From the NCBI GenBank assembly GCA_041674805.1, contig JBAYVA010000002.1, forward strand, positions 184,294 through 248,293: a DNA stretch of 64,000 nt. The letters run 5' to 3'. A model generated the notes under the pieces. That model searched no databases. It had not been told where the DNA came from and was given only the letters and a program-made list of their open reading frames with translations. The position numbers and the translations under genes were made by a program. Numbering within the stretch: the stretch's first letter is position 1; the number at the start of each line of letters is the position of its first letter. Shown here piece by piece: positions 1 through 64,000 of this stretch. The stretch is from Candidatus Magasanikiibacteriota bacterium (GTDB lineage Bacteria > Patescibacteriota > Patescibacteriia > Magasanikbacterales > UBA922).

Positions 1-905
1 GTGTACATGAGGGTTCAAACATTTGGATGACTCCATATAGTGCAGATCGTGTCATAAAAGTAAATACTAATACAGGTGAGATGATTGGCTACAATAGTTG
101 GCCGGCTGGTTTTACAAAAGGAAATAATGCTTTTCGTAGTAGTGTATACGATGGAACAAATATTTGGTTGATTCCATTTAATGCAGATCGTGTTATAAAA
201 GTAAATACTAATACAGGTGAAATGATTGGCTATGATAGTTGGCCAGCTGGTTTTACAAAAGGATTCTCTGCTTTTGCGGGAAGTGTATATGATGGCACAA
301 ATATTTGGATGATTCCACATAATGCAGACCGTGTAATAAAGATAAATACTAATACAGGTGAGATGACTGGCTATAATAGTTGGCCAGCTGGTTTTACAAA
401 AGGATTCGTTTCTTTTGCAGGAGGTGTATATGATGGCACAAATGTTTGGATGATCCCACATACTGCAGATCGTGTTATAAAAGTAAATACTAATACAGGT
501 GAAATGATTGGCTATGATAGTTGGCCAGCTGGTTTTACAAAAGGAGCTGCTGCTTTTACAGGAGGTGTATATGACGGTTCGAATGTTTGGATGATCCCGC
601 AAGATGCAGATCGTGTTATAAAAGTAAATGCTAATACAGGTGAGATGACTGGCTATAATAGTTGGCCAGCTGGTTTTACAAAAGGAGGGTATGCTTTTGT
701 TGGAGGTGTATATGACGGTTCGAATGTTTGGATGATTCCATTAGATGCAGATCGTGTTATAAAAGTAAATGCTAGTACAGGTGAGATGACTGGCTATAAT
801 AGTTGGCCAGCGGGTTATACAGGTAGTTTTTGGAATTTTACCGGAGGTATATATGATGGTTCAAATATTTGGATGATTCCACATAATGCAGATCGTGTTA
901 TAAAA
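1..905. repeat. Eight tandem in-frame 141-nt coding repeats (47 aa each) inside the surface-protein gene.
   Basis: 'gcagatcgtgt(c/t)ataaaagtaaatactaatacaggtga' recurs starting at 42, 183, 324, 465, 606, 747 and 888. The minus-strand ORF 15..602 is a shadow ORF of this repeat. Confidence 0.85.
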
Positions 906-3122
906 ATTTCTACTATACCAAACGCTGCCCCAACCCTCACATCCCTCACCGCCACTCCTGCCACCAATGGCACTGGCAATGTTAGTATCGTGGCTACTGT
1001 AAGTGATGCTGACGCAAACACAAGTAAAATATCATATCACTACGAAAGCGGAACTTGTGGAAGTTTTAATTATCAAGATACAACTACAACAACTTTAAGT
1101 GCTTCTGTGGGTACTGGTAGTGTAGTAATATTAAATAATGAAGCGACAAATATTTCTACTGCTTCAGCTAATACGGTTACTTCTACCTGGAATACTCTAT
1201 CAGATTCTCTATCTTTAGCCAACGGCCCTTACTGTATCTACGCTTTCGCAAATGATGGTACTGTAGATTCAAGTGTTGTTACCACTACTGTCACTCTAGA
1301 TAACGTCGCTCCAGATTATGCTACTATAACTAGTTTTGACAACACCTCAACTACTGTTTATGGTGTCTGGGGAGCAGTCAGTGATACAAATGGTCCAGTA
1401 CTTTACCAAACACAAATAAATCCAGGTAGTACTTCAATATATTTTAATGGACTTAATACTAATCATAGTAATTTGACTCCTAATACACAGTATTCTTGGC
1501 AAATAAGAACTAAAGATGCTTATGGTAATACTAAAGGTTTCAATACCTCCACAAGTACTTACACCAACCCCGCTCAACCTCTCTCTGTCTCAGCCATCGC
1601 CAACGGCCAAACAGCTACCATCGTATCCTGGGAAGCAAACAATAACCCAACTAGTACTGCTTACCGTGTTTATAACGTAAACAAAGGTACTTTGTCAGAT
1701 CCAGTATATACAACAAAAACTACAATCACTGGTCTTTCTAGTGCTTCAAATTATACTTTCAAAGTTAGAGCTTATTACAACTCAGATAATACTACTTATG
1801 TAGAATCAGATGCTACGCAAACAGTTACCACCGCAGCACCAGCTAGAACTGTTGTTATGACTTTGCTTACCTCAGATGATAACGTCATCCCTGCTTACAC
1901 TTTCGTCGGCGTTAGAGAATCTCATACTGTACAATTAGAAGCTATTGTTACTAGTACTGATCCACTAGTCTTACCAAAGGCTAGACTTACTCTACGTTCT
2001 ACTCCAGTCACCGTTACTCTAGCCGCTGGTGAAAGCCAAAATGTAGATACTAATGGTAATGGTACAAATGATACCACAGTTACCGTTAATAGTGTTGATG
2101 AAAATACTGGAGAAGTAAATTTCACTTTAATACATATCCCACAAGGTGGTAGTATGATTGTGCAAAATCCACCAAAAGTAATAAATAGTAGTGGTAGAGC
2201 ATTAAGTATTAATGAAGATGCTAAAACAACTGTTAGTAAAATAGTAAAATTAAAATTAGATATTAGTAACGCTAGTCAAATGGCTGTGTCTAATGATCCA
2301 GACTTCACTAATGCCTCATTTGAAACATATAGTAGTAGTAAAGAATGGACACTAACTGACGGAAATGGTACTAAAATAGTTTACGTCAAATTTAGAGCTC
2401 CAGATGGTAGTAGTATCGTCTACTCAGATACTATAGAATTAATGGGACAAAGCTTCGCTGACCCAAATAGTATAAAAAATCAAGAGCTGTTGAATAAAAT
2501 AGAAGATAAGATAAGTTGTCCAGTAATAACTGAACAATCGTACCAAGTAAAAGGTGAGAAAGCAGTGTATTATGTAACAAAAGAATGTACAAAGAGAGTT
2601 TTTAAAAGATCAGAAGTGTACTTTACATATTTTGGAAGTTGGAAAGAAGTAAAAAGTATCGAGAAAGATATCTTAAATAAAATAAGTAATGATAAATTGG
2701 ACTTCATGCCAATGGGACCAAAATATGATCCAAAATATGGCGCTCTCGTTAAAGTAGTTAATGATCCAAAAGTATACCTTCTTCTAAATGAGAATAAATA
2801 TTGGATCACTAATGAAAATACCTTCAATAAATTAAATTATAATTGGAATTGGATAGAAGATGTAGATCAAAGATTGTTGGATAAATATACTACAAAAGAA
2901 GAAATCTTAAATATAATAAACCATCCCAATTATACTCTCGTAAAATACCAAAACGATCCAAAGGTTTATCGTATAGAACCAAACTCAACTGATATTACTA
3001 AACAAGTAAAACGTCACATTCCAAACGAAGCAGAATTCAATAAACTAAACTTCAGATTTGACCGTGTTGTCACTATTCCAGCGACAGAAGTCTATGAGAC
3101 AGGTGCAGAACTAAAGTCTTAG
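1..3122 (+). CDS. Large secreted or surface repeat protein, 5'-partial because the repeat reading frame continues to base 1. It has eight 47-aa repeats, then Thr/Ser-rich fibronectin-III-like modules, then a C-terminal region with duplicated 'NDPKVY...KYWI...FNKLN' modules.
   Basis: The ORF 27..3122 is open upstream in the same frame: VHEGSNIWMTPYSADRVIKV at bases 3-60 matches the repeat consensus. The unit ADRVIKVNTNTGEM(I/T)GY(N/D)SWPAGFTKG...VYDG(T/S)N(I/V)WMIP recurs with 141-nt periodicity. The C-terminal modules read 'KYDPKYGALVKVVNDPKVYLLLNENKYWITNENTFNKLNYNWNWI' and 'LVKYQNDPKVYRIEPNS...EAEFNKLNFRFDRV'. Confidence 0.75.
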   Translation, partial: VHEGSNIWMTPYSADRVIKVNTNTGEMIGYNSWPAGFTKGNNAFRSSVYDGTNIWLIPFNADRVIKVNTNTGEMIGYDSWPAGFTKGFSAFAGSVYDGTNIWMIPHNADRVIKINTNTGEMTGYNSWPAGFTKGFVSFAGGVYDGTNVWMIPHTADRVIKVNTNTGEMIGYDSWPAGFTKGAAAFTGGVYDGSNVWMIPQDADRVIKVNANTGEMTGYNSWPAGFTKGGYAFVGGVYDGSNVWMIPLDADRVIKVNASTGEMTGYNSWPAGYTGSFWNFTGGIYDGSNIWMIPHNADRVIKISTIPNAAPTLTSLTATPATNGTGNVSIVATVSDADANTSKISYHYESGTCGSFNYQDTTTTTLSASVGTGSVVILNNEATNISTASANTVTSTWNTLSDSLSLANGPYCIYAFANDGTVDSSVVTTTVTLDNVAPDYATITSFDNTSTTVYGVWGAVSDTNGPVLYQTQINPGSTSIYFNGLNTNHSNLTPNTQYSWQIRTKDAYGNTKGFNTSTSTYTNPAQPLSVSAIANGQTATIVSWEANNNPTSTAYRVYNVNKGTLSDPVYTTKTTITGLSSASNYTFKVRAYYNSDNTTYVESDATQTVTTAAPARTVVMTLLTSDDNVIPAYTFVGVRESHTVQLEAIVTSTDPLVLPKARLTLRSTPVTVTLAAGESQNVDTNGNGTNDTTVTVNSVDENTGEVNFTLIHIPQGGSMIVQNPPKVINSSGRALSINEDAKTTVSKIVKLKLDISNASQMAVSNDPDFTNASFETYSSSKEWTLTDGNGTKIVYVKFRAPDGSSIVYSDTIELMGQSFADPNSIKNQELLNKIEDKISCPVITEQSYQVKGEKAVYYVTKECTKRVFKRSEVYFTYFGSWKEVKSIEKDILNKISNDKLDFMPMGPKYDPKYGALVKVVNDPKVYLLLNENKYWITNENTFNKLNYNWNWIEDVDQRLLDKYTTKEEILNIINHPNYTLVKYQNDPKVYRIEPNSTDITKQVKRHIPNEAEFNKLNFRFDRVVTIPATEVYETGAELKS

Positions 3123-3196
3123 ACAATTAAACACTTCGTTACCTGATCATTTGAATACTCTAAAACCTAGTAACCTAAAACCTAATAACTTAAAAC

Positions 3197-3224
3197 AATC
3201 TCTTTGCGGAGATTGTTTTTGTTT
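3197..3224 (+). terminator. Rho-independent terminator after the surface-protein gene.
   Basis: aatctcTTTGCGgagatt followed by gtttttgttt. Confidence 0.6.
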
Positions 3225-3382
3225 GGGTGATTGATTGGTAGTGTGATTAGGTGATATAGTGATAAAGTGACAGATTGATAAGGTTACAAAGTGCTTAAGT
3301 TGTGGAGTTAAGATGTCTTGCCAGACTGTCAAAAATCTAGTATAATAGCTCTATAATTTTAGTCGTTTAAAATCATTAATTT

Positions 3383-3997
3383 ATGCATATTTCTTGGCTT
3401 GGCAATAGTGCCATAAAAATTCAGACAAAGCCTTTTGACAAAGATGTTACAATTGTCATAGATGCCTACAAACAAGCAAAAGGTAATTCCCCACGTAGTC
3501 TTACACCTGATATAGCTCTTTTTACTCATGGTGAAGAAGAGATTATTACTTTGTCAGGAGAACCTTTTATTTTTTCTACACCAGGTGAGATAGATGTAAA
3601 AGGTGTTTTAATTACAGCTGTTGAAGGTCATAATCCTGGTGAAATAATGTTGCGTATAGATGCAGAGAGTATGACATTGGTTCATGTTGGTATGGTAAGT
3701 AAACAATTGAATGCTAAACAAGTAGAAATATTGGCAGGTGCCGATATATTGTGTTTGCCTGTAGGACATCCAAATTCTTTTGATGCTGAGTCTGCTGTAA
3801 AAATGGTTACAGAGCTTGAACCTAGAGTAGTAATTCCTTATGCTTTTCATTCGGACAATGATCCTGATGCAAAAGCAATTGATGGTTTCTTAAAAGAAAT
3901 TGGCAGTAAAGGTGTACAACCAGAAACAAAAGTAATATTGAAAGAAAAAGATTTACCACAAGAAGAAATGCAAGTAGTTGTATTGGAAAAGGAATAA
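3383..3997 (+). CDS. MBL-fold metal-dependent hydrolase (UPF0173-like).
   Basis: The N-terminus 'MHISWLGNSAIKIQT', then 'ALFTHGEEE' and a 'VGHPNSFD' segment resemble beta-lactamase-fold hydrolases. Confidence 0.55.
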   Translation: MHISWLGNSAIKIQTKPFDKDVTIVIDAYKQAKGNSPRSLTPDIALFTHGEEEIITLSGEPFIFSTPGEIDVKGVLITAVEGHNPGEIMLRIDAESMTLVHVGMVSKQLNAKQVEILAGADILCLPVGHPNSFDAESAVKMVTELEPRVVIPYAFHSDNDPDAKAIDGFLKEIGSKGVQPETKVILKEKDLPQEEMQVVVLEKE

Positions 3998-4020
3998 ATT
4001 ATCTATTTATCTAAAATAGT

Positions 4021-4662
4021 ATGCCTGTCAGCAAAAAGAGCCCTAAAAAAGCTTCCAAAAAACAATCTAAAAGCAAAAAAATAGCCAAAAAAACTGTTGC
4101 TAAAAAGGTAAACAAAAATGATAAAGAAATGCAGGAAATAAAAAAAGCTGTGAAAGATTTACCAAATATTTTAGCTCAAGAATTCAAAAATATTTCTGTT
4201 GAAAAAACTTTGGATATAAAACCAGTATTGGTTGCTCGTGAAGAAAAATCAATTCCTTTCGATGTTGCCAAAACTCCAGAAATTTCTGAGGTTTATATTG
4301 CCCCCAAAAATAGTCGTTTGTGGCTTTGGTCTGCTGTTAGTTTGTTTACTGTTATTATTTTAGCTTTATGGGTTTTGAGTGTAAGTAATTTATTTTATAA
4401 TTCAAAAAATTCACCAGATAATCCTTTGGAATCTTTGAAAGGTAGCAAAGAAGAATTAAAAGGGATATTCAAAAATTTTGAAGATAGTAAACCTACTACT
4501 ACCATAAAAGATATTATTGGAGAAAGCATGTTTACTACTTCTACGGTGTCTAGTACATTGAGTACGACTACTGTAGATGTAAAAAAAATTGAAGAAGCTA
4601 TATCTGGTTTGTTTGTAAGTAGTAGTGATAATAATTTAATAGTAACAAATACAAAAGAATAA
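4021..4662 (+). CDS. Hypothetical membrane protein with a Lys-rich, histone-H1-like N-terminal tail and a single TM helix.
   Basis: Starts MPVSKKSPKKASKKQSKSKKIAKKTVAKK; the hydrophobic segment is LWLWSAVSLFTVIILALWVLSV. Confidence 0.5.
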   Translation: MPVSKKSPKKASKKQSKSKKIAKKTVAKKVNKNDKEMQEIKKAVKDLPNILAQEFKNISVEKTLDIKPVLVAREEKSIPFDVAKTPEISEVYIAPKNSRLWLWSAVSLFTVIILALWVLSVSNLFYNSKNSPDNPLESLKGSKEELKGIFKNFEDSKPTTTIKDIIGESMFTTSTVSSTLSTTTVDVKKIEEAISGLFVSSSDNNLIVTNTKE

Positions 4663-4684
4663 TAGTGAAATTAATTAAAAAAAT

Positions 4685-7192
4685 ATGGCACGTTTGAAAA
4701 GTATTATAAAATCAAAAAGTAGCACTGAAGAGAGTGCTGTGGAGGGAACTATTGTCGAAAAAATCGAACCTATCAATTTGGTGAAAGAAATGGAAACATC
4801 TTATTTGGATTATGCTATGAGTGTTATCGTTTCTCGTGCTTTGCCAGATGTGCGCGATGGTCTAAAACCTGTGCATCGTCGTATTTTGTATGCTATGTGG
4901 GAACTTGGTCTCAAACATAATTCTAAGTTTCGTAAATCAGCGCATGTGGTTGGTGGCGTAATGGCCAAATTCCATCCGCATGGTGATAGTGCTATTTATG
5001 ATTCGTTGGTACGTATGGCCCAAGATTTCAATATGCGTGAAATGTTGGTAAATGGTCAAGGTAACTTTGGTTCAATGGACGGAGATGGTGCTGCTGCTAT
5101 GCGTTATACAGAAGCCAAACTTCGTGCGATTGCTGAAGAATTGATTTTTGATATTGAAAAAAATACTGTAAATTTTTCACCTACTTATGATGGCTCTTAT
5201 AGAGAACCAAATGTTTTGCCTGCCAAATTACCAAATTTACTTTTGAATGGTAGTATGGGTATTGCGGTTGGTATGGCTACAAATATTCCTCCACATAATC
5301 TGACAGAACTTTGTGATGGTATTATGGCCTTGATTGAAAATCCAAAATTAGGAATTGAAGAATTAGGAAATTATATCAAAGGACCAGATTTCCCAACTGG
5401 TGGTATTATTTATAACAAAAAAGATATTGAAGTAGCTTATGCTACTGGACGTGGTGGTATTGTGATGCGTGCTAAAACAGATATTCAAGAATCTGAAAAA
5501 AATGATAAAATGCAAATTATCATTACCGAAGTTCCTTATCAAGTAAACAAAGCAACTTTGATAGAAAAAATTGCGAGCTTAGTACAAGAAAAGAAAATTG
5601 AAGGTATCAAAGATTTGCGTGATGAATCAAACAAAGAAGGTGTCAGAATTGTGATTGAGTTGAAAAAAGATTCTTATCCAAAAAAAGTTTTGAACAAACT
5701 TTTCAAATTAACAGAATTGCAAACAACTTTTCACGTTAATATGTTGGCTCTTGTAGATGGTATTCAGCCTCGTGTTTTGAATTTGAAAACTATTTTGGAA
5801 GAATACTTGAAACATCGTCAAATAGTTGTGCGTCGTCGTACTCAATTTGATTTGGATAAAGCTTTGGATAGAGCTCATATTTTGGAAGGTTTGAAAAAAG
5901 CTTTGGACAAAATTGATCTTATTATTGCTCTTATTCGAAAATCAAAAGACAAAGATGAAGCCAAAATAAATTTGATGGAAAAATTTTCTTTTACCGAAAA
6001 GCAAACTATGGCAATTTTGGAAATGAGATTGCAACAACTTGCTAATTTGGAACGTCAAAAAATAGAAGATGAACTTAAAGAAAAACAAAAATTGATTGCA
6101 GAATTAGAAGCTATTTTGAAGAGTGAAAAAAGAATTATGAGTATTATCAAATCTGAAGTAGAAACTATTAGACAAGTTTATGGTAATGCTAGACGTACTC
6201 AAATTGTTTCTCATGGTGTCAAAGAATTTAATATTGAAGATTTGGTACCAAATGAACCAACTCTTATTATCTCTACTCGTGATGGTTATATCAAACGTTT
6301 GCCTCCAGATACTTTCAAACAACAAAGCCGTGGTGGCAAAGGTGTGATTGGTTTGACCACCAAAGAAGAAGATGTTGTAGACAAAATTATTTCTACCAAT
6401 ACTCATGATAATATTTTGTTTTTTACTACACGTGGTCGTGTATTTCAATTAAGTGCTTATGATATACCTTTGACTGCTCGTACCTCAAAAGGACAAGCTT
6501 TGGTAAATTTCTTACAACTTGCACCAAATGAAAAAGTTTCTGTATTTTTGTCACTTGCTAATTTGAGTAGTTATGAATCATTAGTGATGGTGACAAGTAA
6601 AGGTAATATCAAAAAAACTAAGATTGAAGATTTTAAACACGTTCGCAAATCTGGTTTGATTGCTTTAAAACTAAAAGAAAATGATTTGTTGGAATGGGTA
6701 CAACCAACAGCTGGTAACAATGATGTGATGATTACTACTTCTATGGGTCAATCTATTAGATTTAGAGAAAAAGATGTTCGTCCAATGGGTCGTACTGCTT
6801 CCGGTGTACGTGCTATCAAATTAAAATCAACAGATGAAGTAGTAGGTATGAGTATTTTGGATAATAGTTTGGTAAAAATGAAAGTCTTGGAATTGTTGGT
6901 AGTCTCTGAAAATGGTTTAGGCAAGAAAACTAAAGTCAATGAATACAAAGTGCAAGGTCGTGGTGGTAGTGGTATCAAGACGATGGCTGTTACTTCCAAA
7001 ACCGGTAAAATTATTAGTAGTCAGATGGTAAATAGTACTGAAGAAAAAGATATTATGATAATTTCGGTCAAAGGACAAGTCATTCGTACTTCTCTTAAGA
7101 GTATTTCTACTCTTGGCAGAGCGACTCAAGGTGTTCGTATTATGCGTTTCAAGCAAGAAGGGGACAAAGTAGCAGCGATAGCATTTGTTTAA
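4685..7192 (+). CDS. gyrA: DNA gyrase subunit A.
   Basis: YAMSVIVSRALPDVRDGLKPVHRRILYAM and the catalytic-Tyr region; 835 aa with C-terminal beta-pinwheel repeats. Confidence 0.95.
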   Translation: MARLKSIIKSKSSTEESAVEGTIVEKIEPINLVKEMETSYLDYAMSVIVSRALPDVRDGLKPVHRRILYAMWELGLKHNSKFRKSAHVVGGVMAKFHPHGDSAIYDSLVRMAQDFNMREMLVNGQGNFGSMDGDGAAAMRYTEAKLRAIAEELIFDIEKNTVNFSPTYDGSYREPNVLPAKLPNLLLNGSMGIAVGMATNIPPHNLTELCDGIMALIENPKLGIEELGNYIKGPDFPTGGIIYNKKDIEVAYATGRGGIVMRAKTDIQESEKNDKMQIIITEVPYQVNKATLIEKIASLVQEKKIEGIKDLRDESNKEGVRIVIELKKDSYPKKVLNKLFKLTELQTTFHVNMLALVDGIQPRVLNLKTILEEYLKHRQIVVRRRTQFDLDKALDRAHILEGLKKALDKIDLIIALIRKSKDKDEAKINLMEKFSFTEKQTMAILEMRLQQLANLERQKIEDELKEKQKLIAELEAILKSEKRIMSIIKSEVETIRQVYGNARRTQIVSHGVKEFNIEDLVPNEPTLIISTRDGYIKRLPPDTFKQQSRGGKGVIGLTTKEEDVVDKIISTNTHDNILFFTTRGRVFQLSAYDIPLTARTSKGQALVNFLQLAPNEKVSVFLSLANLSSYESLVMVTSKGNIKKTKIEDFKHVRKSGLIALKLKENDLLEWVQPTAGNNDVMITTSMGQSIRFREKDVRPMGRTASGVRAIKLKSTDEVVGMSILDNSLVKMKVLELLVVSENGLGKKTKVNEYKVQGRGGSGIKTMAVTSKTGKIISSQMVNSTEEKDIMIISVKGQVIRTSLKSISTLGRATQGVRIMRFKQEGDKVAAIAFV

Positions 7193-7244
7193 GATGCGGA
7201 TAAATGCAGATTTGAACGCTGATTTAAGCAAAATTTTTAGAAAG

Positions 7245-7272
7245 GACTCGTTATAAAGACGGGTCTTTTTTT
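7245..7272 (+). terminator. Rho-independent terminator after gyrA.
   Basis: gactcg-ttataaaga-cgggtc followed by ttttttt. Confidence 0.65.
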
Positions 7273-7640
7273 GTAGCAGATACAGCCATCAGCAAATACA
7301 GCAGACTCAGCAGATTAAGCAAATATAAATGTTATTATCACCTAATCACTTTGTCACCTAAACACTTGATCACTTTATCACTTAAACACTCTAACACACC
7401 TAAAACCTAGTTCACCTATAACCTAACACCTAATACCTAGAACCTAATTCACCTAAACTCCCTTGACAAATAAAAAGTTTTTTGATATATTAGGCAAGCC
7501 TCAAAAGCCTTTATTTTAGGCAAAAAGGTAATTATTTATCCCCAATTTGGGGGCTTAGGTTTACTAATTTTGATACGTGTTACGTGTCTTGTGTTATGTG
7601 ATCCTGGGTTAACTTGCGAGAAATCGCGTTTTATTAAAAT

Positions 7641-8822
7641 ATGTCAAAACAAAATTTTGAAGAACTTTTGAAAGACTATTTTGCTAACATTCCAAAAGTG
7701 AATGATTTAGTAAAAGGAAAAGTTATCGCTATTGATAAAGGTGAAGTACGTGTTGACGTCAACGGTATTATCGTTGGTGTGGTACGTGGACCTGAACTTT
7801 TCACAGAATCAAAAGAATTCTCAGATATCAAAGTAGGTGACGAAGTAGAAGCTACTGTTATCGAAGACGAAAATGAAAACGGTGAAATGGAATTATCTTT
7901 CCGTGTCGCTGGCAACAAATTGGTCTGGAACAGAATGGCAAAAAATGTACAAGAAGGTACTATTGTCAAAGCAAAAATATTGGCAGCTAACAAAGGTGGT
8001 TTGATGTTACAATCAGATGCTTTGGTAGGTTTTATGCCTGTATCACAATTGAATCCAAACAATTATCCACGTGTTCAAGGTGGTGACAAAAATAGAATTT
8101 TGGAACACTTGAGAAAATTCATTGGTGAAACTATCAAAGTAAAAGTTATCAATGCTGACATGGATGGAGAAAAACTTATTTTCTCTGAAAAAGAAGTTTG
8201 GGAAGAAGAACAAAAAAATGTATTAGATTCTTTCAAAGTAGGTGATATCGTAGAAGGTGAAGTAAGTGCTCTTACATCATTTGGTGCTTTCATCAAATTT
8301 GGAAAAAATTTAGAAGGTCTTGTACATATTTCTGAAATCGTTTGGCAAAGAATTAGTCACCCTCGTGAAGTGTTAAAAGTAGGTGATAAAATCAAAGCTC
8401 AAATTATTGATTTGAACAAATCAAAGATTTATTTGTCAATCAAGAGATTGGTAGATGATCCTTGGAAAAAAGTAAAAGATACTTATAAAGTTGGTCAAAT
8501 TATCAATGCAGAAGTTCACAAAATTGAACCATTTGGTCTTATGGTCAAACTTGATGAAGAAATTCATGGTTTAGCTCATATTTCTGATTTGAGTGAAAAA
8601 CGTGTACCAGATGCAAAGATGCTTCTTTCAAAATTCACTGTTGGTCAAAAATATAATTTTGAAATTATTTCTATTGAACCAGCTGAACACCGTTTAGGTT
8701 TGAAACTTGAAGGTGTAAATAAAAAAGAAGAAAAGAAAGAAGTTAAAGCTGAAGAAAAAGTGGAAGAAAAAAAAGAATCAGCTCCAGCTGAAGCTCCTGT
8801 TGAAAAAGAAGAAAGTAAATAA
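7641..8822 (+). CDS. rpsA: 30S ribosomal protein S1.
   Basis: Four S1-domain repeats (GKVIAID..., G(D/E)IVEGEV..., VGDKIKAQIIDL...) and an acidic Lys/Glu-rich C-terminus. Confidence 0.9.
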   Translation: MSKQNFEELLKDYFANIPKVNDLVKGKVIAIDKGEVRVDVNGIIVGVVRGPELFTESKEFSDIKVGDEVEATVIEDENENGEMELSFRVAGNKLVWNRMAKNVQEGTIVKAKILAANKGGLMLQSDALVGFMPVSQLNPNNYPRVQGGDKNRILEHLRKFIGETIKVKVINADMDGEKLIFSEKEVWEEEQKNVLDSFKVGDIVEGEVSALTSFGAFIKFGKNLEGLVHISEIVWQRISHPREVLKVGDKIKAQIIDLNKSKIYLSIKRLVDDPWKKVKDTYKVGQIINAEVHKIEPFGLMVKLDEEIHGLAHISDLSEKRVPDAKMLLSKFTVGQKYNFEIISIEPAEHRLGLKLEGVNKKEEKKEVKAEEKVEEKKESAPAEAPVEKEESK

Positions 8823-8833
8823 TATTTACAAAA

Positions 8834-8870
8834 TAAAAAAATCGTCTTGAAAGAGACGATTTTTTATTTT
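8834..8870. terminator. Bidirectional rho-independent terminator (rpsA on + / photolyase on -).
   Basis: aaaaaaatcgtctt-gaaa-gagacgattttttatttt. Confidence 0.7.
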
Positions 8871-9077
8871 TAATTAGTATTTACTTTTGTACTTTATGTC
8901 CTTACTTTTTATAACTAAAAAGTAACAAAAAGTTTTGAGGGGAAAAGAACTCGCTTGTGTTGCCAAGGGCAAAATAATCATTGGCAAACAACGAAGCTCA
9001 GACAGTTTCCCCCTCAAACTCCCCTTGGGTTATTTAAAATAGAGGAAATTGTTTAGTTGAATTAATAATTTTTATTT

Positions 9078-10418
9078 TCAAATAAATTTTTTAATATAGC
9101 TATTTACATCAAATTTATTTTTGCAACCATTATAATTCATATAACGTATTTTGCCAAAAACTTCTCTCTCAAACCAAGCTCTGTCATGTACACCAGCGAT
9201 AGACCAAGCGACACCGACGTAGCCATTTGGATCACGACCATCTAGTTCATATTTATCGTTTAAATATATCGCAATTTTGAAAGCTTCTTTTGCAGATTTA
9301 CTCCATTCCAAAATTTTCTTGGCCCAGTACATACGCATATAACCGTGCATTTTGCCTGTTGTCACCATTTCTTTTTGAGCAGAGTTCCACAAGTCGTCAT
9401 GAGTCTTGGCTTCTTCAAATTGTTTTTTGCTATATAGATATTCACGTTTGTCTTGTGAGTGTTCTTGCAAAGTTGTCAAAGCCCAGTTTGGTGCTCCTTT
9501 TAGAGAATCATAGTTTGGATTATAAAAACAATAATTATCACTTAGCTCACGTCTGACAATCAATTCTTCCAAAAAAGTTTCTTTGGCTGTTTTGCTAGCT
9601 TCGGATTTGTTTATTTCTAGAGCAATTCTTTGAGCGGAAATTTGTCCAAAGTGTAAGTAAGGAGACAAATTGGAAACAGCATTTTTGTTTGGATCATTTT
9701 TGTCTAAGTGATATTGATTTAGAGAATTTTTTATAAAACTTTTTAGTTGTTGTTTGGCAAAATTTTCGCCTGAGGATAACCAATCAATAGGTTTTACATT
9801 TTTGTCCACCTCAATCTTTTTGTAAACATTCTTCCAGTTTATTTTTTTTGCTTTGGTTGGAAAATTTATTTTTTGAATAACAACTTTGGGAAATTCAGTT
9901 AGATAATCTTTTAGTATTTTGTTTATTTTTGGTCTAAGAGTATAAGCTCCATATTCTTGCTTGTTTGAAGCTACAAAACAGGGAACAATATTGTGGGCGT
10001 CAACTTCTAAAAAAGGTATCTCAATATTTTTGATAATACTATTTTTCCAATTTCTATTTATTTTTAGTGGTGAGAAATCAGAAACGATAATACCAACTTT
10101 GTTTTTCTTTACAAATTTTGGAATCTCTTCTTCGGCCTTGCCCCAAGTCAAAAAAAATGGGATATTATATTTTTTTAGTTCAGTTTCCAAAGTTTGTAAA
10201 CCTTTTAGCATGAAATCGTATTGTCGCAAAGTTGCCCCAAGGAATGTTGGTACTAGATTGAAGACTACTGCAACAGGAGCTTCATTTTTTTGTCCCGCTT
10301 TTAGAGCGTAGAGCAAAGCCCAATTGTCATGCACACGCATATCACGACTCATCCAATAGACAATAGCGCCTTTTTTATATTCAAAATTGTTTAGTTGTCG
10401 GCTTCTGTTTGGGAGCAT
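9078..10418 (-). CDS. phr: Deoxyribodipyrimidine photolyase, class II (CPD photolyase).
   Basis: 'YWMSRDMRVHDNWALLYA' is the class II signature region; 446 aa with a Trp-rich FAD-binding C-terminal half. Confidence 0.8.
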   Translation of the reverse strand: MLPNRSRQLNNFEYKKGAIVYWMSRDMRVHDNWALLYALKAGQKNEAPVAVVFNLVPTFLGATLRQYDFMLKGLQTLETELKKYNIPFFLTWGKAEEEIPKFVKKNKVGIIVSDFSPLKINRNWKNSIIKNIEIPFLEVDAHNIVPCFVASNKQEYGAYTLRPKINKILKDYLTEFPKVVIQKINFPTKAKKINWKNVYKKIEVDKNVKPIDWLSSGENFAKQQLKSFIKNSLNQYHLDKNDPNKNAVSNLSPYLHFGQISAQRIALEINKSEASKTAKETFLEELIVRRELSDNYCFYNPNYDSLKGAPNWALTTLQEHSQDKREYLYSKKQFEEAKTHDDLWNSAQKEMVTTGKMHGYMRMYWAKKILEWSKSAKEAFKIAIYLNDKYELDGRDPNGYVGVAWSIAGVHDRAWFEREVFGKIRYMNYNGCKNKFDVNSYIKKFI

Positions 10419-10421
10419 AAG

Positions 10422-10772
10422 TTATTTTGTTAAGTTTTCTTTTACTCTAAATTTTACCATTGCTGTTATCAAATCATAAGGTACGGACTCTTCCACAGGA
10501 AATTGGATAGCACCTTTTGATGTCTTATATTTTTTGAGTTTATTAGCAAATTTTGTAATGGCAGAAGGTCCAGGATAAAAGCCAATATGATTTTCATAAG
10601 CAGCAAAATGGACTAGATTTTTTTTCAATACAAAAGTAGGTATACCATAACTTATTTTTTCTGTAGCTTCTGTGGCATTTGCTATTATTATTTTTCTGAT
10701 AGATTGCAATATGTTTTGAATTTCTTTGGGAAAATTATTTATATAAGAATCTATGTCAGAGTATTTTTTCAT
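10422..10772 (-). CDS. DUF1801 (YdhG-like) domain protein.
   Basis: ISYGIPTFVLKKNLVHFAAYENHIGFYPGPSAI...FPVEE pattern. Confidence 0.55.
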   Translation of the reverse strand: MKKYSDIDSYINNFPKEIQNILQSIRKIIIANATEATEKISYGIPTFVLKKNLVHFAAYENHIGFYPGPSAITKFANKLKKYKTSKGAIQFPVEESVPYDLITAMVKFRVKENLTK

Positions 10773-11242
10773 ATTTTTTTTGATAAAATATAAGTCGTTA
10801 CTTTTTGATTTTCAATCAAGTCAAAAGATTTTTTTTGTAATTTGTAACCTTGTTTTTGATAAAATGCTTTGGCTGTAATAGTTGATTGTACTTTTATTTT
10901 TTTACAGCCTTGTTTGCACAAAGATTTTTCAACTGTTTTGATAAGTTTATTACCAACACCTTTGCCAATATAATCTTTGTGAACATAAAGTCCCCAGATT
11001 TCACATTTGTAAAAAGGATGATCTGTAAAACCAATAATTTTTTCACCATCAAGAGCGACCCATCTTTTGCACTTGTTGGCGCTATCACGAAAACGCTTAG
11101 CAGAAGTGCGACCAGACCAAACTTTGATTACTTCAGGAGTGTAATCATTTTTATTTACGTTTCTGATTGTTTGTCTATGCATGCGAGCTATGGCTGCATA
11201 ATTTTCATCGCGAGCAAAGCGGATTTTCATATTTTTGTTCAT
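10769..11242 (-). CDS. GNAT-family N-acetyltransferase.
   Basis: The acetyl-CoA motif region 'VHKDYIGKGVGNKLI'; 157 aa. Confidence 0.7.
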   Translation of the reverse strand: MNKNMKIRFARDENYAAIARMHRQTIRNVNKNDYTPEVIKVWSGRTSAKRFRDSANKCKRWVALDGEKIIGFTDHPFYKCEIWGLYVHKDYIGKGVGNKLIKTVEKSLCKQGCKKIKVQSTITAKAFYQKQGYKLQKKSFDLIENQKVTTYILSKKI

Positions 11243-11258
11243 TATTTATGTATATATT

Positions 11259-11462
11259 TTAGCTTGTTGTTGGTTTTTTGGCAAACATTTTTTTAATTTT
11301 GGATAAACTTGGATAAACAAAGTCGTTTTCTCCATCTATAAAACCTATAAAATATTTTTTTTCTAATTTTTGTAGAATGTATAGATTTTTTATTATTTTT
11401 TTATAATCATTTTTAGTATATAATGCTTTTTCAGGATATTGATTAAATACAAAGATTAACAT
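11259..11462 (-). CDS. Hypothetical small protein.
   Basis: 67-aa ORF with an AAGGTGA Shine-Dalgarno about 8 nt upstream. Confidence 0.35.
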   Translation of the reverse strand: MLIFVFNQYPEKALYTKNDYKKIIKNLYILQKLEKKYFIGFIDGENDFVYPSLSKIKKMFAKKPTTS

Positions 11463-11582
11463 TTTAAATTTACTTTCACCTTCTTTTAATTGAGTTAATT
11501 TATCTTCTATTTTTGAATTAAATTTTTTTATAAATCTATCATCATCAAGAATATAATAATTTTGTTTTTCATTTTTTTTGCG

Positions 11583-11915
11583 TTAATGTTCTTTGGTAAA
11601 GCAAGTTACTTCTATATCAAATTTATCATTTGATAAACTGGCTAATATATCAACATTTTTCTTTTTTTTATGTCTTTTTAATATTTCTATATTTTTAAAA
11701 GATATCGTATTTAAAAAAATTACAGAACGAAGTTCTGCAAGAATAGATTCTAGTTTTTCTTTTTTAGTGTCTACTATAATATAATCACATTTTTCTAAGA
11801 TTTCTTCTTTTGTATATTTTGTTATTTTAGATACTTTTTCTAATAAAATTTTTACTTTGTTTAGATTATCATTTGTATACCCTAAATTTTTTATATAATT
11901 AAAAAATGGTTCTAT
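11583..11915 (-). CDS. Hypothetical protein; the start is taken at MIEPFF, downstream of the tRNA.
   Basis: The listed ORF 11583..12017 runs through the tRNA-Ser gene, so the realistic start is the internal Met. Confidence 0.4.
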   Translation of the reverse strand: MEPFFNYIKNLGYTNDNLNKVKILLEKVSKITKYTKEEILEKCDYIIVDTKKEKLESILAELRSVIFLNTISFKNIEILKRHKKKKNVDILASLSNDKFDIEVTCFTKEH

Positions 11916-11932
11916 CATATTTTTAAATTTAG

Positions 11933-12023
11933 CGGAGAGAGAGGGATTCGAACCCTCGGTCCCGATATGATCGGGACACCGCTTTTCGAGAGCGGCACCT
12001 TCAACCAACTCAGACATCTCTCC
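11933..12023 (-). tRNA. tRNA-Ser (anticodon CGA), a type II tRNA with a long variable arm.
   Basis: Reverse complement GGAGAGATGTCTGAGTTGGTTGAAGGTGCCGCTCTCGAAAAGCGGTGTCCCGATCATATCGGGACCGAGGGTTCGAATCCCTCTCTCTCCG. The acceptor GGAGAGA/TCTCTCC pairs fully, the anticodon loop is CTCGAAA, the variable stem is TCCCGAT/ATCGGGA and the T-arm is GAGGGTTCGAATCCCTC. Confidence 0.85.
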
Positions 12024-12041
12024 ATGTTAATTATACAGAAT

Positions 12042-13295
12042 TTAGTTTGTATAATTAATTATTTTTTTTGATAAACTTAAATATATTAAAAACCAAAACA
12101 GAATGGCTAAATCGTTTTTTATATAAGGTGAATCTACTAAACCTGTTATAAGTAACATTAGTAAACTTAATAATAAAAAGTTATTATAAATATTTTTTTC
12201 TTTGATATTTTTGTGTAATATATATACTAAGATTATTATAAATGATAGCAAACCTATTAATCCAGTATTTACCCAAATTGTCAAAAATATGTTGTGAGGA
12301 TGATGGTATATTTCAATATATTCACCATTTACTTTTTGATGATATGTTTTTATTTCTTGGCTATAAGAACCTAAACCACTTCCTTTTATTGGATGATCTT
12401 TTAAATACTCTAAAGTTTCTTTCCAAATTCCAATTCTAATTTGTCCAGATCTGTCTTGTAGTATTAATTCTGTTTTTATATTTTGTAATTTTGGTAAATT
12501 AAAAATTAATAGTGATGAAAATATTGTTAATATTATGATAATCCAACGTGTTTTTTTATAGAATAGAAGAATTAAAAATATTGCACTGAAAATACTTACC
12601 AAAGCTCCTGTAGACTTGGCAAAGAATATAGCAGGTAATGATGTAATTATAAATAAAGTTCCTAATAAAAAAGGCCATGATTTCACTGAGTGGTTTTTTA
12701 GATTATATAGTGCTATTGCAAAAATTGGTGCCAAAAATAATCCAACTCCATTTGGAAATCCATACCATGCTGTTACTCTGTAAGTATTAAGATTTTCCCA
12801 AAAAGCATATGGTACAAAAAATCCTGTAAAATGTTGATAAATAGCAAATAAGGATGTGGCTAGTCCAGACATTAATAAACCATTTATTATATATTTTTTT
12901 ATATCTATAGATATATTTGTAATTATAAAAAATAGTATTATTGGTTCTAGATAAAAAGCTTTCCATTCACCTAATGCTTGTTTTGTGTTGTGGTTAAATA
13001 ATATAGATACAGTAGCAAAAAATAAAAATAATAAAATTGAGATGTATAATAATTTATTTTTTTTAAAATTTATTTTTAAATTATTTATAATTTCATTTTT
13101 ATATTTTATAAAACTAATTATAATTAGTATGATAATTTGTAATTCTAAAAAAGTTGTTGGAATTTCTAAAAAATTAAAACGTAATAGATAAGTAGGTAAA
13201 AACAAAGCTAATAAAAAAAATGAGTATTCAATTTTTTTGAAACTAATAATTGTAAAAATACTTAAATAAACAATTGTTAAAAACCACATTATCAT
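12042..13295 (-). CDS. O-antigen ligase / Wzy-like polysaccharide polymerase family membrane protein (paralog 1).
   Basis: 12 predicted TM segments; 'HPHNIFLTIWVNTGLIGL' and 'LVDSPYIKNDLAILFW' motifs are shared with the gene at 13732..15006. Confidence 0.65.
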   Translation of the reverse strand: MIMWFLTIVYLSIFTIISFKKIEYSFFLLALFLPTYLLRFNFLEIPTTFLELQIIILIIISFIKYKNEIINNLKINFKKNKLLYISILLFLFFATVSILFNHNTKQALGEWKAFYLEPIILFFIITNISIDIKKYIINGLLMSGLATSLFAIYQHFTGFFVPYAFWENLNTYRVTAWYGFPNGVGLFLAPIFAIALYNLKNHSVKSWPFLLGTLFIITSLPAIFFAKSTGALVSIFSAIFLILLFYKKTRWIIIILTIFSSLLIFNLPKLQNIKTELILQDRSGQIRIGIWKETLEYLKDHPIKGSGLGSYSQEIKTYHQKVNGEYIEIYHHPHNIFLTIWVNTGLIGLLSFIIILVYILHKNIKEKNIYNNFLLLSLLMLLITGLVDSPYIKNDLAILFWFLIYLSLSKKIINYTN

Positions 13296-13466
13296 ATTAT
13301 TTTTTTATACTTAAAATTTCTTTTATTTCGTTTTTATTTAATAGGTGTTTATTGAATATGATATTAATATACTAAATAATATAACAATTAGTAGTTGCAA
13401 CTTATATTTTAGATTTCTTTTTATTACTGTCATCCATGCAGCTCCATACATACCATATTTTGGTAT

Positions 13467-13555
13467 AAATGAGAGAGGGATTCGAACCCTCGGTCCAGCT
13501 TGCGCAGAACAACTGATTTCGAGTCAGTCCCATTCGACCACTCTGGCATCTCTCC
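13467..13555 (-). tRNA. Second tRNA-Ser(CGA)-like gene whose 3' acceptor strand is replaced by unrelated sequence; possibly a pseudo-tRNA.
   Basis: Reverse complement GGAGAGATGCCAGAGTGGTCGAATGGGACTGACTCGAAATCAGTTGTTCTGCGCAAGCTGGACCGAGGGTTCGAATCCCTCTCTC, but then ATTTATACC follows instead of TCCG. The D-arm, anticodon arm (CTCGAAA) and T-arm are canonical. The last three acceptor pairs would be A-A, G-U and G-U. Confidence 0.55.
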
Positions 13556-13731
13556 ATCTTTTAAGTAATAAGCAAATTAAGCAGAATATGCAGAATAAGT
13601 GGCTTATTGTGTGTAAGCACCTTGTAAGCATTGTTAATGTTATTACAAATTAACCACAAAAGCAAGTTCATGTCTAAATTTGCCAAAAGCTCTTTTTTTG
13701 GCTATGATATATTTGCTTAATCAAATATATT

Positions 13732-15006
13732 ATGCTTATTTTAGCTCTTATTTACTTTGTTACAATTTTGTTTGTTAGTTACAAGAATTTTGCTTTTGGA
13801 CTTTATAGTTTTGCTTTGGTTTTGCCATTATATTTTTTACGTCCACAAATTGGATTTTTGCCAACGACTATCTTAGAAATTCATTTTGGAGCGGTCTTTT
13901 TGGTCTGGCTTTTTTCTTATGCCAAACAAGATTGGAGCAGAATCAAAGAATTTTTGCAAAATAATAAATTATTTAGTTGGGGTTTGTTTGTTTTTTTTGT
14001 AGCTTCTTTTGCAAGTATTTTCGTCAGTGCCATTGGTTCATTTGAACCTCTACAAAAAATTATTTTGGCAGCTGGTATTTGGCGAGCTTATTTCTTGGAG
14101 CCAATCATATTATTTTTTATTTTAGTTGGTCGTCAGCAAAATTTTTCCAAAATGAAAATGATTTGGGCTTTTTTTATCAGTGCTTTTTTAGTTAGTCTGG
14201 TAGCTGTAGCACAAGAAATATTTTTTGTTTTAAACTGGCAATTTCCATATTTTGGTATGGCTATTCCTGGTCGTATGAATAGTGTTTATACCACACCAAA
14301 TGCGATTGGACTTTTTACTTTGCCGATTTTATTTTTGAGTTTGTTTTTACAAAATAATTTTTACAACAACAATCAAAAATATTTTTATTATTTTTCAATT
14401 CTCATCATTTTACTTGCCAATTTTTTTTCTTTTTCGCAAGGTGCTTGGGTAGCTTTGGCAGCGGCTAGTGTGGTTTATCTATTTTTTGTTGGTTACAAAA
14501 AGTTTAGTATAAGTTTGGTGGTTTTGGGTATGATGATTGTCTTAGTAATACCTTCTTTCCGTTCTGTAATACTGTTTCAAGACAAAGCAGGTAATAATAG
14601 ATTTGTTTTAGCTGAGTTTACTTGGGATTATTTGACTGATTCTCCTAGACAATTTGTGACCGGAGCAGGACTTCGTAATTTTTATGATGCGGTAGAGAAT
14701 CCTCGTCGTGATCCAAAAAAATTGGAACCTTTGACTTTTCCTCACAATATTTTTTTGAATTTTTGGTCAGAAGTTGGTTTGTTTGGTATGTTGTCTTTTG
14801 TTTTTATTTATTTTTTACTGGTGAGGCAATCTTTCAAACTTGATCACAAAAAAAGAGCTATTTTTTTGGCTCTTTTAGTTGCTATATTCGTACAGGGATT
14901 AGTAGATGTTCCTTATTTCAAAAATGATTTAGCTTTTGCTTTTTGGATTATTGTTTTTTTTATTTTTTTCAATCAAATAACTTTAGTAGAAAAAAAGTCT
15001 GTGTAG
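13732..15006 (+). CDS. O-antigen ligase / Wzy-like family membrane protein (paralog 2).
   Basis: 'FPHNIFLNFWSEVGLFGM' and 'LVDVPYFKNDLAFAFW' are paralogous to the gene at 12042..13295; multi-TM. Confidence 0.65.
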   Translation: MLILALIYFVTILFVSYKNFAFGLYSFALVLPLYFLRPQIGFLPTTILEIHFGAVFLVWLFSYAKQDWSRIKEFLQNNKLFSWGLFVFFVASFASIFVSAIGSFEPLQKIILAAGIWRAYFLEPIILFFILVGRQQNFSKMKMIWAFFISAFLVSLVAVAQEIFFVLNWQFPYFGMAIPGRMNSVYTTPNAIGLFTLPILFLSLFLQNNFYNNNQKYFYYFSILIILLANFFSFSQGAWVALAAASVVYLFFVGYKKFSISLVVLGMMIVLVIPSFRSVILFQDKAGNNRFVLAEFTWDYLTDSPRQFVTGAGLRNFYDAVENPRRDPKKLEPLTFPHNIFLNFWSEVGLFGMLSFVFIYFLLVRQSFKLDHKKRAIFLALLVAIFVQGLVDVPYFKNDLAFAFWIIVFFIFFNQITLVEKKSV

Positions 15007-15037
15007 TTTTAAACTAAAAATTTTGTTTGAGTTCAAA

Positions 15038-16528
15038 TTATTTTTTCAATATGAGCAACTCTTTGAGTTGTTCTTTTGATATTGCTTTACTAACTAAGAT
15101 CATAACAAAATATACTAAGGCTGCTAGTATAATTAAGATTATAATTGGTAAATTTTTCCACCAAATTATGGCAAGACCCATCACAGCACTAGACAAGATT
15201 ACTTTAATCAAAAAAACAAAGTTTAGTTTTTCTTTGATATTTTTTTGTGCGACCAAAGTCAACATAATAGCGGCATACCATTCAGAAAAAACTGTCATCC
15301 AAGCTGCACCATACATGCCATATTTTGGTATAAAAATCATGTAGCCAATCAAAGTCAAAAAAGCATTAGTAATATATACCCAAAGTACTTTTTTTTGTAA
15401 ATTGACAGCGACTGCTAGATGACCAAAAATACCTGCCCAAAAGACACCAAAGACAGCTAAAGATAAAATTTGTAAAGCATCACCAGATAAAAAGAATTTA
15501 TTTCCAGCTACCAAAATCATTATTTCGTGTGATAACAAAAATAAACCAGTAAACATTGGTATGGCTACTAGCATCATTGAGTTTACTGACATTTGATATC
15601 TTTTTTGAAATTCTTCTTTATTATTTTGGGCCCAAGAAGCTGCTAAGAGTGGAAGCATTATGCCCATAATCATCATAGCTGTTTGAACTACGATGTCTAT
15701 GACACGGTAAGCTGCTCCATAAATACTGACCTCTGCTTGGCTGGCAAAATAACTTAAGATTAAGATATCTCCTTTTAAATAAATAACATTAAAAATTATA
15801 GCGATAGCTATGGGCCACATTTTTATTATAATTTGTCGCCAGATTATTTTGTCAAATTCAAATTTTATTTTGTTGATTTTGTTTATATACAAATAGAGAG
15901 TCAGCGTATAAGCCAAACTAGCTAAAATGATAATAAACATTATATTCAAAAAATTGCTTTGGTAATAAATACCAATTACAAGTCCTAATACCAAAATTAC
16001 TCTACCAATAATTTCACCTAATGCTTGAATTTGCATTTTTAATTTTTCTTGTAAAAAACCTATAAAAACTTGGTTTAGAGCGATAGAAAAAAATGATATA
16101 GCTGTAAAAAAGATAGCTACTTTAACAATGCTTGGATAAGGCAAAAGCAAAGATGTTAGTGGGGCGATTGTCAAAAAGAATAAAGCTGAAAAGAATCTAA
16201 AGGTTATTAAATTATTAAAAATCTTTTCTTGTTCTTGTTTGTTTTCACTTAGCATTTGGGCAGTAAGGGGAGTCATGCCAAAATCAATCAATATACCAAT
16301 GACGCTCAAAAAAGAAATAGTAGTAATGTACCAACCAAATTTTTCTACACCTAAATAGCGGGTCATCATGGCTATAGCTACGAGTCCTAAAACGGTAGAT
16401 ATGATTTTACCTGCCATTTGAAAGAAAGTATTATGTGCGACTTGTTTTACAAGAGACATATGTTTATATATTTTAGTATTTTGTTTTATTTTTATGTTAA
16501 TTTTAGCAAATTGAGCTAAAATTAGCAA
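15038..16528 (-). CDS. Polysaccharide/oligosaccharide flippase (Wzx, MOP superfamily).
   Basis: 496 aa, about 14 TM helices, starting 'MSLVKQVAHNTFFQMAGKIISTVLGL' as is typical of Wzx. Confidence 0.7.
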   Translation of the reverse strand: MLILAQFAKINIKIKQNTKIYKHMSLVKQVAHNTFFQMAGKIISTVLGLVAIAMMTRYLGVEKFGWYITTISFLSVIGILIDFGMTPLTAQMLSENKQEQEKIFNNLITFRFFSALFFLTIAPLTSLLLPYPSIVKVAIFFTAISFFSIALNQVFIGFLQEKLKMQIQALGEIIGRVILVLGLVIGIYYQSNFLNIMFIIILASLAYTLTLYLYINKINKIKFEFDKIIWRQIIIKMWPIAIAIIFNVIYLKGDILILSYFASQAEVSIYGAAYRVIDIVVQTAMMIMGIMLPLLAASWAQNNKEEFQKRYQMSVNSMMLVAIPMFTGLFLLSHEIMILVAGNKFFLSGDALQILSLAVFGVFWAGIFGHLAVAVNLQKKVLWVYITNAFLTLIGYMIFIPKYGMYGAAWMTVFSEWYAAIMLTLVAQKNIKEKLNFVFLIKVILSSAVMGLAIIWWKNLPIIILIILAALVYFVMILVSKAISKEQLKELLILKK

Positions 16529-16613
16529 TCATAAGGGGGTGTTGGTTAAAATATACAAAATGTGTTATAATAATTTAGATAATAAAAAATAATTTTTATT
16601 TTTATTTAATTTT

Positions 16614-18521
16614 ATGTTTAAAAAAACAAATTTATTTTTAGTAGTTTTTTTCGCTCTGTGTAGCTTATTTATTTTCAATATTACCAAAGCACAAGAAATT
16701 TTGCCAGTAGTAAGTATTAGAGATGAAGGTTTGGTAGCTAAATATGTCAGTCAAAGTGTAAATGATCCTATCAAAATTGAAGCTGGGTCAACTTTGAATA
16801 TAGATATAAAATTCAAAAATGTTGGTACTAAAATCTGGGATAATAGTGGCAAAAATTTTATTTCGGCTTTTACCATGGAACCTCGTTATCGTGCTTCATC
16901 TTTTGTGGGTAGTAATTGGATAGATAAAACACAAACTACGAAGATGTCACCAGCTGTTGTCAAAGTAGGAGAAACAGGTACTTTGAGTATTCAAATAAAA
17001 GCACCAGAAAAAGTTGGTGTGTATAAAGAAAAATTTTGGTTAGCCTCTCAAAATTATTCTTGGTTAAAAGGTGGTTATTTTTATTTTGAATTTAGTGTAG
17101 TTTCTAAGACAACAGTAAGTAGCAATAATAATGCAGTTCCAAATAATACTGTCTCAAATAATACTTCATCTACCAATACTAATGAAATAAGTTCATATAA
17201 AGCAAAAAAAGTAATGTTTAATAAAAAAGAAGTATTAGCCAATGGTGGTCAAGCTGTAAAATTGATTTTAGGTTTACAAAATTTGGGTTCAGTTGCTTGG
17301 AAAAAATATACTATTTTAGCCAATAGTCCAGCTTCTGTTTCTAGCAGTAATACTAGTGCAACTTTTGCTGATAATTCTTGGATAAATAATAATACAGTTT
17401 TAGAAAACAATACTACCGTAGAACAATGGTCTACAACTAGAGATGAATTTAATTTTGTAACTCCTGCTAAACAAGGTAATTATAATTTGACTTTGAAATT
17501 GATGGCAGACGACAAAATGATAGAAGATTTTGAATTAAATATTCCAGTCACTGTAACTGCAGATGCTCCAAATTATGTATCTCCTCAGTTTGATACAGAT
17601 AGTAGCAATATTGTTGTAGAAGAATCTCCACGTTTGGCTGAAGAACCAAAAATTAGAGTAGGTCTTTGGCAAAATCCTGAAGATCAAGTTATTTTCAAAT
17701 CAAACGAAGATGATTTTGTTGTTTTTGCTGGTAGTGAAGAAAAAGGTGTTTTGTCTCAAAGTAATGTAGCTAAGATGTTTTACAAAGAAGGAGTTTATTA
17801 TTTTAGTTCTGCTGATTTGAATTTTGAATCATCGGAATATTTACGTTTAGTTCCTGCCAACAATTGGCATGCAGTATTTGATCTTACTAATTTTGAAAGA
17901 AAAGTAACTTGGAAAGGTCCTTCAAATTTCAATAAATATCGTGGAGCAATGGAATTACGCAAAGTAAGTAGTGGTTCTGATGTTTATGTAATTGAAGAAG
18001 TTTTGATGGAAGATTATGTTGCTGGCATTGCTGAAACTTCCAATGCTGGACCAAAAGAATATATCAAAGCCCTTTTGACAGCTGCTCGTACTTATGCTTA
18101 TTATATAAAAGAATATACTACCAAACATGATGCCCGCAATTTTGATGTAGTTGCTCATACTGGTGATCAATTATATTTGGGTTATGCTAGTGAATTATTG
18201 ATGCCAAATGTAGTCAGTGCTCAACAAGAGACTCGTGGTTATATGGTTACTTATAATAAAGATTATATTATTACACCATATTATAGTACTAGTGATGGAC
18301 GAACGAGATCTTGGACTGAAGTTTGGGGTGGAGCACACAAACCTTGGTTGGTTTCAGTGCCTGCTATTTATGATGCAAAAGACAAAAAAGCTATGGCTGG
18401 TCATGGTGTAGGTATGAGTGCTCGTGATGCTGCTTATATGGCTGATGAGGCTGGTACTCTTTGGAAAGATATTCTAAAATATTATTATACAGGCGTAAGT
18501 ATAGATCTTATTTACAGATAG
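16614..18521 (+). CDS. Secreted SpoIID/LytB-domain protein with N-terminal Ig-like/CARDB-like domains.
   Basis: A signal peptide; the C-terminal 'YVAGIAETSNAGPKEYIKALLTAARTYAYY...VVAHTGDQLYLGY...TRGYMVTYN...PYYSTSDGRTRSWTEVWGG' is SpoIID/LytB-like. Confidence 0.75.
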   Translation: MFKKTNLFLVVFFALCSLFIFNITKAQEILPVVSIRDEGLVAKYVSQSVNDPIKIEAGSTLNIDIKFKNVGTKIWDNSGKNFISAFTMEPRYRASSFVGSNWIDKTQTTKMSPAVVKVGETGTLSIQIKAPEKVGVYKEKFWLASQNYSWLKGGYFYFEFSVVSKTTVSSNNNAVPNNTVSNNTSSTNTNEISSYKAKKVMFNKKEVLANGGQAVKLILGLQNLGSVAWKKYTILANSPASVSSSNTSATFADNSWINNNTVLENNTTVEQWSTTRDEFNFVTPAKQGNYNLTLKLMADDKMIEDFELNIPVTVTADAPNYVSPQFDTDSSNIVVEESPRLAEEPKIRVGLWQNPEDQVIFKSNEDDFVVFAGSEEKGVLSQSNVAKMFYKEGVYYFSSADLNFESSEYLRLVPANNWHAVFDLTNFERKVTWKGPSNFNKYRGAMELRKVSSGSDVYVIEEVLMEDYVAGIAETSNAGPKEYIKALLTAARTYAYYIKEYTTKHDARNFDVVAHTGDQLYLGYASELLMPNVVSAQQETRGYMVTYNKDYIITPYYSTSDGRTRSWTEVWGGAHKPWLVSVPAIYDAKDKKAMAGHGVGMSARDAAYMADEAGTLWKDILKYYYTGVSIDLIYR

Positions 18522-18524
18522 TTT

Positions 18525-19223
18525 ATGGTAGAGTTGATAACATTTAAGAAAAAATGTTTGGTGCCTAGCGAAAGAGTCTGTTTCAGACTCAAATTTTTGC
18601 GTGAACAAAAAAATATTTCTTTGTCTGAATTGGAAAACAGAACAAAAATTAGTAAGCTATATTTGGAAGCTATAGAACAATGTCGTTTTTCAGATTTACC
18701 ACAATCAAGTTTGTACAAAAAAAATTTTATCAAAAAATTTGTCAAAGCTTTGGGAGAAGATCCAAAATGTTTTGTAGATCAATTTGTCAAAGAAGAACTT
18801 ACTTATATACCACAAAATTCAAATACACCAAAACTAAAATATAATAAATATTATTTTAGTAATATGCCTAGTATTTTGCGTATTTCTACTTTTGTTTTAG
18901 TTATTGGTTCGTTGTTATTTTTTTTAGGATTTCATATCAAAAATATTTTGACCCCTCCTAATTTGATGGTTGTTTCTCCAGAAAATGGTTATATCAGCAA
19001 CAATAATTTTGTAGATGTGCATGGTAAGACTGACCCAGAAATTCAAATTACTATTAATAATCAAGCAGTAAAAAATGATTCAGATGGTAATTTTAATCAA
19101 AATATAAACCTTTTGCCTGGTATCAATACTTTTGTGATAAAGGCAAAAAATAAGCATGGTAAAACTACAGAAGAAATAAGAAATGTTATTTACAAAAACT
19201 CAGGATCTGTTTCTTTAAAGTAA
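18525..19223 (+). CDS. RodZ-like protein: an XRE-type HTH, a TM helix and a C-terminal beta domain.
   Basis: 'ISLSELENRTKISKLYLEAIEQ' HTH, TM 'ILRISTFVLVIGSLLFFLGF', then an extracytoplasmic domain. Confidence 0.55.
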   Translation: MVELITFKKKCLVPSERVCFRLKFLREQKNISLSELENRTKISKLYLEAIEQCRFSDLPQSSLYKKNFIKKFVKALGEDPKCFVDQFVKEELTYIPQNSNTPKLKYNKYYFSNMPSILRISTFVLVIGSLLFFLGFHIKNILTPPNLMVVSPENGYISNNNFVDVHGKTDPEIQITINNQAVKNDSDGNFNQNINLLPGINTFVIKAKNKHGKTTEEIRNVIYKNSGSVSLK

Positions 19224-19225
19224 AA

Positions 19226-19253
19226 ATAAAAACGACGTAATGTCGTTTTTTTG
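19226..19253. terminator. Bidirectional terminator.
   Basis: aaacgac-gtaat-gtcgtttttttg. Confidence 0.65.
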
Positions 19254-19259
19254 TTTGTA

Positions 19260-19601
19260 TTATTTTCTATTATAATCGTCTTCCAACCTCACAATATCAT
19301 TTTCATCAAATTCTCCAAAAGATATTTCCATGATTTCTAGTGTATCATTAGTTGTCATCATGCGATGTTTTGTTTCTTTTGGTATAGAATGTTCATCACC
19401 TTTTTTCACATCAATAGTCTCTTCACCAATAATGATTTGCCCATTTCCACTGACTACTCGCCAGAACTCATCACGCTTGTGATGATATTGTAGACTAAGT
19501 CGGGAGTTTGGTTTGACTGTAATTATTTTCACAGTCACTTGTTCATTGTGACAGAATTGTTCAAATTTGCCCCAAGGTCTTTCTTCGGAGTATTTGTCCA
19601 T
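19260..19601 (-). CDS. Cupin-domain protein (mannose-6-phosphate isomerase type II C-terminal-like).
   Basis: 'EERPWGKFEQF...VKIITVKPNSRLSLQYHHKRDEFWRVVSGNG'. The start is taken at MDKYSEERPWG, 1 nt after the HD gene's stop codon (19603..19605). Confidence 0.65.
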   Translation of the reverse strand: MDKYSEERPWGKFEQFCHNEQVTVKIITVKPNSRLSLQYHHKRDEFWRVVSGNGQIIIGEETIDVKKGDEHSIPKETKHRMMTTNDTLEIMEISFGEFDENDIVRLEDDYNRK

Positions 19602-19602
19602 A

Positions 19603-20214
19603 TTATCTATTTTTATTCGTATAAATATTCTCCCACCACTCAGATATTTTACCACTCATTATTTCTTCAGCTAATTTTTTGGCAGATGCCGTTTTGAGAC
19701 TTTTGTATTGGATGTTTTCAGTCTGACCTTCACCTTTACCATGAAGCCAGATTGGTGCTTCTTGGTTGCCTTGATGAGTATATTCTTTGAGTAGAAGTAT
19801 TTGATCTATCATGTCAGCATCTTTGGCGACTATGGCTTCTTTGCTTTCACGTTTTTCGAATTCTGTACTCATCTCAAATAAGTCTATGAAAGGTAATTCT
19901 CCAAGTTGATCTTTCATTATTTCTTCTTCAAAAATTTTGACATATTTTTTGTGAATATAGTTGTGGTCGCCACTTCTGATTTCACCCAAATCGTGAGTGA
20001 GTGCCATCATAGTTGTTTTATATGGGTCGACGTTTTCTAATTTGGCCAAGAACCAAGCGATCAGACCGACGCGGTAAGAGTGAGTAGTAATATTATCTGA
20101 CAAATCTTGAGTAAGCAATACTTGCTGATGCATGCGAGGAAGTTTGCGCATGGTGCCGACTTCGAATAAGAAGTTGGCGATTTTTTTGTAGGAGTTTGGG
20201 GAAGTGTTTTTCAT
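19603..20214 (-). CDS. HD-domain phosphohydrolase (YfbR-like 5'-deoxynucleotidase family).
   Basis: 'HSYRVGLIAWFLA', 'ALTHDLGEIRSGD' and 'AKDADMIDQILL' make up the H..HD..D motif set. Confidence 0.7.
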   Translation of the reverse strand: MKNTSPNSYKKIANFLFEVGTMRKLPRMHQQVLLTQDLSDNITTHSYRVGLIAWFLAKLENVDPYKTTMMALTHDLGEIRSGDHNYIHKKYVKIFEEEIMKDQLGELPFIDLFEMSTEFEKRESKEAIVAKDADMIDQILLLKEYTHQGNQEAPIWLHGKGEGQTENIQYKSLKTASAKKLAEEIMSGKISEWWENIYTNKNR

Positions 20215-20234
20215 ATTATATTTTATAAAATTTA

Positions 20235-21338
20235 TTATTTCATTTTGTCAGTGTACCAAACTATAACTGAGTGTTGTGTGTTTTGTTCATCGTCACAATC
20301 TTCTATAAGTAAGTCATATTTGTCTAGTGACGTTGTACTAATATGGAACATGTCATCTGAAGCAGGTATTATTTTCATTTTAAATGAAGTTAAATAATCA
20401 TAATTTATTTGTCCTGGTTCTTTGTATGTTATTTCTAAGTTAATTTTTTTCAATATATAGCATAGATTTGTTGGTGGTGGTAATTCACAATCTAATAAAA
20501 GATTATAACCTATTTCTATTCCTTGATTGGGACTTATGTAGTCTTCGTTTGAAAGTCTAGGCTTGATACTGCAAGGCCATCCATTTAATTTTGAAATAAA
20601 GTTAGCTGGTGTTTTGCCAGTATTTTTTATAGAAGCTTTTATAATTAGATAATCATTACCATTATTCATCATCACAACTCCGTTTCTTTCTTCAATATTT
20701 AAATATGGCCTGTCTAGTTTTTTTGCATTATAATATGTAAGTATAGAATAAAAACTAACTACCACTGTTAGTATACCTGTAATGGATATGCCAAAATTTT
20801 TTATTAATTTCCAATTAATAAAATGTTTTTTATTTTGCAATTTTTGTTGCATAATATTTTTATATTCAAAAGAAATTTTATTATATTCTTCCGTATCGTA
20901 AATACAAATACCTTCTTCGTGCCACAAAACAAATTCACTAATTCCAACATCCAACGCCATTTTACTACAGATTGTGCAATATGGTTGACCAGCAAAAGTT
21001 GGTTTTTCTTCTTTATCTAATCTAATAAAATATAGTCGTGAACCTAGAATCTTATTTGGATTATTTTTTAATGCATCTATTATAGCTCTTTGTTCAGCAT
21101 GTATACAACAAGTTTTGTCAGTAACTTTTTTATCATAACTTTCTTTGTCACAGTTACATCTTCTTTGATTTTCTAAATTTTTTGGAGGACTGTTAAAACC
21201 TGTAGCAATTATTTCATTATCTTTTACAATTATAGAACCACATTTGGATTTTTTGCAGGTTGAATTGAAGGCAATTTTAATTGCTTGATTCATGTAATCT
21301 TGTTCGTATTTTTCTTCAGTGTATTTTAGATGTTTCAT
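20235..21338 (-). CDS. Fusion protein: an N-terminal dCMP/cytidine-deaminase-like zinc domain, one TM helix, and a C-terminal domain of unknown function of about 170 aa.
   Basis: 'CCIHAEQRAI' (HAE) and 'PCTICSKMALDVGISEFV' (PCxxC) with an extra Cys cluster 'RRCNCDKESYDKKVTDKTCC', as in ComEB-type dCMP deaminases. The hydrophobic helix is 'FGISITGILTVVVSFYSILTYY'. Confidence 0.65.
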   Translation of the reverse strand: MKHLKYTEEKYEQDYMNQAIKIAFNSTCKKSKCGSIIVKDNEIIATGFNSPPKNLENQRRCNCDKESYDKKVTDKTCCIHAEQRAIIDALKNNPNKILGSRLYFIRLDKEEKPTFAGQPYCTICSKMALDVGISEFVLWHEEGICIYDTEEYNKISFEYKNIMQQKLQNKKHFINWKLIKNFGISITGILTVVVSFYSILTYYNAKKLDRPYLNIEERNGVVMMNNGNDYLIIKASIKNTGKTPANFISKLNGWPCSIKPRLSNEDYISPNQGIEIGYNLLLDCELPPPTNLCYILKKINLEITYKEPGQINYDYLTSFKMKIIPASDDMFHISTTSLDKYDLLIEDCDDEQNTQHSVIVWYTDKMK

Positions 21339-21498
21339 ATTTTTATAGTTATTTTAGTATATCATTTTACTCACAAAAAACAAGTTTGACACTGAATCTA
21401 ATAAAGTGTAAAATTAAGCACGGAGGAGAGGATTTTACCTCTTTTTTATTCTCAAATACAAGCCTGTCTTTTTTAAATTAAGTAATTTAAGTACTATT

Positions 21499-22554
21499 AT
21501 GGCTATCAAGAAAGAAAATCCAAAAATGGAAGCTGCTAATACAGCTATAGAACAAATTAGACAAAAATATGGTGACAACTCAATCATGCGTTTTGGGGAA
21601 GCTAAGACAATGGAAGTAGATGCTGTTTCAACTGGCTCTGTCTCTTTGGATATTGCTTTGGGAGTAGGTGGTGTACCACGTGGACGTATTATTGAAATCT
21701 TTGGACCGGAAGCTTCTGGTAAAACTACTTTAGCTCAACACATTATCGCAGAAGTTCAAAAACTTGGTGGTATTGCTGCTTTCATTGATGCTGAACATGC
21801 TCTTGATCCAGAATATGCCAAAAAAATTGGTGTTGATGTCAATGCTCTATATATCTCTCAACCAGACACAGGTGAACAAGCTTTAGAAATCTTAGAAACT
21901 CTTGTTCGTTCCAACGCTGTCGATGTTGTCGTTGTCGACTCTGTGGCAGCTCTTGTTCCTAAGGCTGAAATTGAAGGTGAAATGGGGGATAGCCATATGG
22001 GTCTTCAAGCTAGACTGATGTCTCAAGCTTTACGTAAATTGACAGGTATTGTGAGTAAGACTAGAACTGTAGTTGTTTTCATTAACCAAACAAGACAAAA
22101 GATTGGAGTATTTTTTGGCAATCCAGAAACTACTACTGGTGGAAACGCTTTAAAATTTTATTCTTCAATTCGTGTAGAAGTTCGTCGTAGTGCTCAAATC
22201 AAACAAGGTGATAAAATCATCGGCAACAGAGTGAAAGCTAAAATTGTGAAGAACAAAGTAGCTGCACCTTTTCGTACAACTGAATTCGATATCATGTACA
22301 ACGAAGGTATTTCAGTTTCTGGTGATATGTTGGATACGGGTGTAATTTACAAAGTTTTACATAAATCTGGTAATAGTTATAGTTTTGGTGAAGAAAAATT
22401 GGGTGTAGGTAGAGAAAAGGCTAAACAATTTTTACGTGAAAATCCAAAGATGATGGCTGAAATAAAAGCCAAAGTTTGGGAAGCGGTAAAATTGGGAGAA
22501 TCTCCAGAAGAAGTAAAAGCTGAAGCTGGTGAAAAAGAGAGTGTAGAAGAATAA
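21499..22554 (+). CDS. recA: Recombinase RecA.
   Basis: Walker A 'GPEASGKTT', '[14 protein letters not shown]' and the L1/L2 loop regions. Confidence 0.95.
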
Positions 22555-22592
22555 ATTTTTTCATTAAAACATGAAAACATAAAAACATTAAA

Positions 22593-22622
22593 ACAATCCC
22601 GATAAAATTGGGATTGTTTTTT
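22593..22622 (+). terminator. Rho-independent terminator after recA.
   Basis: caatccc-gataaaatt-gggattgtttttt. Confidence 0.7.
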
Positions 22623-22693
22623 GTTTGATAATTTTTTAACCACATAGACTTTTGACTTTATAAACTTGTAGACTTTATGAACTTCTAAAAACG

Positions 22694-22702
22694 TGATATA
22701 AT
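22694..22702 (+). promoter_or_regulatory. Extended -10 promoter element (TGaTATAAT) upstream of ftsK.
   Basis: tgatataat lies 16 nt before the ftsK ATG. Confidence 0.4.
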
Positions 22703-22717
22703 ATATTCACAAATATT

Positions 22718-25210
22718 ATGTCACAAAATAAAAAGAAAAAACATTCACGTCTTGACCCTACATTATCTCGCGGCATTATTGCCGTGCTTTTGACTGTGTT
22801 TGCTATTATTATCTCTCTAAGTTTTTTTGAAAAAGCCGGATTTGTAGGTGTGATGCTCAATGATTATCTTTTGAGCTTTCTTTTTGGTTCTATTAGGTAT
22901 TTTACACCTTTAGTTATTATTATTTTGTCATGGTTTTTGGTACGTGATTCCAAATATAACTATCGTCCAACACATCTAATAGGTTCTTTGATTTTCTTTT
23001 TGTCATTGTCTAGTATCATGCATCTTAGTTTCGCTACGACAGATATGTGGCATGAAGCTTTGCGTGGCAATGGTGGTGGTGTGTTTGGTATGTTGGCTTG
23101 GCCAATGAAACAATATTTAGGAAATATTGCTAGTTATGTTATTTTGGCTGGTGTAGTTCTTATTTCCGTTTTTCTTCTTTTCAATACTGCAATTACTTCT
23201 TTTATTTTGATTCATAAGAAAATTTTTGAAGGTTTGGGTTGGATAGGTAAGGGGATTATTTTCCTTATCAAAAAATTGTTTGTGTCCACGCCTCGCAATT
23301 CTAGTAATGTCAAGATAAAAGGTGATTATGATGAAGATTTTGATGATGAAGAAGTGGAAATAGAAGATGAAAAACATAGTCGCAGATTTTTGAGTAAACG
23401 TATCCAAAAACAAGAAGAATCTGATGACGAAGATGTTCAAACAGTTGAAAAAGAAGTACCAAAATTCAAAGAAAAAGTAGAAGAAAAGCCAAACGATGTT
23501 TGGTCAAAAAGAGTTATTATCAAAAATTTGCCTCCGTTGGATTTGCTTACTACCAAAAAAGGTAAACCAACTAGTGGTGATATCAAATCAAATGCGGAAA
23601 TAATCCGTAGTACTCTTAGTGAGTTTCATGTAGGTGTGACTATGGGAGAAGTACGTGTTGGTCCTACTGTGACTCAGTATTCTCTGAAACCTGAAAAAGG
23701 TGTCAAACTAACTAGAATTACTACGTTGTCCAATGATTTGTCACTTGCTTTGTCTGCTCATCCAATACGTATTGAGGCACCTATTCCTGGTCAATCTTTG
23801 GTGGGTATTGAGGTACCAAATCAAAAATCAGCAATAGTATCTTTTCGTGAACTTTTGGAATCAAAAGAATTTGAAACACGCAAACACAATATGATGATTG
23901 CTCTTGGCAAAGATGTCGGTGGTAAAACTTGGTTTGCTGATTTACCAAAAATGCCACACATGCTTATTGCCGGTGCCACAGGTAGTGGTAAGACTGTTTG
24001 TATGAATACTATTATCATGAGTTTGCTGTACCAAAATACAGCAGAGACTTTGCGTATGATTATGGTCGATCCAAAAAGAGTAGAGCTCACTCTTTACAAT
24101 GGTATTCCTCATTTGCTCACACCTGTTATTACTAATACTCAACAAACAGTCAATGCTTTGAAATGGTGTATTGGTGAGATGGATAGACGTTTTGAAACTT
24201 TGGCTAAAGCTGGCAACAGAGATATTAGTTCTTACAACGAAACATTTCAAGCCAACAAAATGCCACATATTATTTTTATTATAGATGAATTGGCTGACTT
24301 GATGGCGACAGCTGCGGGTGAAGTGGAAGCTGGTATTATTCGTCTCGCACAAATGGCTCGTGCGGTAGGTATTCATCTTATCGTCGCTACCCAAAGACCA
24401 AGTGTCGATGTCATTACTGGTCTTATGAAAGCCAATATTCCAGCTCGTGTGGCCTTTTCAGTAGCTTCTTTGGTAGATTCTCGTACTATCTTGGATTCAT
24501 CTGGCGCAGAAAAACTTATCGGTCGTGGTGACATGTTGTTTCAAACAGCTGAATTGGGTAAACCAGTACGTATTCAAGGTGCTTATATTTCAGAAAATGA
24601 ATTGAAAAATGTTGTAAAATACTTGAAAGGTGATGAAGAACCAGAATATGATACTTCTATTGTGGAAATACGAAAAAATGGTGGTAATGGTACTATGAAT
24701 ATGTTTGGTGGTACTGCTGACGATCAGGATCCTTTGTTTGAAGAGTGTAAAGAACTTATTATTAAATATGAAAAAGCCAGTGCTTCATTTCTTCAACGTC
24801 GTCTCAAAATTGGTTATGCTCGTGCAGCTAGAATTCTTGATGAATTGGAAGAAGCGGGTATTGTAGGTCCTTCTCAAGGTGCTAAGCCTCGTGAGATTTT
24901 GGCAACCTCTGCTAGTATTGGTCGTACGATGAACTCAGGTGCTGAACATAATGTATTTACTTCTCCTCAAAAAGCAGAAAATCTTGATGAAGATTTGGCT
25001 CTAGATGATAATGAGGATTCTTTACTTGATGAAACACAGGATATGCTAGAAGAAGACATCCCAGAAGTAAAAGATCATTATGAGAATATTGATATAGATG
25101 CCGAGGCTGAAGATGAAAATTCTGAAGAGGAAGAATATGACGCAGATAGTGTGGAAGAAGAGATAGACGATGATCATACTCATAATTCAAGATCTAAGTT
25201 TGAGTATTAA
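22718..25210 (+). CDS. ftsK: DNA translocase FtsK/SpoIIIE.
   Basis: N-terminal TM helices, Walker A 'GATGSGKT', 'LIVATQRPSVDVITG' and a C-terminal winged-helix gamma-like domain 'IGYARAARILDELEE'. Confidence 0.9.
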   Translation: MSQNKKKKHSRLDPTLSRGIIAVLLTVFAIIISLSFFEKAGFVGVMLNDYLLSFLFGSIRYFTPLVIIILSWFLVRDSKYNYRPTHLIGSLIFFLSLSSIMHLSFATTDMWHEALRGNGGGVFGMLAWPMKQYLGNIASYVILAGVVLISVFLLFNTAITSFILIHKKIFEGLGWIGKGIIFLIKKLFVSTPRNSSNVKIKGDYDEDFDDEEVEIEDEKHSRRFLSKRIQKQEESDDEDVQTVEKEVPKFKEKVEEKPNDVWSKRVIIKNLPPLDLLTTKKGKPTSGDIKSNAEIIRSTLSEFHVGVTMGEVRVGPTVTQYSLKPEKGVKLTRITTLSNDLSLALSAHPIRIEAPIPGQSLVGIEVPNQKSAIVSFRELLESKEFETRKHNMMIALGKDVGGKTWFADLPKMPHMLIAGATGSGKTVCMNTIIMSLLYQNTAETLRMIMVDPKRVELTLYNGIPHLLTPVITNTQQTVNALKWCIGEMDRRFETLAKAGNRDISSYNETFQANKMPHIIFIIDELADLMATAAGEVEAGIIRLAQMARAVGIHLIVATQRPSVDVITGLMKANIPARVAFSVASLVDSRTILDSSGAEKLIGRGDMLFQTAELGKPVRIQGAYISENELKNVVKYLKGDEEPEYDTSIVEIRKNGGNGTMNMFGGTADDQDPLFEECKELIIKYEKASASFLQRRLKIGYARAARILDELEEAGIVGPSQGAKPREILATSASIGRTMNSGAEHNVFTSPQKAENLDEDLALDDNEDSLLDETQDMLEEDIPEVKDHYENIDIDAEAEDENSEEEEYDADSVEEEIDDDHTHNSRSKFEY

Positions 25211-25780
25211 GATTGTTAAGATAGCTTTAATCTAGTTTTGATTTATTAGCTTTTGTGGATAAACCTGTGGCTAAAAATTATACTAGCTTAGTATACAATT
25301 TACTAATTGGCTTATTTAAGCCAATTTTGTGTTTATTTGACAAAAAGTTATCCACGTGTTCTCAATTTGACAAAAAGCATTTTTAAGTGTATTCTATAGA
25401 AGCTATCAGAAACTTCTTGAATTTGCGCAAAATTCGCTAGATTTAGCCCAAATTCTGGTATTATCGCCCCTATATTAGCGTCCAAGCAGGGGACGGACTA
25501 TCCGGATCAACATGGCTCAAGCATTCTGTCACAAATAATTGAACAGAGAATCCTTTTTTAAAAGAGGAGTTTTTTTGTTGTCGGAAATAGGATAAAAATA
25601 ACTTTTGTTAGCTGATAAATATAATCAAAATTTGATTGTAAAAATTAGTTAATAAACAAGTTATTTATTACATAAACAGGTTTAAAATTTCTGACAGAAT
25701 CAGAAATAAGTTTCTTTCTTTAATCGCGCAAATTAAAGTAAAAAACGCCTCTTTTTGTAGTTTTCATAAATAAAATATTT

Positions 25781-28700
25781 ATGGCTCCATTGTACAAACG
25801 TCAAGCATTAAAGACTAAAGAACGTCAGTTCTTTACTCCAATTCGCGATGCTATTTCAGCACCGGATTTGATAGAGATTCAAAAATCTTCATATCACTGG
25901 TTTTTTGAAGAAGGTTTACGTGAACTTTTTGATGAATTATCTCCTATCACTGATTTTACAGGTCGTGATTTAGAAATTTATTTTGAAGATTATTATATTG
26001 ATGAACCAAAATTTGACCAAGTAACTTGTGTTAAGAAAAATATTACTTTTGAATCACCTTTGCGTGTAAATGTTCGTCTTGTCAACAAACGTGCTAACAA
26101 AACAGAAAAACAAGAAATATATTTAGGTGATATACCTCTTATGACTGACAGGGGTACTTTTATTGTCAACGGTATTGAGAGAGTTGTAGTCAATCAGCTT
26201 ATTCGTAGTGCTGGTGCTTTCTTTACTGCTGAATCAGTAAGAGGTCGTCGTTTTTATGGTGCTAAAATCATTCCAAATCGTGGAGCTTGGATTGAAATCG
26301 AAACAGACCAAAACAATGTCCTTTGGATTAAAGTAGATAGAAAACGTAAAGTCGCAGCTACTTCACTTTTGCGCGCTTTTGGTTTTTCAACTGATGAACA
26401 AATAAAAGAATTGTTTAAAGATGTAAACAATCATCCAAATATTGATTATATTGAAAATACTTTGAAAAAAGATGCTGCTTCAAATGAAGATGAAGGTTTA
26501 ATCGAAGTTTACAAACGTATTCGTCCAGGTGATTTGGCAACATCTGAAAATGCCAAAAGTTTGATTCATGCCATGTTCTTCAATTTTGATCGTTATGATT
26601 TGGGCAAAGTTGGTGTCTATAAATTTGGTATCAAATTTAATTTAGGCTTACAAAAAGAAGATTACGATAATAAAGATGAACGCGTGCTTTCTCCAGAAAA
26701 ACTTTTATTAGTATTAAAAGAAATTATTCGTTTGAATGTTACTCAAGAAGAAGCTGATGATATCGATCATTTGGGAAATCGTCGTGTGCGTGGTGTTGGT
26801 GAACTTGTACAAAATCGTTTTAGAATCGGTCTTGCTCGTATGGAACGTATTATTCGTGATCGTATGAGTACTATGGACATTGATACTTTGGTACCAAACA
26901 AACTTATCAATGCTCGTCCAGTAATTTCTGTGATTCGTGAATTTTTTATGAGTTCACAGTTGTCACAGTTCATGGATCAAATCAATCCATTGGCTGAACT
27001 TGAACACAAACGTCGTATTTCTGCTCTTGGACCTGGTGGTTTGTCTCGTGATAGAGCTGGCTTTGAAGTTCGTGATGTACATAGAACTCATTATGGACGT
27101 ATTTGTCCAATTGCTACTCCAGAAGGACCAAACATTGGTTTAGTTGGTCACTTATCAACTTTTGCTAAAATAAATAAATTTGGTTTCTTGGAAACTCCTT
27201 ATAGAAAAGTAATTAATCTTGTCAAAAATGAAGCTGCTTTGACTACTGGTGAAATTTCTGGAATTGATGTAAAAGGTATTGTCAAAGTTGGTGAGAAAAT
27301 TACTGCTGAAATTGCTAAAAAATTAGAAAAAGAAAAAACTATTTCAGAAATACAAGTAAAACCTCATGTGTCTAGTGAAGTAGTTTATTTGAATTCTTTT
27401 CAAGAAGAAAGAACTATCACAGCTAGTGCAACAACACCAGTAGATAAAGATGATTATTTTATTGAAGAAAGAATTTCTGCTCGTGTAAATGGTGAACCTC
27501 AAGTTATTGAAGCTGAAAAAGTTTCATATATTGATGTTGCTTCAAATCAAATTTTGTCAGTAGCAACTAGTCTTATTCCATTTTTGGAACATGATGATGC
27601 GACTCGTGCTTTGATGGGTACAAACATGCAACGTCAAGCTGTACCTTGTATCAAACCAGAACCTCCTTTGGTAGGAACAGGTGTTGAAAGAATTGCTGCT
27701 CTAAATAGTGGTTATGTGATGACAGCTCCTGCAAATGGTGAAGTTACTTTTGTCGATGGTGGTAAAATTGAATTTACTGATGCTAAAGGTAAAGTAACTA
27801 CTTACAATTTGTCAAAATATATTAGATCAAATGCTTCAAGTAGTATCAACCAACGTCCTATTGTTACTCTTGGTCAAAAATTGAAAAAAGGTGATCCAAT
27901 GACAGATGGTCCTTCTATCAAAGATGCTGAATTATCTTTGGGACAAAATGTTTTGGTAGCTTATATGGTTTGGGAAGGTTTCAACTATGAAGATGCTATT
28001 ATCGTTTCTGAAAGATTGGTCAAAGATGATAGATATACTTCTATTCATATTGAAGATTATACAATTAGTGTTCGTGAAACAAAATTGGGTGATGAAGTTA
28101 TTACTTCTGATATCCCAAATGTTAGTGAAGAAAAACTTCGTCATCTTGATTCAGAAGGTATTGTCCGTATTGGTGCAGAAGTTCGTTCAGGTGATATTTT
28201 AGTAGGTAAAATTACTCCAAAAGGTGAAACAGAACTTACTCCAGAAGAAAGATTGCTTCGTGCAATTTTCGGTGAAAAAGCTCGTGATGTACGTGATTCT
28301 TCATTGTATCTAGAACATGGTGAACAAGGAAAAGTAATTGATGTCAAAGTATTTTCTACAGAAAATGGTGACAAGTTACAACCGGGTGTTATCAAAGAAG
28401 TACAAGTTACAGTAGCTGACATGAGAAAAATTCAAGTTGGTGACAAAATGGCTGGTCGTCATGGTAACAAAGGTGTTATTTCTCGTGTAGTTCCTGCTTC
28501 AGATATGCCATTCCTAGAAGATGGTACTCCGGTAGATATTATTTTATCTCCACTTGGTGTTGTTTCTCGTATGAACTTGGGACAACTTCTTGAAACTCAT
28601 CTTGGTTTGGCTGCTAATGCTCTTGGTTATAAAGCTGCTACTCCAGTATTAAATGGTATTACTGAAGAACAAATTGAAGAAGAACTTATCAAAGCAGGTT

Positions 28701-29239
28701 TTCCAACAGATGGTCAACTACAACTTTATGATGGACGTACTGGTGAACCTTATGATAATAAGACAACCGTTGGTTACAACTATATGTTGAAATTGAATCA
28801 TATGGTGGAAGATAAAATCCATCAACGTTCAATTGGTCCATACAGTCTTATCACTCAACAACCTTTGGGAGGTAAAGCACAATTCGGTGGTCAACGTTTC
28901 GGAGAAATGGAAGTTTGGGCATTGCAAGCTTATGGTGCTGCTTATAATTTACAAGAAATTTTGACTATCAAGTCTGATGATGTTCCTGGTAGATCAAAAG
29001 CTTATGAAGCTATTATCAAGGGTGAAGCTATTACCAAAGTAAATTTACCAGAATCTTTCAACGTTTTGATACGTGAAATGAAAGGTTTGTGTCTTGATGT
29101 AGAGCTACTTAAGAAAAATGAAAATGATGAATATATAGAAATTGAAGAAGATTCTAGAGTAGACAAAGATAGAAAATTTATAGATATAAATTCGGATATG
29201 ATTGGTAGATCTGTAGATAAAAATGATAGTAATGAATAA
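25781..29239 (+). CDS. rpoB: DNA-directed RNA polymerase subunit beta.
   Basis: 'GDKMAGRHGNKGV', 'NMQRQAVP' and 'LGGQRFGEMEVWAL'. Confidence 0.97.
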   Translation: MAPLYKRQALKTKERQFFTPIRDAISAPDLIEIQKSSYHWFFEEGLRELFDELSPITDFTGRDLEIYFEDYYIDEPKFDQVTCVKKNITFESPLRVNVRLVNKRANKTEKQEIYLGDIPLMTDRGTFIVNGIERVVVNQLIRSAGAFFTAESVRGRRFYGAKIIPNRGAWIEIETDQNNVLWIKVDRKRKVAATSLLRAFGFSTDEQIKELFKDVNNHPNIDYIENTLKKDAASNEDEGLIEVYKRIRPGDLATSENAKSLIHAMFFNFDRYDLGKVGVYKFGIKFNLGLQKEDYDNKDERVLSPEKLLLVLKEIIRLNVTQEEADDIDHLGNRRVRGVGELVQNRFRIGLARMERIIRDRMSTMDIDTLVPNKLINARPVISVIREFFMSSQLSQFMDQINPLAELEHKRRISALGPGGLSRDRAGFEVRDVHRTHYGRICPIATPEGPNIGLVGHLSTFAKINKFGFLETPYRKVINLVKNEAALTTGEISGIDVKGIVKVGEKITAEIAKKLEKEKTISEIQVKPHVSSEVVYLNSFQEERTITASATTPVDKDDYFIEERISARVNGEPQVIEAEKVSYIDVASNQILSVATSLIPFLEHDDATRALMGTNMQRQAVPCIKPEPPLVGTGVERIAALNSGYVMTAPANGEVTFVDGGKIEFTDAKGKVTTYNLSKYIRSNASSSINQRPIVTLGQKLKKGDPMTDGPSIKDAELSLGQNVLVAYMVWEGFNYEDAIIVSERLVKDDRYTSIHIEDYTISVRETKLGDEVITSDIPNVSEEKLRHLDSEGIVRIGAEVRSGDILVGKITPKGETELTPEERLLRAIFGEKARDVRDSSLYLEHGEQGKVIDVKVFSTENGDKLQPGVIKEVQVTVADMRKIQVGDKMAGRHGNKGVISRVVPASDMPFLEDGTPVDIILSPLGVVSRMNLGQLLETHLGLAANALGYKAATPVLNGITEEQIEEELIKAGFPTDGQLQLYDGRTGEPYDNKTTVGYNYMLKLNHMVEDKIHQRSIGPYSLITQQPLGGKAQFGGQRFGEMEVWALQAYGAAYNLQEILTIKSDDVPGRSKAYEAIIKGEAITKVNLPESFNVLIREMKGLCLDVELLKKNENDEYIEIEEDSRVDKDRKFIDINSDMIGRSVDKNDSNE

Positions 29240-29279
29240 AATAATCTAACTAAAATAATCTAACTTCTTAAAAAAAATT

Positions 29280-32200
29280 ATGTCACGCGATACATTTCAC
29301 TCTATGAATTTTGACGCTTTGCGTCTAAAAGTCGCTTCTCCTCAGACTATCCGTAAGTGGTCTTTTGGTGAAGTCTATAAACCAGAAACGATAAATTATC
29401 GTACTCAAAAACCAGAAAAAGGTGGCCTTTTTGCTGAAGAAATTTTTGGACCTACCAAAGATTGGGAGTGTTACTGTGGAAAATACAAAAAAATTCGTTA
29501 TAAAGGAATTGTTTGTGATAAATGTGGAGTCGAAGTCACACATTCACTTGTACGTCGTGAACGTATGGGTCATATTGAATTAGCAACTCCAGTTTCTCAC
29601 ATTTGGTTTTTACGTACTATTCCTTCACGTATTGGTTTAGTTTTAGATTTGTCTATTCAATCATTAGAAAAAGTAATTTATTTTGCTTCTTTTATCATTA
29701 CTAATGTTGATGAAAATGAAAAAAAACTTATTGCTGATGCTTTGAAAAAAGAACATAAAACAAAAAAGAAAGAAATTGAAATTGAATTTAGTAGTAAATC
29801 AGCTAAAGCTGAAAAAACAGCTATCGCTGATTTAGAAACTGAACGTGATAGAAAATTTGAAAGTTTGGAAGAAGATTTCAAAGAAGCTGAAGAAGAATTA
29901 AAAGATATTGAAATGATGAGTATTATTTCTGAATCACGTTATCAAAATTTATCTTTACGTTACGGACATTTGTTTGAAGCTGGTATTGGTGCTGGTGCTA
30001 TTCGTGGTTTACTTGAAAGATTGGATCTTGCTGAAACAATCAAGAGATTAGAAACTGAATTAAAGAAAAGTAAAGGTGCTAAACGTGAACGTCTAATGCG
30101 TCGTATCAAACTTTTGAAGAGTTTGAACAAAAATAATATTCGTCCAGAATGGATGATTTTGACAAATTTGCCAGTAGTTCCACCAGATTTACGTCCTATG
30201 GTAGCTCTTGATGGTGGACGTTTTGCTACTTCAGATTTAAATGATTTATATCGTCGTGTTATCAATAGAAATAATCGTTTGCGTCGTTTGATTGATTTGA
30301 ATGCACCTGAAGTTATTTGTCGTAATGAAAAGCGCATGTTACAAGAAGCAGTAGATGCTTTGATAGATAACAATGCTCGTGCTACAAAAACAGTTCGTGC
30401 TTCAACTGGACAAAAACGTCAATTGCGTTCTTTGGCAGATATTTTGAAAGGTAAACAAGGTCGTTTCCGTCAAAATTTGCTTGGTAAACGTGTTGATTAT
30501 TCTGGCCGTTCTGTAATCGTAGTAGGACCAAATTTGAAAATTAGTGAATGTGGTTTGCCAAAAATGATTGCACTTGAACTTTTCAAACCTTTTATCATGT
30601 CGGAGATTATCAAGCGGGAACTTGCCCACAATGTTCGCAGTGCTTCTAGATTTATTGAAAGTAATGCTTCTGAAGTTTGGGATATTTTGGAAGAATTAAC
30701 AAAGAAAACTCGCGTACTTTTGAATCGTGCTCCTACTTTGCATAGACTTGGTATTCAAGCTTTTCGTCCTACTTTGGTTGAAGGTAAAGCAATTAGACTT
30801 CATCCTCTTGTTTGTGCGGCTTTCAATGCCGATTTTGATGGAGATCAAATGGCTGTTCATTTACCTTTGTCAGAACAAGCAAAATGGGAAGCTGAAAACT
30901 TGATGGCTTCAGAAAAGAATTTACTTAAACCAGCGACTGGTTCTCCTGTGATAACTCCTCAACAAGATATTGCTCTTGGTTCTTATTATTTGACAAAACT
31001 TGATTATGAAAATGTTGATGAAAAAAATATCAAAGTTTTTTCTAGTGTGACAGAAGCTAAGTATGCTTATAAAACTAGAGTTATCAAACTTCGTGAAACT
31101 ATCAAAGTAAGATTTGATAATTTGGATAAATTTGAAGCAGGTACAAATAAATTTGTGAAAACAAGTTTTGGTCGTATTCTTTTCAATGAAATTTTACCAG
31201 ACAAAATTTCTTATTACAATCAAACTGTAACTAAAAAAGATTTGAGTAATATTATCCAATTTTTACTTGAATTTTATGGTCAAGAAATTACAGCTGAACA
31301 TTTAGACAAAATAAAAGATTTGGGTTATAAATACGCTACAAAATCAGGTTATTCACTTGGTAAAAGTGATTTCCCTGCAATTCCTGCTAAAAAAGAATTA
31401 TTGGCTGAAGCTGATAAAAAAGTATTGTTGGTGCAAGAACAATATGCAGAAGGTTTACTTACAGACTCTGAACGTCATGGTAAAGTATTGGAAATTTGGA
31501 CAGAAGCCAAAGACAAGTTGGTGTCTATGAGTAAAGAAGTTTTGAGTCAAGATAAATCAGTATTTGCGATGATTGATTCTGGTGCTCGTGGTAGTTGGGG
31601 CCAATTGGGTCAAGTTATCGCGATGAAAGGTCTAGTAGCTTCTCCTTCTGGAGACGTTATTGAGTTGCCTGTAAAGAGAAACTTCAAAGAAGGTTTTGAT
31701 GTTCTTGAATTCTTTATCTCATCTCATGGTACTCGTAAAGGTTTGTCAGATATGGCTCTTCGTACAGCTAATGCTGGTTATTTGACTCGTCGTCTAGTAG
31801 ATGTTGCTCAAGAAGTTGTTGTAAAAGAAGAAGATTGTGGAGATAACGATGGTGAAATGTTTACAATAGAACAATCAAAACAAATGGGTGAAAAATTAGC
31901 AGAACGTGTGCTTGGTCGCTATGTTTTGGCTGATGTAAAATTTGGCAAAGAAGTAATATTAAAAGCAGGTGAAGTAGTAACAGCTGAATCTTCTCGTATT
32001 ATTGAAAAAGAAAATATTGATAATATTCATGTTAGATCAGTTTTACAATGTAAATTAGCCAAAGGTGTCTGTACCAAATGTTATGGTTTTGATTTGAGTA
32101 ATCGTAAACCTGTAAAAATTGGTACAGCTGTTGGTGTTATTGCTGCTCAATCTATCGGTGAACCTGGTACACAGCTTACTATGCGTACTTTCCATTTGGG

Positions 32201-33203
32201 TGGTGTTGCTGGTGGCGGAGATATCACACAAGGTTTGCCTCGTGTTGAAGAACTTTTTGAGGCACGTAATCCAAAACGTAAAGCTTTCTTATCTGAAGTT
32301 GCTGGTAGTGTAGAAATTGAAGATGCTGATGGCAAAATTATTACAGCTCCTACTGGTAGAAAAATCTTTGAAGGACGTCGTGGTCAAAAAATTGTCAAAG
32401 TTCATCATGAAGGAACTGAAGAAATGACTTTTGAAATTACAGAAAATGATGATGTCAAAGTTGCTGATGGTCAAAAAGTCAAAAAAGGTGATAAAATTGT
32501 TATTTTAGGTGGTTCTGGTGAAGAAATCAAAGCTCCTAGTGCTGGTAGTGTACGTATTGATGGTGAAACTTTGGTTTTATCTTATGACGGCAAAACAACA
32601 AAGGAATATATTATTCCTGTTGGTTACAAATTGTGGGTTAATAATGGAGACGTTATTGAAAAAGGTGATCAATTAACAGATGGTGCTGTTGAATTGAAAG
32701 AATTATTTCTATTAAAAGGACAAGATGCTGTGAAGAGATATGTGCTTGCAGAAATCCAAGAAATTTATGCTTCACAAGGTCAAAGATTGAATGACAAACA
32801 TATTGAAATTATTATCAAACAAATGTTTAGTCGTGTCTTCATAGAAGAACCTGGCGATACAGATTTGTTGCCTGGTGAAATAGTAGAAAGATCACAATTG
32901 ATTTTGGCCAATAGACAAGCTAAAAAAGAAGGTGTCAAACCAGCAAAAGCACGTGAAATGCTGATGGGTATTAGTAAGATTTCTCTTACAACTCAAAGTT
33001 TCTTATCATCTGCTTCTTTCCAAGAAACATCTCGTGTACTTGTTTCAGCTGCTATTACTGGTAAGATTGATTATCTTGAAGGTCTAAAGGAAAATGTGAT
33101 TATCGGTCGTCTTATTTCTGCTGGTACTGGTGTTTCTGGTATCCCAGAGTTGGAAGACAAAATCAAAGAAGTGGAACAAGTCGAAACTTCTAAAGCTGAA
33201 TAA
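29280..33203 (+). CDS. rpoC: DNA-directed RNA polymerase subunit beta'.
   Basis: The zinc finger 'CYCGKYKKIRYKGIVCDKCGVEV', the catalytic 'NADFDGDQMAVH' and the trigger-loop region. Confidence 0.97.
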   Translation: MSRDTFHSMNFDALRLKVASPQTIRKWSFGEVYKPETINYRTQKPEKGGLFAEEIFGPTKDWECYCGKYKKIRYKGIVCDKCGVEVTHSLVRRERMGHIELATPVSHIWFLRTIPSRIGLVLDLSIQSLEKVIYFASFIITNVDENEKKLIADALKKEHKTKKKEIEIEFSSKSAKAEKTAIADLETERDRKFESLEEDFKEAEEELKDIEMMSIISESRYQNLSLRYGHLFEAGIGAGAIRGLLERLDLAETIKRLETELKKSKGAKRERLMRRIKLLKSLNKNNIRPEWMILTNLPVVPPDLRPMVALDGGRFATSDLNDLYRRVINRNNRLRRLIDLNAPEVICRNEKRMLQEAVDALIDNNARATKTVRASTGQKRQLRSLADILKGKQGRFRQNLLGKRVDYSGRSVIVVGPNLKISECGLPKMIALELFKPFIMSEIIKRELAHNVRSASRFIESNASEVWDILEELTKKTRVLLNRAPTLHRLGIQAFRPTLVEGKAIRLHPLVCAAFNADFDGDQMAVHLPLSEQAKWEAENLMASEKNLLKPATGSPVITPQQDIALGSYYLTKLDYENVDEKNIKVFSSVTEAKYAYKTRVIKLRETIKVRFDNLDKFEAGTNKFVKTSFGRILFNEILPDKISYYNQTVTKKDLSNIIQFLLEFYGQEITAEHLDKIKDLGYKYATKSGYSLGKSDFPAIPAKKELLAEADKKVLLVQEQYAEGLLTDSERHGKVLEIWTEAKDKLVSMSKEVLSQDKSVFAMIDSGARGSWGQLGQVIAMKGLVASPSGDVIELPVKRNFKEGFDVLEFFISSHGTRKGLSDMALRTANAGYLTRRLVDVAQEVVVKEEDCGDNDGEMFTIEQSKQMGEKLAERVLGRYVLADVKFGKEVILKAGEVVTAESSRIIEKENIDNIHVRSVLQCKLAKGVCTKCYGFDLSNRKPVKIGTAVGVIAAQSIGEPGTQLTMRTFHLGGVAGGGDITQGLPRVEELFEARNPKRKAFLSEVAGSVEIEDADGKIITAPTGRKIFEGRRGQKIVKVHHEGTEEMTFEITENDDVKVADGQKVKKGDKIVILGGSGEEIKAPSAGSVRIDGETLVLSYDGKTTKEYIIPVGYKLWVNNGDVIEKGDQLTDGAVELKELFLLKGQDAVKRYVLAEIQEIYASQGQRLNDKHIEIIIKQMFSRVFIEEPGDTDLLPGEIVERSQLILANRQAKKEGVKPAKAREMLMGISKISLTTQSFLSSASFQETSRVLVSAAITGKIDYLEGLKENVIIGRLISAGTGVSGIPELEDKIKEVEQVETSKAE

Positions 33204-33223
33204 AATTATTGTTAATTGGAAGA

Positions 33224-33251
33224 ACTCCTCGTGAAAACGGGGAGTTTTTTT
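33224..33251 (+). terminator. Rho-independent terminator after rpoC.
   Basis: actcctcg-tgaaaa-cggggagt followed by ttttttt. Confidence 0.7.
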
Positions 33252-33407
33252 ATATAGCATAATATGCAGATTAAGCAAAATAAACAAAGTAAGTAACTTT
33301 ATGAACTTTTGACTTTATAACTTTATGAACTTATTTTGTTCTTGATTTTCCCTTCAAAATATGCTAAATTATATTCAACAAATAAGAATTATTTTAATCT
33401 AAAATAT

Positions 33408-34136
33408 ATGTCCGGACACTCAAAATGGCATAATATACAAGGTAAAAAAGGTAAAGCTGATAAGGCTCGTAGTAATTTGTTTACCAAATTGGCGAAAACT
33501 ATTACTGTAGCAGCTCAACTCGGTGGTGGCGACCCTGAGATGAATTTTTCTCTTCGTTTAGCAATTGACAAAGCCAAAGTTGGTAATATGCCCAAAGATA
33601 ATATTGAACGTGCAATAAAGCGTGGTACTGGTGAGTTGGAAGGTGGAACTTTGCAAGAAGTTGTTTATGAAGGTTATGGACCTGGAGGAGTAGCTTTACT
33701 TATTAAAACTGTTACTGACAATATCAATCGTACTATTTCAGAGTTGAAAGGTGTTTTCAATAAATATAATGCTTCTCTTGGTGCAAAAGGTTCTGTGCAA
33801 TGGCAATTCGAAAATGTGACGGTTGTTCGTATCACAGCTGAAGAAAAAGCAAAAATTAAAAATTGGGAAGAATCTCAACTTGAGCTTATGGATGCTGGAG
33901 TAGATGATATTCGTGAAAGTGAGGAAGGCGTAGAGCTTATTGGTGCTATGGATAAATTTCAATCTATTATGGAAGCTGTTGAAAAACTTGGGGTTGGTAT
34001 AGAAACTTCTGGTTTAGAGTGGCTTGCCAAAGAAACAATTGAACTTCCTGCAGACAAGTCTGAATCATTAGAAAAGTTAGTAGAAGCTTTGCATGATTTG
34101 GATGATATTGAGGATGTTTATACTAATGAACAATAA
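33408..34136 (+). CDS. YebC/PmpR-family probable transcriptional regulator.
   Basis: 'MSGHSKWHNIQGKKGKADKARSN' is the canonical N-terminus. The start is taken at the internal Met rather than the ORF-track start at 33336. Confidence 0.85.
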   Translation: MSGHSKWHNIQGKKGKADKARSNLFTKLAKTITVAAQLGGGDPEMNFSLRLAIDKAKVGNMPKDNIERAIKRGTGELEGGTLQEVVYEGYGPGGVALLIKTVTDNINRTISELKGVFNKYNASLGAKGSVQWQFENVTVVRITAEEKAKIKNWEESQLELMDAGVDDIRESEEGVELIGAMDKFQSIMEAVEKLGVGIETSGLEWLAKETIELPADKSESLEKLVEALHDLDDIEDVYTNEQ

Positions 34137-34137
34137 A

Positions 34138-34191
34138 GGCTTACAAAGCTTACTAGGCTAACAAGGCTAACAAGGCTTACAATGCTAAAAA
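34138..34191. repeat. Six tandem 9-mers (GCTTACAAA/GCTAACAAG type) directly after the YebC-family gene stop codon.
   Basis: ggcttacaa agcttacta ggctaacaa ggctaacaa ggcttacaa tgctaaaaa. Confidence 0.8.
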
Positions 34192-34256
34192 TTAGAAATT
34201 GAAAATTAATTCATTGTTTGAAAATTTAAAATTTCTAAATTTCTAAATTATAAAAT

Positions 34257-34754
34257 ATGTCCAAAAAAAATGAACGTATCTTAGGTGTGGATCCTGGCTT
34301 CGGTCGCATCGGTTGGGGAGTGATTGAAAACAAAAAAGGCAAATGGGTTGGTGTGGCATATGGTTGTATTGAAACTGACAAAAAAGCTGATTTCGTGACA
34401 AGATTAGAAGAAATTAGTATTGATTTGACTGCTATAATAAAAAAATATAAACCAGAGTTTAGTGCGGTCGAAGAATTATTTTTTTACAAAAATGTGACGA
34501 CAGCTATCAAAGTTGGACAAGCGCGTGGAGTTATTTTACTTACTTTGAAACAACAAAATGTAGTTGTATACGAATATACTCCTTTGCAAATAAAGCAAAG
34601 TATTACCGGTTATGGTCGGGCTGAAAAAGGGCAGTTGCAGCGTATGGTAAAGATGATGCTTGGGGTGAAGAAAGCAATCACTCCCGATGATGCTGCAGAT
34701 GCTTTGGCCGTGGCATTGACTTGTAGTACTGGGTTGAGGATGCTTAGAATGTAA
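34257..34754 (+). CDS. ruvC: Holliday junction resolvase RuvC.
   Basis: 'ILGVDPGFGRIGWGVIE' with the catalytic Asp/Glu pattern. Confidence 0.85.
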   Translation: MSKKNERILGVDPGFGRIGWGVIENKKGKWVGVAYGCIETDKKADFVTRLEEISIDLTAIIKKYKPEFSAVEELFFYKNVTTAIKVGQARGVILLTLKQQNVVVYEYTPLQIKQSITGYGRAEKGQLQRMVKMMLGVKKAITPDDAADALAVALTCSTGLRMLRM

Positions 34755-34765
34755 TATATAAAAAT

Positions 34766-35104
34766 ATGGATAATAATATAACTCCAAAGATGTCTTTTTT
34801 TAAGAGGATAAAAGATCCGATAGCTTTAAAAATTTTACTTTTTGCATTTTTATTTTTTATATTTTCGAAAATAATTGTTAAATTAGCTAATTTTTTAAAT
34901 TTGTCTAGTATCGATCTTGTTTTTTTGTGTTTGTTTTTTGCATCATATACTACGTTTGTAATGTTGGTAATTTACTTTATACTATTTTTAATAAAACCAG
35001 GGCTAATAAAAAAAGACTTTTTTAAGTCGGTATTTATTTTTTTTATAAAAGTATTTATTATTTTTATTTTAATTATAGGTTTTTTTTCTAGTTTTATGGG
35101 GTAG
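34766..35104 (+). CDS. Hypothetical small membrane protein.
   Basis: 112 aa with three hydrophobic helices. Confidence 0.35.
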   Translation: MDNNITPKMSFFKRIKDPIALKILLFAFLFFIFSKIIVKLANFLNLSSIDLVFLCLFFASYTTFVMLVIYFILFLIKPGLIKKDFFKSVFIFFIKVFIIFILIIGFFSSFMG

Positions 35105-35170
35105 ATAAACTACTCTGTAAATCAAAAAACACCAGCTCAATCGAGACTGGTGTTTTTAAATTTAAAAAAA

Positions 35171-35662
35171 TTATTTAGTCTTTACTACATAAGTCCTAGC
35201 CAACAAATCATGCCAAGCTCTTTTTTGTGGCTCAAATCCAGCCCAGATGAAACCAATGAAAAATGGAACAGCACTAACTATTGTAGAGAAAAAACGTATA
35301 AAAGATTGTGATGTATTAATATTTTCTCCTTGTTCATTTACAATTTTTAGTCCTAAAATAATTTTGCCAGGAGTAGCTGATTTCCAAATCCAAAATCCTA
35401 TAATGTAAGTCATAGGCACTATAACTTTCCATCCAGTATAAGTGAAGGCTAAACCAGCAGGTCCAAGACTACTTGCCCCAAAGAAGAAACCTATTATATA
35501 TAGTCCAACACAATCTAGAATAATCGCCAAAAATCTAATCCAAAATCCAGCATATTGTCTTTCCTCAGGTTTTACATTTATAGTTGTTGGTGTTGGTATT
35601 GTGCTAGGTGTATCCATTTTTGAATTTAATACTTCTGTGTTTTGTTTTGGTTGTGTTTCCAT
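35171..35662 (-). CDS. RDD-family membrane protein.
   Basis: 'ILGLKIVNEQGENI...RAWHDLLARTYVV' is a typical RDD C-terminus. Confidence 0.65.
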   Translation of the reverse strand: METQPKQNTEVLNSKMDTPSTIPTPTTINVKPEERQYAGFWIRFLAIILDCVGLYIIGFFFGASSLGPAGLAFTYTGWKVIVPMTYIIGFWIWKSATPGKIILGLKIVNEQGENINTSQSFIRFFSTIVSAVPFFIGFIWAGFEPQKRAWHDLLARTYVVKTK

Positions 35663-35788
35663 ATAGTATGTTAATAAGTAAATATATTATTATATTATCA
35701 TTGTTTATATATTTTTGACAACAGTCATCTGGTTTTTGTTTATTAGATATGATAAAATATACATATATTAAATTATAACAAAAAATTT

Positions 35789-36799
35789 ATGTCTAAAAAA
35801 ATAAAAATTGCTATCAATGGTTTTGGTAGAATAGGTCGTCATGCTTTCAAAGTTGCCATGACCAAAAAAAATTTGGAAGTAGTAGCTATCAATGATTTGA
35901 CTGATACTAAAACTTTGGCGCACTTGCTCAAATATGATACTGCTTATTCAAAAACTAATTTGAAAATAAGTTTTGATGAAAAAAATCTTATCGTCAATGG
36001 TAAAAAAATACCATGTTTTGCGATGCGTGATCCAAAAGAATTACCTTGGAAAAAGATGTCAGTAGAGGTAGTGATTGAATGTACTGGCGTGTTTTTGACC
36101 AAAGAATTAGCTGGTTTACATTTACAAGCTGGTGCCAAAAAAGTTGTTTTGTCAGCTCCTGCTAAAGGTGATGATATTACTACTTATGTACGTGGTTTGA
36201 ATTGTGAAAGCTACAAAAAAAACAAAGAAACAATTATTGATAATGCTTCTTGTACTACCAATTGTGCTGCACCAGTGATGAAAGTATTAGAAAGTGATTT
36301 TGGTGTAGAAAAAGCAATGTTAACAACAATTCATTCTTATACAGCAGACCAAAATTTGCAAGATGGTCCACACAAAGATTTGCGTCGTGCTAGAGCTGCT
36401 TGTCAAAATATTGTACCAACTTCTACCGGTGCTGCCAAAGCTACTACGAAAGTTGTGCCAGAATTACAAAATAAATTTGATGGTCTAGCGATACGTGTGC
36501 CGACTATTACAGGTTCTTTGACAGATTTTACTGTTTTATTGAAAAAGAGTGTTACAAAAGAAGAAGTAAACAAAGCTTTGATAAAAGCAAGTAAAACTTA
36601 TTTGAAAGGTATTTTGACTACAACAGAAGAACCTATAGTTTCATCAGATGTTATTGGCAATGTTTATTCTTCTATTGTGGATTTGGAATTGACAAATGTA
36701 GTTGGTGGTAATTTGGTAAAAGTAATTTCTTGGTATGATAATGAATGGGGTTATGCTAATAGATTGGTAGAAATGGTGGAGATAGTGGGAAAAAACTAA
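35789..36799 (+). CDS. gap: Glyceraldehyde-3-phosphate dehydrogenase.
   Basis: 'KIAINGFGRIGR' Rossmann motif and the active-site 'SCTTNC'. Confidence 0.95.
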   Translation: MSKKIKIAINGFGRIGRHAFKVAMTKKNLEVVAINDLTDTKTLAHLLKYDTAYSKTNLKISFDEKNLIVNGKKIPCFAMRDPKELPWKKMSVEVVIECTGVFLTKELAGLHLQAGAKKVVLSAPAKGDDITTYVRGLNCESYKKNKETIIDNASCTTNCAAPVMKVLESDFGVEKAMLTTIHSYTADQNLQDGPHKDLRRARAACQNIVPTSTGAAKATTKVVPELQNKFDGLAIRVPTITGSLTDFTVLLKKSVTKEEVNKALIKASKTYLKGILTTTEEPIVSSDVIGNVYSSIVDLELTNVVGGNLVKVISWYDNEWGYANRLVEMVEIVGKN

Positions 36800-36867
36800 A
36801 GAGGAATGAGGAACGAGTAATGTGGAATGAGGAATCAAAATATTAAATTAAAAAATTACAAAAAGGG

Positions 36868-36966
36868 TTCTCCCCCTATTAGGGGGAGTTAGAGGGGGTC
36901 CATCTTTGAACAAGACGTTTTATCTTATAAAAGACCTCCCCTAGCCCCTCCTAATAGGAGGGGGAT
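36868..36966. repeat. GC-rich palindromic interspersed element, copy A (about 100 nt).
   Basis: tctccccctattagggggagttagagggggtccatctttgaacaagacgttttatcttataaaagacctcccctagcccctcctaataggagggggattc. The terminal hairpins are CCCCCTAtTAGGGGG and CCCCTCCTAaTAGGAGGGG. Confidence 0.8.
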
Positions 36967-36984
36967 TCATAAAATTTATTTTTT

Positions 36985-38181
36985 ATGAAGACTATTAGTA
37001 AACTAAAAGATCTTACAAATAAAATTGTACTTTTAAGAGTAGATTACAACGTTCCACTAAAAAAAGGTGAGATTTTGGATGATGAAAAAATTGTAAAATC
37101 TTTGCCAACCATAAGAATGTTGCAAGCCAAAAAAGCTAAGATTATTATAGTTACTCATTTGGGACGTCCTGAAGGCAAAGTAGTAGCTTCTTTGAAAGTA
37201 GATCCCATAGCTGTAAGATTGGGTGAGTTATTAAAACAAAAAATTGTAAAATTGGATACCAAAGATTGGTCAAAAAATAAAAATGACAAAATCCGTTTGG
37301 ATTTGATTACGACAGTAGATGCTTTGCGTCCAGCTGAAGTCGCTATGATGGAAAACATTCGTTTTTCACCAGATGAAGAAGATAATAAAGGTGATTTGTC
37401 ACAAGAATTGGCTAATCTTGCAGATATTTTTGTACTAGATGGTTTTGCTGTTGCTCATCGGGCGGATGCCTCTGTTGTTGGTGTAGACAAATATTTACCT
37501 AGTTATGCTGGCTTACTTTTGGAAACAGAAATAAAAATTTTGACAAAAGTTTTGAAAAATCCAAAAAAGCCTTTTGTTTCTATTATTGGTGGCATAAAAG
37601 CAGAAACAAAAATTCCTGTGATGAAAAATTTGTTGAAGACAAGTAATCATTTATTGATTGGCGGAGGTATTGTAAATACTTATTTGTATGCACTTGGTTA
37701 CAAAGTAGGAGCTTCTATTATTGATAAAGATTATGCTCAAGAAATTTTGAAATATTGTAAAAATAAAAAAGTAGTAAAACCTTTGGATGTAGTGGTAGGG
37801 GATATAAAAGGTAAAAAATATTTTGTCATGGATATAAATGAAAAATTCAAAATTACTGACAAAAATTTAGCAATTTATGATATTGGTCCAAAAACTATTC
37901 ATGAATTTTCTAAAATTATCAAAAAAGCTAATACCATTATCTGGAATGGAGCCATGGGATATTTTGAACAAAATCCGTATCAATATGGTACTTATAGTAT
38001 AGCTCGTTTGGTAGCTAGTAGATCAAAAGGTAAAGCTTTTGCTGTGGTTGGTGGAGGAGAAACAATTTTGAGTTTGGAAGCTGTAAAGATGACAGAATAT
38101 GTTGATCATGTTTCTACTGGTGGTGGTGCTATGCTTGAATTTTTGTCTGGTAAAAAATTGCCTGGATTAAAAATATTATAG
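36985..38181 (+). CDS. pgk: Phosphoglycerate kinase.
   Basis: 'LLRVDYNVP' N-terminal motif and the 'GGGA' hinge; 398 aa. Confidence 0.93.
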   Translation: MKTISKLKDLTNKIVLLRVDYNVPLKKGEILDDEKIVKSLPTIRMLQAKKAKIIIVTHLGRPEGKVVASLKVDPIAVRLGELLKQKIVKLDTKDWSKNKNDKIRLDLITTVDALRPAEVAMMENIRFSPDEEDNKGDLSQELANLADIFVLDGFAVAHRADASVVGVDKYLPSYAGLLLETEIKILTKVLKNPKKPFVSIIGGIKAETKIPVMKNLLKTSNHLLIGGGIVNTYLYALGYKVGASIIDKDYAQEILKYCKNKKVVKPLDVVVGDIKGKKYFVMDINEKFKITDKNLAIYDIGPKTIHEFSKIIKKANTIIWNGAMGYFEQNPYQYGTYSIARLVASRSKGKAFAVVGGGETILSLEAVKMTEYVDHVSTGGGAMLEFLSGKKLPGLKIL

Positions 38182-38215
38182 TTCACAGTTCGGAGTTCAT
38201 AGTTCATAGAAAAAT

Positions 38216-38476
38216 ATGAAAAAAATAAAATGTTTGCGTAAAAAAATAGATTGTGTTGATAAAAGAATTTTGAAATTGCTTGCAAAGCGTTTTGTTTTGA
38301 CTGACAAAATTGGTGCAATCAAAAAATTAGAAAAGATTGAAATAGAAGATAAAAGTAGGGAAGTAGAAATTTTAGAAAAATTTGAAAAACTTTCACAAAA
38401 ATTTAATCTTGATAAAAATTTTACAACCAATCTTCTCCAACTAATTTTGCAAGAATCAAAAAAGAGACAATCTTAG
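38216..38476 (+). CDS. Chorismate mutase (AroQ class, monofunctional).
   Basis: 'LRKKIDCVDKRILKLLAKRFVLTDKIGAIK' matches the AroQ helix 1 pattern. Confidence 0.7.
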   Translation: MKKIKCLRKKIDCVDKRILKLLAKRFVLTDKIGAIKKLEKIEIEDKSREVEILEKFEKLSQKFNLDKNFTTNLLQLILQESKKRQS

Positions 38477-38609
38477 CAATTTGTTTTTATGTTTTCATGC
38501 TTTTCAGCCCTAGGCTGATCCGCCTTGGTCGGAAATGTTTTAATTTGATGTCTCTTGCCATCACCCTCATTTTGAGATAAACTAAAGATGTAAATAATAA
38601 CGAAAAACT

Positions 38610-39596
38610 ATGAGTAAAAAAATAATCTTCTCCGCTATTCAACCGACTGGCAACTTGCATATCGGTAATTATCTTGGCGCTGTCAAAAATTGGGTAGAAC
38701 TACAGAAAAATGAGGACTATGAGTGTATTTTTTGTATTGCAGATTATCATGCGATGACCGGCGACAAGACAGCTCAAGATAGACGAGATCAGATTGTGCT
38801 TATGGCGGCTGAGCTTTTGGCTTTGGGAATTGATCCTAAGAAATCTACTTTCTTCGTCCAATCTCATGTGCCAGAGCATACTGAGCTTGCTTGGATTTTC
38901 AATACTGTGACTCCGATTGCTGAATTGGAAAGAATGACTCAATACAAAGATAAATCTCAAAAACAAATAAAAAATATCAATACAGGACTTCTGACATATC
39001 CTACTCTTATGGCTGCTGATATTTTGCTTTATCATACAGATTTGGTTCCTGTTGGAGAAGACCAAATTCAGCACGTAGAGCTTACTCGAGATATCGGTCG
39101 CTGGTTCAATAATAAATATGCTGAAAATTATTTTGGAGAAGTGAAGCCTTTGCTCACAGAAATTCCTAGAGTAAAAAGTTTACTAGAACCAACTAGAAAA
39201 ATGAGTAAGAGTTATGGGCTAAATCATGTTTTGGAACTTGCAGATGAACCAGAAGTGATTTTGGCTAAGCTCAAAAAAGCTGTAACCGCTAGTGAGCCAG
39301 GTGAAAAATCTCCAGGTGTAGAAAACTTATTATTACTATTAAAAAACTTTGCAGATGAGGCTGTGTATAACAAATTTGTAGAAGCTGAAAAAGGTGGTAC
39401 TATTAAATACGGAGAGTTAAAAAATATTTTAGCAGAAGCGATTGGTGCTTACTTCGTTGAATTCAGACAGAGACGGACAGAACTTTTGGAAAATAGAAAT
39501 GAACTTGCTTCTATATTAGCGGAAGGTGAAGAAAAGGCTAGCAAGATTGCAAAGAGTACTATGAGAGAAATCAGACAGCTCATTGGAATTAGGTAA
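38610..39596 (+). CDS. trpS: Tryptophan--tRNA ligase.
   Basis: The HIGH-like motif 'TGNLHIGNYLGA' and the 'KMSKS' motif. Confidence 0.93.
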   Translation: MSKKIIFSAIQPTGNLHIGNYLGAVKNWVELQKNEDYECIFCIADYHAMTGDKTAQDRRDQIVLMAAELLALGIDPKKSTFFVQSHVPEHTELAWIFNTVTPIAELERMTQYKDKSQKQIKNINTGLLTYPTLMAADILLYHTDLVPVGEDQIQHVELTRDIGRWFNNKYAENYFGEVKPLLTEIPRVKSLLEPTRKMSKSYGLNHVLELADEPEVILAKLKKAVTASEPGEKSPGVENLLLLLKNFADEAVYNKFVEAEKGGTIKYGELKNILAEAIGAYFVEFRQRRTELLENRNELASILAEGEEKASKIAKSTMREIRQLIGIR

Positions 39597-39639
39597 GAAT
39601 CTTTATTCATCTAAACATTATAGAAAGGGGGTGAAAAAT

Positions 39640-39852
39640 ATGAAAGCATTACATATGGTAGCTTTTTTACTAGTCGTAGTAGGAGCTTTGAATTGGTTGT
39701 TGGTAGGTCTATTTTCTTTCGATTTAGTTACATTTCTTTTCAATGAAAATTTGTACATTATCGCTAGAATAGTTTACGTATTGGTAGGTCTATCTGGTCT
39801 TGTGCTTCTTTTCACTCATAAAAAGGATTGTAAAGAATGTACTGGTCAATAA
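39640..39852 (+). CDS. DUF378-family small membrane protein.
   Basis: 'MKALHMVAFLLVVVGALNWLLVGLF'; an AGGGGG Shine-Dalgarno lies 8 nt upstream of this internal Met. Confidence 0.6.
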   Translation: MKALHMVAFLLVVVGALNWLLVGLFSFDLVTFLFNENLYIIARIVYVLVGLSGLVLLFTHKKDCKECTGQ

Positions 39853-40078
39853 TAAAATTAGTGTTAAAACAAAAAAGATGCTACATGCTTGTGGGCGTCT
39901 TTTTTGTTTTTAGTTATAATTGACATGAATTAAAAAATTATGTAGTATGAGTAAACTATAGAACACGAATTGAACTAATTTAACGAATAAAAACGAATTC
40001 GTTCCAATTCGTTAAATCTGTTAGATCCCTGCCTGCCGGCAGGCAGGCGTGTTCCATTAAATTATTTTAAAAAATAGC

Positions 40079-40384
40079 ATGAAAGTAATAAATACTCCAG
40101 ATTTGTTAGAGTGGCAAAAACAAAATAAACAATTTAGAATTATTGATGTTCGTACTGAGTATGAATACAATGCTGGGCATATCGAAGGTTCAGAGCTTAT
40201 TTCTCTTGATGTTTTCGACAGAGTTTTTGTTGAAAAATTAGCTGACAAAGATGAAACTATAGTCTGTGTTTGTCGCAGTGGTGGACGCAGTAGTATGGCG
40301 GTAGATTTTTTGAATAATCAAGGTTATAGTAATGTTTATAATCTCATTGGTGGTTATACTATGTATAGATTGTCAGCAATGTAG
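40079..40384 (+). CDS. Rhodanese-domain protein (single-domain sulfurtransferase).
   Basis: Active-site loop 'CRSGGRS'. Confidence 0.8.
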   Translation: MKVINTPDLLEWQKQNKQFRIIDVRTEYEYNAGHIEGSELISLDVFDRVFVEKLADKDETIVCVCRSGGRSSMAVDFLNNQGYSNVYNLIGGYTMYRLSAM

Positions 40385-40447
40385 TCTATTTGACATCATA
40401 TTCTAAAAATAGTAGAGTTGAAGTATTAATTTAAAAATTTTTAAACT

Positions 40448-40720
40448 ATGCCTAAATTATTTTTAGCTTATCTTGGTGGTAAAATGTTACCAAATAGAAT
40501 AGGTGAAGATCATGAAGTGGTGCTGGTGGTGGCTGAAGATAAAGTCGAGGCCAAAGCCAAAGCACAAGCCAAGTGGAAGGGTGAAGGAGCCGCACATTTG
40601 GACATGTTAACTGAGGTTGATATTGTTGATAATTATGTTATAAATTTGGAGAAGACTATGAAACAAGATAAGATGATAAGTGACGATGATTGGCATGCTT
40701 TAAATGATGTAGATAAATAA
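40448..40720 (+). CDS. Hypothetical protein.
   Basis: A 90-aa ORF followed by a strong terminator. Confidence 0.4.
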   Translation: MPKLFLAYLGGKMLPNRIGEDHEVVLVVAEDKVEAKAKAQAKWKGEGAAHLDMLTEVDIVDNYVINLEKTMKQDKMISDDDWHALNDVDK

Positions 40721-40838
40721 TTTGACAGTTTGTGACTATTATAGTAAAGTATTAAAGCTATGACACAATTATTTAACAATAATAATTTGAATAATAATAT
40801 CAGCCAATAAGTGGGTGTCATTTTTGTAAATAGAAAAT

Positions 40839-40870
40839 AACCCGCTTAAAGAAGCGGGATTTTTATTTTA
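40839..40870 (+). terminator. Rho-independent terminator.
   Basis: aacccgctt-aaaga-agcgggatttttatttt. Confidence 0.7.
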
Positions 40871-40876
40871 AAATAT

Positions 40877-41038
40877 TCCGAGGTAGTTTAGTGGTAGAAT
40901 CCCGATAAGGGCTCCCAGATAGTTCAGTGGTAGAACGCAGCGCTGTTAACGCTGATGTCGTAGGTTCGAATCCTACTCTGGGAGCTTTTATCGGGACTGT
41001 TAACGCTGATGTCACAGGTTCGAATCCTGTTCTCGGAG
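40877..41038 (+). other. Disrupted or split tRNA-Asn-like gene whose 5' part (40877-40900) and 3' part (40996-41038) flank the intact tRNA-Asn. The insert is bracketed by the inverted repeat TCCCGATAA/TTATCGGGA.
   Basis: The 5' part TCCGAGGTAGTTTAGTGGTAGAAT has an acceptor and D-arm. The 3' part ACTGTTAACGCTGATGTCACAGGTTCGAATCCTGTTCTCGGAG has the anticodon loop, T-arm and an acceptor strand complementary to TCCGAGG. The 5' strand of the anticodon stem is missing. Confidence 0.5.
40913..40984 (+). tRNA. tRNA-Asn (anticodon GTT).
   Basis: TCCCAGA TA GTTC AGTGGTA GAAC G CAGCG CTGTTAA CGCTG ATGTC GTAGG TTCGAAT CCTAC TCTGGGA G. The cloverleaf is fully canonical with a 7-bp acceptor stem. Confidence 0.9.
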
Positions 41039-41180
41039 CAAACTCAAAATTTTCCTAATGAAACATTTATATACAAACAATAATAATCAAAATAATATTT
41101 TTAGTTATGGGATGTAGTTTATTGTTGAAATTTGTATAAATTAATAATTTCGTGATAAGCGGGTTTTTTTATTAAACAGT

Positions 41181-41777
41181 ATGGAAAATATAATAATATC
41201 AAGTTTTACAATTGGTTTTATAGCGGCTGCTTTACCTGGAGCCGTACAGACTACCATTTTGCAGAGTTCTATTATTGGTAAGGCTAAGAGTAGTCTCAAA
41301 TTTGCGTTGGGAGCCTCCACAATGGATGGTTTGTATTTGGGATTAGCTTATTTTGGTTTAGTACAAATACTCATCAGTTATCATTGGTTGAAAGTAATAA
41401 TTGGTATTTTAGGATCACTATATATTGGATATATTGGTATAGTTGGTCTGAGGGACAGTTTAAAGAACACAGATGCAAAAGAAATAAGAAATAAATCATT
41501 TTTTAGTGGTTTTGTGCTAGTTTTATTACATATACCCACATTACTATATTTTGTCAGTGTCGCCGGTACTTTTTTTAAAAACGGAGTGGATTTGTTGACG
41601 GTAATTTTGTCTTGTATAGCCTTGAGTTTTGGTGCAATGGCTTGCTTTATTTTTGTCTCTTTAATTGGAAAAATGATAAACAAATTTGGTTCTAGATGGT
41701 TGGTCAAAACATTTAATATATTGGCTTCATTAATTTTGATATTTTTTGCTTTGAAAGTTATTTGGCAATTGTTTTAG
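41181..41777 (+). CDS. LysE/RhtB-family amino-acid exporter.
   Basis: Six TM helices, starting 'MENIIISSFTIGFIAAALPGAVQ'. Confidence 0.6.
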   Translation: MENIIISSFTIGFIAAALPGAVQTTILQSSIIGKAKSSLKFALGASTMDGLYLGLAYFGLVQILISYHWLKVIIGILGSLYIGYIGIVGLRDSLKNTDAKEIRNKSFFSGFVLVLLHIPTLLYFVSVAGTFFKNGVDLLTVILSCIALSFGAMACFIFVSLIGKMINKFGSRWLVKTFNILASLILIFFALKVIWQLF

Positions 41778-41842
41778 TATATTTTAGGTATTTGTTTTTT
41801 TATGTTACCATTACAATATCTAAATTTATATTTTTTTCACCT

Positions 41843-42412
41843 ATGAAAAACGCCATAATAATTCATGGCAGACCAACCAAAGAAATTTATTATGATGCAA
41901 GTAAAACTTCATCTAGTAATTTTGCTTGGATTCCTTGGCTACAAAAACAATTGATAATAAAAGATATCAAAGCCGATACACCGGAAATGTTTTTGGCCTA
42001 CGAACCGCAATATGAGATTTGGAAAGAAGAATTTGAGAGGTACGAGGTTAACGAAGAAACAATCTTAGTCGGACATAGTGCTGGTGGGGGATTTTTGCTC
42101 AGATGGCTGTCTGAAAATAAAAAAATTTTTGTTAACAAACTTGTTTTGGTTGCGCCTTCAGTTGATCCATTTGAAAAAACGGGATTGGAATTTCATAAAT
42201 TTGCCATAGACAAAGATTTGAGTAACAGAGTCCGGAAAATGATTCTCATCATGAGCGACAAAGATTCTGACGGCATAATGGAAACGGCGAATATACTTAA
42301 GAAAACATTCCCAGATATAGTATATAAAGAATTTCCTGGCTATGGACATTTTATTCCTCAAGATATGGGAAAGAGCGAATTTCCTGAGCTACTAGAAGAA
42401 ATTTTGAGATAA
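41843..42412 (+). CDS. Alpha/beta serine hydrolase (YdeN/RBBP9-like).
   Basis: 'IIIHGRPTK' and the nucleophile elbow 'LVGHSAGGG'. The start is taken at the internal Met. Confidence 0.6.
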   Translation: MKNAIIIHGRPTKEIYYDASKTSSSNFAWIPWLQKQLIIKDIKADTPEMFLAYEPQYEIWKEEFERYEVNEETILVGHSAGGGFLLRWLSENKKIFVNKLVLVAPSVDPFEKTGLEFHKFAIDKDLSNRVRKMILIMSDKDSDGIMETANILKKTFPDIVYKEFPGYGHFIPQDMGKSEFPELLEEILR

Positions 42413-42559
42413 TTTAGGTAAATATTCAAGTAAAAACAGTCCCGATTTTGTCGAGGCTGTTTTTTATAATTTTCCACTTTTTCGACTTGTTGACTTTTAT
42501 TTTTTTGTGCTATAATAATATTATACAATTTTAGTATAATTTATCTAACCACAAATCAT

Positions 42560-42994
42560 ATGTCAAAAGTCAGCACTTATATCAATTTTCCTCGCAACAC
42601 AGAGGAAGTATTCAATTTTTATAAATCAGTTTTTGGGACAGAATTTGAAGGTGAAATCAATCGTATGGGTGATATGCCTTCACAAGAAGGTCAACCTGCA
42701 ATAAGTGAAGAAGACAAAAATTTGGTAATGCATGTAGCTTTACCAATTTTGGGTGGACACGTACTTAGGGGTACTGATGCTCCAGAAAGTATGGGTTTCA
42801 CAGTAAATATGGGCAACAATATTTATATTAATTTAGAACCAGATACTCGCGAAGAAACCGAACGACTTTTTCAAGCTCTTTCTTCTGGCGGAGAAGTGGA
42901 GATGTCGTTAACAGATATGTTTTGGGGTGATTACTTTGGTTCTTGTACTGATAAGTTTGGTGTGAAATGGATGTTCAATTGTTCTCAAAAATAG
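42560..42994 (+). CDS. VOC/glyoxalase-family protein (PhnB-like).
   Basis: 'YINFPRNTEEVFNFYKSVFG' and 'DYFGSCTDKFGVKWMF'. Confidence 0.65.
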   Translation: MSKVSTYINFPRNTEEVFNFYKSVFGTEFEGEINRMGDMPSQEGQPAISEEDKNLVMHVALPILGGHVLRGTDAPESMGFTVNMGNNIYINLEPDTREETERLFQALSSGGEVEMSLTDMFWGDYFGSCTDKFGVKWMFNCSQK

Positions 42995-43037
42995 AATTAG
43001 TCTTTATACTGCAGATTGAGGAATTGGAAATTGGATT

Positions 43038-43071
43038 CTCCCTCTCCTCGTAGGAGAGGGCTGGGGTGAGG
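43038..43071. repeat. Partial third copy (terminal hairpin only) of the GC-rich palindromic element.
   Basis: ccctctcctcgtaggagagggctggggtgagg, against the family end cccctcctaataggaggggctaggggaag. Confidence 0.6.
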
Positions 43072-43127
43072 TTCGTTTAGAAAAAATAATTCTCTCAAAT
43101 TTTAATTCATATTTAATCAGTAATCAT

Positions 43128-43583
43128 ATGAAAAAACTATATTTTTCCATATTTATAAGTGCCTCACGCGAAAAAGTCTGGGAAACGATGCTTTCTGATT
43201 CTTCTTATCGTGAGTGGACAAAATCTTTCAATCCTGGTGGTTCATATTATAAAGGGGATTGGAGTCAAGGTTCTAAGATATTATTTTTGGGGCCAAATCC
43301 AGATGGTAGTGGTGAAGGTGGTATGGTTTCTCGCATCAAGGAAAATCGTCTTTATGAATATATTTCTATTGAACATTTGGGTATTATAAAAAATGGTGTG
43401 GAAGATACTACTAGTGAAGAAGTAAAAAAATGGACACCAGCTTTTGAGAATTATATTTTTAGAGAAAAAGATGGTGGCACAGAAATTGTCGTGGATATAG
43501 ATAGTAACGAAGAATACGCCAAAATGTTTTCTGAGATGTGGACAAAAGCTCTGCAAAGTCTAAAAGAATTGTGTGAAAAATAA
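43128..43583 (+). CDS. SRPBCC (AHSA1/START-like) domain protein.
   Basis: 'FSIFISASREKVWETMLSDSSYREWTKSF'. Confidence 0.55.
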   Translation: MKKLYFSIFISASREKVWETMLSDSSYREWTKSFNPGGSYYKGDWSQGSKILFLGPNPDGSGEGGMVSRIKENRLYEYISIEHLGIIKNGVEDTTSEEVKKWTPAFENYIFREKDGGTEIVVDIDSNEEYAKMFSEMWTKALQSLKELCEK

Positions 43584-43623
43584 TTTCGTATTCCTTAAAA
43601 CTTAGTGCCTAATATTTAATTTT

Positions 43624-44997
43624 ATGACTGCAGAACACAATATAAAAGATTTGACAGTGGGAAATATTCCTAAACATCTTTGGTCACTAGCTTGGCCGAT
43701 GATGCTCTCCATGTTTTTTTATACACTCTATAGCATTGTTGATACTTTTTGGGTTAGCAAATTATCCACCGAGGCTATTGCCGCTGTCAGTATCTCGCAG
43801 ATTACTCTGTTTGTGATGATTGCCCTTAGTATGGGTATTGCCGTTGGTTCAGGAGTCTTTATGGCTATGAGTATTGGTGCTAAGAATAAACCAGAAGCTG
43901 AGAGAATCTTAGGACAATCGTTTGTCCTGGCTGCTATTTCTGGTGTATTTTTTACTATCATTTCTTTGCTTTTCAAGCATCAATTATTGACTGTTTCAGG
44001 AGCTACTGGTCTTATTTATGAGCCGGCTCTGGAATATTTCACTGTTACTGCTGGAGGCTCTATTCTTTTTTTCTTTCTCATGAATGTTATGTTTGCTTTT
44101 AATTCCGAAGGTGACACTTTTACCTTGACCAAATTGTTTGCTGTTTCTACTTTGGTCAATGTGGTGCTTGATCCTATCATGATTTTTGGTAAATTTGGCA
44201 TGCCGGCTCTGGGAATTTCTGGAGCAGCTTATGCGACACTTATTTCTCAAGTCGTTTTTTTGGTTTTAGGTATTATTGTTTTGTCTGGCAAAAAAAGAAA
44301 TATTAGATTTTCTTTTCACAATTTGAGTTTCAATTTTGCGTCTGTCAAACAAATTTTGAAAATAGGTATTCCTGCTTCTCTCACCCAAGTTATTAATCCA
44401 ATTGGTCTGGCTGCTCTGATTTTTATTACTTCTCAAATTTTTTTGGAAGCTGGAGCCATTGCTTTTAGTCTGGTTTTTCGTGTAGAATTTTTTGCTTTTT
44501 TGCCAGCCGCTGGTTTTGGTTTTGCTGCTATGGCGATGATTGGTCAGAGTATGGGTGCTGGCAAACTGGAGCGCGCGCAAGCAGTTTTTAAAAAAGCTAT
44601 TGTCTTAGGATTTTTGTCAGCTTCTGGTTTTGGCGTGTTGGCAATATTATTTGGTGGTTATATCGTCGGTATTTTTACCACAGATCCTCAAGTTATGAAG
44701 TATTCTTTAATGTATTTGTGGATTGTCGGTGGTACTTATGGCTTTTTAGCGGCGGCGATGATTGAGGCTAGTGTTTTTCAAGCTATGGGACGTTCTTGGC
44801 CGGGCTTTTGGATTTTCTTTACCAAGTTCATGTTTATTTCTTTGCCTCTGGGTTATGTTTTGACTAGTGTTTTTAAATTTGATATTTGGGCTATGTGGAC
44901 TGCGATTGCCTTATCCAATGTTGTCGTTGCTGTCTTTGGTTATTTGTGGAGCCGGAGGACTGTTGAAACTAAAAAGACAATGGAAGTATTAATGTAA
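43624..44997 (+). CDS. MATE-family efflux transporter.
   Basis: 12 TM helices with two-fold internal repeat symmetry, starting 'LWSLAWPMMLSMFFYTLYSIVDTFWVSKL'. Confidence 0.8.
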   Translation: MTAEHNIKDLTVGNIPKHLWSLAWPMMLSMFFYTLYSIVDTFWVSKLSTEAIAAVSISQITLFVMIALSMGIAVGSGVFMAMSIGAKNKPEAERILGQSFVLAAISGVFFTIISLLFKHQLLTVSGATGLIYEPALEYFTVTAGGSILFFFLMNVMFAFNSEGDTFTLTKLFAVSTLVNVVLDPIMIFGKFGMPALGISGAAYATLISQVVFLVLGIIVLSGKKRNIRFSFHNLSFNFASVKQILKIGIPASLTQVINPIGLAALIFITSQIFLEAGAIAFSLVFRVEFFAFLPAAGFGFAAMAMIGQSMGAGKLERAQAVFKKAIVLGFLSASGFGVLAILFGGYIVGIFTTDPQVMKYSLMYLWIVGGTYGFLAAAMIEASVFQAMGRSWPGFWIFFTKFMFISLPLGYVLTSVFKFDIWAMWTAIALSNVVVAVFGYLWSRRTVETKKTMEVLM

Positions 44998-45062
44998 TTT
45001 TGTAAAGTAATTAAAAATAAAAACAGACTATTTGCATAGTCTGTTTTTTAGTATAAAAGTTA

Positions 45063-45260
45063 TTAAACTCTTTGTACGTTTGTTGCTGCTTTACCTTTTG
45101 GTGTACTTTCTACATCAAAAGTAACTTCGTCACCTTCTCTCAATTGAGAGAAACTAACACCAGACAAACTATTAGCATGGAAGAATAAATCTTCGCCTTC
45201 TGCTTGTAGAATAAAACCAAAGTTTTTTTCTACAACTAATTTTTTGATAGTACCTTGCAT
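45063..45260 (-). CDS. cspA: Cold-shock protein (CspA family).
   Basis: '[30 protein letters not shown]' carries the RNP1/RNP2 motifs. The start is taken at the internal Met. Confidence 0.85.
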
Positions 45261-45356
45261 ATGTATGTAAAGATATTGTGAATGAAATACCAAAAGGCAG
45301 AAATTCGACTTATCTCTACACTATTAATATGTGTGTAGCACTAAGCTACAAAAAGT

Positions 45357-45385
45357 AGTATAACATAGAATGGCTTTTTTGTCAA
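45357..45385 (-). promoter_or_regulatory. Sigma-70-type promoter for cspA (TTGACA-N17-TATACT on the minus strand).
   Basis: The plus strand reads agtata(45357-62)...tgtcaa(45380-85), a 17-nt spacer and a 5'UTR of about 90 nt. Confidence 0.5.
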
Positions 45386-45451
45386 GGTAACACGAATATT
45401 AGTACTAATAGACATGAATAATAACAAATATTAATATTTGATTGGTTTTAC

Positions 45452-45480
45452 TTGACAAAGTATTACTTTTTTGCTATACT
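45452..45480 (+). promoter_or_regulatory. Sigma-70-type promoter for the DEAD-box helicase gene (TTGACA-N17-TATACT).
   Basis: ttgaca at 45452-57 and tatact at 45475-80. This is divergent from the cspA promoter and uses identical hexamers. Confidence 0.5.
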
Positions 45481-45622
45481 TGGGTATTAATTTATAGGCA
45501 AGGCTAGCAATAGTCTTGCGACTCGATTTTTTTTGTGTCATTCCGTTCACAGCCAAAGGCTCGTGTTGCAAGGCGGACAAGTATGTGTGACTTTCAGAAA
45601 TTTTGGGTCACACATTTTTTTT

Positions 45623-46915
45623 ATGAACAAAACACAAATCGATACTGTTCGTTTTGACGATCTTGGTATCAAAAAGAATTTTTTAGAAATTCTAAAATAT
45701 AAAGGTTTTATTACTCCAACTCCAATTCAACACCAAGTAATACCAGGTGCTCTTGAAGGTAAAGACGTGGTAGGTATAGCACAAACAGGCACAGGTAAAA
45801 CTTTGGCTTATGGTATTCCTTTGATTCAAATTTTATCTAGCCAAAAAGGTCAAGGACTTGTTTTGGTGCCTACTCGTGAGTTGGCTCAACAAGTAGCAGA
45901 TGCTTTGAATAATATTGGCAAAAATTTAGGTTTACGTTTGGCTGTTGTGATCGGTGGAGTTTCTTCACGTCCTCAAATAAGAGATTTACGTAATAGTCCA
46001 CATATTGTCATTGCAACACCAGGTCGTCTTGATGATTTGATGGAACAAAGACATTTTAGATTAAATGATGTTAAAATGCTTATTTTGGATGAAGCTGATA
46101 GAATGTTGGATGTTGGATTTTTGCCTCAAATAAAACGTATTTTTCAACAAGCTCCAAAAGATAGACAAACTATGCTTTTTTCTGCTACAATGCCACCAGT
46201 GATTGCTAGTTTGGCTAGTGCTTTTATGAGAATGCCTTTGAGAATAGAAATTGCTCCACAAGGTACTTCTGCTGAAAATGTAGAACAAGAAGTTTTCGTT
46301 GTAAGTAAACCAGATAAAATGCGTCTTTTGTTTAATCTTTTGCAAACTTACAAAAAAGATACTATTCTTATTTTTTCTCGTACCAAACATGGTGCCAAGC
46401 ATATTACTAGAGATTTGCGTGATGCTAATTATACTGCTACAGAAATTCATTCCAATCGTACACAAGCACAACGTAAAACAGCGTTAGATGGTTTTTCTAA
46501 TGGTAGATTTCGTATTTTAGTAGCTACAGATATTGCCGCTAGAGGTATTGATGTAAAACAAATTTCTGTAGTAATCAATTATGATTTACCAGACAATAGT
46601 GAAGATTATGTACATCGTATTGGTCGTACAGGACGTGCTGGCAGATCTGGAAAAGCAATTTCTTTTGTAGCTCCATCTGAAAAAGCAGATATAAGAAGAA
46701 TTGAAAAATTGATTCGTAAAAGTTTGCCAATTTTGGACTTGCCTATACAAGTTTCAGAACCTTTTGAAAGTAGGGTAAGACAAGTAAATGAAAGAATAAC
46801 AAATAATAATTTTTCTACACGTAATCGTGGTGGAAATAATTTTCACAAAAAGAATAATCGTAATTCTCGTTTTGAACGTCGTTATGGACGTACTGATGCT
46901 AGAGGCGAAAGATAA
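45623..46915 (+). CDS. DEAD-box ATP-dependent RNA helicase.
   Basis: Q motif 'TPTPIQ', Walker A 'AQTGTGKT', 'DEAD', 'SAT' and 'HRIGRTGRAG'. The start is taken at MNKTQID, directly after a 5'UTR hairpin and U-tract. Confidence 0.9.
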   Translation: MNKTQIDTVRFDDLGIKKNFLEILKYKGFITPTPIQHQVIPGALEGKDVVGIAQTGTGKTLAYGIPLIQILSSQKGQGLVLVPTRELAQQVADALNNIGKNLGLRLAVVIGGVSSRPQIRDLRNSPHIVIATPGRLDDLMEQRHFRLNDVKMLILDEADRMLDVGFLPQIKRIFQQAPKDRQTMLFSATMPPVIASLASAFMRMPLRIEIAPQGTSAENVEQEVFVVSKPDKMRLLFNLLQTYKKDTILIFSRTKHGAKHITRDLRDANYTATEIHSNRTQAQRKTALDGFSNGRFRILVATDIAARGIDVKQISVVINYDLPDNSEDYVHRIGRTGRAGRSGKAISFVAPSEKADIRRIEKLIRKSLPILDLPIQVSEPFESRVRQVNERITNNNFSTRNRGGNNFHKKNNRNSRFERRYGRTDARGER

Positions 46916-46956
46916 AATTATATTCTATAATTTATTTTTTATATTAATTTAATTGT

Positions 46957-47151
46957 ATGTTGAGTAAAGTATTGCAAAATCTAAAAAAATTAGAGAAGAA
47001 AAAAAGTTCTGATTTAAATATAAATCTACAAGGTCTAAAAACACCTAAACCTCAAAAAACTGGTTTTCATGCTAAAGCAAAAAGTGAAGCCGGTGCACTT
47101 CGTCAAAGAAGTATGGGTAATAGAATGAGTAAACCTAGTAGATCAAAATAA
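46957..47151 (+). CDS. Hypothetical small basic protein.
   Basis: 64 aa, Lys/Arg-rich, with a terminator 47150-47180 downstream. Confidence 0.35.
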   Translation: MLSKVLQNLKKLEKKKSSDLNINLQGLKTPKPQKTGFHAKAKSEAGALRQRSMGNRMSKPSRSK

Positions 47152-47309
47152 GATCTACAAAAACAGAGTGTTTTACTCTGTTTTTTTACATTTTTCAAAT
47201 TGGTAATAAATTTGTAAAGATGATATTGAAAAATATTTATTTGTTTATTGTTGACAACAATCTTTTTTTTGTTTACAATGCAGCGAAAAATGTAGTAAAA
47301 TAATAACAT

Positions 47310-48503
47310 ATGAATAAAAAAATAAAAATAATTTTGTTAGTATTAAGCCTTTTCATAATTTTGGCTTTGTTATGGTATTTTTGGTGGATAAAAAGAGACA
47401 GTGTTGATGCTGAAAAACAAGAGGAACAAAAGCAGGAAATATTGAAAGTTATTGAAGATAGAATTGCTACACAAGTACGTGAAAATGACGATGCCGATCC
47501 TTTTGGTGAAGATGGATTAGCACGTATTCTTCTGATTGGTCTTGATAGTAGAGCTGGACAAACTTTTGGGCATTGTGATGTGATTCAAATGTTGGAAATA
47601 GATAAAAACAAAAGTAATGTACAAATTACAGCTGTACCTCGTGGTACTTATTCTTCGTTACCTCCTGGTAAAGCTGTGACTTCTACAGATTATTATGTAT
47701 CCAATGCTTGTGGTTTGGCTGGTCTTGATTATGGTATCAAACAAATTGAGAAAATATTAGGTAAAAAAGCTGATTATTTGGTGGTAGTAGGTTTTTCTGA
47801 AACTTTGGGCATTTTGCGTAGTTTTGATTTGCCTACAACAGAAACTTTGCAATGGTTACGTCAAAGACAAGGTTATCGTATTGGTGAACCTCAAAGAGCT
47901 CGTAATCATTCTACTTTTATCAAACAAATGATGACAAAATATATTCCTGAAAAAAATTCAAAGTTTGATTTGCCTTTTCATTATTTAATTTACAAAATTA
48001 TAAAGACAGATTTGAGTTTTGAAGAATCAGAAAAAATAATAGGAGTACTTAGTGAGATGGAATTGTCAAAAAATTCTGATAAAATTTCTTTGGCGATGCG
48101 ACCAAGTTATGATGTAGAAGATATACCTTATAATTCTGAAAACGTTGAGGAATACGTAAAAAAAATGATAGACCCTGTCAAAAATTATTTGAAAGGTAGT
48201 AGTTATACGGGAGTTACTTTAGAAGAAGCTGATGCTAAAGTTTTGGCTACTTATAATGAAAGAAAAACTGAAAAAGAATTTGTAAATTGGGCTTTTGAAA
48301 ATAATTTATGGATGCAAGTGGAAGATGAAGAAGCAAGAGAAACTTTGCATTTAGAAATTTTGCAAGATTATTTAAAAAGTATTTCTGAAGTAAAAAAGAA
48401 AGAAGATATTTTGACAGATTATATTTTAGAAATGAAATATCTTGGTTTAGAAGATTGGGCTAGTAAAGGGGAAAAGATTTTGGAAGAAGAAATAGTAAAA
48501 TAG
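47310..48503 (+). CDS. LytR-CpsA-Psr (LCP) family protein.
   Basis: N-terminal TM helix and 'ARILLIGLDSRAGQTFGHCDVIQMLEID', the LCP core. Confidence 0.7.
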   Translation: MNKKIKIILLVLSLFIILALLWYFWWIKRDSVDAEKQEEQKQEILKVIEDRIATQVRENDDADPFGEDGLARILLIGLDSRAGQTFGHCDVIQMLEIDKNKSNVQITAVPRGTYSSLPPGKAVTSTDYYVSNACGLAGLDYGIKQIEKILGKKADYLVVVGFSETLGILRSFDLPTTETLQWLRQRQGYRIGEPQRARNHSTFIKQMMTKYIPEKNSKFDLPFHYLIYKIIKTDLSFEESEKIIGVLSEMELSKNSDKISLAMRPSYDVEDIPYNSENVEEYVKKMIDPVKNYLKGSSYTGVTLEEADAKVLATYNERKTEKEFVNWAFENNLWMQVEDEEARETLHLEILQDYLKSISEVKKKEDILTDYILEMKYLGLEDWASKGEKILEEEIVK

Positions 48504-48516
48504 TTTTATTTTTTAA

Positions 48517-49368
48517 TTGAATTCTATGTCAAATAAATTACAAAATTTTTTTTTGGCAATCTTGTTTATTCTTGTTTTGGTTTTGACTTTTTGGTTAGTT
48601 ACTGTTTTGATTTGGAACAATATTTTGGTAAAAAATTTGGAAAATAAAAATGATGCAAATTCTAATTTAGAAGATGTAGTTGCTTGTACGATGGATGCTA
48701 AGATGTGTCCTGATGGTTCTTATGTTGCTAGAGTAGCGCCTGACTGTGAATTTGAAGCTTGTCCTGAAGAAGAAACAAATATTGATAAAGATTCTGGATT
48801 TTTACCAGAAGATAATACTACTTTTGAAAATCAAAATATGATGAATTGGTATGAAAATAAACCATTATCTTTTGATAATCTTGATTGGCAAGAAATTACA
48901 AGATCTGATGGTGTAAAATTCATAGCTCCTATACATGCACCTTTCTTTAATTGGTCACCAGAAGTAAAAATATCCAAAGGAAAATTGAATTGTCCTATAT
49001 CAGATATTCCTTCAAATAGTCCTGCACCTCATTTTGTTGAAAAAAATATTGGAGATAAAAAATACTGTTTATATGTCTATGGGGAAGGTGCGGCAGGAAC
49101 TTCTTATAGTAGTAGTTTATATATCACTGAGGTTGAAGAGGGACTTTTAGTAGAAATACCTGTTGTAGTATCACATACTAATTGTGGAGTTTATGGGGAT
49201 GAAGATATTGAAAAATGTGAGATTGGACAAAAATCCTGGAATAATTTTATGGAAGCAAATTTAGATAATTTTATAAATAAAATAATAAATAGTATAGAAA
49301 TTCCAAACAATATTAAAGCTGATTTTCCTGAATATAATATACAGGAGTTTATAATTAATAATTTTTAA
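48517..49368 (+). CDS. Membrane-anchored Cys-rich secreted protein, paralog 1.
   Basis: N-terminal TM helix and the shared motif 'CTMDAKMCPDGSYVARVAPDCEFEACPEE'. Confidence 0.55.
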   Translation: MNSMSNKLQNFFLAILFILVLVLTFWLVTVLIWNNILVKNLENKNDANSNLEDVVACTMDAKMCPDGSYVARVAPDCEFEACPEEETNIDKDSGFLPEDNTTFENQNMMNWYENKPLSFDNLDWQEITRSDGVKFIAPIHAPFFNWSPEVKISKGKLNCPISDIPSNSPAPHFVEKNIGDKKYCLYVYGEGAAGTSYSSSLYITEVEEGLLVEIPVVVSHTNCGVYGDEDIEKCEIGQKSWNNFMEANLDNFINKIINSIEIPNNIKADFPEYNIQEFIINNF

Positions 49369-49373
49369 AAAAC

Positions 49374-50081
49374 ATGAATATGAATGAAAAAAAATCATGG
49401 TTAATTATAATTTTGGTTTTTGTGATGTTAGTCGTGGCTACTTTTGTTGTAATTTTTATTTTATTTAAAGATTCTTGGTTTGAATCACAATCCAATAATC
49501 CAAATAACAATAATGAAGATAATACAGTTTATTGCACTGCTGACGCCAAGATGTGTCCTGATGGTTCTTATGTTGGTAGAGTAGCACCTGACTGTGAATT
49601 TGAAGCTTGTCCTGAAGTAATTAGTAGTTCTACCAATGAGGGTTTCTTGCCAGAAGTAAATAACAGTTTTGATGCTGTAATTTGGGAAGAAGTAAACAAA
49701 AATAATTTAATTTATCAAGTACCAAAAGAAATTGGTGGTTTCAATTTTGTAAAATTAAACGATTTCCCAACAGAGGTAAAATTATTAGATGAAAAATTTT
49801 CTTGTGAAGAAGAAGGTGATACAAAAAAAATAATTAATAGTACAACATATTGTGTAAATGTTTTTTCTGAAGGTGCTGCTGGTAGTATATTTGATACTTA
49901 TAATTACACTACATCTTTTTCTGATAACAAAGTATTAGAAATTGTGTTTACTGTAATTTTTCCACAATGTATGAATTATGATGGTTTGAGAGCAGAAGAT
50001 TGTATTCAAGAAGAAAAAGATTTTAATATAGATTATTTGATAGGTAGAGTTGCAAAAAGTGTAAATGAAGTTAGTAACTAA
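49374..50081 (+). CDS. Membrane-anchored Cys-rich secreted protein, paralog 2.
   Basis: N-terminal TM helix and the shared motif 'CTADAKMCPDGSYVGRVAPDCEFEACPEV'. Confidence 0.55.
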   Translation: MNMNEKKSWLIIILVFVMLVVATFVVIFILFKDSWFESQSNNPNNNNEDNTVYCTADAKMCPDGSYVGRVAPDCEFEACPEVISSSTNEGFLPEVNNSFDAVIWEEVNKNNLIYQVPKEIGGFNFVKLNDFPTEVKLLDEKFSCEEEGDTKKIINSTTYCVNVFSEGAAGSIFDTYNYTTSFSDNKVLEIVFTVIFPQCMNYDGLRAEDCIQEEKDFNIDYLIGRVAKSVNEVSN

Positions 50082-50097
50082 ATAATTTTTTTCAAAA

Positions 50098-50131
50098 TAA
50101 AAATCACCATAGATTGAATGGTGATTTTTTA
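50098..50131 (+). terminator. Rho-independent terminator.
   Basis: aaaatcaccat-agattga-atggtgattttttatt. Confidence 0.7.
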
Positions 50132-50203
50132 TTGATTATTTTTTTTGTTGGGGATAAGTAGTTATTGCGATTTTGTCGCAGTTGTGTTATTATAACTTTG
50201 ACT

Positions 50204-50581
50204 ATGAAAAGTATTATCACACAACTTACTCAAGCTGGCTACAAATGTACTAAGCCTAGAAAAGAGGTTTTGGATTTTTTGGAAAAAAATCATCATGCTA
50301 TTTCTGCTCAAGATTTGCACAAACAAATTTCCAAAGTAGATAGAGCCTCTGTTTATCGCACTTTAAATTTGTTGGAAGAATTGGGGATAGTCAATATTGA
50401 AAATTTTAATAATGAAAAATTGTATTGTTTGTCAGCTGAACCTCATCATCATATCATTTGCAAAAAATGTGGGTTTAGTGAGGAAGTACCTTGTACTTAT
50501 GAACATTATAATTTTAGTAATTTTAGTAATGTACAACATCAGATGACTTTGACCGGTGTTTGTAATAAATGTAATAAATAA
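50204..50581 (+). CDS. zur: Fur-family metalloregulator (Zur-like).
   Basis: 'KPRKEVLDFL' DNA-binding helix, 'HHHIIC..CG' and C-terminal 'CNKCNK' metal sites. The start is taken at the internal Met. Confidence 0.75.
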   Translation: MKSIITQLTQAGYKCTKPRKEVLDFLEKNHHAISAQDLHKQISKVDRASVYRTLNLLEELGIVNIENFNNEKLYCLSAEPHHHIICKKCGFSEEVPCTYEHYNFSNFSNVQHQMTLTGVCNKCNK

Positions 50582-50586
50582 AAAAT

Positions 50587-51510
50587 ATGTTGAAAAAAAT
50601 ATTTTTGTCTGTCGTTTTGTTTTTTGCTGTAACTCTTTTTTTAGGTGGTTGTAGTTTGCAAAATTCTTCTGAAGATACAAAAAATAGTGAACAAAAAATA
50701 AAAGTAGCTGCTAGTATTTTTCCTTTATATGATATAACAAAAGAAATTGCGGGAGATAAAATTGATGTTAGTTTGATTCTTCCTCCTGGCGCTAGCCCTC
50801 ACACTTTCGAAGTTTCAGCTTCTCAAATAAAAAAATTACAGGGTGTAAAATTGTTTTTTGTTATTGGTCAAAATTTGGATGCTTGGGTAGAAAATATTTC
50901 TTCAACAATCTCAGACTCGAAAACTGTTGATTTGAGTATGGTAGTAGAATTGCAACAACTAGATGAGAATAATCCAAATCATAGACCTGATGAAGAAGAT
51001 GAAGGTTTAGATCCTCACTATTGGCTAAGTCCAAAAAATATTTATACTGTATCTGAAGAAATTTTGAATCAATTGGTATTATTATCTCCAGAAAATGAAA
51101 GTTACTTTTTGGGTAATTATAATAATTTTGTAAATCAATTGCAGACCAAAGATGTCGAGTGGCAAGAAAAGATGAATAGTTTGACTAACAAAAATATTGT
51201 AGTATTTCATGATGCTTGGGGCTATTTTGCGGATCATTTTGGTTTGACTGTTGTTGGTACTTTTGAACCTTTTCCTGGACAAGAGCCTACTCCTCAATAT
51301 TTGAAAGAATTACAAGCTTCTGTCAAAGAATATAATATTAAAGCATTGTTTGCAGAACCACAGTTGTCTCAAGATTCTATCAAGACTTTAGCTAAAGATT
51401 TGGGAGTAGATATAAAAGTTTTGGATCCTACTGGTGGTGTAGAAGGACGTGCTAGTTATATTGAGATGATGGATTTTAATGTGAATAATGTATTTGATTT
51501 ATTAAAATAA
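50587..51510 (+). CDS. znuA: Metal (Zn/Mn) ABC-transporter substrate-binding lipoprotein, TroA/ZnuA family.
   Basis: Lipobox 'LGGCS', a His/Asp/Glu-rich loop 'NPNHRPDEEDEGLDPHYW' and the 'FHDAWGYF' motif. Confidence 0.7.
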   Translation: MLKKIFLSVVLFFAVTLFLGGCSLQNSSEDTKNSEQKIKVAASIFPLYDITKEIAGDKIDVSLILPPGASPHTFEVSASQIKKLQGVKLFFVIGQNLDAWVENISSTISDSKTVDLSMVVELQQLDENNPNHRPDEEDEGLDPHYWLSPKNIYTVSEEILNQLVLLSPENESYFLGNYNNFVNQLQTKDVEWQEKMNSLTNKNIVVFHDAWGYFADHFGLTVVGTFEPFPGQEPTPQYLKELQASVKEYNIKALFAEPQLSQDSIKTLAKDLGVDIKVLDPTGGVEGRASYIEMMDFNVNNVFDLLK

Positions 51511-51518
51511 TATTTGGA

Positions 51519-51612
51519 AGTTCCCCTCCTATTAGGAGGGGCTAGGGGAAGTATAGAGTAATATAAAACGTTTTATTCAAAGATGGACCCCCTCTAACTC
51601 CCCCTAATAAGG
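51519..51612. repeat. GC-rich palindromic interspersed element, copy B, in inverted orientation relative to copy A.
   Basis: Its reverse complement matches 36868-36966 over about 95 nt with about 12 substitutions. Confidence 0.8.
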
Positions 51613-51630
51613 AAAAAATAATAAAAAAGT

Positions 51631-52350
51631 ATGTTAATAAAAGTACAAAACCTATCCTACAAATTCAACGATTTCACAGCCTTGGAAAATGTGTCTTTTG
51701 AAATTGCCAAAGGAGAGATTGTGGCTATCATTGGTCCAAATGGCAGTGGTAAGACTACTTTGATAAAAAATATTATAGGAGTTTTGGAACCAACTGAAGG
51801 AAGTGTGATGATTGATGGCAAAAAACCAAAAGAAATAAGACACAAAATTGGTTATGTGCCACAAAAATTTGAATTCGATAAAACAATTCCTATCAGTGTT
51901 CATGAATTCATGAGTCTAGAAAAATGTGGCAAAAAAGGTCATGATGAAAAAAATATTATAGAAGCTCTAAGAGAAGTTGGTTTGGAAGATGTGGAAGAAA
52001 AACAATTGGGTAGTTTGTCTGGTGGTCAATTTCAACGAGTTATGATTGCTCGGGCACTGCTTCATGAAAAAGAAATCTTAATTTTTGATGAGCCTTCTAC
52101 GGGAATAGACATTGCTGGAGAAAAAACTATTTATGATTTGATAAAAAAAATAAATGAAGAACGTGGTACTACTTGTCTGATTGTTTCTCACGAACTTAAC
52201 GTTGTTAACAAATATACCAAAAAAGTAATTTGTATCAATAAAGAAATGGTTTGTTTTGGAGCACCAGAAATTGTGATTACCAAAGAGACTTTGGAGAAAC
52301 TGTATGGTAGTGATACTGGTTTGTTTCATGCGCATGATCATATTCATTAG
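51631..52350 (+). CDS. znuC: ABC-transporter ATP-binding protein (ZnuC-like).
   Basis: Walker A 'GPNGSGKTT', the signature 'LSGGQFQR' and Walker B 'ILIFDEP'. Confidence 0.8.
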   Translation: MLIKVQNLSYKFNDFTALENVSFEIAKGEIVAIIGPNGSGKTTLIKNIIGVLEPTEGSVMIDGKKPKEIRHKIGYVPQKFEFDKTIPISVHEFMSLEKCGKKGHDEKNIIEALREVGLEDVEEKQLGSLSGGQFQRVMIARALLHEKEILIFDEPSTGIDIAGEKTIYDLIKKINEERGTTCLIVSHELNVVNKYTKKVICINKEMVCFGAPEIVITKETLEKLYGSDTGLFHAHDHIH

Positions 52351-52357
52351 TATAGTA

Positions 52358-52387
52358 ATCCCGATTCGCTGAAAGACGAAGAGGGAT
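52358..52387. promoter_or_regulatory. Hairpin-family copy 1 (ATCCC-GA-TTCG-loop-CGAA-GA-GGGAT), 8 nt after the znuC stop codon.
   Basis: aATCCCgaTTCGctgaaagaCGAAgaGGGATc. Confidence 0.5.
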
Positions 52388-52477
52388 CTGTAGACCCTGT
52401 TAACTTTTATCTATTCAAAAACGTTTTTTAGAATCAATTTCAGGTTTATTAAATAAAAATATTTATACTTAAAAAAG

Positions 52478-52505
52478 ATCCCTCGTCGTATTCTCGACTC
52501 GGGAT
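52478..52505 (+). promoter_or_regulatory. Hairpin-family copy 2, immediately 5' of the znuB start.
   Basis: ATCCCtcGTCGtattctCGACtcGGGAT. Confidence 0.5.
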
Positions 52506-52506
52506 T

Positions 52507-53340
52507 GTGAGATACTCTATGCTAGAATTCCTACAATATCCCTTCATGATCAGAGCTCTGGTGAGTGGTATTTTTGTTTCCATTTTGCTTGGCTGGCTCG
52601 GTACTTTTGTGGTGACTCGCAAGATGAGTTTTATTGGCGACGGAATTGCTCATGCTTCTTTATCGGGTATTGCCTTGGCTATTTTGCTTGGTTGGGCACC
52701 GATTCCGACAGCTGTAATTTTGGCTAGTATCATCGCTGTAATTATTTATTTTTTGGAAAAGAAAACCAATATATCTAGTGATATGGCTATCGCTATTATG
52801 CTGACGACTGGCATGGCGATTGGTATTATTTTGCTAAGTTTTTATCAAGGTTATCAACCAGAACTAATGAGTTATTTGTTTGGAAATATTTTGGCTATCA
52901 ATAGTTATGATATGTTTTCTATTTTGATTATTGGTTTTTTTGTCTTGTTAATTTTATTTATTTTTTATCGCAAAATTTTGTTTAGTACTTTTGATCCAAT
53001 AGGTGCATATTTAGCTGGTATAAATATTTGGATTTTTGATTTGTTGCTTTATGTTTCGACTGCTGTAGTAATTATTCTTAGTATCAAGCTCGTTGGTGTG
53101 ATTCTGGTGAGTTCATTGCTTGTGACGCCTAGTGCGATTGCTAAAATGTTTGTCAGAAGTTTCAAAGCCTTTACTTGGCTGACTGTATTATTTTCTGTAC
53201 TTATAATTTCTTGTGGTTTGATTTTATCTTACTATCTTGATTTGCCATCTGGTGCGACGATTATTCTCACGGGAACTGGTTTGTTTATTTTGGCGTTTTT
53301 GTTTTCTCTTGCCTTAAAAAATAAAAGCATTAAAACATAG
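52507..53340 (+). CDS. znuB: Metal ABC-transporter permease (ZnuB-like).
   Basis: Eight TM helices typical of the ZnuB/TroCD fold; GTG start at 52507 or ATG at 52519. Confidence 0.75.
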   Translation: MRYSMLEFLQYPFMIRALVSGIFVSILLGWLGTFVVTRKMSFIGDGIAHASLSGIALAILLGWAPIPTAVILASIIAVIIYFLEKKTNISSDMAIAIMLTTGMAIGIILLSFYQGYQPELMSYLFGNILAINSYDMFSILIIGFFVLLILFIFYRKILFSTFDPIGAYLAGINIWIFDLLLYVSTAVVIILSIKLVGVILVSSLLVTPSAIAKMFVRSFKAFTWLTVLFSVLIISCGLILSYYLDLPSGATIILTGTGLFILAFLFSLALKNKSIKT

Positions 53341-53390
53341 AAACATTTCACCCTACGGGTGATCAGCCAAAGGCTGAAAAATAATTGAAC

Positions 53391-53421
53391 AAAAAAACAA
53401 CTTTGACGAGTTGTTTTTTTG
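53391..53421. terminator. Bidirectional terminator.
   Basis: aaaaaaacaac-tttgacga-gttgttttttt. Confidence 0.65.
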
Positions 53422-53434
53422 TTCAAAATAAATT

Positions 53435-53746
53435 TTATTTTATTTGTGCGTAAGCTGTATTTAAACATTTTGAGATATCTAATTTATCAGGGTCATCTCT
53501 ATGTAAATCTGGATGAAATAATTTGATTAATTCTCTATACCTTTTCTTTATTTCATCTTTTGATGATCCTACTGGTATGCCTAATATTATATAAGCATCC
53601 GGTTTTTCTCCATTTTTTAATTGAGATAGATAAGTTAATATTCTTTTTTCTTCTGTTATTTTGTTTTCTCTATCATCATTATTTTCCTCAAGTATACTTT
53701 TTAGTTTTTCCTCTTTTTGAAAAGGGGGAATGTATTGTTCTTGCAT
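53435..53746 (-). CDS. J-domain (DnaJ-like) small protein.
   Basis: 'DAYIILGIPVGSSKDEIKKRYRELIKLFHPDL' carries the HPD motif. Confidence 0.7.
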   Translation of the reverse strand: MQEQYIPPFQKEEKLKSILEENNDDRENKITEEKRILTYLSQLKNGEKPDAYIILGIPVGSSKDEIKKRYRELIKLFHPDLHRDDPDKLDISKCLNTAYAQIK

Positions 53747-53817
53747 ATTTTTAAGTTATTTATTATTCTAAAAAATTTATTATATAAATATTTTTTTATT
53801 TTGTACTAGCAAAATTA

Positions 53818-55644
53818 TTACAACTTCCAATCCACTGGCAATTTTCCAGTAAAATCAAAATCTCCAAACAAAACATCGGCAACACCTTGTCCTTCACTGC
53901 CGGGGAGCCAAGAGGCTATAATTCCGTCCCAATTTTTGGCATAGTCTTTTATATCTAGTGGACGTCCAGAGACTATTATTACTACTATTTTTTTGCTTTT
54001 TGCTTGTACCTTTTCTATTACCAATAAATCCTCAGGACTTAAAATTGGATTGGCAATATCTCCCCAGCCTTCGGCATAAGGTTTTTCACCGACAATAGCA
54101 ATGCCAACGTCGGCTAGATTATTTGTGGTAGCAAAATTTCCTTCTTTATTATAATCAATTTCAGTATCTTTGGAAATAGTATTTTTGATAGCTTCAAGAA
54201 TGGTCGTGCCCAAAATACCAGCATTGCCATCTATACCTTGCCATTCAGTCGTCCAGCCACCTGCTTGGCGACCCAAATTATCGGCTGATCCACCTGCCAC
54301 GATGATTTTTTTCAATGTTTTGGATAATGGTAATACTGAATTTTTATTTTTTAATAATACTTGAGATTTACGAACTGCTTCTCTGGCTATTGCGCGGTGC
54401 TCTTCACTGCCTATCACGGACAAGCCTTCTGCTAGAGCTTCCGGACGATCGAATAAGCCTGTCTCAAATTTCACGGTCAAAATTCTTTTGACAGCATCGT
54501 CTATGCGCTCTTTTGTGATATCACCATTAGTCACGGCTTTTTGCATATTGGAGATAAAATCTTTGTAATCAAATGGTGTCATCACCATATCGATCCCGGC
54601 GTTCACTGCTCTGACTAATGAATTATATTTATTATTTTCGATGAGATAGACACCGTACCAATCGGAAACTACAAAACCATAAAATTTCATTTCATTTTTT
54701 AGAATTTCTGTCAAAAGATGATAATTGTCAGAGTTTTTGGTATCTTGCCAACTAGCAGTACCTACCATAATGACGCGCGCTCCAGCTGTGATTGCTTTTT
54801 GGAAAGGAGGTAAATGAACTTGACGTAAAGTTTTTTCGTCAATAGTTATATTGCCTTCTTCTATTTGAAAATCTTTATTGCGGGATGTGCCATATATCAT
54901 ATCTCCTCCACCAATAAAATGTTTTGGGTTGGCTAAGACATTGAAATAGCCAGAGGATGAATCTTGTGTACCTTCTAAATAAGCAACTCCCAGTTGCGCG
55001 ACAGTGTCTGTATTTGAGCCAAAAGTTTCGTAGTTTTTGCCCCAACGGATATCTTGGGCAACATCAAGATTGGGAGCAAAATTCCAATAAATTCCTGTCG
55101 CGGCCATTTCATCGGCCGTTGCTTTGGCGACTCGTTTCACTAAATCTGGATCCTGGCTAGCGCCCAAACCAATAGCATGAGGGAAAATGGTAGCTCCAAG
55201 TACATTGCCATGGCCATGGACAGAGTCAATGCCATACAAAAGTGGTATGCCTAGACAAGTATCTTTGGCAGCGTCTTGGAAATTATTTATCATTTGTAAC
55301 CAGGCTAGTGGAGTATCAGTTTTTGGTCCAGCTCCACCACCGCTTAATAATGCTCCTAAATTATATTTGCTAATATCATTAATATTATTGATACTATTTT
55401 TTTCAATCAAAACCATTTGTCCTATTTTTTCTACCTCAGTCATTCTACTCATTAAGTCGGTGACTCTTTCGTCAATTGTTAATTTTGAATTTTGGTAAGG
55501 AAGATTTGTTTGATGACAATTAATATTTTCATTAGTAGGTGATGAAGATGGTAATTTGAGAAAAACAAAAATTGATGTCACAATTAGTAGTGACGGTATA
55601 ATTAAAAAGGTAATCAATTTTGAACGATAAAAATTAGAATTCAT
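53818..55644 (-). CDS. Glycoside hydrolase family 3 (beta-glucosidase / beta-N-acetylhexosaminidase-like), secreted.
   Basis: Signal/TM anchor, 'GIDSVHGHGN' and the 'FVVSDW' catalytic-Asp region. Confidence 0.8.
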   Translation of the reverse strand: MNSNFYRSKLITFLIIPSLLIVTSIFVFLKLPSSSPTNENINCHQTNLPYQNSKLTIDERVTDLMSRMTEVEKIGQMVLIEKNSINNINDISKYNLGALLSGGGAGPKTDTPLAWLQMINNFQDAAKDTCLGIPLLYGIDSVHGHGNVLGATIFPHAIGLGASQDPDLVKRVAKATADEMAATGIYWNFAPNLDVAQDIRWGKNYETFGSNTDTVAQLGVAYLEGTQDSSSGYFNVLANPKHFIGGGDMIYGTSRNKDFQIEEGNITIDEKTLRQVHLPPFQKAITAGARVIMVGTASWQDTKNSDNYHLLTEILKNEMKFYGFVVSDWYGVYLIENNKYNSLVRAVNAGIDMVMTPFDYKDFISNMQKAVTNGDITKERIDDAVKRILTVKFETGLFDRPEALAEGLSVIGSEEHRAIAREAVRKSQVLLKNKNSVLPLSKTLKKIIVAGGSADNLGRQAGGWTTEWQGIDGNAGILGTTILEAIKNTISKDTEIDYNKEGNFATTNNLADVGIAIVGEKPYAEGWGDIANPILSPEDLLVIEKVQAKSKKIVVIIVSGRPLDIKDYAKNWDGIIASWLPGSEGQGVADVLFGDFDFTGKLPVDWKL

Positions 55645-55782
55645 GATATTTTTTATATTTTTTTTAGGATTTGATGATAAAGAAAAATAATTTTATTTTA
55701 GCCAAAAGATGCTTGCTAGTCGTATATTATGTCGTCAGTCTTATAACTAGCAAACATAGATAGAACAAACTAATATTGTTTG

Positions 55783-55932
55783 TTATACTATTTTTTGACC
55801 TTTAATCAGTCTTACGAGTACTACGATAACAGCTACTACAAGTAGGATGTGAATGAAACCTCCGATTGTGTAGGAAGTCACTACTCCTAGTAACCATAAG
55901 ACGATTAGAACGATAGCGATAGTCCAAAGCAT
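55783..55932 (-). CDS. Lmo0937-family small membrane protein.
   Basis: 'MLWTIAIVLIVLWLLGVVTSYTIGGFIHILLVVAVIVVLVRLI'. Confidence 0.6.
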   Translation of the reverse strand: MLWTIAIVLIVLWLLGVVTSYTIGGFIHILLVVAVIVVLVRLIKGQKIV

Positions 55933-56193
55933 ATGGGTATGTATTAATGAATTAATTTTTGTAATTACCCCTCTATTTGAGTATAGCATAGAAACGTACT
56001 TATGCCATAGTGTATTTTTTTGAGAAAATTTTTGGATTTAGGTTTCTACTGTTTTTAGGTATTATAAAAAACCTTTGTTTAAAAGGTTTTTTATTATTTC
56101 GTAGGATATTCGCGCATATATAAGTTTTTTGTGCTGTACAATGATTTAGTTTAGTGACTATAAAGATTGAATTGCAAGGTGATGCGTTAATTT

Positions 56194-56481
56194 TTATTTT
56201 TCGAAATCCTGAAAGTAAACATATTCACATTTCATATTTGTTTTTTTCTCAAACTCAGCTATTTCTACTCTTATTTGTCTTAATCCAATCCAAACACACT
56301 GTATTTCATCGATGCCATAAACATAAAATTTTTTTTCGTAGTTAGGACCAGAAATTTTGCATTCACAACGACGATCATCATTTGGTGATTTCGGATCAAG
56401 TTCAGGTTGACCTATTGAAATTTCAATGAAGTCTTTCGTACCTATAAGAGGATATTTAGCTTTTAGATATAGCTTTAACAT
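56194..56481 (-). CDS. Hypothetical protein.
   Basis: 95-aa ORF with no recognisable motifs. Confidence 0.3.
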   Translation of the reverse strand: MLKLYLKAKYPLIGTKDFIEISIGQPELDPKSPNDDRRCECKISGPNYEKKFYVYGIDEIQCVWIGLRQIRVEIAEFEKKTNMKCEYVYFQDFEK

Positions 56482-56643
56482 GTTGTGATTTTTTTAAAAA
56501 ACTATTTATTTGTTAATAATGTTACTTTGCTGTTAAATGTTATATAACGTTCGCGTGTATGAGAAGTTTACGAATTACATTTGGGTGGAGATTTTTGAAA
56601 AAAAACGTAACCTTATATATGTTGTTGTGTGATGTAACAAAAT

Positions 56644-56820
56644 TATTCGCCAGCCATTGTTCCAAGTAAAAGTAAAAATAATACAACTATCGCACCAATA
56701 GTTACAACTTTTTCATAGATGGAACGTTCTTTCCATGATTTCATAAATTGAATCACTACGAAGTGAATCAGAAGGTAAATCATTATAACTCCTATTACAA
56801 TGTAAAAAATTTCCATTACA
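56644..56820 (-). CDS. Possible small two-TM membrane protein (58 aa), below the ORF-track length cutoff.
   Basis: Manual translation of the reverse complement gives MEIFYIVIGVIMIYLLIHFVVIQFMKSWKERSIYEKVVTIGAIVVLFLLLLGTMAGE. Confidence 0.25.
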
Positions 56821-57059
56821 AAAGTTCAAACAAGAAATGAAACTTCGAAGATTTAGCAATAAGACTATAAAAAGCTATCTGTATTATACACAAGAGTGCC
56901 TGCGCTTTGCAAGGACTGTGAATAACTATTTTTTTATTTAAAGTTCATTTTTATTTTACATTTATCCCCATTTGTTCTAAAATAGAAAAGTAGTTAAACT
57001 ATACGAGTTGTATTTACTAAATTTATTTGATTATATAGTGAAGCTCTTACTTATGAAAG

Positions 57060-57087
57060 ATCTTTCGCTGTATTCTCAGCTTAAGAT
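57060..57087 (+). promoter_or_regulatory. Hairpin-family copy 3 (outer stem ATCTT/AAGAT), 9 nt before the ATG at 57097.
   Basis: ATCTTtcGCTGtattctCAGCttAAGAT. Confidence 0.5.
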
Positions 57088-57096
57088 GGCAAAAAA

Positions 57097-57531
57097 ATGT
57101 CTCATCCTTTCAAAAAAATGTTAAAAAGTCATTATTGCAAAATTGTTTTTGCTTTCTTTTTTGTACTTAGTTTTTATCTAGTACCACACAAATTGTTTCA
57201 AGGTTTGTACTTGCTTTTGGTAGTCTTGTTTTCGCTTAGTTTTTCGGCTGTGATGACTTGCTTAGTCTTGAATATGAAAGAGAGATACAAGAACGCCAGA
57301 GATGCTGGCAAAAGCGTCCTGGGTATTGTAGCGGCCCTTCTGGGCTTGTCTGCTTTGCAGGTTTGTACGGTTGGTGGAGGATTTTGTGCAATATCACTTG
57401 GTAGCAGTATTGTGGCCACGATTTTCCCTGGTACAGCTTTTCATTTTTTGGGACAACATGCAGTAATTATTATTATTTTATCTATTTTGATTCAGTGGTA
57501 TTCGTTGTATAAGATGAAGTGTTTTAGGTAA
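57097..57531 (+). CDS. Hypothetical integral membrane protein.
   Basis: 144 aa with four hydrophobic helices. Confidence 0.45.
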   Translation: MSHPFKKMLKSHYCKIVFAFFFVLSFYLVPHKLFQGLYLLLVVLFSLSFSAVMTCLVLNMKERYKNARDAGKSVLGIVAALLGLSALQVCTVGGGFCAISLGSSIVATIFPGTAFHFLGQHAVIIIILSILIQWYSLYKMKCFR

Positions 57532-57624
57532 GCAGAGACAGCAGAAACAGCTGTCAGCAGATACAGCAGATTCAGTTGTTTATCTCAATGTATCTCTATT
57601 TTATCTCAATTTTATTTAAGAAAG

Positions 57625-57652
57625 ATCCCTCGCTGTATCCTCAGCTCGGGAT
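57625..57652 (+). promoter_or_regulatory. Hairpin-family copy 4, 12 nt before the ATG at 57665.
   Basis: ATCCCtcGCTGtatcctCAGCtcGGGAT. Confidence 0.5.
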
Positions 57653-57664
57653 GACGGAAAAATT

Positions 57665-58897
57665 ATGAAAGTAGCAATAATAGGTGGAGGAGCGGCTGGC
57701 ATGATGTGTGCGGCGACAATTGTAGAAGAACATCCAGAGGTGGAAGTGTTTTTGATTGAAAAAAATAATTCTTTGGGTAAAAAAGTGATTATCTCTGGGG
57801 GTGGGCGTTGCAATGTGACGACTGGAATTGATGATTTGAAATTGGTTTTGAGCAAATATCCTCGGGGTAATAAGTTTTTACAATCGGCTATGCATAGATT
57901 TCCACCAAGCAAAGTTTTTGAATGGTTTGAAAATCATGGAGTAGAACTCAAATGCGAAGATGATTTGCGGGTTTTTCCTGTTTCCAATGATGGTCATGAT
58001 ATTGTTGCTGTATTTGAAAAAATATTTAAAAATGCAAAAACAAATTTACTTTTCAAACACAATATGAAAAATATTGTGAAGAAAAAAAATAAATTTGTAA
58101 TATCTTTTGCTGAACAAGAAGATTTGGAAGTAGACAAAGTCGTCATGGCTCTGGGTGGACAGGCTTATCGTCAGACTGGCTCAACTGGAGATGGTTATGA
58201 TATTTTGGAAAAACTGGGTCACAAAATTACTGAGTTGTCACCAAGTCTAAACTCTTTTTTAACTCAAGAAAAATGGCCAAAAGAATTGTCAGGTCTTTCT
58301 TTTGTCAAAGCTGTGATAAAAGTCAAAGGTCATAAAAAATATCAATTCACAGGACCTTTTCTGTTTACACATACGGGTGTAAGTGGACCAGCTGTTTTCG
58401 CTTTGTCAGCGATGATTGCTTTTGAAAAATATGATAGACAAAACCCGTTAGAAATTTTGATAGATGTTTTGCCGGACAAAAATGTAGAAGAATTGTTTGT
58501 TGAATTGCAAAGATTGCGTGAAGAAAGTTTACAAAAAACATTCAAAAATACTTTGCACAATTTTTTGGTAAAATCTCTTAGTGAAAAAGTTTGTGAAAAT
58601 TTGAAGATTGATTTTGAAAAGAAAAATGTTGAGATGAGCAAAAAAGATTTGCGAGCAGTAGCCGAATATATCAAAGCTTTGCCTCTAAAAATTATTGGTC
58701 GTGGGGCAGGGGACGAATTTGTGACTGCTGGTGGAGTAGAGTTGTCAGAAGTCGATCCAAAGACTATGGAATCAAAAATTTGTTCTGGGCTCTATTTTGC
58801 GGGAGAAATTCTGGATATTGATGGTTTTACTGGTGGATTCAATCTCCAGGCTTCTTGGGCGACGGGGAGAGCGGCGGGACTGGCGGTTGTTGACTAG
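57665..58897 (+). CDS. FAD-dependent oxidoreductase of the HI0933/BaiN family.
   Basis: 'KVAIIGGGAAGMMCAA' dinucleotide fold, 'ISGGGRCNVT' and C-terminal 'GEILDIDGFTGGFNLQ'. Confidence 0.8.
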   Translation: MKVAIIGGGAAGMMCAATIVEEHPEVEVFLIEKNNSLGKKVIISGGGRCNVTTGIDDLKLVLSKYPRGNKFLQSAMHRFPPSKVFEWFENHGVELKCEDDLRVFPVSNDGHDIVAVFEKIFKNAKTNLLFKHNMKNIVKKKNKFVISFAEQEDLEVDKVVMALGGQAYRQTGSTGDGYDILEKLGHKITELSPSLNSFLTQEKWPKELSGLSFVKAVIKVKGHKKYQFTGPFLFTHTGVSGPAVFALSAMIAFEKYDRQNPLEILIDVLPDKNVEELFVELQRLREESLQKTFKNTLHNFLVKSLSEKVCENLKIDFEKKNVEMSKKDLRAVAEYIKALPLKIIGRGAGDEFVTAGGVELSEVDPKTMESKICSGLYFAGEILDIDGFTGGFNLQASWATGRAAGLAVVD

Positions 58898-58940
58898 TTG
58901 TGGTAATATATTTTTGTAATTTTGTTATATTTATATATTT

Positions 58941-61535
58941 ATGGCTGATAAAAGAGAACCTTTTGGGGGAACATTATCATTAGAAATAGAATCAAAAGAA
59001 GAGGGTAATGCTGAACTTGATTTTTTATTGAGTAAAATAAGAGAAATAAAAAGTATTTTAGAGTTGTTTCCTTATATGGATATGACAATACTTTATGATT
59101 TAACTAGTAAAGAAGAAAAAAAAGAAACGGTTCAAGATTTATTGGATCTTTTGAAAAAAGTGGAAGATGAGATAAAAACAAAATTTGAGTCTGGGGAATT
59201 AGTTAGTCAAGATGATGTTGATAAGTATCTTAAATTATTAAATTTTTTGGAAGTAGATTTTTGGAGTTTGATGTCAGAAAAAATTTCTCAAAAAGCAGGG
59301 TTTTCTTACAAAGCAGTACTTGAATGGCCAGAAGAATATTTAGATCGTGATTTTCTTTCTCAAAAAACAAAAGTTTTTGATACATTTGTTAAATCAGTTT
59401 TGACTTCAGCAGAATATTCTTATGAAGCTGTGTTGAGTTGGCCAGAAGAATATTTGGACAAGACTTTGAAAGGAGAAAGTGAAACAGTTTTTGCTAGATT
59501 GGTAAGGGAAGTCTTGACTTCTATAGAATATTCTTATGAAGCTGTATTGAGTTGGCCAAAAGAATATTTGGATAAAACTTTGGATGGTGATAATGAGACC
59601 ATTTTTGCTAGATTAGTAAAAGAAGTTAGGATATTAGCGGAATATTCTTATAAAGCACTAATGAATTGGAAGGAGGAATATTTACTTAGAACTTTGGAAG
59701 GTTGTAATGGCAATGTCGTGTCTATCTTGACTGCGGCGGTTTCTGATCCTGAGATTGAATCTTCTTCACTTTATTCAAGTCAAATGATTTTGGGATGGTC
59801 AGACATCTACAAAAAAAGTCCTTATAATTATACACCTGAAGACTATGCTAGATTTTTTAATCAAGTTTTAACAAATCCAAAATTAGTCGTTGATATTTTT
59901 GAAGAAAATTTTTCTTATTTTTCTGTGTCCGAGTTAGAATCATTGTTGAAAAGTGTTGTTTCTTCGCAGAAAGCTATTTATTATGCGTTAACAACTTGGG
60001 ATAGTAGTACACTTGATAAAAAAATAGGAAAAGATGGTAAAGATATTTTTTTTGTTTTAGCTTCAAATCTGGATTTTAATCATGTTGACAATTTAAATCT
60101 TAATAGTTTGTGTTTGTTATCAGAAGATAAATATTTAGATAGAGTTTTGGATGGAAAAAATACTTTTTTTACAAAATCAATATTGGCAATTCGTGATAGT
60201 ACAAATTTGTTTATTTATCTTCCAGCTTATTTTAGCAAAGATTATTTGTCTAGAAGTATGCCAGATACAGACAAAACTATCTTTGATCTGGTGGTGGAAA
60301 AAGCCCTAAAAATACCTTATTTTGCCTATGTGGCTGCTTTGAATTGGCAAAAAGAATTTTTGGATATAGTACAAGAAGGTGAAAATGAAAGTATACTTTC
60401 TAGACTTTTGGATGTTGTCAAAAAAGATAGCGAGTATTCTCAATTATTGTTAGTTACTTATAGCGAAGACAGTTCTACTCTAGATAGTCATTTTGTTGAT
60501 TTAGTTGAAAAAGTATTAGAATCTCCAGAATTTTCATATGAGGCTTTGTTGACTTGGCCAGAAGATCATTTGAATAAAATTATTTCTGGAAGTGCTGAAA
60601 CTGTTTTTTCAAGACTTTATGAAAAAGCATTACTTTTTGTGGAAGAGAAAAAAGAAAATAAATATAAATTATTTTTATTTTTGACAAAAAAACAGAGTGA
60701 ATCTAGTAGTATAAAAGATATTACACAATTTTTAGCTAGTTTGAGAGAAAGTTTAATAAAAGATGAGAGTTTTTATTTTTGGATTATTGGTAAATTGTAT
60801 CAGAAAGATAAAGATGTGTTAAAATTATTGGAGGATTTAGAAATTTTTGAAAAACTTATTGAATCTGTTTCTAATGATCCTAAAGATAGTGGTATTTTGT
60901 TAACTTCTTTGCCAGATTATTTATTGGATAAAACAGTTGGGGATAAAGAAGACAATACTTTTTCAAAATTGGTGAGAAAAAGTTTTGATGCTGAAAATTA
61001 TACTATTGTTCATACTTTATTAAATTTGGATTATTCATATTTAAATAGATGTTTACCTGGTGATGCTGAAAAAATATTTTATAAATATATAAGGTTAGTA
61101 ATTAATGATCCAAATTCTGCTCATTCACTTTTGTTGTTTTTGTCTGATAATTTACTTTTTGATACTTTGCCAGGTGATGATATGAGCATTTTTTTTAGAT
61201 TGGTTGAAACTGTTTCAACAAGTCCAAAATCTTCACTAGATTCTATTAAAGAAATATCTGAAGCAAAATTATATAGAAAATTTCCAGGTACAGGCAAAAG
61301 AGTTATTGAAATGTTTGTTGATTCTGTTTTGCAAGATCATCGATGGGTAAGTGATTTGATTCTTCATTGTGAAATACTTTTTTTAGAGTATATCATTCCA
61401 GATGATAACAAAAGTGTTTTAAAAAAGTTAGTTTCGGTTTTATCTGATGATGAGATCGTTAGATTGAAAAACCTTTTTTTAAGTAATAATCGAAAATTAC
61501 GTAGGAAGGATTTATTTTTAGAAGCAATTAAATAA
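58941..61535 (+). CDS. Large cytoplasmic helical-repeat protein of unknown function, with about 38-aa repeats.
   Basis: '(Y/F)SYEAVLSWPEEYLDKTL.G..ETVFARLV.EV' recurs at least 12 times with increasing divergence; no signal peptide or TM helix. Confidence 0.6.
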   Translation: MADKREPFGGTLSLEIESKEEGNAELDFLLSKIREIKSILELFPYMDMTILYDLTSKEEKKETVQDLLDLLKKVEDEIKTKFESGELVSQDDVDKYLKLLNFLEVDFWSLMSEKISQKAGFSYKAVLEWPEEYLDRDFLSQKTKVFDTFVKSVLTSAEYSYEAVLSWPEEYLDKTLKGESETVFARLVREVLTSIEYSYEAVLSWPKEYLDKTLDGDNETIFARLVKEVRILAEYSYKALMNWKEEYLLRTLEGCNGNVVSILTAAVSDPEIESSSLYSSQMILGWSDIYKKSPYNYTPEDYARFFNQVLTNPKLVVDIFEENFSYFSVSELESLLKSVVSSQKAIYYALTTWDSSTLDKKIGKDGKDIFFVLASNLDFNHVDNLNLNSLCLLSEDKYLDRVLDGKNTFFTKSILAIRDSTNLFIYLPAYFSKDYLSRSMPDTDKTIFDLVVEKALKIPYFAYVAALNWQKEFLDIVQEGENESILSRLLDVVKKDSEYSQLLLVTYSEDSSTLDSHFVDLVEKVLESPEFSYEALLTWPEDHLNKIISGSAETVFSRLYEKALLFVEEKKENKYKLFLFLTKKQSESSSIKDITQFLASLRESLIKDESFYFWIIGKLYQKDKDVLKLLEDLEIFEKLIESVSNDPKDSGILLTSLPDYLLDKTVGDKEDNTFSKLVRKSFDAENYTIVHTLLNLDYSYLNRCLPGDAEKIFYKYIRLVINDPNSAHSLLLFLSDNLLFDTLPGDDMSIFFRLVETVSTSPKSSLDSIKEISEAKLYRKFPGTGKRVIEMFVDSVLQDHRWVSDLILHCEILFLEYIIPDDNKSVLKKLVSVLSDDEIVRLKNLFLSNNRKLRRKDLFLEAIK
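59298..59753. repeat. Four tandem 114-nt coding repeats, the middle two nearly identical at the nucleotide level, inside the helical-repeat protein gene.
   Basis: 'gaatattcttatgaagctgt' recurs at 59412 and 59526, with related units at 59298 and 59640. Confidence 0.8.
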
Positions 61536-61557
61536 TTAATAATTAATAATTAATTTT

Positions 61558-61818
61558 ATGCCAAAAGAAACATACAAAGTATCTGGTGACAAACTTGTCA
61601 CTAAAGTAAAACAAATTATCAAAGAAGGTAATGCTCGTAAGATTATTATCAAAAATGAAGAAGGAAAAAAACTAATTGAATTTCCAATCACTATTGGAGC
61701 TATTGGAGTTTTGGCAGCACCACTTATCGCAGCTGTCGGTGCTATGGCAGCTTTGCTTACTAATTGTGAGATTGAGGTAGAGAAGAAGAGTACTGTTAGT
61801 GACAAAAAGTCTAAGTAA
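61558..61818 (+). CDS. DUF4342-domain small protein.
   Basis: 'KIIIKNEEGKKLIEFPITIGAIGVLAAPLIAAVGAMAALL'. Confidence 0.55.
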   Translation: MPKETYKVSGDKLVTKVKQIIKEGNARKIIIKNEEGKKLIEFPITIGAIGVLAAPLIAAVGAMAALLTNCEIEVEKKSTVSDKKSK

Positions 61819-61955
61819 AACAATCCGGATATACAGATAATACGGATTTACGGATTTGGCCTACGCAAAAAATTGTCTGTGGTAATTTGTGTAATATTTG
61901 TGTTATTTAATATAGTATAATCTAAAAAATTTTTAATACAGTAATAATATAATTT

Positions 61956-62276
61956 ATGGATTTAGTTATTGAAATAATAAAAGAAGGAGAAGGTCAAGAA
62001 GCTCAACATGGTGATACTGTTTCAGTACATTATGTTGGTACTTTTGAGGATGGTAATAAGTTTGATTCAAGTGTAGACAGAGGTCAGCCTTTTTCTTTTT
62101 TACTTGGTCGTGGTATGGTTATTGAAGGTTGGGATAAAGGTGTACAAGGTATGAAAGTAGGAGAGAAAAGAAAATTAACAATTCCTTATGAGCTTGGTTA
62201 TGGAGAAAATGGTTATGGTCCAATTCCACCCAAAGCAACTTTGATTTTCGAAGTAGAACTATTGGGAATTGAATAA
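61956..62276 (+). CDS. FKBP-type peptidyl-prolyl cis-trans isomerase.
   Basis: '[21 protein letters not shown]...[33 protein letters not shown]'. Confidence 0.9.
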
Positions 62277-62319
62277 TTATCTGTTATAATATAAACATTA
62301 TTTATATAAGTTATACAAT

Positions 62320-62910
62320 ATGAAGAAAAGTAACTTGAGTTTGTTAGTAGTAGCTTTTAGTATGCTTTTTGTGGGAGCTGGTTGTTCTTACGAAGCATCA
62401 GTTGGTGAAGTAAAAGATTTACCTCTTCCTGTTAGCGAGGTAAAAGAAGTTACTGTAGCTGATAAAAGTGGTAATTTTAATATCAGTGGTAATATTGCCG
62501 AAGATTGGACAGAAAACAAAGAAGCTGACCCTCGTGTATTAACAATGTTTTTTTCTCCAGAAGCAGAAGGTGATGCTTTTCGTGAAAATATAAATATTAT
62601 GGGTTTTCTTTTTGCCGAAGGTGAAGCAGAAATGACAATTGATGAATATGTAGATAGTGCAATGGCTGGATCTGAACAAGCTCCTGGTTACAAACTTTTG
62701 TCTAGAAAATCTCTTACAGTAGATGGTTATCCTGCAATTACTGTTGCTTATCAAGCTGATAATGCTAAAGCAGGACGTTTACAATTTGAACAAACACTTT
62801 TCAAAACAGAAAAAGAAGGTTTTCTTGTAACTTTTACAGGAACTCCAGAAGGTGTTGTAAAATTTGAACAAGATTATCAAGATTTCTTGAAGAGTATTAG
62901 TGTAAAATAA
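62320..62910 (+). CDS. Putative lipoprotein.
   Basis: Signal peptide with lipobox 'FVGAGCS'; 196 aa. Confidence 0.5.
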   Translation: MKKSNLSLLVVAFSMLFVGAGCSYEASVGEVKDLPLPVSEVKEVTVADKSGNFNISGNIAEDWTENKEADPRVLTMFFSPEAEGDAFRENINIMGFLFAEGEAEMTIDEYVDSAMAGSEQAPGYKLLSRKSLTVDGYPAITVAYQADNAKAGRLQFEQTLFKTEKEGFLVTFTGTPEGVVKFEQDYQDFLKSISVK

Positions 62911-62964
62911 TTTTTACAAAAAAATAAAAACAGTCTCGTTAACGGGACTGTTTTTTGTTATATT

Positions 62965-63174
62965 TTATTTTTTCTTTTCTAGACTATCTGTAATAAGCAT
63001 TATGAGTAGACCTGCTAGGAAAATTGCTCCAAATGTATAAGAAGTTTTCCAAAGAGCATCTACAGCCACTGCTTTATCAAGCATATCCCAGATATACATG
63101 AGACCTATAGCAAGAGAAACTAGCAATAAAATTACAACCAAGATTCCTAAAAATTGTAATATTTTTTTGAACAT
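62965..63174 (-). CDS. Hypothetical small membrane protein.
   Basis: 69 aa with two TM helices; a terminator-like hairpin lies at 62921-62950. Confidence 0.35.
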   Translation of the reverse strand: MFKKILQFLGILVVILLLVSLAIGLMYIWDMLDKAVAVDALWKTSYTFGAIFLAGLLIMLITDSLEKKK

Positions 63175-63377
63175 ATATTTTTAGTTTATTAATTATTGTT
63201 TAATTATAGCATTTTTTAATTTAAAATCAAGCTTGCTTTTAGCAATTTTTCTTCAAACTTGTTATAATACATTCTCATTTAATTTGCACTCGCCTTCGTT
63301 TAATGCGGATTAAGTAAGGCGAACTTTAAAGTTTGATTTCTTACAGATTTCATCTAGACTGAGAATAAATTGATTTT

Positions 63378-64000
63378 ATGATTAACAAAACACAAAAAAT
63401 TCTTTTCGTTGATTTTTATGGTATTTTATCTAATACCCGTTTTTGGTTTAGTTTGCAAAATCCTGAGCATAAACACCATAAATATTTGGAGAATATTCAA
63501 GATTTCTTATTTGTACAAAATAGACCACTGCTCGATGAATGGATGCGTGGTAAATATACTAGCGAAGATATTCATAGATTATTGGAAGAAAAATTTGGAG
63601 TAGAGTTTGATGAATTGTTTGATGTTTTTGTAAAAGATTGTGAACAAATTGAATTGTCACAAAACATTTTAGATAAGTTGCAAACTTTGCCAGATGAGTA
63701 TTTGCGTATTATGGTGACGGACAATATGGATTCTTTTGATAGATTCATTTTGCCAGCTAATAAGATTTTGCAAAGTAGTTTTCATGGAATCAATAATTCT
63801 TTTTACGTTAAGAAATTAAAATCTGACAAAAATGGTGAATGGTTTCTGGATATCGCAAATAAATATGATATTAGAATAGAAGATTGTATTTTGATAGATG
63901 ATTCATTGCAGAATTGTGAGACATTTCAAAAATTGGGTGGAAAGTATTATAATAGTCAGACAGAAGACGATGTCTTGTCAGCTTTAAATAATTTTATCAA
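63378..64000 (+). CDS. HAD-superfamily-like hydrolase, 3'-partial (runs off the window). It is absent from the ORF track because no stop codon is reached.
   Basis: Manual translation from the ATG at 63378 gives MINKTQKILFVDFYGILSN...RIMVTDN...ILIDDSLQN with no stop through 64000. These read as HAD motif I-like 'FVDFYG', a motif II-like Thr and a motif IV-like 'DD'. Confidence 0.45.
   Translation, partial: MINKTQKILFVDFYGILSNTRFWFSLQNPEHKHHKYLENIQDFLFVQNRPLLDEWMRGKYTSEDIHRLLEEKFGVEFDELFDVFVKDCEQIELSQNILDKLQTLPDEYLRIMVTDNMDSFDRFILPANKILQSSFHGINNSFYVKKLKSDKNGEWFLDIANKYDIRIEDCILIDDSLQNCETFQKLGGKYYNSQTEDDVLSALNNFI

What the first reader, a model, noticed from the sequence alone, without database searches (positions are those of the whole stretch)
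36868..51612. GC-rich palindromic about 100-nt interspersed element (MITE/REP-like) in inverted copies plus a partial third
In an AT-rich genome, two intergenic sites carry the same about 95-nt element in opposite orientation: gap/pgk at 36868-36966 and znuA/znuC at 51519-51612, with about 88% identity. The end hairpins CCCCCTAtTAGGGGG and CCCCTCCTAaTAGGAGGGG are strongly GC-rich, followed by CTAGGGGAAG, around an AT-rich core (ccatctttgaacaagacgttttat). A third locus (43038-43071, VOC/SRPBCC spacer) keeps only the terminal hairpin, CCCTCTCCtcgtaGGAGAGGG followed by CTGGGGTGAGG. No transposase is present, so these are non-autonomous MITE- or REP-like elements or a small structured ncRNA family. 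The long imperfect hairpin at 8932-9032 (ttgaggggaaa...tttccccctcaa) may be a distant relative.
Basis: seen in the sequence. Interest (0 to 1): 0.65.

Follow-up and report, generated by a model that had tools for sequence, protein, structure and literature searches.

The report
Triplex-motif palindromic repeats linked to DUF559
The two GC-rich 100-base repeats are gene-less copies of a small palindromic DNA element whose ends are "BoxC/PIT"-type triple-helix motifs, and whose full-length relatives carry a DUF559 nuclease gene, which points to a partner enzyme for a repeat class unexplained since the 1990s.

Summary
Window 36867-36967 and 51519-51616 are the same ~100-nt element in opposite orientation (82/93 = 88% identical). 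43040-43071 is a related solo end. 8934-9029 is at best a decayed relative.

Each end is a compound module: pyrimidine arm, loop, purine arm, 3-nt linker (TTA/CTA), then a mirror-image purine arm. This is the syntax of the known E. coli BoxC / PIT / "TM" intrastrand-triplex motifs (Holder 2015). So the window elements are inverted doublets of that class, here in a Candidatus Magasanikbacteria (CPR) genome.

The family is multi-copy, strictly intergenic and shows no strand bias. It is present or absent at orthologous sites. The same architecture appears in several phyla.

The apparently new part is a link to DUF559. In related genomes the identical ends enclose a 117-aa DUF559 (Vsr-like PD-(D/E)XK nuclease) gene, found in four genomic contexts. 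In metagenome contigs chosen only by the DUF559 protein, such modules are 26-fold enriched within 200 nt of the gene. In E. coli K-12, TMECO no. 9 lies 168 nt downstream of ycjD, the DUF559 gene there.

Mobilisation by DUF559 is inferred, not shown. Rfam, terminator, RAYT and DDE-transposase readings are not supported.

The parts
36867..36967 (-). Full ORF-less element, copy 1, in the gap/pgk spacer (P1-to-P3 orientation on the minus strand)
   Evidence: nhmmer E=5e-33. It folds at -51.2 kcal/mol with z=-4.7. It is orthologous in L006, L024 and L032 at 94-98% identity, while third codon positions of gap and pgk are 61-69% identical.
36870..36898 (+). Terminal module of copy 1: CTCCCCC (36870-76), loop TATTA, GGGGGAG (36882-88), linker TTA, mirror arm GAGGGGG (36892-98)
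   Evidence: Read directly. Found by the module detector. It obeys the mirror rule.
36935..36963 (-). Other terminal module of copy 1, read on the minus strand: CCCCTCC (36963-57), loop TATTA, GGAGGGG (36951-45), linker CTA, mirror arm GGGGAGG (36941-35)
36899..36934 (.). AT-rich interior of copy 1 with the central near-palindrome ATAAAACGT(C/T)TT. It is the 'variant B' interior, whose 3' part TTCAAAGATGGACC equals the sequence just downstream of the DUF559 ORF in full-length units.
   Evidence: Alignments. Compare L009, L196 and L210.
51519..51616 (+). ORF-less element, copy 2, in the znuA/znuC spacer. It is partly decayed.
   Evidence: nhmmer E=5e-27. The orthologous copy in L036 is intact.
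51523..51551 (+). Module of copy 2: CCCCTCC, TATTA, GGAGGGG, CTA, GGGGAAG (one G->A in the mirror arm)
51588..51616 (-). Second module of copy 2. Mirror arm, linker and purine arm are intact (GGGGGAG-TTA-GAGGGGG on the minus strand). The pyrimidine arm has decayed to TTTTCCT.
43040..43071 (+). Solo module of a sister subfamily: CCCTCTCC, TCGTA, GGAGAGGG, CTG, GGGTGAGG. It is close to the E. coli TMECO pattern.
   Evidence: nhmmer E=0.005. TMECO pattern from PMC4666352.
8934..9029 (+). Possible decayed relative. It has a G-arm TTTGAGGGGAAA (8934-45), a long interior stem, a C-arm TTTCCCCCTCAAA (9006-18), then CTCCCC (9019-24). On the minus strand this reads GGGGAG-TTT-GAGGGGG.
   Evidence: The minus strand folds at -39.4 kcal/mol, z=-3.8. 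The profile match is not significant (E=0.73).
33249..33312 (.). Empty site. This spacer lacks the element that the orthologous spacer of L034 carries. L024 is empty too.

Best explanation
The two ~100-nt sequences are gene-less copies of a small palindromic DNA element that acts at the DNA level.

Shown: each end is a G/C-rich intrastrand-triplex module of the BoxC/PIT/TM class. It consists of a pyrimidine arm, a loop, a purine arm, a 3-nt linker and a mirror purine arm. The two ends are inverted, so the two inner mirror arms pair and the whole element folds as hairpin, central stem, hairpin. The family is multi-copy, intergenic and orientation-free, and it varies in presence among related genomes. 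The same two ends, with the same inner flanks, enclose a 117-aa DUF559 (Vsr-like PD-(D/E)XK nuclease) gene in related genomes. The window copies look like internal-deletion derivatives of that ~0.5-kb unit.

Inferred: the DUF559 nuclease recognises or cuts the folded ends when the DNA is transiently single-stranded, and so drives copying or insertion of both the gene-bearing and the gene-less forms. This would parallel the way RAYT serves REP/REPINs.

Also inferred: some copies, such as gap/pgk, have been kept by selection, perhaps as a stable hairpin in the operon transcript.

Confidence by step: about 0.85 for family membership and the kinship with DUF559 units; about 0.8 for the triplex syntax being the selected feature; about 0.4-0.5 for DUF559 being the mobilising enzyme. 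The single figure given (0.6) is for the statement as a whole.
For: Family and spread. A 21-nt end pattern found 38 loci, about 28 of them in Magasanikbacteria/Patescibacteria MAGs. The remaining hits (Trueperaceae, Prevotellaceae, Anaerolineales, Bacteroidetes) show the same three-part architecture with different interiors.

Gene-bearing units. L003, L009, L196, L202, L206, L210 and L211 carry a DUF559 ORF exactly between the two ends. Pfam PF04480 scores E=1e-33. The units sit in four genomic contexts among proteins at least 77% identical. dN/dS is 0.06-0.28. The DUF559 profile hits PDB 3HRL at 6e-31 and the homing endonuclease I-Bth0305I at 2e-5.

Association. In loci fetched only by the DUF559 protein, strict modules occur at 2.8 per kb within 200 nt of the ORF against 0.11 per kb beyond 300 nt. 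The commonest layout is module-ORF-inverted module. The layout recurs in L041 and L043. In E. coli K-12, TMECO no. 9 lies 168 nt downstream of ycjD.

Triplex syntax. Of 186 non-redundant modules, 131 are perfect mirrors against 19 for the direct-order control. The mean match is 0.93 against 0.77 +/- 0.007 for shuffles. The linker is 3 nt in 114 of 144. The base opposite a mirrored A is A 171 times, T 144 times and G 3 times. Within the family all three arms change together: CCCCTCC/GGAGGGG/GGGGAGG becomes CCTCCCC/GGGGAGG/GGTGGGG, while the pairing partner stays fixed. In vitro triplex formation for the E. coli motif is published (PMC4666352).

DNA-level behaviour. All copies are intergenic, with 10 sense and 13 antisense. 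Empty and filled orthologous sites exist. A solo hairpin replaces a full element at one orthologous site.

Selection. The gap/pgk copy is 94-98% identical where synonymous sites are saturated.
Against: No DUF559 gene lies in the 64-kb window, and none was found in the STC_93 loci. No biochemical link between DUF559 and these motifs exists.

No target-site duplication or exact insertion point could be defined, because the spacers are too diverged.

Protein identity and arm sequence correlate only weakly (Mantel r=0.09, 8 of 2000 permutations reach it). About half of the DUF559 loci have no strict module nearby, and some have the opposite polarity.

Holder et al. saw no triplex in double-stranded DNA or by in vivo footprinting, and they found no mobility genes near E. 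coli copies.

The strong conservation of the gap/pgk copy fits a host function at least as well as it fits selfish spread.
Confidence: 0.6

Rival explanations
1. The palindromic triplex doublet is the primary, enzyme-independent repeat: a structural or instability element as proposed for BoxC/TM. On this view the DUF559 gene is a secondary invader, a free-standing homing-endonuclease gene that targets the centre of the doublet. The window copies are then 'empty' targets rather than deletion derivatives.
For: DUF559 is related to the EDxHD homing endonuclease I-Bth0305I. ORF-less copies far outnumber ORF-bearing ones. The centre of the ORF-less copies is a conserved palindrome, ATAAAACGTTTTAT, which could be a dimer's cleavage site. 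The ORF sits next to that centre.
Against: It leaves unexplained how the doublets themselves spread and why their ends are so conserved across phyla. In other phyla the interiors are unrelated yet DUF559 still sits between modules. Junctions look like microhomology deletions of the ORF.
Confidence: 0.2
2. A cis-acting RNA structure. The element is kept because, once transcribed inside operons, its stable hairpins set mRNA stability or the relative expression of the flanking genes, as described for REP/BIME elements.
For: The elements lie between co-directional genes, 10-130 nt from each. Folding is strong. The gap/pgk copy is 94-98% conserved where third codon positions are 61-69% identical. 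One interior pair runs G-C, G-T, A-T across orthologues on the sense strand.
Against: There is no strand bias, with 10 sense and 13 antisense. Rfam has no match. The mirror third arm has no role in an RNA hairpin, and purine-motif triplexes are reported not to form in RNA. PIT elements showed no terminator or promoter activity and no effect on RNA polymerase. Copy 2 is decaying. This reading may still hold as a secondary use of some copies.
Confidence: 0.12
3. An ordinary MITE of a DDE insertion sequence, or a REPIN mobilised by a RAYT (Y1 HUH) transposase.
For: The anatomy fits: terminal inverted repeats, each with its own palindrome, ~100 nt, dispersed and intergenic.
Against: The only IS in the related loci is an IS1595-family element (PF12762, 4.8e-25). 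Its ends are unrelated, and it inserts into the hairpin loops of this element with its own duplication. No GTAG or CGTC tag is present. No Y1 transposase was seen next to any copy. The gene found between the ends is DUF559.
Confidence: 0.04
4. Shared intrinsic terminators rather than an element.
For: The hairpins are GC-rich and sit at gene ends.
Against: There is no terminator-like site on the coding strand at either copy. The copies lie inside apparent operons and in both orientations. About 100 nt of shared sequence includes a non-hairpin interior. PIT elements had no terminator activity.
Confidence: 0.02

Closest known systems
E. coli BoxC / PIT elements / TMECO intrastrand triplex motifs (Hoyne & Maher 2000; Holder et al. 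2015, PMC4666352)
   Same: Both share the three-block syntax: C-rich arm, loop, G-rich arm, 3-nt second loop (often TTA), second G-rich arm. Both are intergenic, without strand bias, multi-copy, and variably present among relatives. Both occur as inverted pairs in which the two partners differ (type A plus type B in E. coli; GGAGGGG-type plus GGGGGAG-type here).
   Different: The arms are 7 nt with other sequences, against 9 nt CCCTCNCCC/GGGNGAGGG in E. coli. Only the window's third locus is close to that pattern. The doublet has a 36-40-nt AT-rich interior with its own conserved palindrome. The host is a CPR bacterium of 32% GC. Gene-bearing relatives with DUF559 exist, whereas the published work reports no associated mobility gene.
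REP / REPIN - RAYT systems
   Same: Both are inverted doublets of short palindromes forming a ~100-nt hairpin, with many gene-less copies per genome. Both have a small nuclease-type gene flanked by the same repeats. Individual copies persist vertically for a long time.
   Different: There is no GTAG/CGTC tag. The flanked gene is a PD-(D/E)XK (Vsr-like) DUF559, not a Y1 HUH transposase. The ends carry a mirror third arm that REPs lack.
EDxHD / Vsr-like homing endonucleases (I-Bth0305I) and Vsr
   Same: The catalytic fold is the same. The DUF559 profile matches 3R3P at 2e-5 and 3HRL at 6e-31. YcjD-like proteins were already predicted to be Vsr relatives.
   Different: These DUF559 proteins are about 117 aa with no extra DNA-binding domain. 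They are not in an intron or intein. They sit between triplex-type inverted repeats.
Bacterial MITEs such as Correia, ERIC, RUP
   Same: They are similar in size, have terminal inverted repeats, lie in intergenic or operon-internal positions, and are co-transcribed as long hairpins.
   Different: Those derive from DDE insertion sequences and show target duplications. Here no duplication could be shown, and the cognate gene is not a DDE transposase.

Membership tests
BoxC / PIT / TM intrastrand triplex motifs | Three consecutive blocks on one strand: a pyrimidine arm, a complementary purine arm, then a second purine arm that mirrors the first (G opposite G; A or T opposite A), with short loops | tested here: met
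   All four intact window modules obey the rule. Family-wide, 131 of 186 are perfect mirrors against 19 for the direct-order control.
BoxC / PIT / TM intrastrand triplex motifs | Multi-copy, intergenic, no strand bias, variably present among relatives | tested here: met
   Compare.
BoxC / PIT / TM intrastrand triplex motifs | Match to the TMECO pattern CCCTCNCCC N3-6 GGGNGAGGG N3 GGGNGAGGG | tested here: not met
   The window arms are CCCCTCC/GGAGGGG and CTCCCCC/GGGGGAG. The third locus, CCCTCTCC..GGAGAGGG..GGGTGAGG, is close but not a match. Membership is therefore of the wider G/C-rich TM class, not of TMECO itself.
BoxC / PIT / TM intrastrand triplex motifs | Physical formation of a triplex by the single strand | not testable with these tools
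   It was shown by CD and NMR only for the E. coli sequence.
MITE | Short, non-coding, with terminal inverted repeats, in dispersed copies | tested here: met
MITE | Target-site duplication | tested here: inconclusive
   The ends read RATT|CCCC...GGGGGAG|AAT(C), which is equally an extension of the inverted repeat. The spacers at empty sites are too diverged.
MITE | An autonomous relative with the same ends that encodes a transposase | tested here: inconclusive
   A gene-bearing relative with the same ends exists, but its product is a DUF559 nuclease with no shown transposase activity.
REP / REPIN - RAYT | Inverted doublet of short palindromes | tested here: met
REP / REPIN - RAYT | GTAG or CGTC tag at the palindrome foot | tested here: not met
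   The linkers are TTA/CTA followed by a G-run. No GTAG or CGTC tag is present.
REP / REPIN - RAYT | A Y1 (HUH) transposase gene flanked by the repeats | tested here: not met
   The flanked gene is PF04480 DUF559. Only the fetched loci could be examined, not whole genomes.
Rfam RNA families | Score at or above a family's gathering threshold | tested here: not met
   Only tRNAs pass in the window. The best sub-threshold hits are generic long hairpins. Nothing was found at the copies in other phyla.
Intrinsic terminator | GC hairpin followed by a T-run on the transcribed strand | tested here: not met
Integron attC site | RYYYAAC ... GTTRRRY core sites, in arrays between cassettes | tested here: not met
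   GTTAGGG and CTCTAAC resemble the cores only in some copies, and the linker is CTA in both window copies. The copies are dispersed between housekeeping genes.

The most novel reading that the evidence does not exclude
BoxC/PIT/TM triplex repeats, unexplained since the 1990s, may be the ends and gene-less derivatives of a widespread selfish or domesticated unit whose enzyme is the DUF559 (YcjD-like, Vsr-related) nuclease. That would be a REPIN/RAYT-like system built on a PD-(D/E)XK nuclease that reads triplex-folding DNA ends. It would be present from CPR bacteria to E. coli.
Probability: 0.4. Interest if true: 0.85.

Novelty: new member of a known kind. Interest (0 to 1): 0.7.

Why it matters
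BoxC/PIT/TM motifs are abundant in hundreds of bacterial genomes. They form triplexes in vitro and mark unstable loci. No function, origin or partner protein is known for them, and the 2015 study explicitly found no mobility gene nearby.

DUF559 is a very large family of small predicted nucleases, including E. coli YcjD, with no known role.

The evidence here ties the two together in three ways:
- They share ends in CPR genomes.
- Modules are 26-fold enriched next to DUF559 genes in metagenome contigs.
- In E. coli K-12, a TMECO copy lies next to ycjD.

Both open questions therefore become testable in E. coli with simple biochemistry and genetics. If confirmed, this would add a third enzymatic basis for small bacterial repeats, beside DDE transposases and HUH/RAYT enzymes. 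It would also be a natural case of a nuclease that reads a DNA triple helix. Finally, it shows that reduced CPR genomes, with minimal spacers, tolerate and partly conserve such repeats inside operons.

Tried and rejected
- **Rfam.** Scans at gathering and E-value thresholds on the window and on eight loci from other phyla found no family.
- **Terminators.** The scan found nothing on the coding strand.
- **Integron attC.** Considered because of GTTAGGG...CTCTAAC. Rejected because the linker varies and the copies are not in arrays.
- **G-quadruplex.** Considered for the two G-arms. It does not explain why non-G positions sit at mirror positions or why A alternates with T.
- **Alternative hairpin** between the pyrimidine arm and the second G-arm. 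The sequences are not complementary.
- **Concerted evolution** as the cause of gap/pgk conservation. Rejected because orthologues share an interior variant that paralogues in the same genomes lack.
- **Target-site duplication and exact insertion point.** Three empty/filled comparisons were made, but the spacers are too diverged.
- **First mirror-repeat test.** A test on all C/G hairpins was diluted by AT-rich tails, so it was redone on modules with G-rich tails.
- **Protein-versus-arm co-variation.** Significant but weak, and largely explained by shared descent.
- **Strand-specific G-U versus A-C counting.** This test for RNA-level selection is uninformative, because the conserved mismatches in the central stem are symmetric on the two strands.
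- **Viral contigs.** DUF559 is present in 69, but only 11 of 67 have modules nearby.
- **Literature.** Searches for DUF559, COG2852, ycjD and Vsr-like plus inverted repeats found no paper linking DUF559 to flanking repeats.


Full report

Yes. The gap/pgk spacer (36867-36967) and the znuA/znuC spacer (51519-51616) carry the same element in opposite orientation.
- The repeat finder reports inverted arms of 109 nt at 84%.
- The element is 44-48% GC in a 32% GC window. Its ends are 58-61% GC and its core is 30%.
- The end motifs never occur in shuffled sequence. Runs of G or C cluster at these sites.
- Flanking ORFs are gap 35789-36799, pgk 36985-38181, znuA-like 50587-51510 and znuC-like 51631-52350, all on the plus strand.
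- Copy 1 folds far better than shuffles on both strands: -51.2 kcal/mol with z=-4.7, and -48.6 kcal/mol with z=-3.6. Copy 2 folds less well, with z about -2.

**2. Where does it come from, and how many are there?**

The window matches a 133-kb metagenome contig, ENA ERZ27247358 k141_688583.

A 21-nt degenerate pattern taken from the ends was scanned over one genome per species. It gave 38 loci. About 28 are in Candidatus Magasanikbacteria or other Patescibacteria MAGs of 31-36% GC, with up to 10 loci in one MAG.

I first took the remaining hits for chance. They are not. Trueperaceae (62% GC), Prevotellaceae, Anaerolineales, an uncultured Bacteroidetes and others show the same three-part architecture, with unrelated interiors that match the GC content of the host.

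A profile built from 14 canonical copies scores the window as follows:
- copy 1: E=5e-33
- copy 2: E=5e-27
- the third locus, 43039-43085: E=0.005
- 9004-9027: E=0.73

**3. How the copies behave in genomes**

In the Patescibacteria loci every copy is intergenic. Copies usually sit 10-130 nt from each neighbouring gene, and mostly between co-directional genes. Of 23 full copies in such pairs, 10 are sense and 13 antisense.

Presence varies at orthologous sites.
- The window (33249-33312) and L024 are empty where L034 has a full copy.
- L196 has only a single hairpin where L003 and L206 have the full element.
- The gap/pgk copy is orthologous in four species, and the znu copy in two.
- No target duplication could be resolved.

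The gap/pgk copy is 94-98% identical between species whose gap and pgk third codon positions are only 61-69% identical. The orthologues also share an interior variant that paralogues lack. This is site-specific purifying selection, not concerted evolution. Copy 2 of the window, in contrast, has lost one arm that its orthologue in L036 keeps.

**4. The gene-bearing form**

In L003 and L009 a 117-aa ORF lies exactly between the two halves of the element. The order is: end module, inner arm, about 40 nt with a Shine-Dalgarno sequence, ORF, about 15 nt, CTCAAAGATGGACC, inner arm, end module.
- The ORF is Pfam DUF559, PF04480, E=1e-33.
- Its profile matches the N. gonorrhoeae structure 3HRL (6e-31) and the catalytic domain of the homing endonuclease I-Bth0305I (2e-5).
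- Further units with the same intact ends were found through close homologues.
- They lie in four contexts: Wzy_C | gmd; pilin | Laminin_G; Sua5 | a 388-aa gene; and Lnb_N | rplA. The last is 90% identical in protein to the first.
- dN/dS is 0.06-0.28, so the protein is functional.

The interiors of the window copies ('variant B') equal the 5' leader plus the 3' trailer of these units. The junctions are compatible with a microhomology deletion of the ORF. No DUF559 homologue lies in the window itself.

**5. Is the DUF559 link general?**

I fetched 80 metagenome loci and 69 viral loci using the protein alone.
- A detector for the end module finds exactly the four known modules in the 64-kb window and nothing else.
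- In the DUF559 loci, 54 of 80 have a module within 200 nt and 27 have one on both sides.
- Under a strict definition the density is 2.8 per kb within 200 nt of the ORF, against 0.11 per kb beyond 300 nt.
- The commonest layout is the one seen in the Magasanikbacteria units. The two flanking modules usually differ from each other.
- Individual cases from other lineages show the same layout, for example L041 and Marinifilum L043.
- Annotated DUF559 proteins sometimes read into the modules. Examples are PPLLLGGGRGR at the N-terminus of P0014 and ...SPLLDKERGLGVR at the C-terminus of P0086.
- Protein identity and arm sequence correlate only weakly.

**6. What the ends are**

Reading the modules, I noticed that the G-run after each hairpin is the mirror image (reverse, not complement) of the purine arm of the hairpin.

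On 186 non-redundant asymmetric modules:
- 131 are perfect mirrors, against 19 under a direct-order control.
- The mean match is 0.93, against 0.77 +/- 0.007 for shuffled patterns.
- The linker is 3 nt in 114 of 144.
- The base opposite a mirrored A is A (171) or T (144), and almost never G (3).

These are the pairing rules of an antiparallel purine-motif triple helix. Inside the Magasanikbacteria family the three arms change together, while the arm that pairs with the third strand in the central stem does not. As a result, that stem keeps a G-T and an A-C mismatch in nearly all copies. A mirror relation is not required by inverted repeats or by hairpins, so it appears to be selected for its own sake.

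**7. Comparison with what is known**

A search of papers for one arm sequence led to Holder et al. 2015 (PMC4666352). The module is the class first called BoxC in E. coli, then PIT elements (Hoyne and Maher), then TM/TMECO. The paper reports the following:
- The single strand forms a stable class II purine-motif triplex in vitro. No triplex was seen in duplex DNA or by in vivo footprinting.
- MG1655 has 23 copies. All are intergenic, without strand bias.
- The second loop is TTA or CCG.
- There are five inverted pairs, always of two different types.
- The motifs have no promoter or terminator activity. They block DNA polymerase in vitro.
- Their loci are more rearranged among strains.
- No transposase, integrase or mobile element was found nearby.

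The words DUF559, ycjD and endonuclease do not occur in that text.

The window elements are thus inverted doublets of this class, with other arm sequences and a longer interior, in a new phylum.

I then looked at E. coli K-12. Its DUF559 gene ycjD (1351407-1351760, minus strand) is followed, 168 nt downstream on the same strand, by CCCTCGCCCCTCTGGGGAGAGGGTTAGGGTGAGGGG. This is TMECO no. 9 of their Table 1. The 121-nt stretch around it has a median of 16 places per E. coli genome. With 18 TMECO loci in 4.6 Mb, a copy within 200 nt of a given gene is expected about 0.002 times (my arithmetic). From memory, unverified here, BoxC was first described upstream of envM (fabI), which is this very spacer.

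**8. How it most likely works**

Shown: the anatomy; the family and its behaviour; the shared ends with DUF559 units; the enrichment near DUF559 genes; and the triplex syntax.

Inferred: the DUF559 nuclease acts on the ends when they fold on transiently single-stranded DNA, and it promotes copying or insertion of both forms, in the way RAYT serves REPINs.

One speculative link is worth noting. Vsr-type enzymes nick at T:G mismatches, and the central stem of the doublet carries a conserved G-T mismatch.

Two alternatives remain open. The ORF may be a homing invader of a pre-existing palindrome. Some copies may also be kept as mRNA hairpins. A plain ncRNA, a terminator, a RAYT system and a DDE MITE are not supported.

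**9. Verdict**

The feature is real. The element itself is a new member of a known but unexplained kind. The DUF559 link seems undescribed in the searchable literature and can be tested in E. coli.

Noticed in passing
L027 4125-4850; L028 804-1057; L021 1706-2063: In MAG STC_93 an IS1595-family insertion sequence (PF12762, 4.8e-25) and a ~250-bp gene-less derivative have inserted into the loops of the element's terminal hairpins. The derivative has ends CGGTAGTGCATAC...GTATGCACTACCG. In L028 the insertion duplicates CTAATAG. The triplex hairpins therefore serve as an insertion target for another mobile element.
   Followed up: partly
window 52463-52505, 57045-57087, 57610-57652: A second small repeat family, AAGATCCCTCG..(loop)..CTCGGGAT, lies 20-50 nt upstream of three plus-strand ORFs. 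A similar sequence sits inside the IS1595-derived element of L028.
   Followed up: partly
L013 4597-4727, L022 5000-5083, L014 7011-7120, L030 4685-4806, L003 5070-5105: Some family copies carry an extra short GC-rich hairpin nested between a terminal hairpin and its mirror arm. Examples are CTGCCTGCCGGCAGGCAT and CCACCCAAGGCGGATCAGTCCTTTGGCTG. This may be a further tiny nested repeat.
   Followed up: no
L212 (E. coli K-12 NC_000913.3) 7250-7420, minus strand: Between ycjD and TMECO no. 9 lies a duplicated fragment of the ycjD 3' end (GGAGACGGTGCTGGAGAATATTC...CTGAACCG) followed by GGGTTAGGGG. The ycjD coding end itself runs through CCCTCTCCCTGAAAGAGCGAGGGGG. These look like remnants of further modules or of a second DUF559 copy.
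   Followed up: no
literature, PMC9881135: DUF559 and 'endonuclease domain-containing' proteins are listed as 14-fold and 10-fold enriched among predicted programmed-inversion targets. The flanking inverted triplex modules described here may explain that signal.
   Followed up: no
window 33215-33245 (minus strand), L034 ~1640, L024 ~6490: A conserved small hairpin, AAAAACTCCCCGTTTTCACGAGGAGTT, sits next to the empty/filled site in three species.
   Followed up: no
window 1-1005 and 59294-60598: There are tandem repeats of 141 nt (six copies, 63-86% identical to the first) and of 114 nt. They are probably repeats inside coding sequence.
   Followed up: no
window 11932-12023 and 13467-13555: Two tRNA-Ser(CGA) genes lie 1.5 kb apart on the minus strand. 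An inverted repeat, 12925-12965 / 14080-14120, brackets the second.
   Followed up: no
L045 1437-1938; L054, L058, L090, L095, L106: In a minority of DUF559 loci the flanking modules have the opposite polarity: mirror arms distal and hairpins proximal to the ORF. This second layout is unexplained.
   Followed up: partly

What the first reader, a model, noticed from the sequence alone, without database searches (positions are those of the whole stretch)
40877..41038. Complete tRNA-Asn nested between the two halves of a second tRNA-Asn-like gene, bracketed by a 9-bp inverted repeat
A canonical tRNA-Asn(GTT) sits at 40913-40984.

- **Flanking halves:** Upstream (40877-40900) is a 24-nt tRNA 5' portion with acceptor TCCGAGG, TA and a D-arm. 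Downstream (40996-41038) is a 43-nt 3' portion with an anticodon loop CTGTTAA, T-arm ACAGGTTCGAATCCTGT and acceptor strand TCTCGGA that pairs perfectly with the upstream TCCGAGG.
- **Bracketing repeat:** The inner tRNA is bracketed by TCCCGATAA (40900-40908) and TTATCGGGA (40988-40996), which can form a 9-bp helix that extrudes the inner tRNA as a hairpin tip.
- **Missing piece:** The outer halves lack only the 5' strand of the anticodon stem, about 6-7 nt.
- **Possible readings:** (i) a scar of recombination between tandem tRNA-Asn copies; (ii) a tRNA-derived insertion with short terminal inverted repeats; (iii) a split or permuted tRNA whose halves stay annealed after RNase P/Z releases the inner tRNA.

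I know of no described bacterial arrangement like this.
Basis: seen in the sequence. Interest (0 to 1): 0.7.

Follow-up and report, generated by a model that had tools for sequence, protein, structure and literature searches.

The report
Replacement tRNA nested in broken tRNA
A working asparagine tRNA gene, bracketed by a short inverted repeat, sits inside the broken remains of an earlier asparagine tRNA gene, and the same layout recurs for several tRNA types in three bacterial phyla, which points to an undescribed small cassette that replaces tRNA genes.

Summary
A canonical tRNA-Asn(GTT) at 40913-40984 lies between the 5' part (40877-40899) and 3' part (40997-41038) of a second tRNA-Asn. It is bracketed by TCCCGATAAGGGC / GCTTTTATCGGGA. 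Two other independent assemblies carry the identical sequence.

The organism is a Candidatus Magasanikbacteria bacterium (CPR). At the same locus, downstream of trpS, some related species carry one intact tRNA-Asn ('empty site'). Two others carry nests with the same breakpoints but different outer/inner combinations.

A Parcubacteria genome found without using the bracket has the same TCCCGAT/ATCGGGA ends around a different inner tRNA-Asn. A motif scan found bracketed tRNAs of ten anticodon types, 11 of them clearly nested in a broken cognate gene. Carriers include a Roseivirga-like Bacteroidota and a Margulisiibacteriota genome.

The outer gene cannot decode. Its remnants decay, collect further palindromes, or are partly deleted in relatives. 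No transposase or integrase lies nearby.

Best reading: a small non-autonomous cassette carrying its own tRNA inserted into the anticodon arm of the resident cognate gene. It disrupts that gene and replaces it, using the resident promoter and an Asn-codon leader attenuator found in passing. The enzyme is unknown. I found no description in the literature searched.

The parts
40722..40750 (+). Sigma-70-like promoter TTGACA-17-TAAAGT. It would drive the leader and the tRNA-Asn unit. This is context: the cassette has no promoter of its own.
   Evidence: Consensus scan, 10 of 12 matches. The position is conserved in relatives. Function is inferred.
40760..40810 (+). Leader ORF MTQLFNNNNLNNNISQ* with 7 Asn codons out of 16. 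This is context: a putative Asn-sensing attenuator in front of the tRNA-Asn locus.
   Evidence: Asn-rich small ORFs lie upstream of tRNA-Asn in 11 of 12 loci checked. In the alignment of 9 leaders, a helix AUGANA/UNUCAU encloses the ORF and shows covariation.
40841..40864 (+). Intrinsic terminator CCCGCTT-AAAG-AAGCGGG plus a T-run, directly before the outer tRNA. AAGTGGGT at 40809-40816, overlapping the stop codon, can pair with its 5' strand as an antiterminator.
   Evidence: Terminator scan. The stem is invariant in 9 loci. The region-2 sequence covaries with the terminator 5' strand in L008 and L086 (read directly).
40877..40899 (+). Outer tRNA-Asn 5' remnant: acceptor strand TCCGAGG, TA, and the D-arm up to nt 24.
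   Evidence: Sequence. Direct repeat of the inner 5' part, 87%. Score 31 vs a shuffle maximum of 24. It matches the 5' part of the intact tRNA-Asn in L004, L005, L007 and L009 at all but one position, C13->T.
40900..40912 (+). Left arm of the cassette: TCCCGAT core plus spacer AAGGGC.
   Evidence: Inverted repeat. The same 7-mer bounds nested tRNAs in L008 (found independently), in L096, L086 and in other phyla.
40913..40984 (+). Inner, intact tRNA-Asn(GTT), discriminator G at 40984. It is presumably the functional gene.
   Evidence: ARAGORN. Rfam tRNA 74.3 bits, full-length match with no broken pairs.
40984..40996 (+). Right arm of the cassette: G73 and CTTTT spacer plus ATCGGGA core. It pairs with the left arm over 13 positions, two of them G-T.
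   Evidence: Identical in the related species L096.
40997..41038 (+). Outer tRNA-Asn 3' remnant: anticodon loop CTGTTAA, 3' strand of the anticodon stem, variable loop, T-arm, acceptor strand TCTCGGA, and G73.
   Evidence: Direct repeat of the inner 3' part, 43 nt at 88%. Score 61 vs a shuffle maximum of 24. One difference (C66->T) from the intact gene of L004, L005, L007 and L009.

Best explanation
The 97-bp segment 40900-40996 is a small, non-autonomous DNA cassette. It consists of a complete tRNA-Asn gene bracketed by an inverted repeat with the core TCCCGAT...ATCGGGA.

**What happened.** The cassette was inserted into the anticodon arm of the resident tRNA-Asn gene, replacing nt 25-31. The resident gene is thereby destroyed: its two halves remain as flanking pseudogene pieces. 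The cassette's own tRNA takes over. It is transcribed from the resident promoter through the Asn-codon leader attenuator and is released from the transcript by the normal tRNA end-processing enzymes.

**Why only cognate pairs are seen.** In genomes with one copy of a tRNA gene, an insertion into it survives only if it brings a working copy of the same tRNA. Landing in the cognate gene also gives a promoter-less cargo the correct expression.

**What follows insertion.** The outer remnant is free to decay, to collect further palindromic insertions, and to be partly deleted. This leaves a plain or merely bracketed tRNA, so the tRNA sequence at the locus turns over between related species.

**Shown:**
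- the insertion architecture;
- empty sites in relatives;
- recurrence with the same ends and the same breakpoints but different cargo and target sequences;
- decay and resolution intermediates;
- absence of a neighbouring enzyme gene.

**Inferred:**
- that the event is DNA-level and catalysed in trans by a nuclease, transposase or recombinase that recognises the palindromic ends, or alternatively that it spreads by uptake of foreign DNA and recombination;
- the selection filter;
- expression from the resident promoter.
For: **1. Empty sites.** The orthologous locus (pgk, CM, trpS, DUF378, rhodanese ... tRNA-Asn) holds one intact tRNA-Asn in close relatives L153-156, L157 and L161 (TrpRS 80-88% identical). 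The same is true in the more distant Magasanikbacteria L004, L007 and L009. L005 also holds one complete tRNA-Asn, preceded by a 5' remnant of an older copy. Their gene matches the window's outer halves except for two or three C->T changes.

**2. Recurrence at the same site with different partners.**
- window: outer TCCGAGG-type, inner TCCCAGA;
- L096/L158: the same outer, inner TCCGAGA;
- L165/L166: outer TCCCGGA-type, inner TCCTTGG, arms degenerate;
- L086: outer TCCCCTG-type, inner TCCGAGA.

All four have the junctions GGTAGAA|arm and arm|CTGTT. L008 (Parcubacteria) was found with the outer 5' half only. It has the same TCCCGAT/ATCGGGA ends, another inner tRNA-Asn and other breakpoints.

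**3. Generality.**
- Of 120 motif matches in metagenomes, 22 hold a tRNA exactly between the 7-mers.
- Of 21 loci scored, 11 are two-sided nests in a broken cognate gene, covering Asn, Arg-CCT, Thr-CGT, Glu and Val. Two more are one-sided (Trp, Lys).
- Carriers include a Roseivirga-like Bacteroidota (HflX 86% to R. pacifica) and a Margulisiibacteriota.
- In Roseivirga the hflX|tRNA-Arg locus shows an empty site (L168), a full nest (L091) and a resolved remnant (L169, R. pacifica).

**4. The arms are a selected helix specific to cassettes.**
- Beyond the required 7-mers, 54 of 67 positions are Watson-Crick even though the sequences differ.
- Among the roughly 30 neighbouring tRNAs in the same loci that lack the arms, nearly all lack a strong leader-trailer helix.

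**5. The outer copy is dead.**
- No anticodon-stem 5' strand is present, and no tRNA is called even with intron options.
- The L086 acceptor strands are mismatched.
- Extra palindromes sit only in outer remnants (L065, L091, L096, L165).

**6. Non-autonomous.** Only housekeeping genes lie next to cassettes in 10 loci and in the window.

**7. Palindrome linked to tRNA in this window.** The same palindrome forms the variable arm of tRNA-Ser(CGA) at 11960-11976. TCCCGAT occurs 8 times vs 2.2 expected.
Against: - **No enzyme found.** No catalyst, target-site duplication or free or donor form of the cassette was found. There is nothing in IMG/VR, PLSDB plasmids or INPHARED phages. Mobility is inferred from comparative patterns only.
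- **Few copies here.** The window holds just two TCCCGAT palindromes in 64 kb, so there is no sign of current proliferation in this genome.
- **Outer halves are too conserved.** The outer halves, arm cores and right spacer show 0 substitutions between the window and L096/L158. Four-fold degenerate sites of flanking genes differ by 0.32-0.48, and the two species are not sisters. A neutral pseudogene should have diverged. This needs recent or lateral invasion of a conserved resident gene, gene conversion, or a function of the outer scaffold.
- **Ascertainment.** The cross-phylum set was found by searching for the exact 7-mers. The conservation of the core outside the Asn cassettes is therefore partly due to how the set was found. 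A few un-nested bracketed tRNAs (L015, L067, L097) could be chance.
- **RNA vs DNA undecided.** G-U vs A-C counts in the arms (5 vs 2) do not settle whether the helix acts as DNA or as RNA.
Confidence: 0.6

Rival explanations
1. Spread without any dedicated enzyme. The nested allele arose once or a few times by an illegitimate event. It then moves between genomes by DNA uptake and ordinary homologous or microhomology-mediated recombination, with the conserved tRNA segments of the outer halves as homology arms. The palindromic arms would be incidental, or would only promote breakage.
For: - The cargo always sits in its cognate gene, as homology-dependent replacement predicts.
- The tRNA-Asn type at the locus is patchy among six roughly equidistant species. 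The rhodanese-tRNA segment is more similar between the window and L096 than the surrounding genes are, which suggests a recombination tract.
- The window's inner tRNA looks mosaic. Its acceptor and T stems resemble L157 and its anticodon stem resembles L096.
Against: - In L086 and L165 the outer sequences differ from the TCCGAGG type right up to the junctions. Only about 7-8 nt of shared sequence would be available for crossover, yet the junctions are identical.
- The same 7-bp ends occur around unrelated tRNAs in three phyla.
- Small 'empty' TCCCGAT hairpins are inserted at GTTC| in D- and T-loops without any tRNA cargo.

Homology alone does not explain these points.
Confidence: 0.15
2. RNA-level function. 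The arms are a processing or stabilising helix for the inner pre-tRNA. The outer halves are a conserved tRNA-like scaffold, with an acceptor/T-arm minihelix, that is needed for maturation or has its own role. A two-piece tRNA-like RNA left after RNase P/Z release of the inner tRNA is one possibility.
For: - The outer halves, arm cores and right spacer have 0 substitutions between two species whose 4-fold sites differ by 0.32-0.48. The leader region differs by about 12%.
- The two non-Watson-Crick positions of the window's arms are G-U-compatible on the sense strand.
- The whole unit folds as nested cloverleaves, with a 20-bp coaxial helix and the outer acceptor and T arms closed. MFE is -69.6 kcal/mol, z = -5.8.
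- The same hairpin is part of an apparently functional tRNA-Ser.
Against: - The outer has no anticodon stem, so it cannot decode.
- In L165 the arms have 3 mismatches and both outer halves carry palindromic insertions. In L086 the outer acceptor is mismatched. L008 and L103 lack most of the outer anticodon and T regions.
- Close relatives mature tRNA-Asn without any arms or outer scaffold.
- Arm-less neighbouring tRNAs in the same loci mostly lack leader-trailer helices.
- A leader paired to the discriminator and trailer is expected, from general knowledge of bacterial RNase P, to hinder 5' processing rather than help it.
Confidence: 0.12
3. Footprint of integrase-mediated island integration at a tRNA gene. 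Integrative elements duplicate the 3' part of their target tRNA, starting in the anticodon loop or T-loop. The downstream 3' fragment would be an att remnant left after loss of the island.
For: - The outer 3' fragment begins in the anticodon loop, a classical integrase crossover sublocation (general knowledge).
- Gene content immediately downstream of tRNA-Asn differs among the related species. In the window, LysE to MatE (41181-44997) separates the tRNA from the CSD/DEAD genes that follow it directly in L157 and L161.
Against: - Integration leaves a complete tRNA plus a distal 3' fragment. It does not leave a 5' fragment upstream, nor an inverted repeat tightly bracketing the complete gene.
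- The 3' fragment lies 12 nt from the inner tRNA, before the variable genes rather than after them.
- No integrase is present in the window regions annotated.
- No further tRNA-Asn fragment exists in the window.
Confidence: 0.05
4. Local scar: tandem duplication of tRNA-Asn followed by two deletions, or a mis-assembly of tandem copies.
For: Direct repeats of tRNA-Asn parts lie within 160 nt.
Against: - The sequence is identical in three independent assemblies and in several assemblies of the related species.
- Relatives have single genes, not tandems.
- The two outer halves pair with each other through a compensatory 4:69 change, so they are one gene, not the ends of two.
- The layout recurs with a conserved bracket in other lineages and other tRNAs.
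Confidence: 0.03

Closest known systems
Integrative elements (phages, ICEs, genomic islands) that target tRNA genes and restore them
   Same: They insert into a tRNA gene, often at the anticodon loop or T-loop, and avoid lethality by carrying a replacement for the displaced part. tRNA loci become recombination hot spots with variable neighbours, as seen here.
   Different: - Those elements are kilobases long and encode a tyrosine or serine integrase.
- They replace only the 3' part, so the result is one intact gene plus a distal 3' fragment.
- Here the element is 97 bp and encodes no protein.
- It carries a whole tRNA, is bounded by an inverted repeat, and leaves both halves of the target flanking it.
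MITEs, REP/REPIN elements (mobilised by RAYT transposases) and IS200/IS605-derived palindromic elements
   Same: Short, non-autonomous, hairpin-forming elements with conserved ends, no coding capacity and insertion polymorphism between relatives. 'Empty' 17-18-bp versions and 40-45-bp versions with AT-rich loops occur alongside the cassettes.
   Different: - No transposase or RAYT was seen near any copy.
- There is no target-site duplication.
- Copy number in this window is very low.
- I know of no MITE or REPIN whose loop is a complete tRNA gene, or one that targets the cognate tRNA gene. No such element turned up in the literature searches.
Group I introns (some with homing endonucleases) in tRNA anticodon loops, including tRNA-Asn/Asp at position 35/36 in Patescibacteria (PMC13011429)
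   Same: Selfish insertion in the anticodon region of the same gene family in the same phylum, with function preserved despite the interruption.
   Different: - Introns preserve function by self-splicing of the interrupted gene.
- Here the interrupted gene is lost and function comes from a second, complete gene inside the insert.
- There is no group I intron signal: Rfam finds nothing but the tRNA.
- The insert is far too short for a ribozyme.
Archaeal split, permuted and multi-intron tRNAs (Nanoarchaeum, Caldivirga, Thermoproteales; also Cyanidioschyzon)
   Same: tRNA pieces are separated in the DNA, and complementary flanking sequences form a helix next to the tRNA body.
   Different: - Those rely on bulge-helix-bulge motifs and a splicing endonuclease plus ligase, and they yield a complete tRNA.
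- Here the host is bacterial and no BHB geometry is present.
- The outer pieces lack the anticodon-stem 5' strand and cannot give a complete tRNA.
GC-rich palindromic mobile clusters of organelle genomes (yeast mitochondrial GC clusters, Volvox and sponge hairpin elements)
   Same: GC-rich hairpins spread in AT-rich genomes and insert into genes and structural-RNA genes, with unknown enzymology.
   Different: These are organellar. They are not reported to carry a gene or to replace the gene they hit.

Membership tests
Canonical bacterial tRNA (inner gene) | Cloverleaf with all four arms, scoring above the Rfam RF00005 gathering threshold; anticodon GTT and discriminator G73 for Asn | tested here: met
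   74.3 bits vs a gathering score of 29, full-length, no non-canonical pairs. ARAGORN calls Asn(gtt).
Intron-containing, split or permuted tRNA (outer gene) | After removal of the intervening sequence, the exons give a complete cloverleaf including both strands of the anticodon stem | tested here: not met
   nt 25/26-31 are absent. ARAGORN with intron options finds only the inner gene, and the artificially joined halves give only a degenerate call at a lowered threshold. Rfam at E<=10 gives no second tRNA.
Intron-containing, split or permuted tRNA (outer gene) | Bulge-helix-bulge motif at the exon-intron junctions (archaeal type) or a group I/II ribozyme core (bacterial type) | tested here: not met
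   The arm helix is continuous with the junctions and has no 3-nt bulges. There is no intron family hit. The insert is 97 nt.
MITE / non-autonomous transposable element | Terminal inverted repeats conserved between copies | tested here: met
   The TCCCGAT/ATCGGGA core is in L008, found independently of the motif, and in L096 and L086. A degenerate version is in L165. It is present in three phyla.
MITE / non-autonomous transposable element | Presence/absence polymorphism at orthologous sites (empty sites) | tested here: met
   - tRNA-Asn locus: intact in L153, L157, L161, L004, L007 and L009; complete tRNA plus a 5' remnant in L005; nested in the window, L096, L165 and L008.
- Roseivirga hflX|tRNA-Arg: L168 empty, L091 nested.
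- tRNA-Thr: L075 and L083 single, L065 nested.
MITE / non-autonomous transposable element | Target-site duplication flanking the element | tested here: not met
   No duplicated bases occur at the junctions. Instead 0-33 nt of the target are lost: 7 nt in the window, none at the L065 junctions.
MITE / non-autonomous transposable element | A cognate autonomous element or transposase with matching ends in the same genomes; multiple dispersed copies | tested here: inconclusive
   No transposase, integrase or HNH domain appears in the annotated parts of the window or next to cassettes in 10 loci. Whole genomes could not be searched. Only 2 TCCCGAT palindromes occur in 64 kb.
REP/REPIN elements mobilised by RAYT | Conserved GTAG or CGTC tetranucleotide at the 5' end of the palindrome and a RAYT (IS200/IS605-like Y1 transposase) gene flanked by REPs | tested here: inconclusive
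   TCCCGAT lacks GTAG/CGTC. Some companion palindromes contain CGTC/GACG, for example TCCCGTCG..CGACGGGA in L075. No RAYT was seen in the DNA held, and genomes were not searched.
tRNA-targeting integrative element (integrase type) | Integrase gene within the element; direct repeat (att) consisting of the tRNA 3' part at both element ends | tested here: not met
   The 97-bp insert has no ORF. Its ends are inverted, not direct. No integrase is in the window regions annotated, and no other tRNA-Asn fragment exists.
Homing element (endonuclease-driven gene conversion) | Site-specific endonuclease that cuts the element-free allele, with copying of the element from the occupied allele using flanking homology | not testable with these tools
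   The identical junctions in different outer sequences are compatible with this. No endonuclease gene was identified and no cleavage data exist.

The most novel reading that the evidence does not exclude
A previously unrecognised class of selfish 'gene-replacement' cassette. These are about 100-bp palindrome-ended elements whose only cargo is a complete tRNA gene. They invade the cognate chromosomal tRNA gene at its anticodon arm, kill it and substitute for it. This drives serial turnover of tRNA genes across at least three bacterial phyla (Patescibacteria, Bacteroidota, Margulisiibacteriota), using a still unknown trans-acting enzyme that recognises TCCCG...CGGGA hairpins and tRNA-gene structure. 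A more radical variant is not excluded: the perfectly conserved outer halves and arms may form a functional two-tRNA chimeric RNA.
Probability: 0.45. Interest if true: 0.88.

Novelty: new variant of a known kind. Interest (0 to 1): 0.8.

Why it matters
If the reading is right, tRNA genes, among the most conserved genes known, are subject to replacement by tiny cassettes that carry a spare copy of the very gene they destroy.

- **tRNA turnover.** It would explain why the tRNA-Asn sequence at one locus differs so much between closely related CPR species.
- **Annotation.** It adds a new source of tRNA pseudogene fragments and mis-annotations in metagenome-assembled genomes.
- **A new way to survive in essential genes.** A mobile element would tolerate insertion into an essential single-copy gene by full complementation, rather than by splicing or partial restoration.
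- **An enzyme to find.** It implies an unknown enzyme activity that recognises short GC-rich hairpins and tRNA-gene structure, which would be of interest for genome engineering.
- **Testable.** The same architecture occurs in relatives of culturable Roseivirga, where an empty site, a full nest and a resolved remnant are all in hand, so experiments are possible.

The Asn-codon leader attenuator found in front of the tRNA-Asn genes also appears to be new. It would be a tRNA gene regulated by ribosome stalling at its own codons.

Tried and rejected
- **Assembly artefact: rejected.** The sequence is identical in three assemblies.
- **Intron-containing or split tRNA: rejected.** ARAGORN with intron options, a lowered threshold and artificially spliced halves gave nothing convincing. 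Rfam at E<=10 gave no second tRNA.
- **Phage or plasmid origin: no support.**
  - The IMG/VR scan returned only a coding-sequence family and one phage tRNA array. In that array TCCCGAT is the acceptor end of a neighbouring tRNA-Gln (L040/L133, a false positive).
  - No full-length match exists in PLSDB or INPHARED.
- **Adjacent enzyme: not found.** Pfam annotation of the window (2-23 kb and 40-61 kb) and of 20 ORFs flanking cassettes in 10 loci showed only housekeeping genes.
- **RNA vs DNA helix: inconclusive.** G-U vs A-C asymmetry in the arms was 5 vs 2.
- **Integrase att footprint: rejected on architecture.** No other tRNA-Asn fragment or direct repeat bounds the downstream variable genes.
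- **DNA-uptake-sequence idea for TCCCGAT: dropped.** There are only 8 copies in 64 kb.
- **Terminator function of the bracket: dropped.** No T-run follows the right arm. TCCCG-type stems do occur in genuine terminators of this genome, for example at 22597.
- **'CPR-specific' assumption: wrong.** L091 is Roseivirga-like and L065 is Margulisiibacteriota.
- **Literature.** Seven full-text searches were run and three papers examined. They found nothing on nested tRNA genes, TCCCGAT palindromes or Asn leader attenuators before tRNA genes. One search call failed on syntax.
- **Note correction.** My early coordinate notes for the leader ORF and the outer 3' half were off by one. The corrected coordinates are in the report.
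Full report

Yes. The sequence at 40877-41038 reads:

- TCCGAGG TA GTTT AGTGGTA GAA (outer 5' part, 40877-40899)
- TCCCGAT AAGGGC (left arm, 40900-40912)
- a complete tRNA-Asn (40913-40984)
- [G]CTTTT ATCGGGA (right arm, 40984-40996, whose first base is the inner discriminator)
- CTGTTAA CGCTG ATGTC ACAGG TTCGAAT CCTGT TCTCGGA G (outer 3' part, 40997-41038)

ARAGORN calls only the inner gene. Rfam scores it at 74.3 bits and finds no second tRNA even at E<=10.

The repeat finder recovers the two direct repeats, 23 nt at 87% and 43 nt at 88%. It also recovers a 20-nt, 90% inverted repeat made of the 13-nt arms plus the inner acceptor stem. The flank-to-inner alignment scores are 31 and 61, above all 200 shuffles, whose maximum is 24.

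The outer halves differ from the inner gene by compensatory pairs at 4:69, 49:65 and 50:64, and they pair with each other (6 Watson-Crick pairs plus one G-T). They are therefore the two ends of one once-functional gene.

The 460-bp intergenic region is identical in two other assemblies from different samples, so the layout is not an assembly artefact.

**2. Organism and the orthologous locus**

The window's TrpRS is 100% identical to a protein named as Candidatus Magasanikbacteria (CPR/Patescibacteria). tRNA-Asn lies downstream of pgk, chorismate mutase, trpS, DUF378 and rhodanese. That synteny is kept in relatives.

A genome scan with the outer 5' half found the following:

- Four Magasanikbacteria (L004, L005, L007, L009) and one other MAG carry an intact gene. 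Their gene equals the window's outer halves except for C13->T, C66->T, and C25->T if T40900 is counted as outer rather than arm.
- One Parcubacteria MAG (L008) carries a second nest.

Five species have TrpRS 80-88% identical to the window's and are roughly equidistant from it. Their states are:

| Locus | State | Sequence type |
|---|---|---|
| L153-156 | single intact gene | TCCCCTG-type |
| L157, L161 | single intact gene | TCCCGGA-type |
| L096/L158/L167 | nest, same outer halves and breakpoints as the window | inner TCCGAGA |
| L165/L166 | nest, same breakpoints | outer TCCCGGA-type, inner TCCTTGG, degenerate arms TCCCTAT.../...GTCAGGA, extra palindromes in both outer halves |

A metagenome contig (L086) has a cassette with near-identical arms (AAGCGC / CTTTT) and a TCCGAGA inner gene. 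It sits inside a TCCCCTG-type outer gene, again at GGTAGAA| and |CTGTT.

One site therefore shows empty states, plus at least four outer-by-inner combinations with the same junctions. L008 adds a fifth combination. It has other junctions (nt 28-42 lost) but the same TCCCGAT/ATCGGGA ends, and it was found without using those ends.

**3. A wider class**

I scanned the metagenome collection for TCCCGAT-N(50-64)-GGTTCRA-N(17-23)-ATCGGGA.

- Most matches are chance hits in GC-rich coding DNA.
- 22 hold an ARAGORN tRNA exactly between the 7-mers. Types: Asn, Arg-CCT, Thr-CGT, Thr-TGT, Lys-CTT, Pro-TGG, Glu-CTC, Trp, Val-GAC and Ala-TGC. There is also one false positive, a phage tRNA-Gln/Met array.
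- Scoring 21 loci against shuffles shows two-sided nests in a broken cognate gene in 11 of them: the window, L096, L086, L119 (= L008), L029 (a double nest), L031, L064, L065, L103, L091 and L127.
- Nests are one-sided in L014 and L057. L036 and L037 look nested by eye.
- There is no outer remnant in L075, L083, L067, L015, L097 or L074.

Beyond the required 7-mers the arms stay complementary (54 of 67 positions Watson-Crick) although their sequences differ. Among the roughly 30 neighbouring tRNAs in the same loci that lack the arms, nearly all lack a strong leader-trailer helix. The helix therefore belongs to the cassette and is not a general feature of tRNA genes in these genomes.

Carriers are not only CPR:

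- **L091** has an HflX 86% identical to that of Roseivirga pacifica (Bacteroidota). At the same hflX|tRNA-Arg(CCT) junction:
  - a 3.86-Mb genome (L168) has a plain intact gene;
  - L091 has the full nest, plus two 'empty' hairpins (TCCCGAT-AGTT-ATCGGGA) replacing parts of the outer D- and T-loops;
  - R. pacifica itself (L169) has a 5' remnant with a degenerate hairpin, followed by a complete gene.
- **L065**, on a 654-kb contig, is Margulisiibacteriota by its PBP2. Its outer tRNA-Thr is sequence-complete but cut cleanly into four pieces by the cassette and three other palindromes. Relatives L075 and L083 have a single, merely bracketed tRNA-Thr at the same place.

**4. What the outer copy is**

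It cannot decode, because the 5' strand of the anticodon stem is missing. ARAGORN with intron options, and artificially spliced versions, give nothing convincing.

Across the family the outer copy shows the marks of a pseudogene:

- mismatched acceptor strands (L086);
- loss of the anticodon loop (L008) or of nt 25-57 (L103);
- further palindromic insertions found only in outer pieces, such as the L096 and L165 D-loops and the L065 and L091 T-loops;
- partial deletion that leaves a 5' remnant plus a complete gene (L005, L169).

**5. Mechanism**

The best-supported account is a DNA-level insertion of a non-autonomous, palindrome-ended cassette whose cargo is the tRNA.

- The insertion removes or displaces the 5' side of the anticodon arm. 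Left junctions fall at nt 21-35 and right junctions mostly at nt 32-36.
- The cassette has no promoter. In the window it lies behind a sigma-70-like promoter, an Asn-rich leader ORF and a terminator. It would therefore inherit the resident gene's expression and regulation.
- Only cognate cargo can rescue a disrupted single-copy tRNA gene. This explains the strict identity match without requiring target recognition by homology.
- No transposase, integrase or homing endonuclease lies near any copy. There is no target-site duplication. No free form was found in viral, plasmid or phage collections.

The catalyst and the exact chemistry are therefore inferred, not shown. A variant without a dedicated enzyme, based on DNA uptake plus recombination, remains possible. 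It fits poorly with three findings: identical junctions in outer genes that share only 7-8 nt at the junction, cargo-less hairpins inserted after GTTC, and the same ends around unrelated tRNAs.

**6. What does not fit neatly**

Between the window and L096/L158, the outer halves, the arm cores and the right spacer have no substitution at all. Over the same comparison:

- the inner tRNA has three compensatory pair changes;
- the left spacer differs at 3 of 6 positions;
- the leader region differs by about 12%;
- 4-fold sites of the flanking genes differ by 0.32 (rhodanese) and 0.48 (pgk).

The two species are not sisters. Three explanations remain open: recent or lateral invasion of a still-conserved resident gene, gene conversion between the 43-nt repeats, or a function of the outer scaffold. 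I cannot decide among them, and this keeps the RNA-function rival alive at low probability.

**7. Comparison with known systems**

| Known system | Shared | Different |
|---|---|---|
| tRNA-targeting integrative elements | the logic: insert in a tRNA gene and bring a replacement | the cassette is tiny and non-coding, carries a whole gene, has inverted ends, and leaves both target halves |
| MITE/REPIN-type elements | the form, with conserved ends and empty sites (tested and met) | no target-site duplication; a cognate transposase could not be assessed |
| Group I introns of Patescibacteria tRNA-Asn (PMC13011429) | the target gene family and phylum | no ribozyme; function does not come from splicing |
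| Archaeal split, permuted or BHB tRNAs | separated tRNA pieces with a flanking helix | bacterial host, no BHB geometry, no complete product |

Seven full-text searches found no description of nested tRNA genes, of this palindrome, or of tRNA cargo in MITE-like elements.

**8. Verdict**

Readings (i) and (iii) are not.
- The feature is one member of a recurrent, cross-phylum and apparently undescribed class.
- I rate it a new variant of known kinds (tRNA-targeting, self-complementing insertion; palindromic non-autonomous element), with high interest (0.8).
- Confidence in the insertion-and-replacement account is 0.6. Confidence that a dedicated enzyme mobilises it is lower.

Noticed in passing
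window 40722-40866 (promoter 40722-40750, ORF 40760-40810, antiterminator candidate 40809-40816, terminator 40841-40864): A textbook-style leader-peptide attenuator sits directly in front of the tRNA-Asn locus.
- The ORF is MTQLFNNNNLNNNISQ*, with 7 Asn codons out of 16.
- Its stop codon overlaps AAGTGGGT, which can pair with the terminator 5' strand ACCCGCTT.
- Asn-rich leaders precede tRNA-Asn in 11 of 12 loci checked, for example L008 MKYISLNNNSNNNAPSGM* and L086 MQYLLHNNNNNNKQLISG*.
- The antiterminator segment covaries with the terminator: L008 AGCGGGAT vs ATCCCGCT, L086 CAGCGGGT vs ACCCGCTG.
- A helix AUGANA/UNUCAU around the ORF also covaries.
- A tRNA gene controlled by ribosome stalling at its own codons was not found in the literature searched.
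   Followed up: partly
window 11932-12023 (minus strand); palindrome 11960-11976: tRNA-Ser(CGA) uses the same palindrome as its long variable arm: G-TCCCGAT-CAT-ATCGGGA-C, an 8-bp perfect stem. Four of the 8 TCCCGAT copies in the window (2.2 expected) belong to the two tRNA-linked palindromes. This may be a tolerated insertion of the 'empty' hairpin at the one tRNA position that accepts an extra stem.
   Followed up: partly
window 13467-13555 (minus strand) and 12042-13295: A second tRNA-Ser(CGA) lies 1.4 kb from the first. It has an ordinary variable arm but a damaged 3' acceptor end (TCTCATT instead of TCTCTCC). The two are separated by a Wzy_C (O-antigen ligase-like) gene. It looks like another case where a resident tRNA gene was disrupted by an insert that brings a complete copy, here with a protein-coding passenger.
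   Followed up: no
window 41058-41170: A relic of a second Asn leader lies just downstream of the nested unit: MKHLYTNNNNQNNIFSYGM* (41058-41117). Its ...GM* ending is typical of the leaders in L005, L007 and L008. It is followed by only the 3' half of a terminator (AAGCGGGTTTTTTT, about 41157-41170) and then the LysE gene. The region has no significant fold (z = +0.6). It suggests an earlier rearrangement or a lost second tRNA-Asn unit at this hot spot.
   Followed up: partly
window 40448-40720 and 41181-44997 vs L153, L157, L158, L161: Gene content on both sides of the tRNA-Asn unit differs among six closely related species.
- Upstream: DUF1543 in the window, flavodoxin in L153 and L158, nothing in L157 and L161.
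- Downstream: LysE, Ser_hydrolase, glyoxalase, a 151-aa ORF and MatE in the window separate the tRNA from the CSD/DEAD-helicase genes. In L157 and L161 those genes follow the tRNA almost directly.

The locus is a recombination hot spot.
   Followed up: partly
L064, L065, L075, L083, L127 (CCTGCCTGCCGGCAGGCAGG); L014, L065, L075, L103 (TCCCGAC/TCCCGCCG/TCCCGTCG ... CGGGA with 25-30-nt AT-rich loops); L005, L096, L165 (TCCGCC..AAGG..GGCGGA-type): Other families of GC-rich palindromes interrupt tRNA genes or their remnants at recurrent positions.
- The 20-nt CCTGCC palindrome sits after nt 51 in tRNA-Thr and tRNA-Val, and at 26/27 in tRNA-Arg.
- TCCCG-type hairpins sit in the T-loop after GGTTC.
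- A TCCGCC/CCTGCC-type palindrome sits at the same D-loop position of tRNA-Asn 5' remnants in three lineages.
   Followed up: partly
L127:760-1300 and L029:3290-3480: L127 carries a tandem array of tRNA-Arg(CCT) units. Each ends in CTTC-ATCGGGA, and several carry the CCTGCC palindrome at 26/27. ARAGORN calls these as tRNA-??? with an 'intron'. L029 shows a double nest: two successive outer 5' halves of tRNA-Glu, each followed by TCCCGAT-ACTTAT.
   Followed up: no
L169:5545-7198 (Roseivirga pacifica, 4.78-Mb contig): An AbiEii/AbiEi toxin-antitoxin pair lies immediately downstream of the tRNA-Arg(CCT) that carries the resolved nest remnant. It is absent at the same place in L168. tRNA-adjacent variable DNA occurs here too.
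   Followed up: no
window 22590-22640 and 42432-42470; L096:3629-3645: Ordinary intrinsic-terminator-like hairpins in these genomes use TCCCG-type stems. Examples are CAATCCCGAT-AAA-ATTGGGATTG followed by TTTTTT at 22597, and TCCCGAT-TTA-ATCGGGA after the GAPDH gene in L096. The cassette ends may be related to, or derived from, this common hairpin type.
   Followed up: no

Follow-up and report, generated by a model that had tools for sequence, protein, structure and literature searches.

Gene conversion and concerted evolution between bacterial paralogs are classically represented by tufA/tufB in Salmonella and by the rRNA operons. RecA-dependent exchange normally needs identical segments of about 25 nt or longer, and tandem copies that lie on the same strand 848 nt apart have a geometry favourable to bacterial gene conversion. 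Here, we analysed a 64-kb stretch of DNA (hereafter, the window) from a Magasanikbacteria metagenome-assembled genome (MAG), in which two adjacent genes, A and B, share a near-identical island of 70 nt. As in conversion of the tufA/tufB type, the near-identity includes silent sites, the paralogs lie on the same strand of one genome, and ancestry appears discordant across the breakpoint. However, tufA/tufB-type paralogs are similar throughout, whereas this tract measures 70 nt and the A and B proteins otherwise have 30% identity. The island probably records a short exchange between old tandem paralogs, made recently by gene conversion or a template switch, and as such it is a further example of an already known, ordinary kind of event.

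All features described below are on the plus strand of the window. Gene A (48526..49368, NCBI WC070_03500) encodes 280 amino acids, and its mechanically called open reading frame starts at the TTG at 48517. Gene B (49374..50081, NCBI WC070_03505) encodes 233 amino acids from the ATG at 49380, while the JGI/ENA call has 235 amino acids from 49374. The protein of gene A is composed of an N-terminal transmembrane anchor, a four-Cys mini-domain, a linker and a C-terminal α/β domain, and that of gene B has the same architecture. The gene A protein matches exactly a protein of a Candidatus Magasanikbacteria MAG (P0019). The two proteins align with E=2e-30, and the codon-aligned genes have 48% nucleotide identity when the island is left out, which agrees with the initial annotation of adjacent, mostly diverged paralogs. 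The gene A protein could be aligned with 36 family members. The lineages of the candidate phyla radiation (CPR) in which the family occurs include Kaiserbacteria, Paceibacterota, Wildermuthbacteria, Doudnabacteria and Magasanikbacteria. The family is marked by an EGAAGS motif of its own and by four conserved Cys, it is confined to the CPR (Patescibacteria), and A and B are old tandem paralogs within it.

In the AlphaFold model of B, which has a mean pLDDT of 86, residues 3-33 form an N-terminal transmembrane helix. The mini-domain, residues 51-78, is modelled with confidence and is followed by a low-confidence linker, and residues 99-233 form a β-rich domain with two C-terminal helices. This C-terminal domain has no match in Pfam or NCBIfam. 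The model suggests a Mog1/PsbP-like extracytoplasmic domain, with a likeness at the level of the fold only: the structures compared, BT_1490 (3hlz), Tsi3 (4luq), Mog1 (1jhs), PsbP (2xb3), LpqN (6e5d) and DcrB (6e8a), have only 6-13% sequence identity to it.

Both copies of the island have the same orientation, and their true register is 848 nt. The copy in gene A (48700..48769) encodes KMCPDGSYVARVAPDCEFEACPE and is identical at 68 of 70 positions to the copy in gene B (49548..49617), which encodes KMCPDGSYVGRVAPDCEFEACPE. In this best-scoring ungapped core, two stretches of 28 and 31 nt match exactly, and the two mismatches are a C/G at 48728 that exchanges Ala and Gly and a synonymous G/A at 48738. 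When the window was compared with itself by BLASTN, the match covered 76 nt, 48694-48769 against 49542-49617, with 94.7% identity (72/76) and four mismatches, T/C, T/C, C/G and G/A. The 76 nt with four differences of the initial annotation were thus recovered, and the encoded peptide is as given there, but its second coordinate was 7 nt off. In that earlier register, with an offset of 842 (48693-48768 against 49535-49610), 24 of 76 bases match, and it was replaced by 848. Another copy of either half of the core, with up to 3 mismatches allowed, was not found in the 64-kb window (0 expected from shuffles), nor was the peptide motif in other open reading frames of the window in any frame. When all aligned sites were permuted, none of 20,000 permutations gave a 70-nt stretch with at most 2 mismatches; the longest measured 33 nt.

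The window has a GC content of 32% and a strongly biased codon usage, and this strong bias was counted against the conversion reading. Because of it, the test of silent sites was limited to degenerate codons at which both proteins have the same residue. In the island, 20 of 21 such codons are identical, compared with 12.3 expected from the codon usage of the window, while in the rest of the gene the count is 34 of 56, compared with 32.5 expected. Synonymous divergence (NG86 dS) is 0.073 in the island and 0.90 in the rest of the gene, and dN is 0.019 and 0.87, respectively. The rest of the gene is thus at saturation, and the island is not. With a residue-specific null, the Poisson-binomial tail for the island alone gave P=7.5e-5. 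Two gene-wide scans of the 77 same-residue positions, which allow for the post-hoc choice of the island boundaries, gave P=0.0016 for a run test (at most one difference) and P=0.0021 for a likelihood-ratio scan under the same null. A Fisher test of identical codons in the island against those outside gave P=0.004, and the most conservative test, a permutation of the gene's own silent-site series, gave P=0.038. The tract is short, with only about 14 synonymous sites, and the statistics are therefore good and not overwhelming. The identity of the island is higher than peptide conservation together with AT-rich codon bias would give.

The edges of the tract were compared with the protein motif and with the closest relative found. 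The whole four-Cys module, C-x6-C-x12-C-x4-C-P, occupies 48685..48765 in A and 49533..49613 in B, and its first 15 nt in A (48685-48699) are outside the island. In these 15 nt the conserved C, T, D and A share none of their four codons, A and B having TGT/TGC, ACG/ACT, GAT/GAC and GCT/GCC. The 5' edge is therefore sharp and lies inside a conserved motif, in line with the sharp boundary of identity noted initially. The closest relative, represented by the records L001 and L002, has protein identities to the window of 62% for the LCP protein, 75% for Fur and about 80% for ZnuA. It has the same synteny, except that a single gene of the A/B family lies between LCP and Fur. A closer relative was not found in the GTDB representative genomes (best 36%), in JGI metagenome contigs (best 27% over the full length) or in the 90% cluster. 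In the island (48700-48769), A and B agree at 68/70 positions, A and L001 at 48/70, and B and L001 at 47/70. The adjoining linker of A (48770..48837), on the 3' side, encodes EETNIDKDSGFLPEDNTTFEN and is closest to the single-copy ortholog of L001 and not to B: A and L001 agree at 61/68 positions, A and B at 41/68, and B and L001 at 42/68. The nearest neighbour of gene A thus changes at 48769/48770 from its paralog B to the L001 ortholog, in a comparison of three sequences with one single-copy outgroup genome. A scan of A against L001 marked 48751-48912 as a segment of significantly low divergence in its own right, in which the same codon is used for 25 of 27 shared residues (P=0.0016). Since L001 is equally distant from both island copies, it favours neither direction of conversion.

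These observations make recent gene conversion, one of the two explanations put forward initially, the best supported: only within the tract does the near-identity extend to silent sites, the tract begins abruptly on its 5' side inside the conserved motif, and the neighbour switches at the 3' edge. A recent and short non-reciprocal recombination between the copies 848 nt apart, by gene conversion or a replication template switch, would have replaced two-thirds of the segment that encodes the module, on its 3' side, in one gene by the corresponding sequence of its paralog, and two substitutions would have accrued afterwards. The flanks of the island are too diverged to supply identical segments of about 25 nt or more, which counts against conversion.

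The module, most of which is encoded by the island, has 27 residues, C-T-x-D-A-K-x-C-P-D-G-S-Y-V-G-R-x-x-P-x-C-E-F-x-x-C-P, and its Cys columns vary little or not at all among family members. With a 35-residue query, the module was found in at least 6,581 clusters (50% identity clusters, E up to 1e-3), and a single protein can contain as many as 12 copies. A single peptide pattern gave at least 600 matches in GTDB representative genomes; among the matches listed, most are from the CPR, and the remainder come from DPANN archaea and a few further groups, for example a Nannocystaceae and a Bdellovibrionales MAG. The module is fused to TspO, cupredoxin, cyclophilin, FKBP, rhodanese, MliC, Kazal and other extracytoplasmic domains, and is usually located directly after a membrane anchor. 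Searches by sequence in Pfam (2025 copy), NCBIfam and the PDB gave no match, a Foldseek search of the PDB gave no significant match (best E=5.5), and a literature search with the motif string CPDGS found nothing relevant. Faint precomputed matches to PF27023 (6BHPP) occur on repeat-only proteins. The initial annotation had proposed that the structure of the Cys motif be predicted; the AF2 model of the module alone, built on the B copy, has a pLDDT of 89 and two short β-strands. The module resembles small Cys-rich extracellular modules, such as Kazal-type and zinc-ribbon-like ones, in having about 27 residues, four invariant Cys and a β-hairpin core, and in being extracytoplasmic and often tandemly repeated. 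It differs from them in its spacing, C-x6-C-x12-C-x4-C, and in its invariant CPDGS and C-E-F-x-x-C-P; in two proteins (P0063 and P0078) it occurs alongside Kazal domains. Since the module is extracytoplasmic and lacks CxxC spacing, two disulfides seem more likely for the four Cys than a metal site. Located next to the membrane, the module probably serves as a stalk element that disulfides stabilise, and it is maintained by ordinary purifying selection on the protein.

It is unlikely, though the next best account, that the island arose by module replacement or partial duplication, with one gene being a chimera joined within the motif, or with a third copy or a foreign donor having supplied both genes. 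The high modularity of the unit, with its many fusion partners and as many as 12 tandem copies, would suit such an origin. The linker of A and znuA are also unusually little diverged from another lineage, which suggests that short exchanges occur in this lineage. However, no third copy exists within the 64-kb window, only A and B among the 98 homologs found are from the contig of this MAG, and identity to the tract is at most 58/69 at every other locus fetched. Viral contigs gave neither an exact nor a peptide-level match, which speaks against a phage or other foreign donor. On present data, module replacement and conversion have the same outcome.

A rather doubtful reading goes further than a single conversion event. 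It holds that the CPDGS module is an unannotated, very widespread extracytoplasmic mini-domain of ultra-small symbionts, CPR bacteria and DPANN archaea, and that its copies within a genome are repeatedly homogenised to fit a genome-specific partner, with the island as a product of selected concerted evolution. The partner may be a dedicated oxidoreductase or processing enzyme, the cell-wall polymer of the adjacent LCP ligase, or a ligand on the host surface. Among 23 within-locus pairs, the pair in the window is one of the top three for nucleotide identity. Four of ten multi-copy loci (the window, L044, L074 and L076) have at least one pair above expectation (P<0.05, uncorrected), and most pairs are at baseline.

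Identity by chance, without recombination, would be the result of purifying selection on a very conserved peptide combined with AT-biased codons, and we regard it as very unlikely. The peptide is 60-85% identical across phyla, codon homozygosity reaches 0.7-0.8 for K, C, D, Y, F and E, and the permutation of the gene's own silent sites gave only the P of 0.038 reported above; the within-genome pairs above expectation at L044, L074 and L076 point the same way. Furthermore, the shared codon AAG, which could be taken as rare, is not rare at its position (8 of 18 AT-rich genomes), and this weakens an argument from shared rare codons. Against chance stand the residue-specific probability of 7.5e-5 for the island, which is still about 0.002 after the whole-gene scan, and the complete lack of shared codons at the conserved motif residues just upstream. 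Equally AT-rich genomes with the same peptide, moreover, have only about half of the codons in common. At L090, for example, which has a GC content of 0.33, 20 of 23 residues are the same and only 9 of 19 codons are identical. A pair with 100% identical peptides at L135 has only 15 of 23 codons identical, with eight synonymous differences.

The second explanation in the initial annotation was a constraint at the nucleotide level. A lineage-specific function of this kind, such as an sRNA or regulator site, an mRNA structure, or a recombination or modification target, would keep both copies identical, and it is hardly probable. The edges of the island do not coincide with those of the protein motif, and both copies are similarly far from their start codons, which speaks for such a function. 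However, folding energies do not differ from those of shuffled sequence (z-scores of -0.28 and +0.22 for the sense strands and +1.0 and +1.26 for the antisense strands), and no Rfam match was found over 47000-51000 at E up to 1; an RNA element was rejected on these grounds. The island pattern occurs nowhere else in the window. The motif codons, in addition, vary freely in 138 loci from other genomes, where between-genome pairs share on average 38% of same-residue codons, and 20 other AT-rich genomes use several codons at every motif position. A position-specific codon preference was likewise ruled out, since no position of the motif keeps to one codon in the 88 instances compared from other genomes. 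The L001 ortholog has synonymous differences from A and B within the motif (AAA/AAG, CCA/CCT, TCG/TCT, GTA/GTT and AGG/AGA) and also differs in sequence. It had been proposed initially that orthologs with the same motif and normal synonymous divergence would speak for simple purifying selection and against conversion. Such orthologs were found and their bearing is the reverse, since they tell against nucleotide constraint and thereby for conversion.

An artefact of assembly or consensus is a very remote prospect. The source is a MAG. Another public assembly record, the 133-kb contig L005, agrees with the window at every position over 8,843 nt that include both genes, and the same reads may underlie the two records. 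The repeat, however, measures 70 nt, with a longest exact run of 31 nt; typical reads are longer, and so is the k=141 given in the contig of the second assembly. Each copy is in frame in an intact gene of its own, two differences distinguish the copies internally, and the 317-kb and 133-kb records agree over 8.8 kb. Finally, a template/variable repeat (TR/VR) pair of a diversity-generating retroelement, which the island resembles in having two nearby copies of a segment of about 70 nt, one of them within a surface-protein gene, with few mismatches, is excluded, as the initial annotation had concluded: both copies are coding parts of paralogous genes, the mismatches (T/C, T/C, C/G and G/A) are not adenine-specific, and Pfam annotation of the open reading frames from 38.6 to 61.5 kb, about 10 kb around, found no reverse transcriptase.

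Upstream of A, at a distance of 22 nt, is a gene of the LCP (LytR_cpsA_psr) family (47310..48503; Pfam PF03816, E=3e-7), which is 62% identical to the syntenic gene of L001. A and B are separated by 5 nt, and all three genes are located behind one strong promoter-like site at 47251-47279 that matches 11 of 12 consensus positions, the best of the region. LCP, A and B are thus predicted from the sequence to form a transcription unit, of which LCP is probably the first gene. Downstream of B is a terminator-like hairpin (50099..50129) with a 12-bp stem and a T-run, one of five terminator-like sites found compared with 0.8 expected, which lies between B and the zur-znuACB cluster. This cluster is headed by a Fur/Zur-family regulator (50204..50581; Pfam FUR, E=6.9e-19), 75% identical to its L001 counterpart, and continues with ZnuA, an ABC ATPase and ABC-3. 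The neighbours are those described initially. The role in envelope metal handling that was suggested from them, however, was not supported: apart from the window, only the close relative (L001/L002) has the linkage to LCP, Fur and ZnuA, which about 24 other loci of the family lack, and the hairpin parts B from zur. A zinc role is without support for these two reasons. If anything, it is the LCP cell-wall ligase with which A and B are associated in this lineage.

The tract shows that diverged tandem paralogs are homogenised over short stretches in a reduced CPR genome, and it is a clean, datable example. In itself the probable conversion event is of little consequence, and the encoded module is the more interesting lead. 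If its copies are homogenised to fit a partner, the island would be selected concerted evolution and not a neutral accident. Once known, the chemistry of the module, whether it concerns disulfides, metal or envelope docking, would annotate thousands of hypothetical surface proteins in the CPR and DPANN, organisms that live as symbionts and for which the biology of the cell surface is central to this way of life.

The four-Cys CPDGS module, which lies at positions 48685-48765 and 49533-49613 of the window in the tandem paralogs A and B, recurs in loci L003, L044, L074, L135 and others from other genomes; the protein clusters that contain it, defined at 50% identity, number 6,581 or more. They come from CPR bacteria and DPANN archaea. 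A single protein can carry as many as 12 copies of the module in tandem, and its fusion partners are TspO, cupredoxin, cyclophilin, FKBP, rhodanese, MliC and Kazal domains. The module had no match in Pfam (2025 copy), NCBIfam or the PDB. One module-bearing record, P0055, carries the label of the diatom Seminavis robusta, which is possibly a contamination. The A/B gene family is likewise present in 2 or 3 tandem copies in other CPR genomes (L020, segment 2605-4348; L029; L033). In L033, the paralogs share 76% identity over 198 nt around the module (2802-2999 compared with 4050-4247).

Repeats are also found elsewhere in the window. An intergenic element that is rich in G+C and about 109 nt long is present in two copies of about 85% identity, at 36874-36982 (+) and 51504-51612 (-), one of which is located in the gap between znuA and znuC. 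The element has an internal inverted symmetry (…TATTAGGGGGAGTTAGAGGGGGTCC…CCCCTAGCCCCTCCTAATAGGAGGGG…) and looks like a repeat of the REP/MITE type. The region of the terminator that follows gene B, 50077-50133 (-), is about 80% identical, in inverted orientation, to 35120-35179 (+), which is another intergenic hairpin region. Two open reading frames have repeats of their own. The 1031-residue ORF 27..3122 starts with tandem repeats of 141 nt (47 codons) that are 81-86% identical (1-905), and the 864-residue ORF 58941..61535, for which a Pfam search gave no match, has internal repeats of about 114 nt with about 73% identity (59294-59709).

The locus was compared with L001, the syntenic locus of the closest relative found, which has a single gene of the A/B family and whose LCP protein is only 62% identical to that of the window. 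Gene A and its L001 ortholog have about 90% nucleotide identity in the linker (61/68), and the two use the same codon at 25 of 27 same-residue positions (scan P = 0.0016; window 48751-48912, L001 3741-3830). The linker is a second low-divergence island, here between lineages. In znuA (window 50797-51264, L001 6045-6788), 166 of the 198 same-residue codons are common to both, where 102 are expected, and one run has 126 of 138 identical. This sharing is far higher than that of LCP (145/236) and of Fur (62/92), which suggests either that znuA was recently exchanged between lineages or that its codons are under unusually strong constraint.
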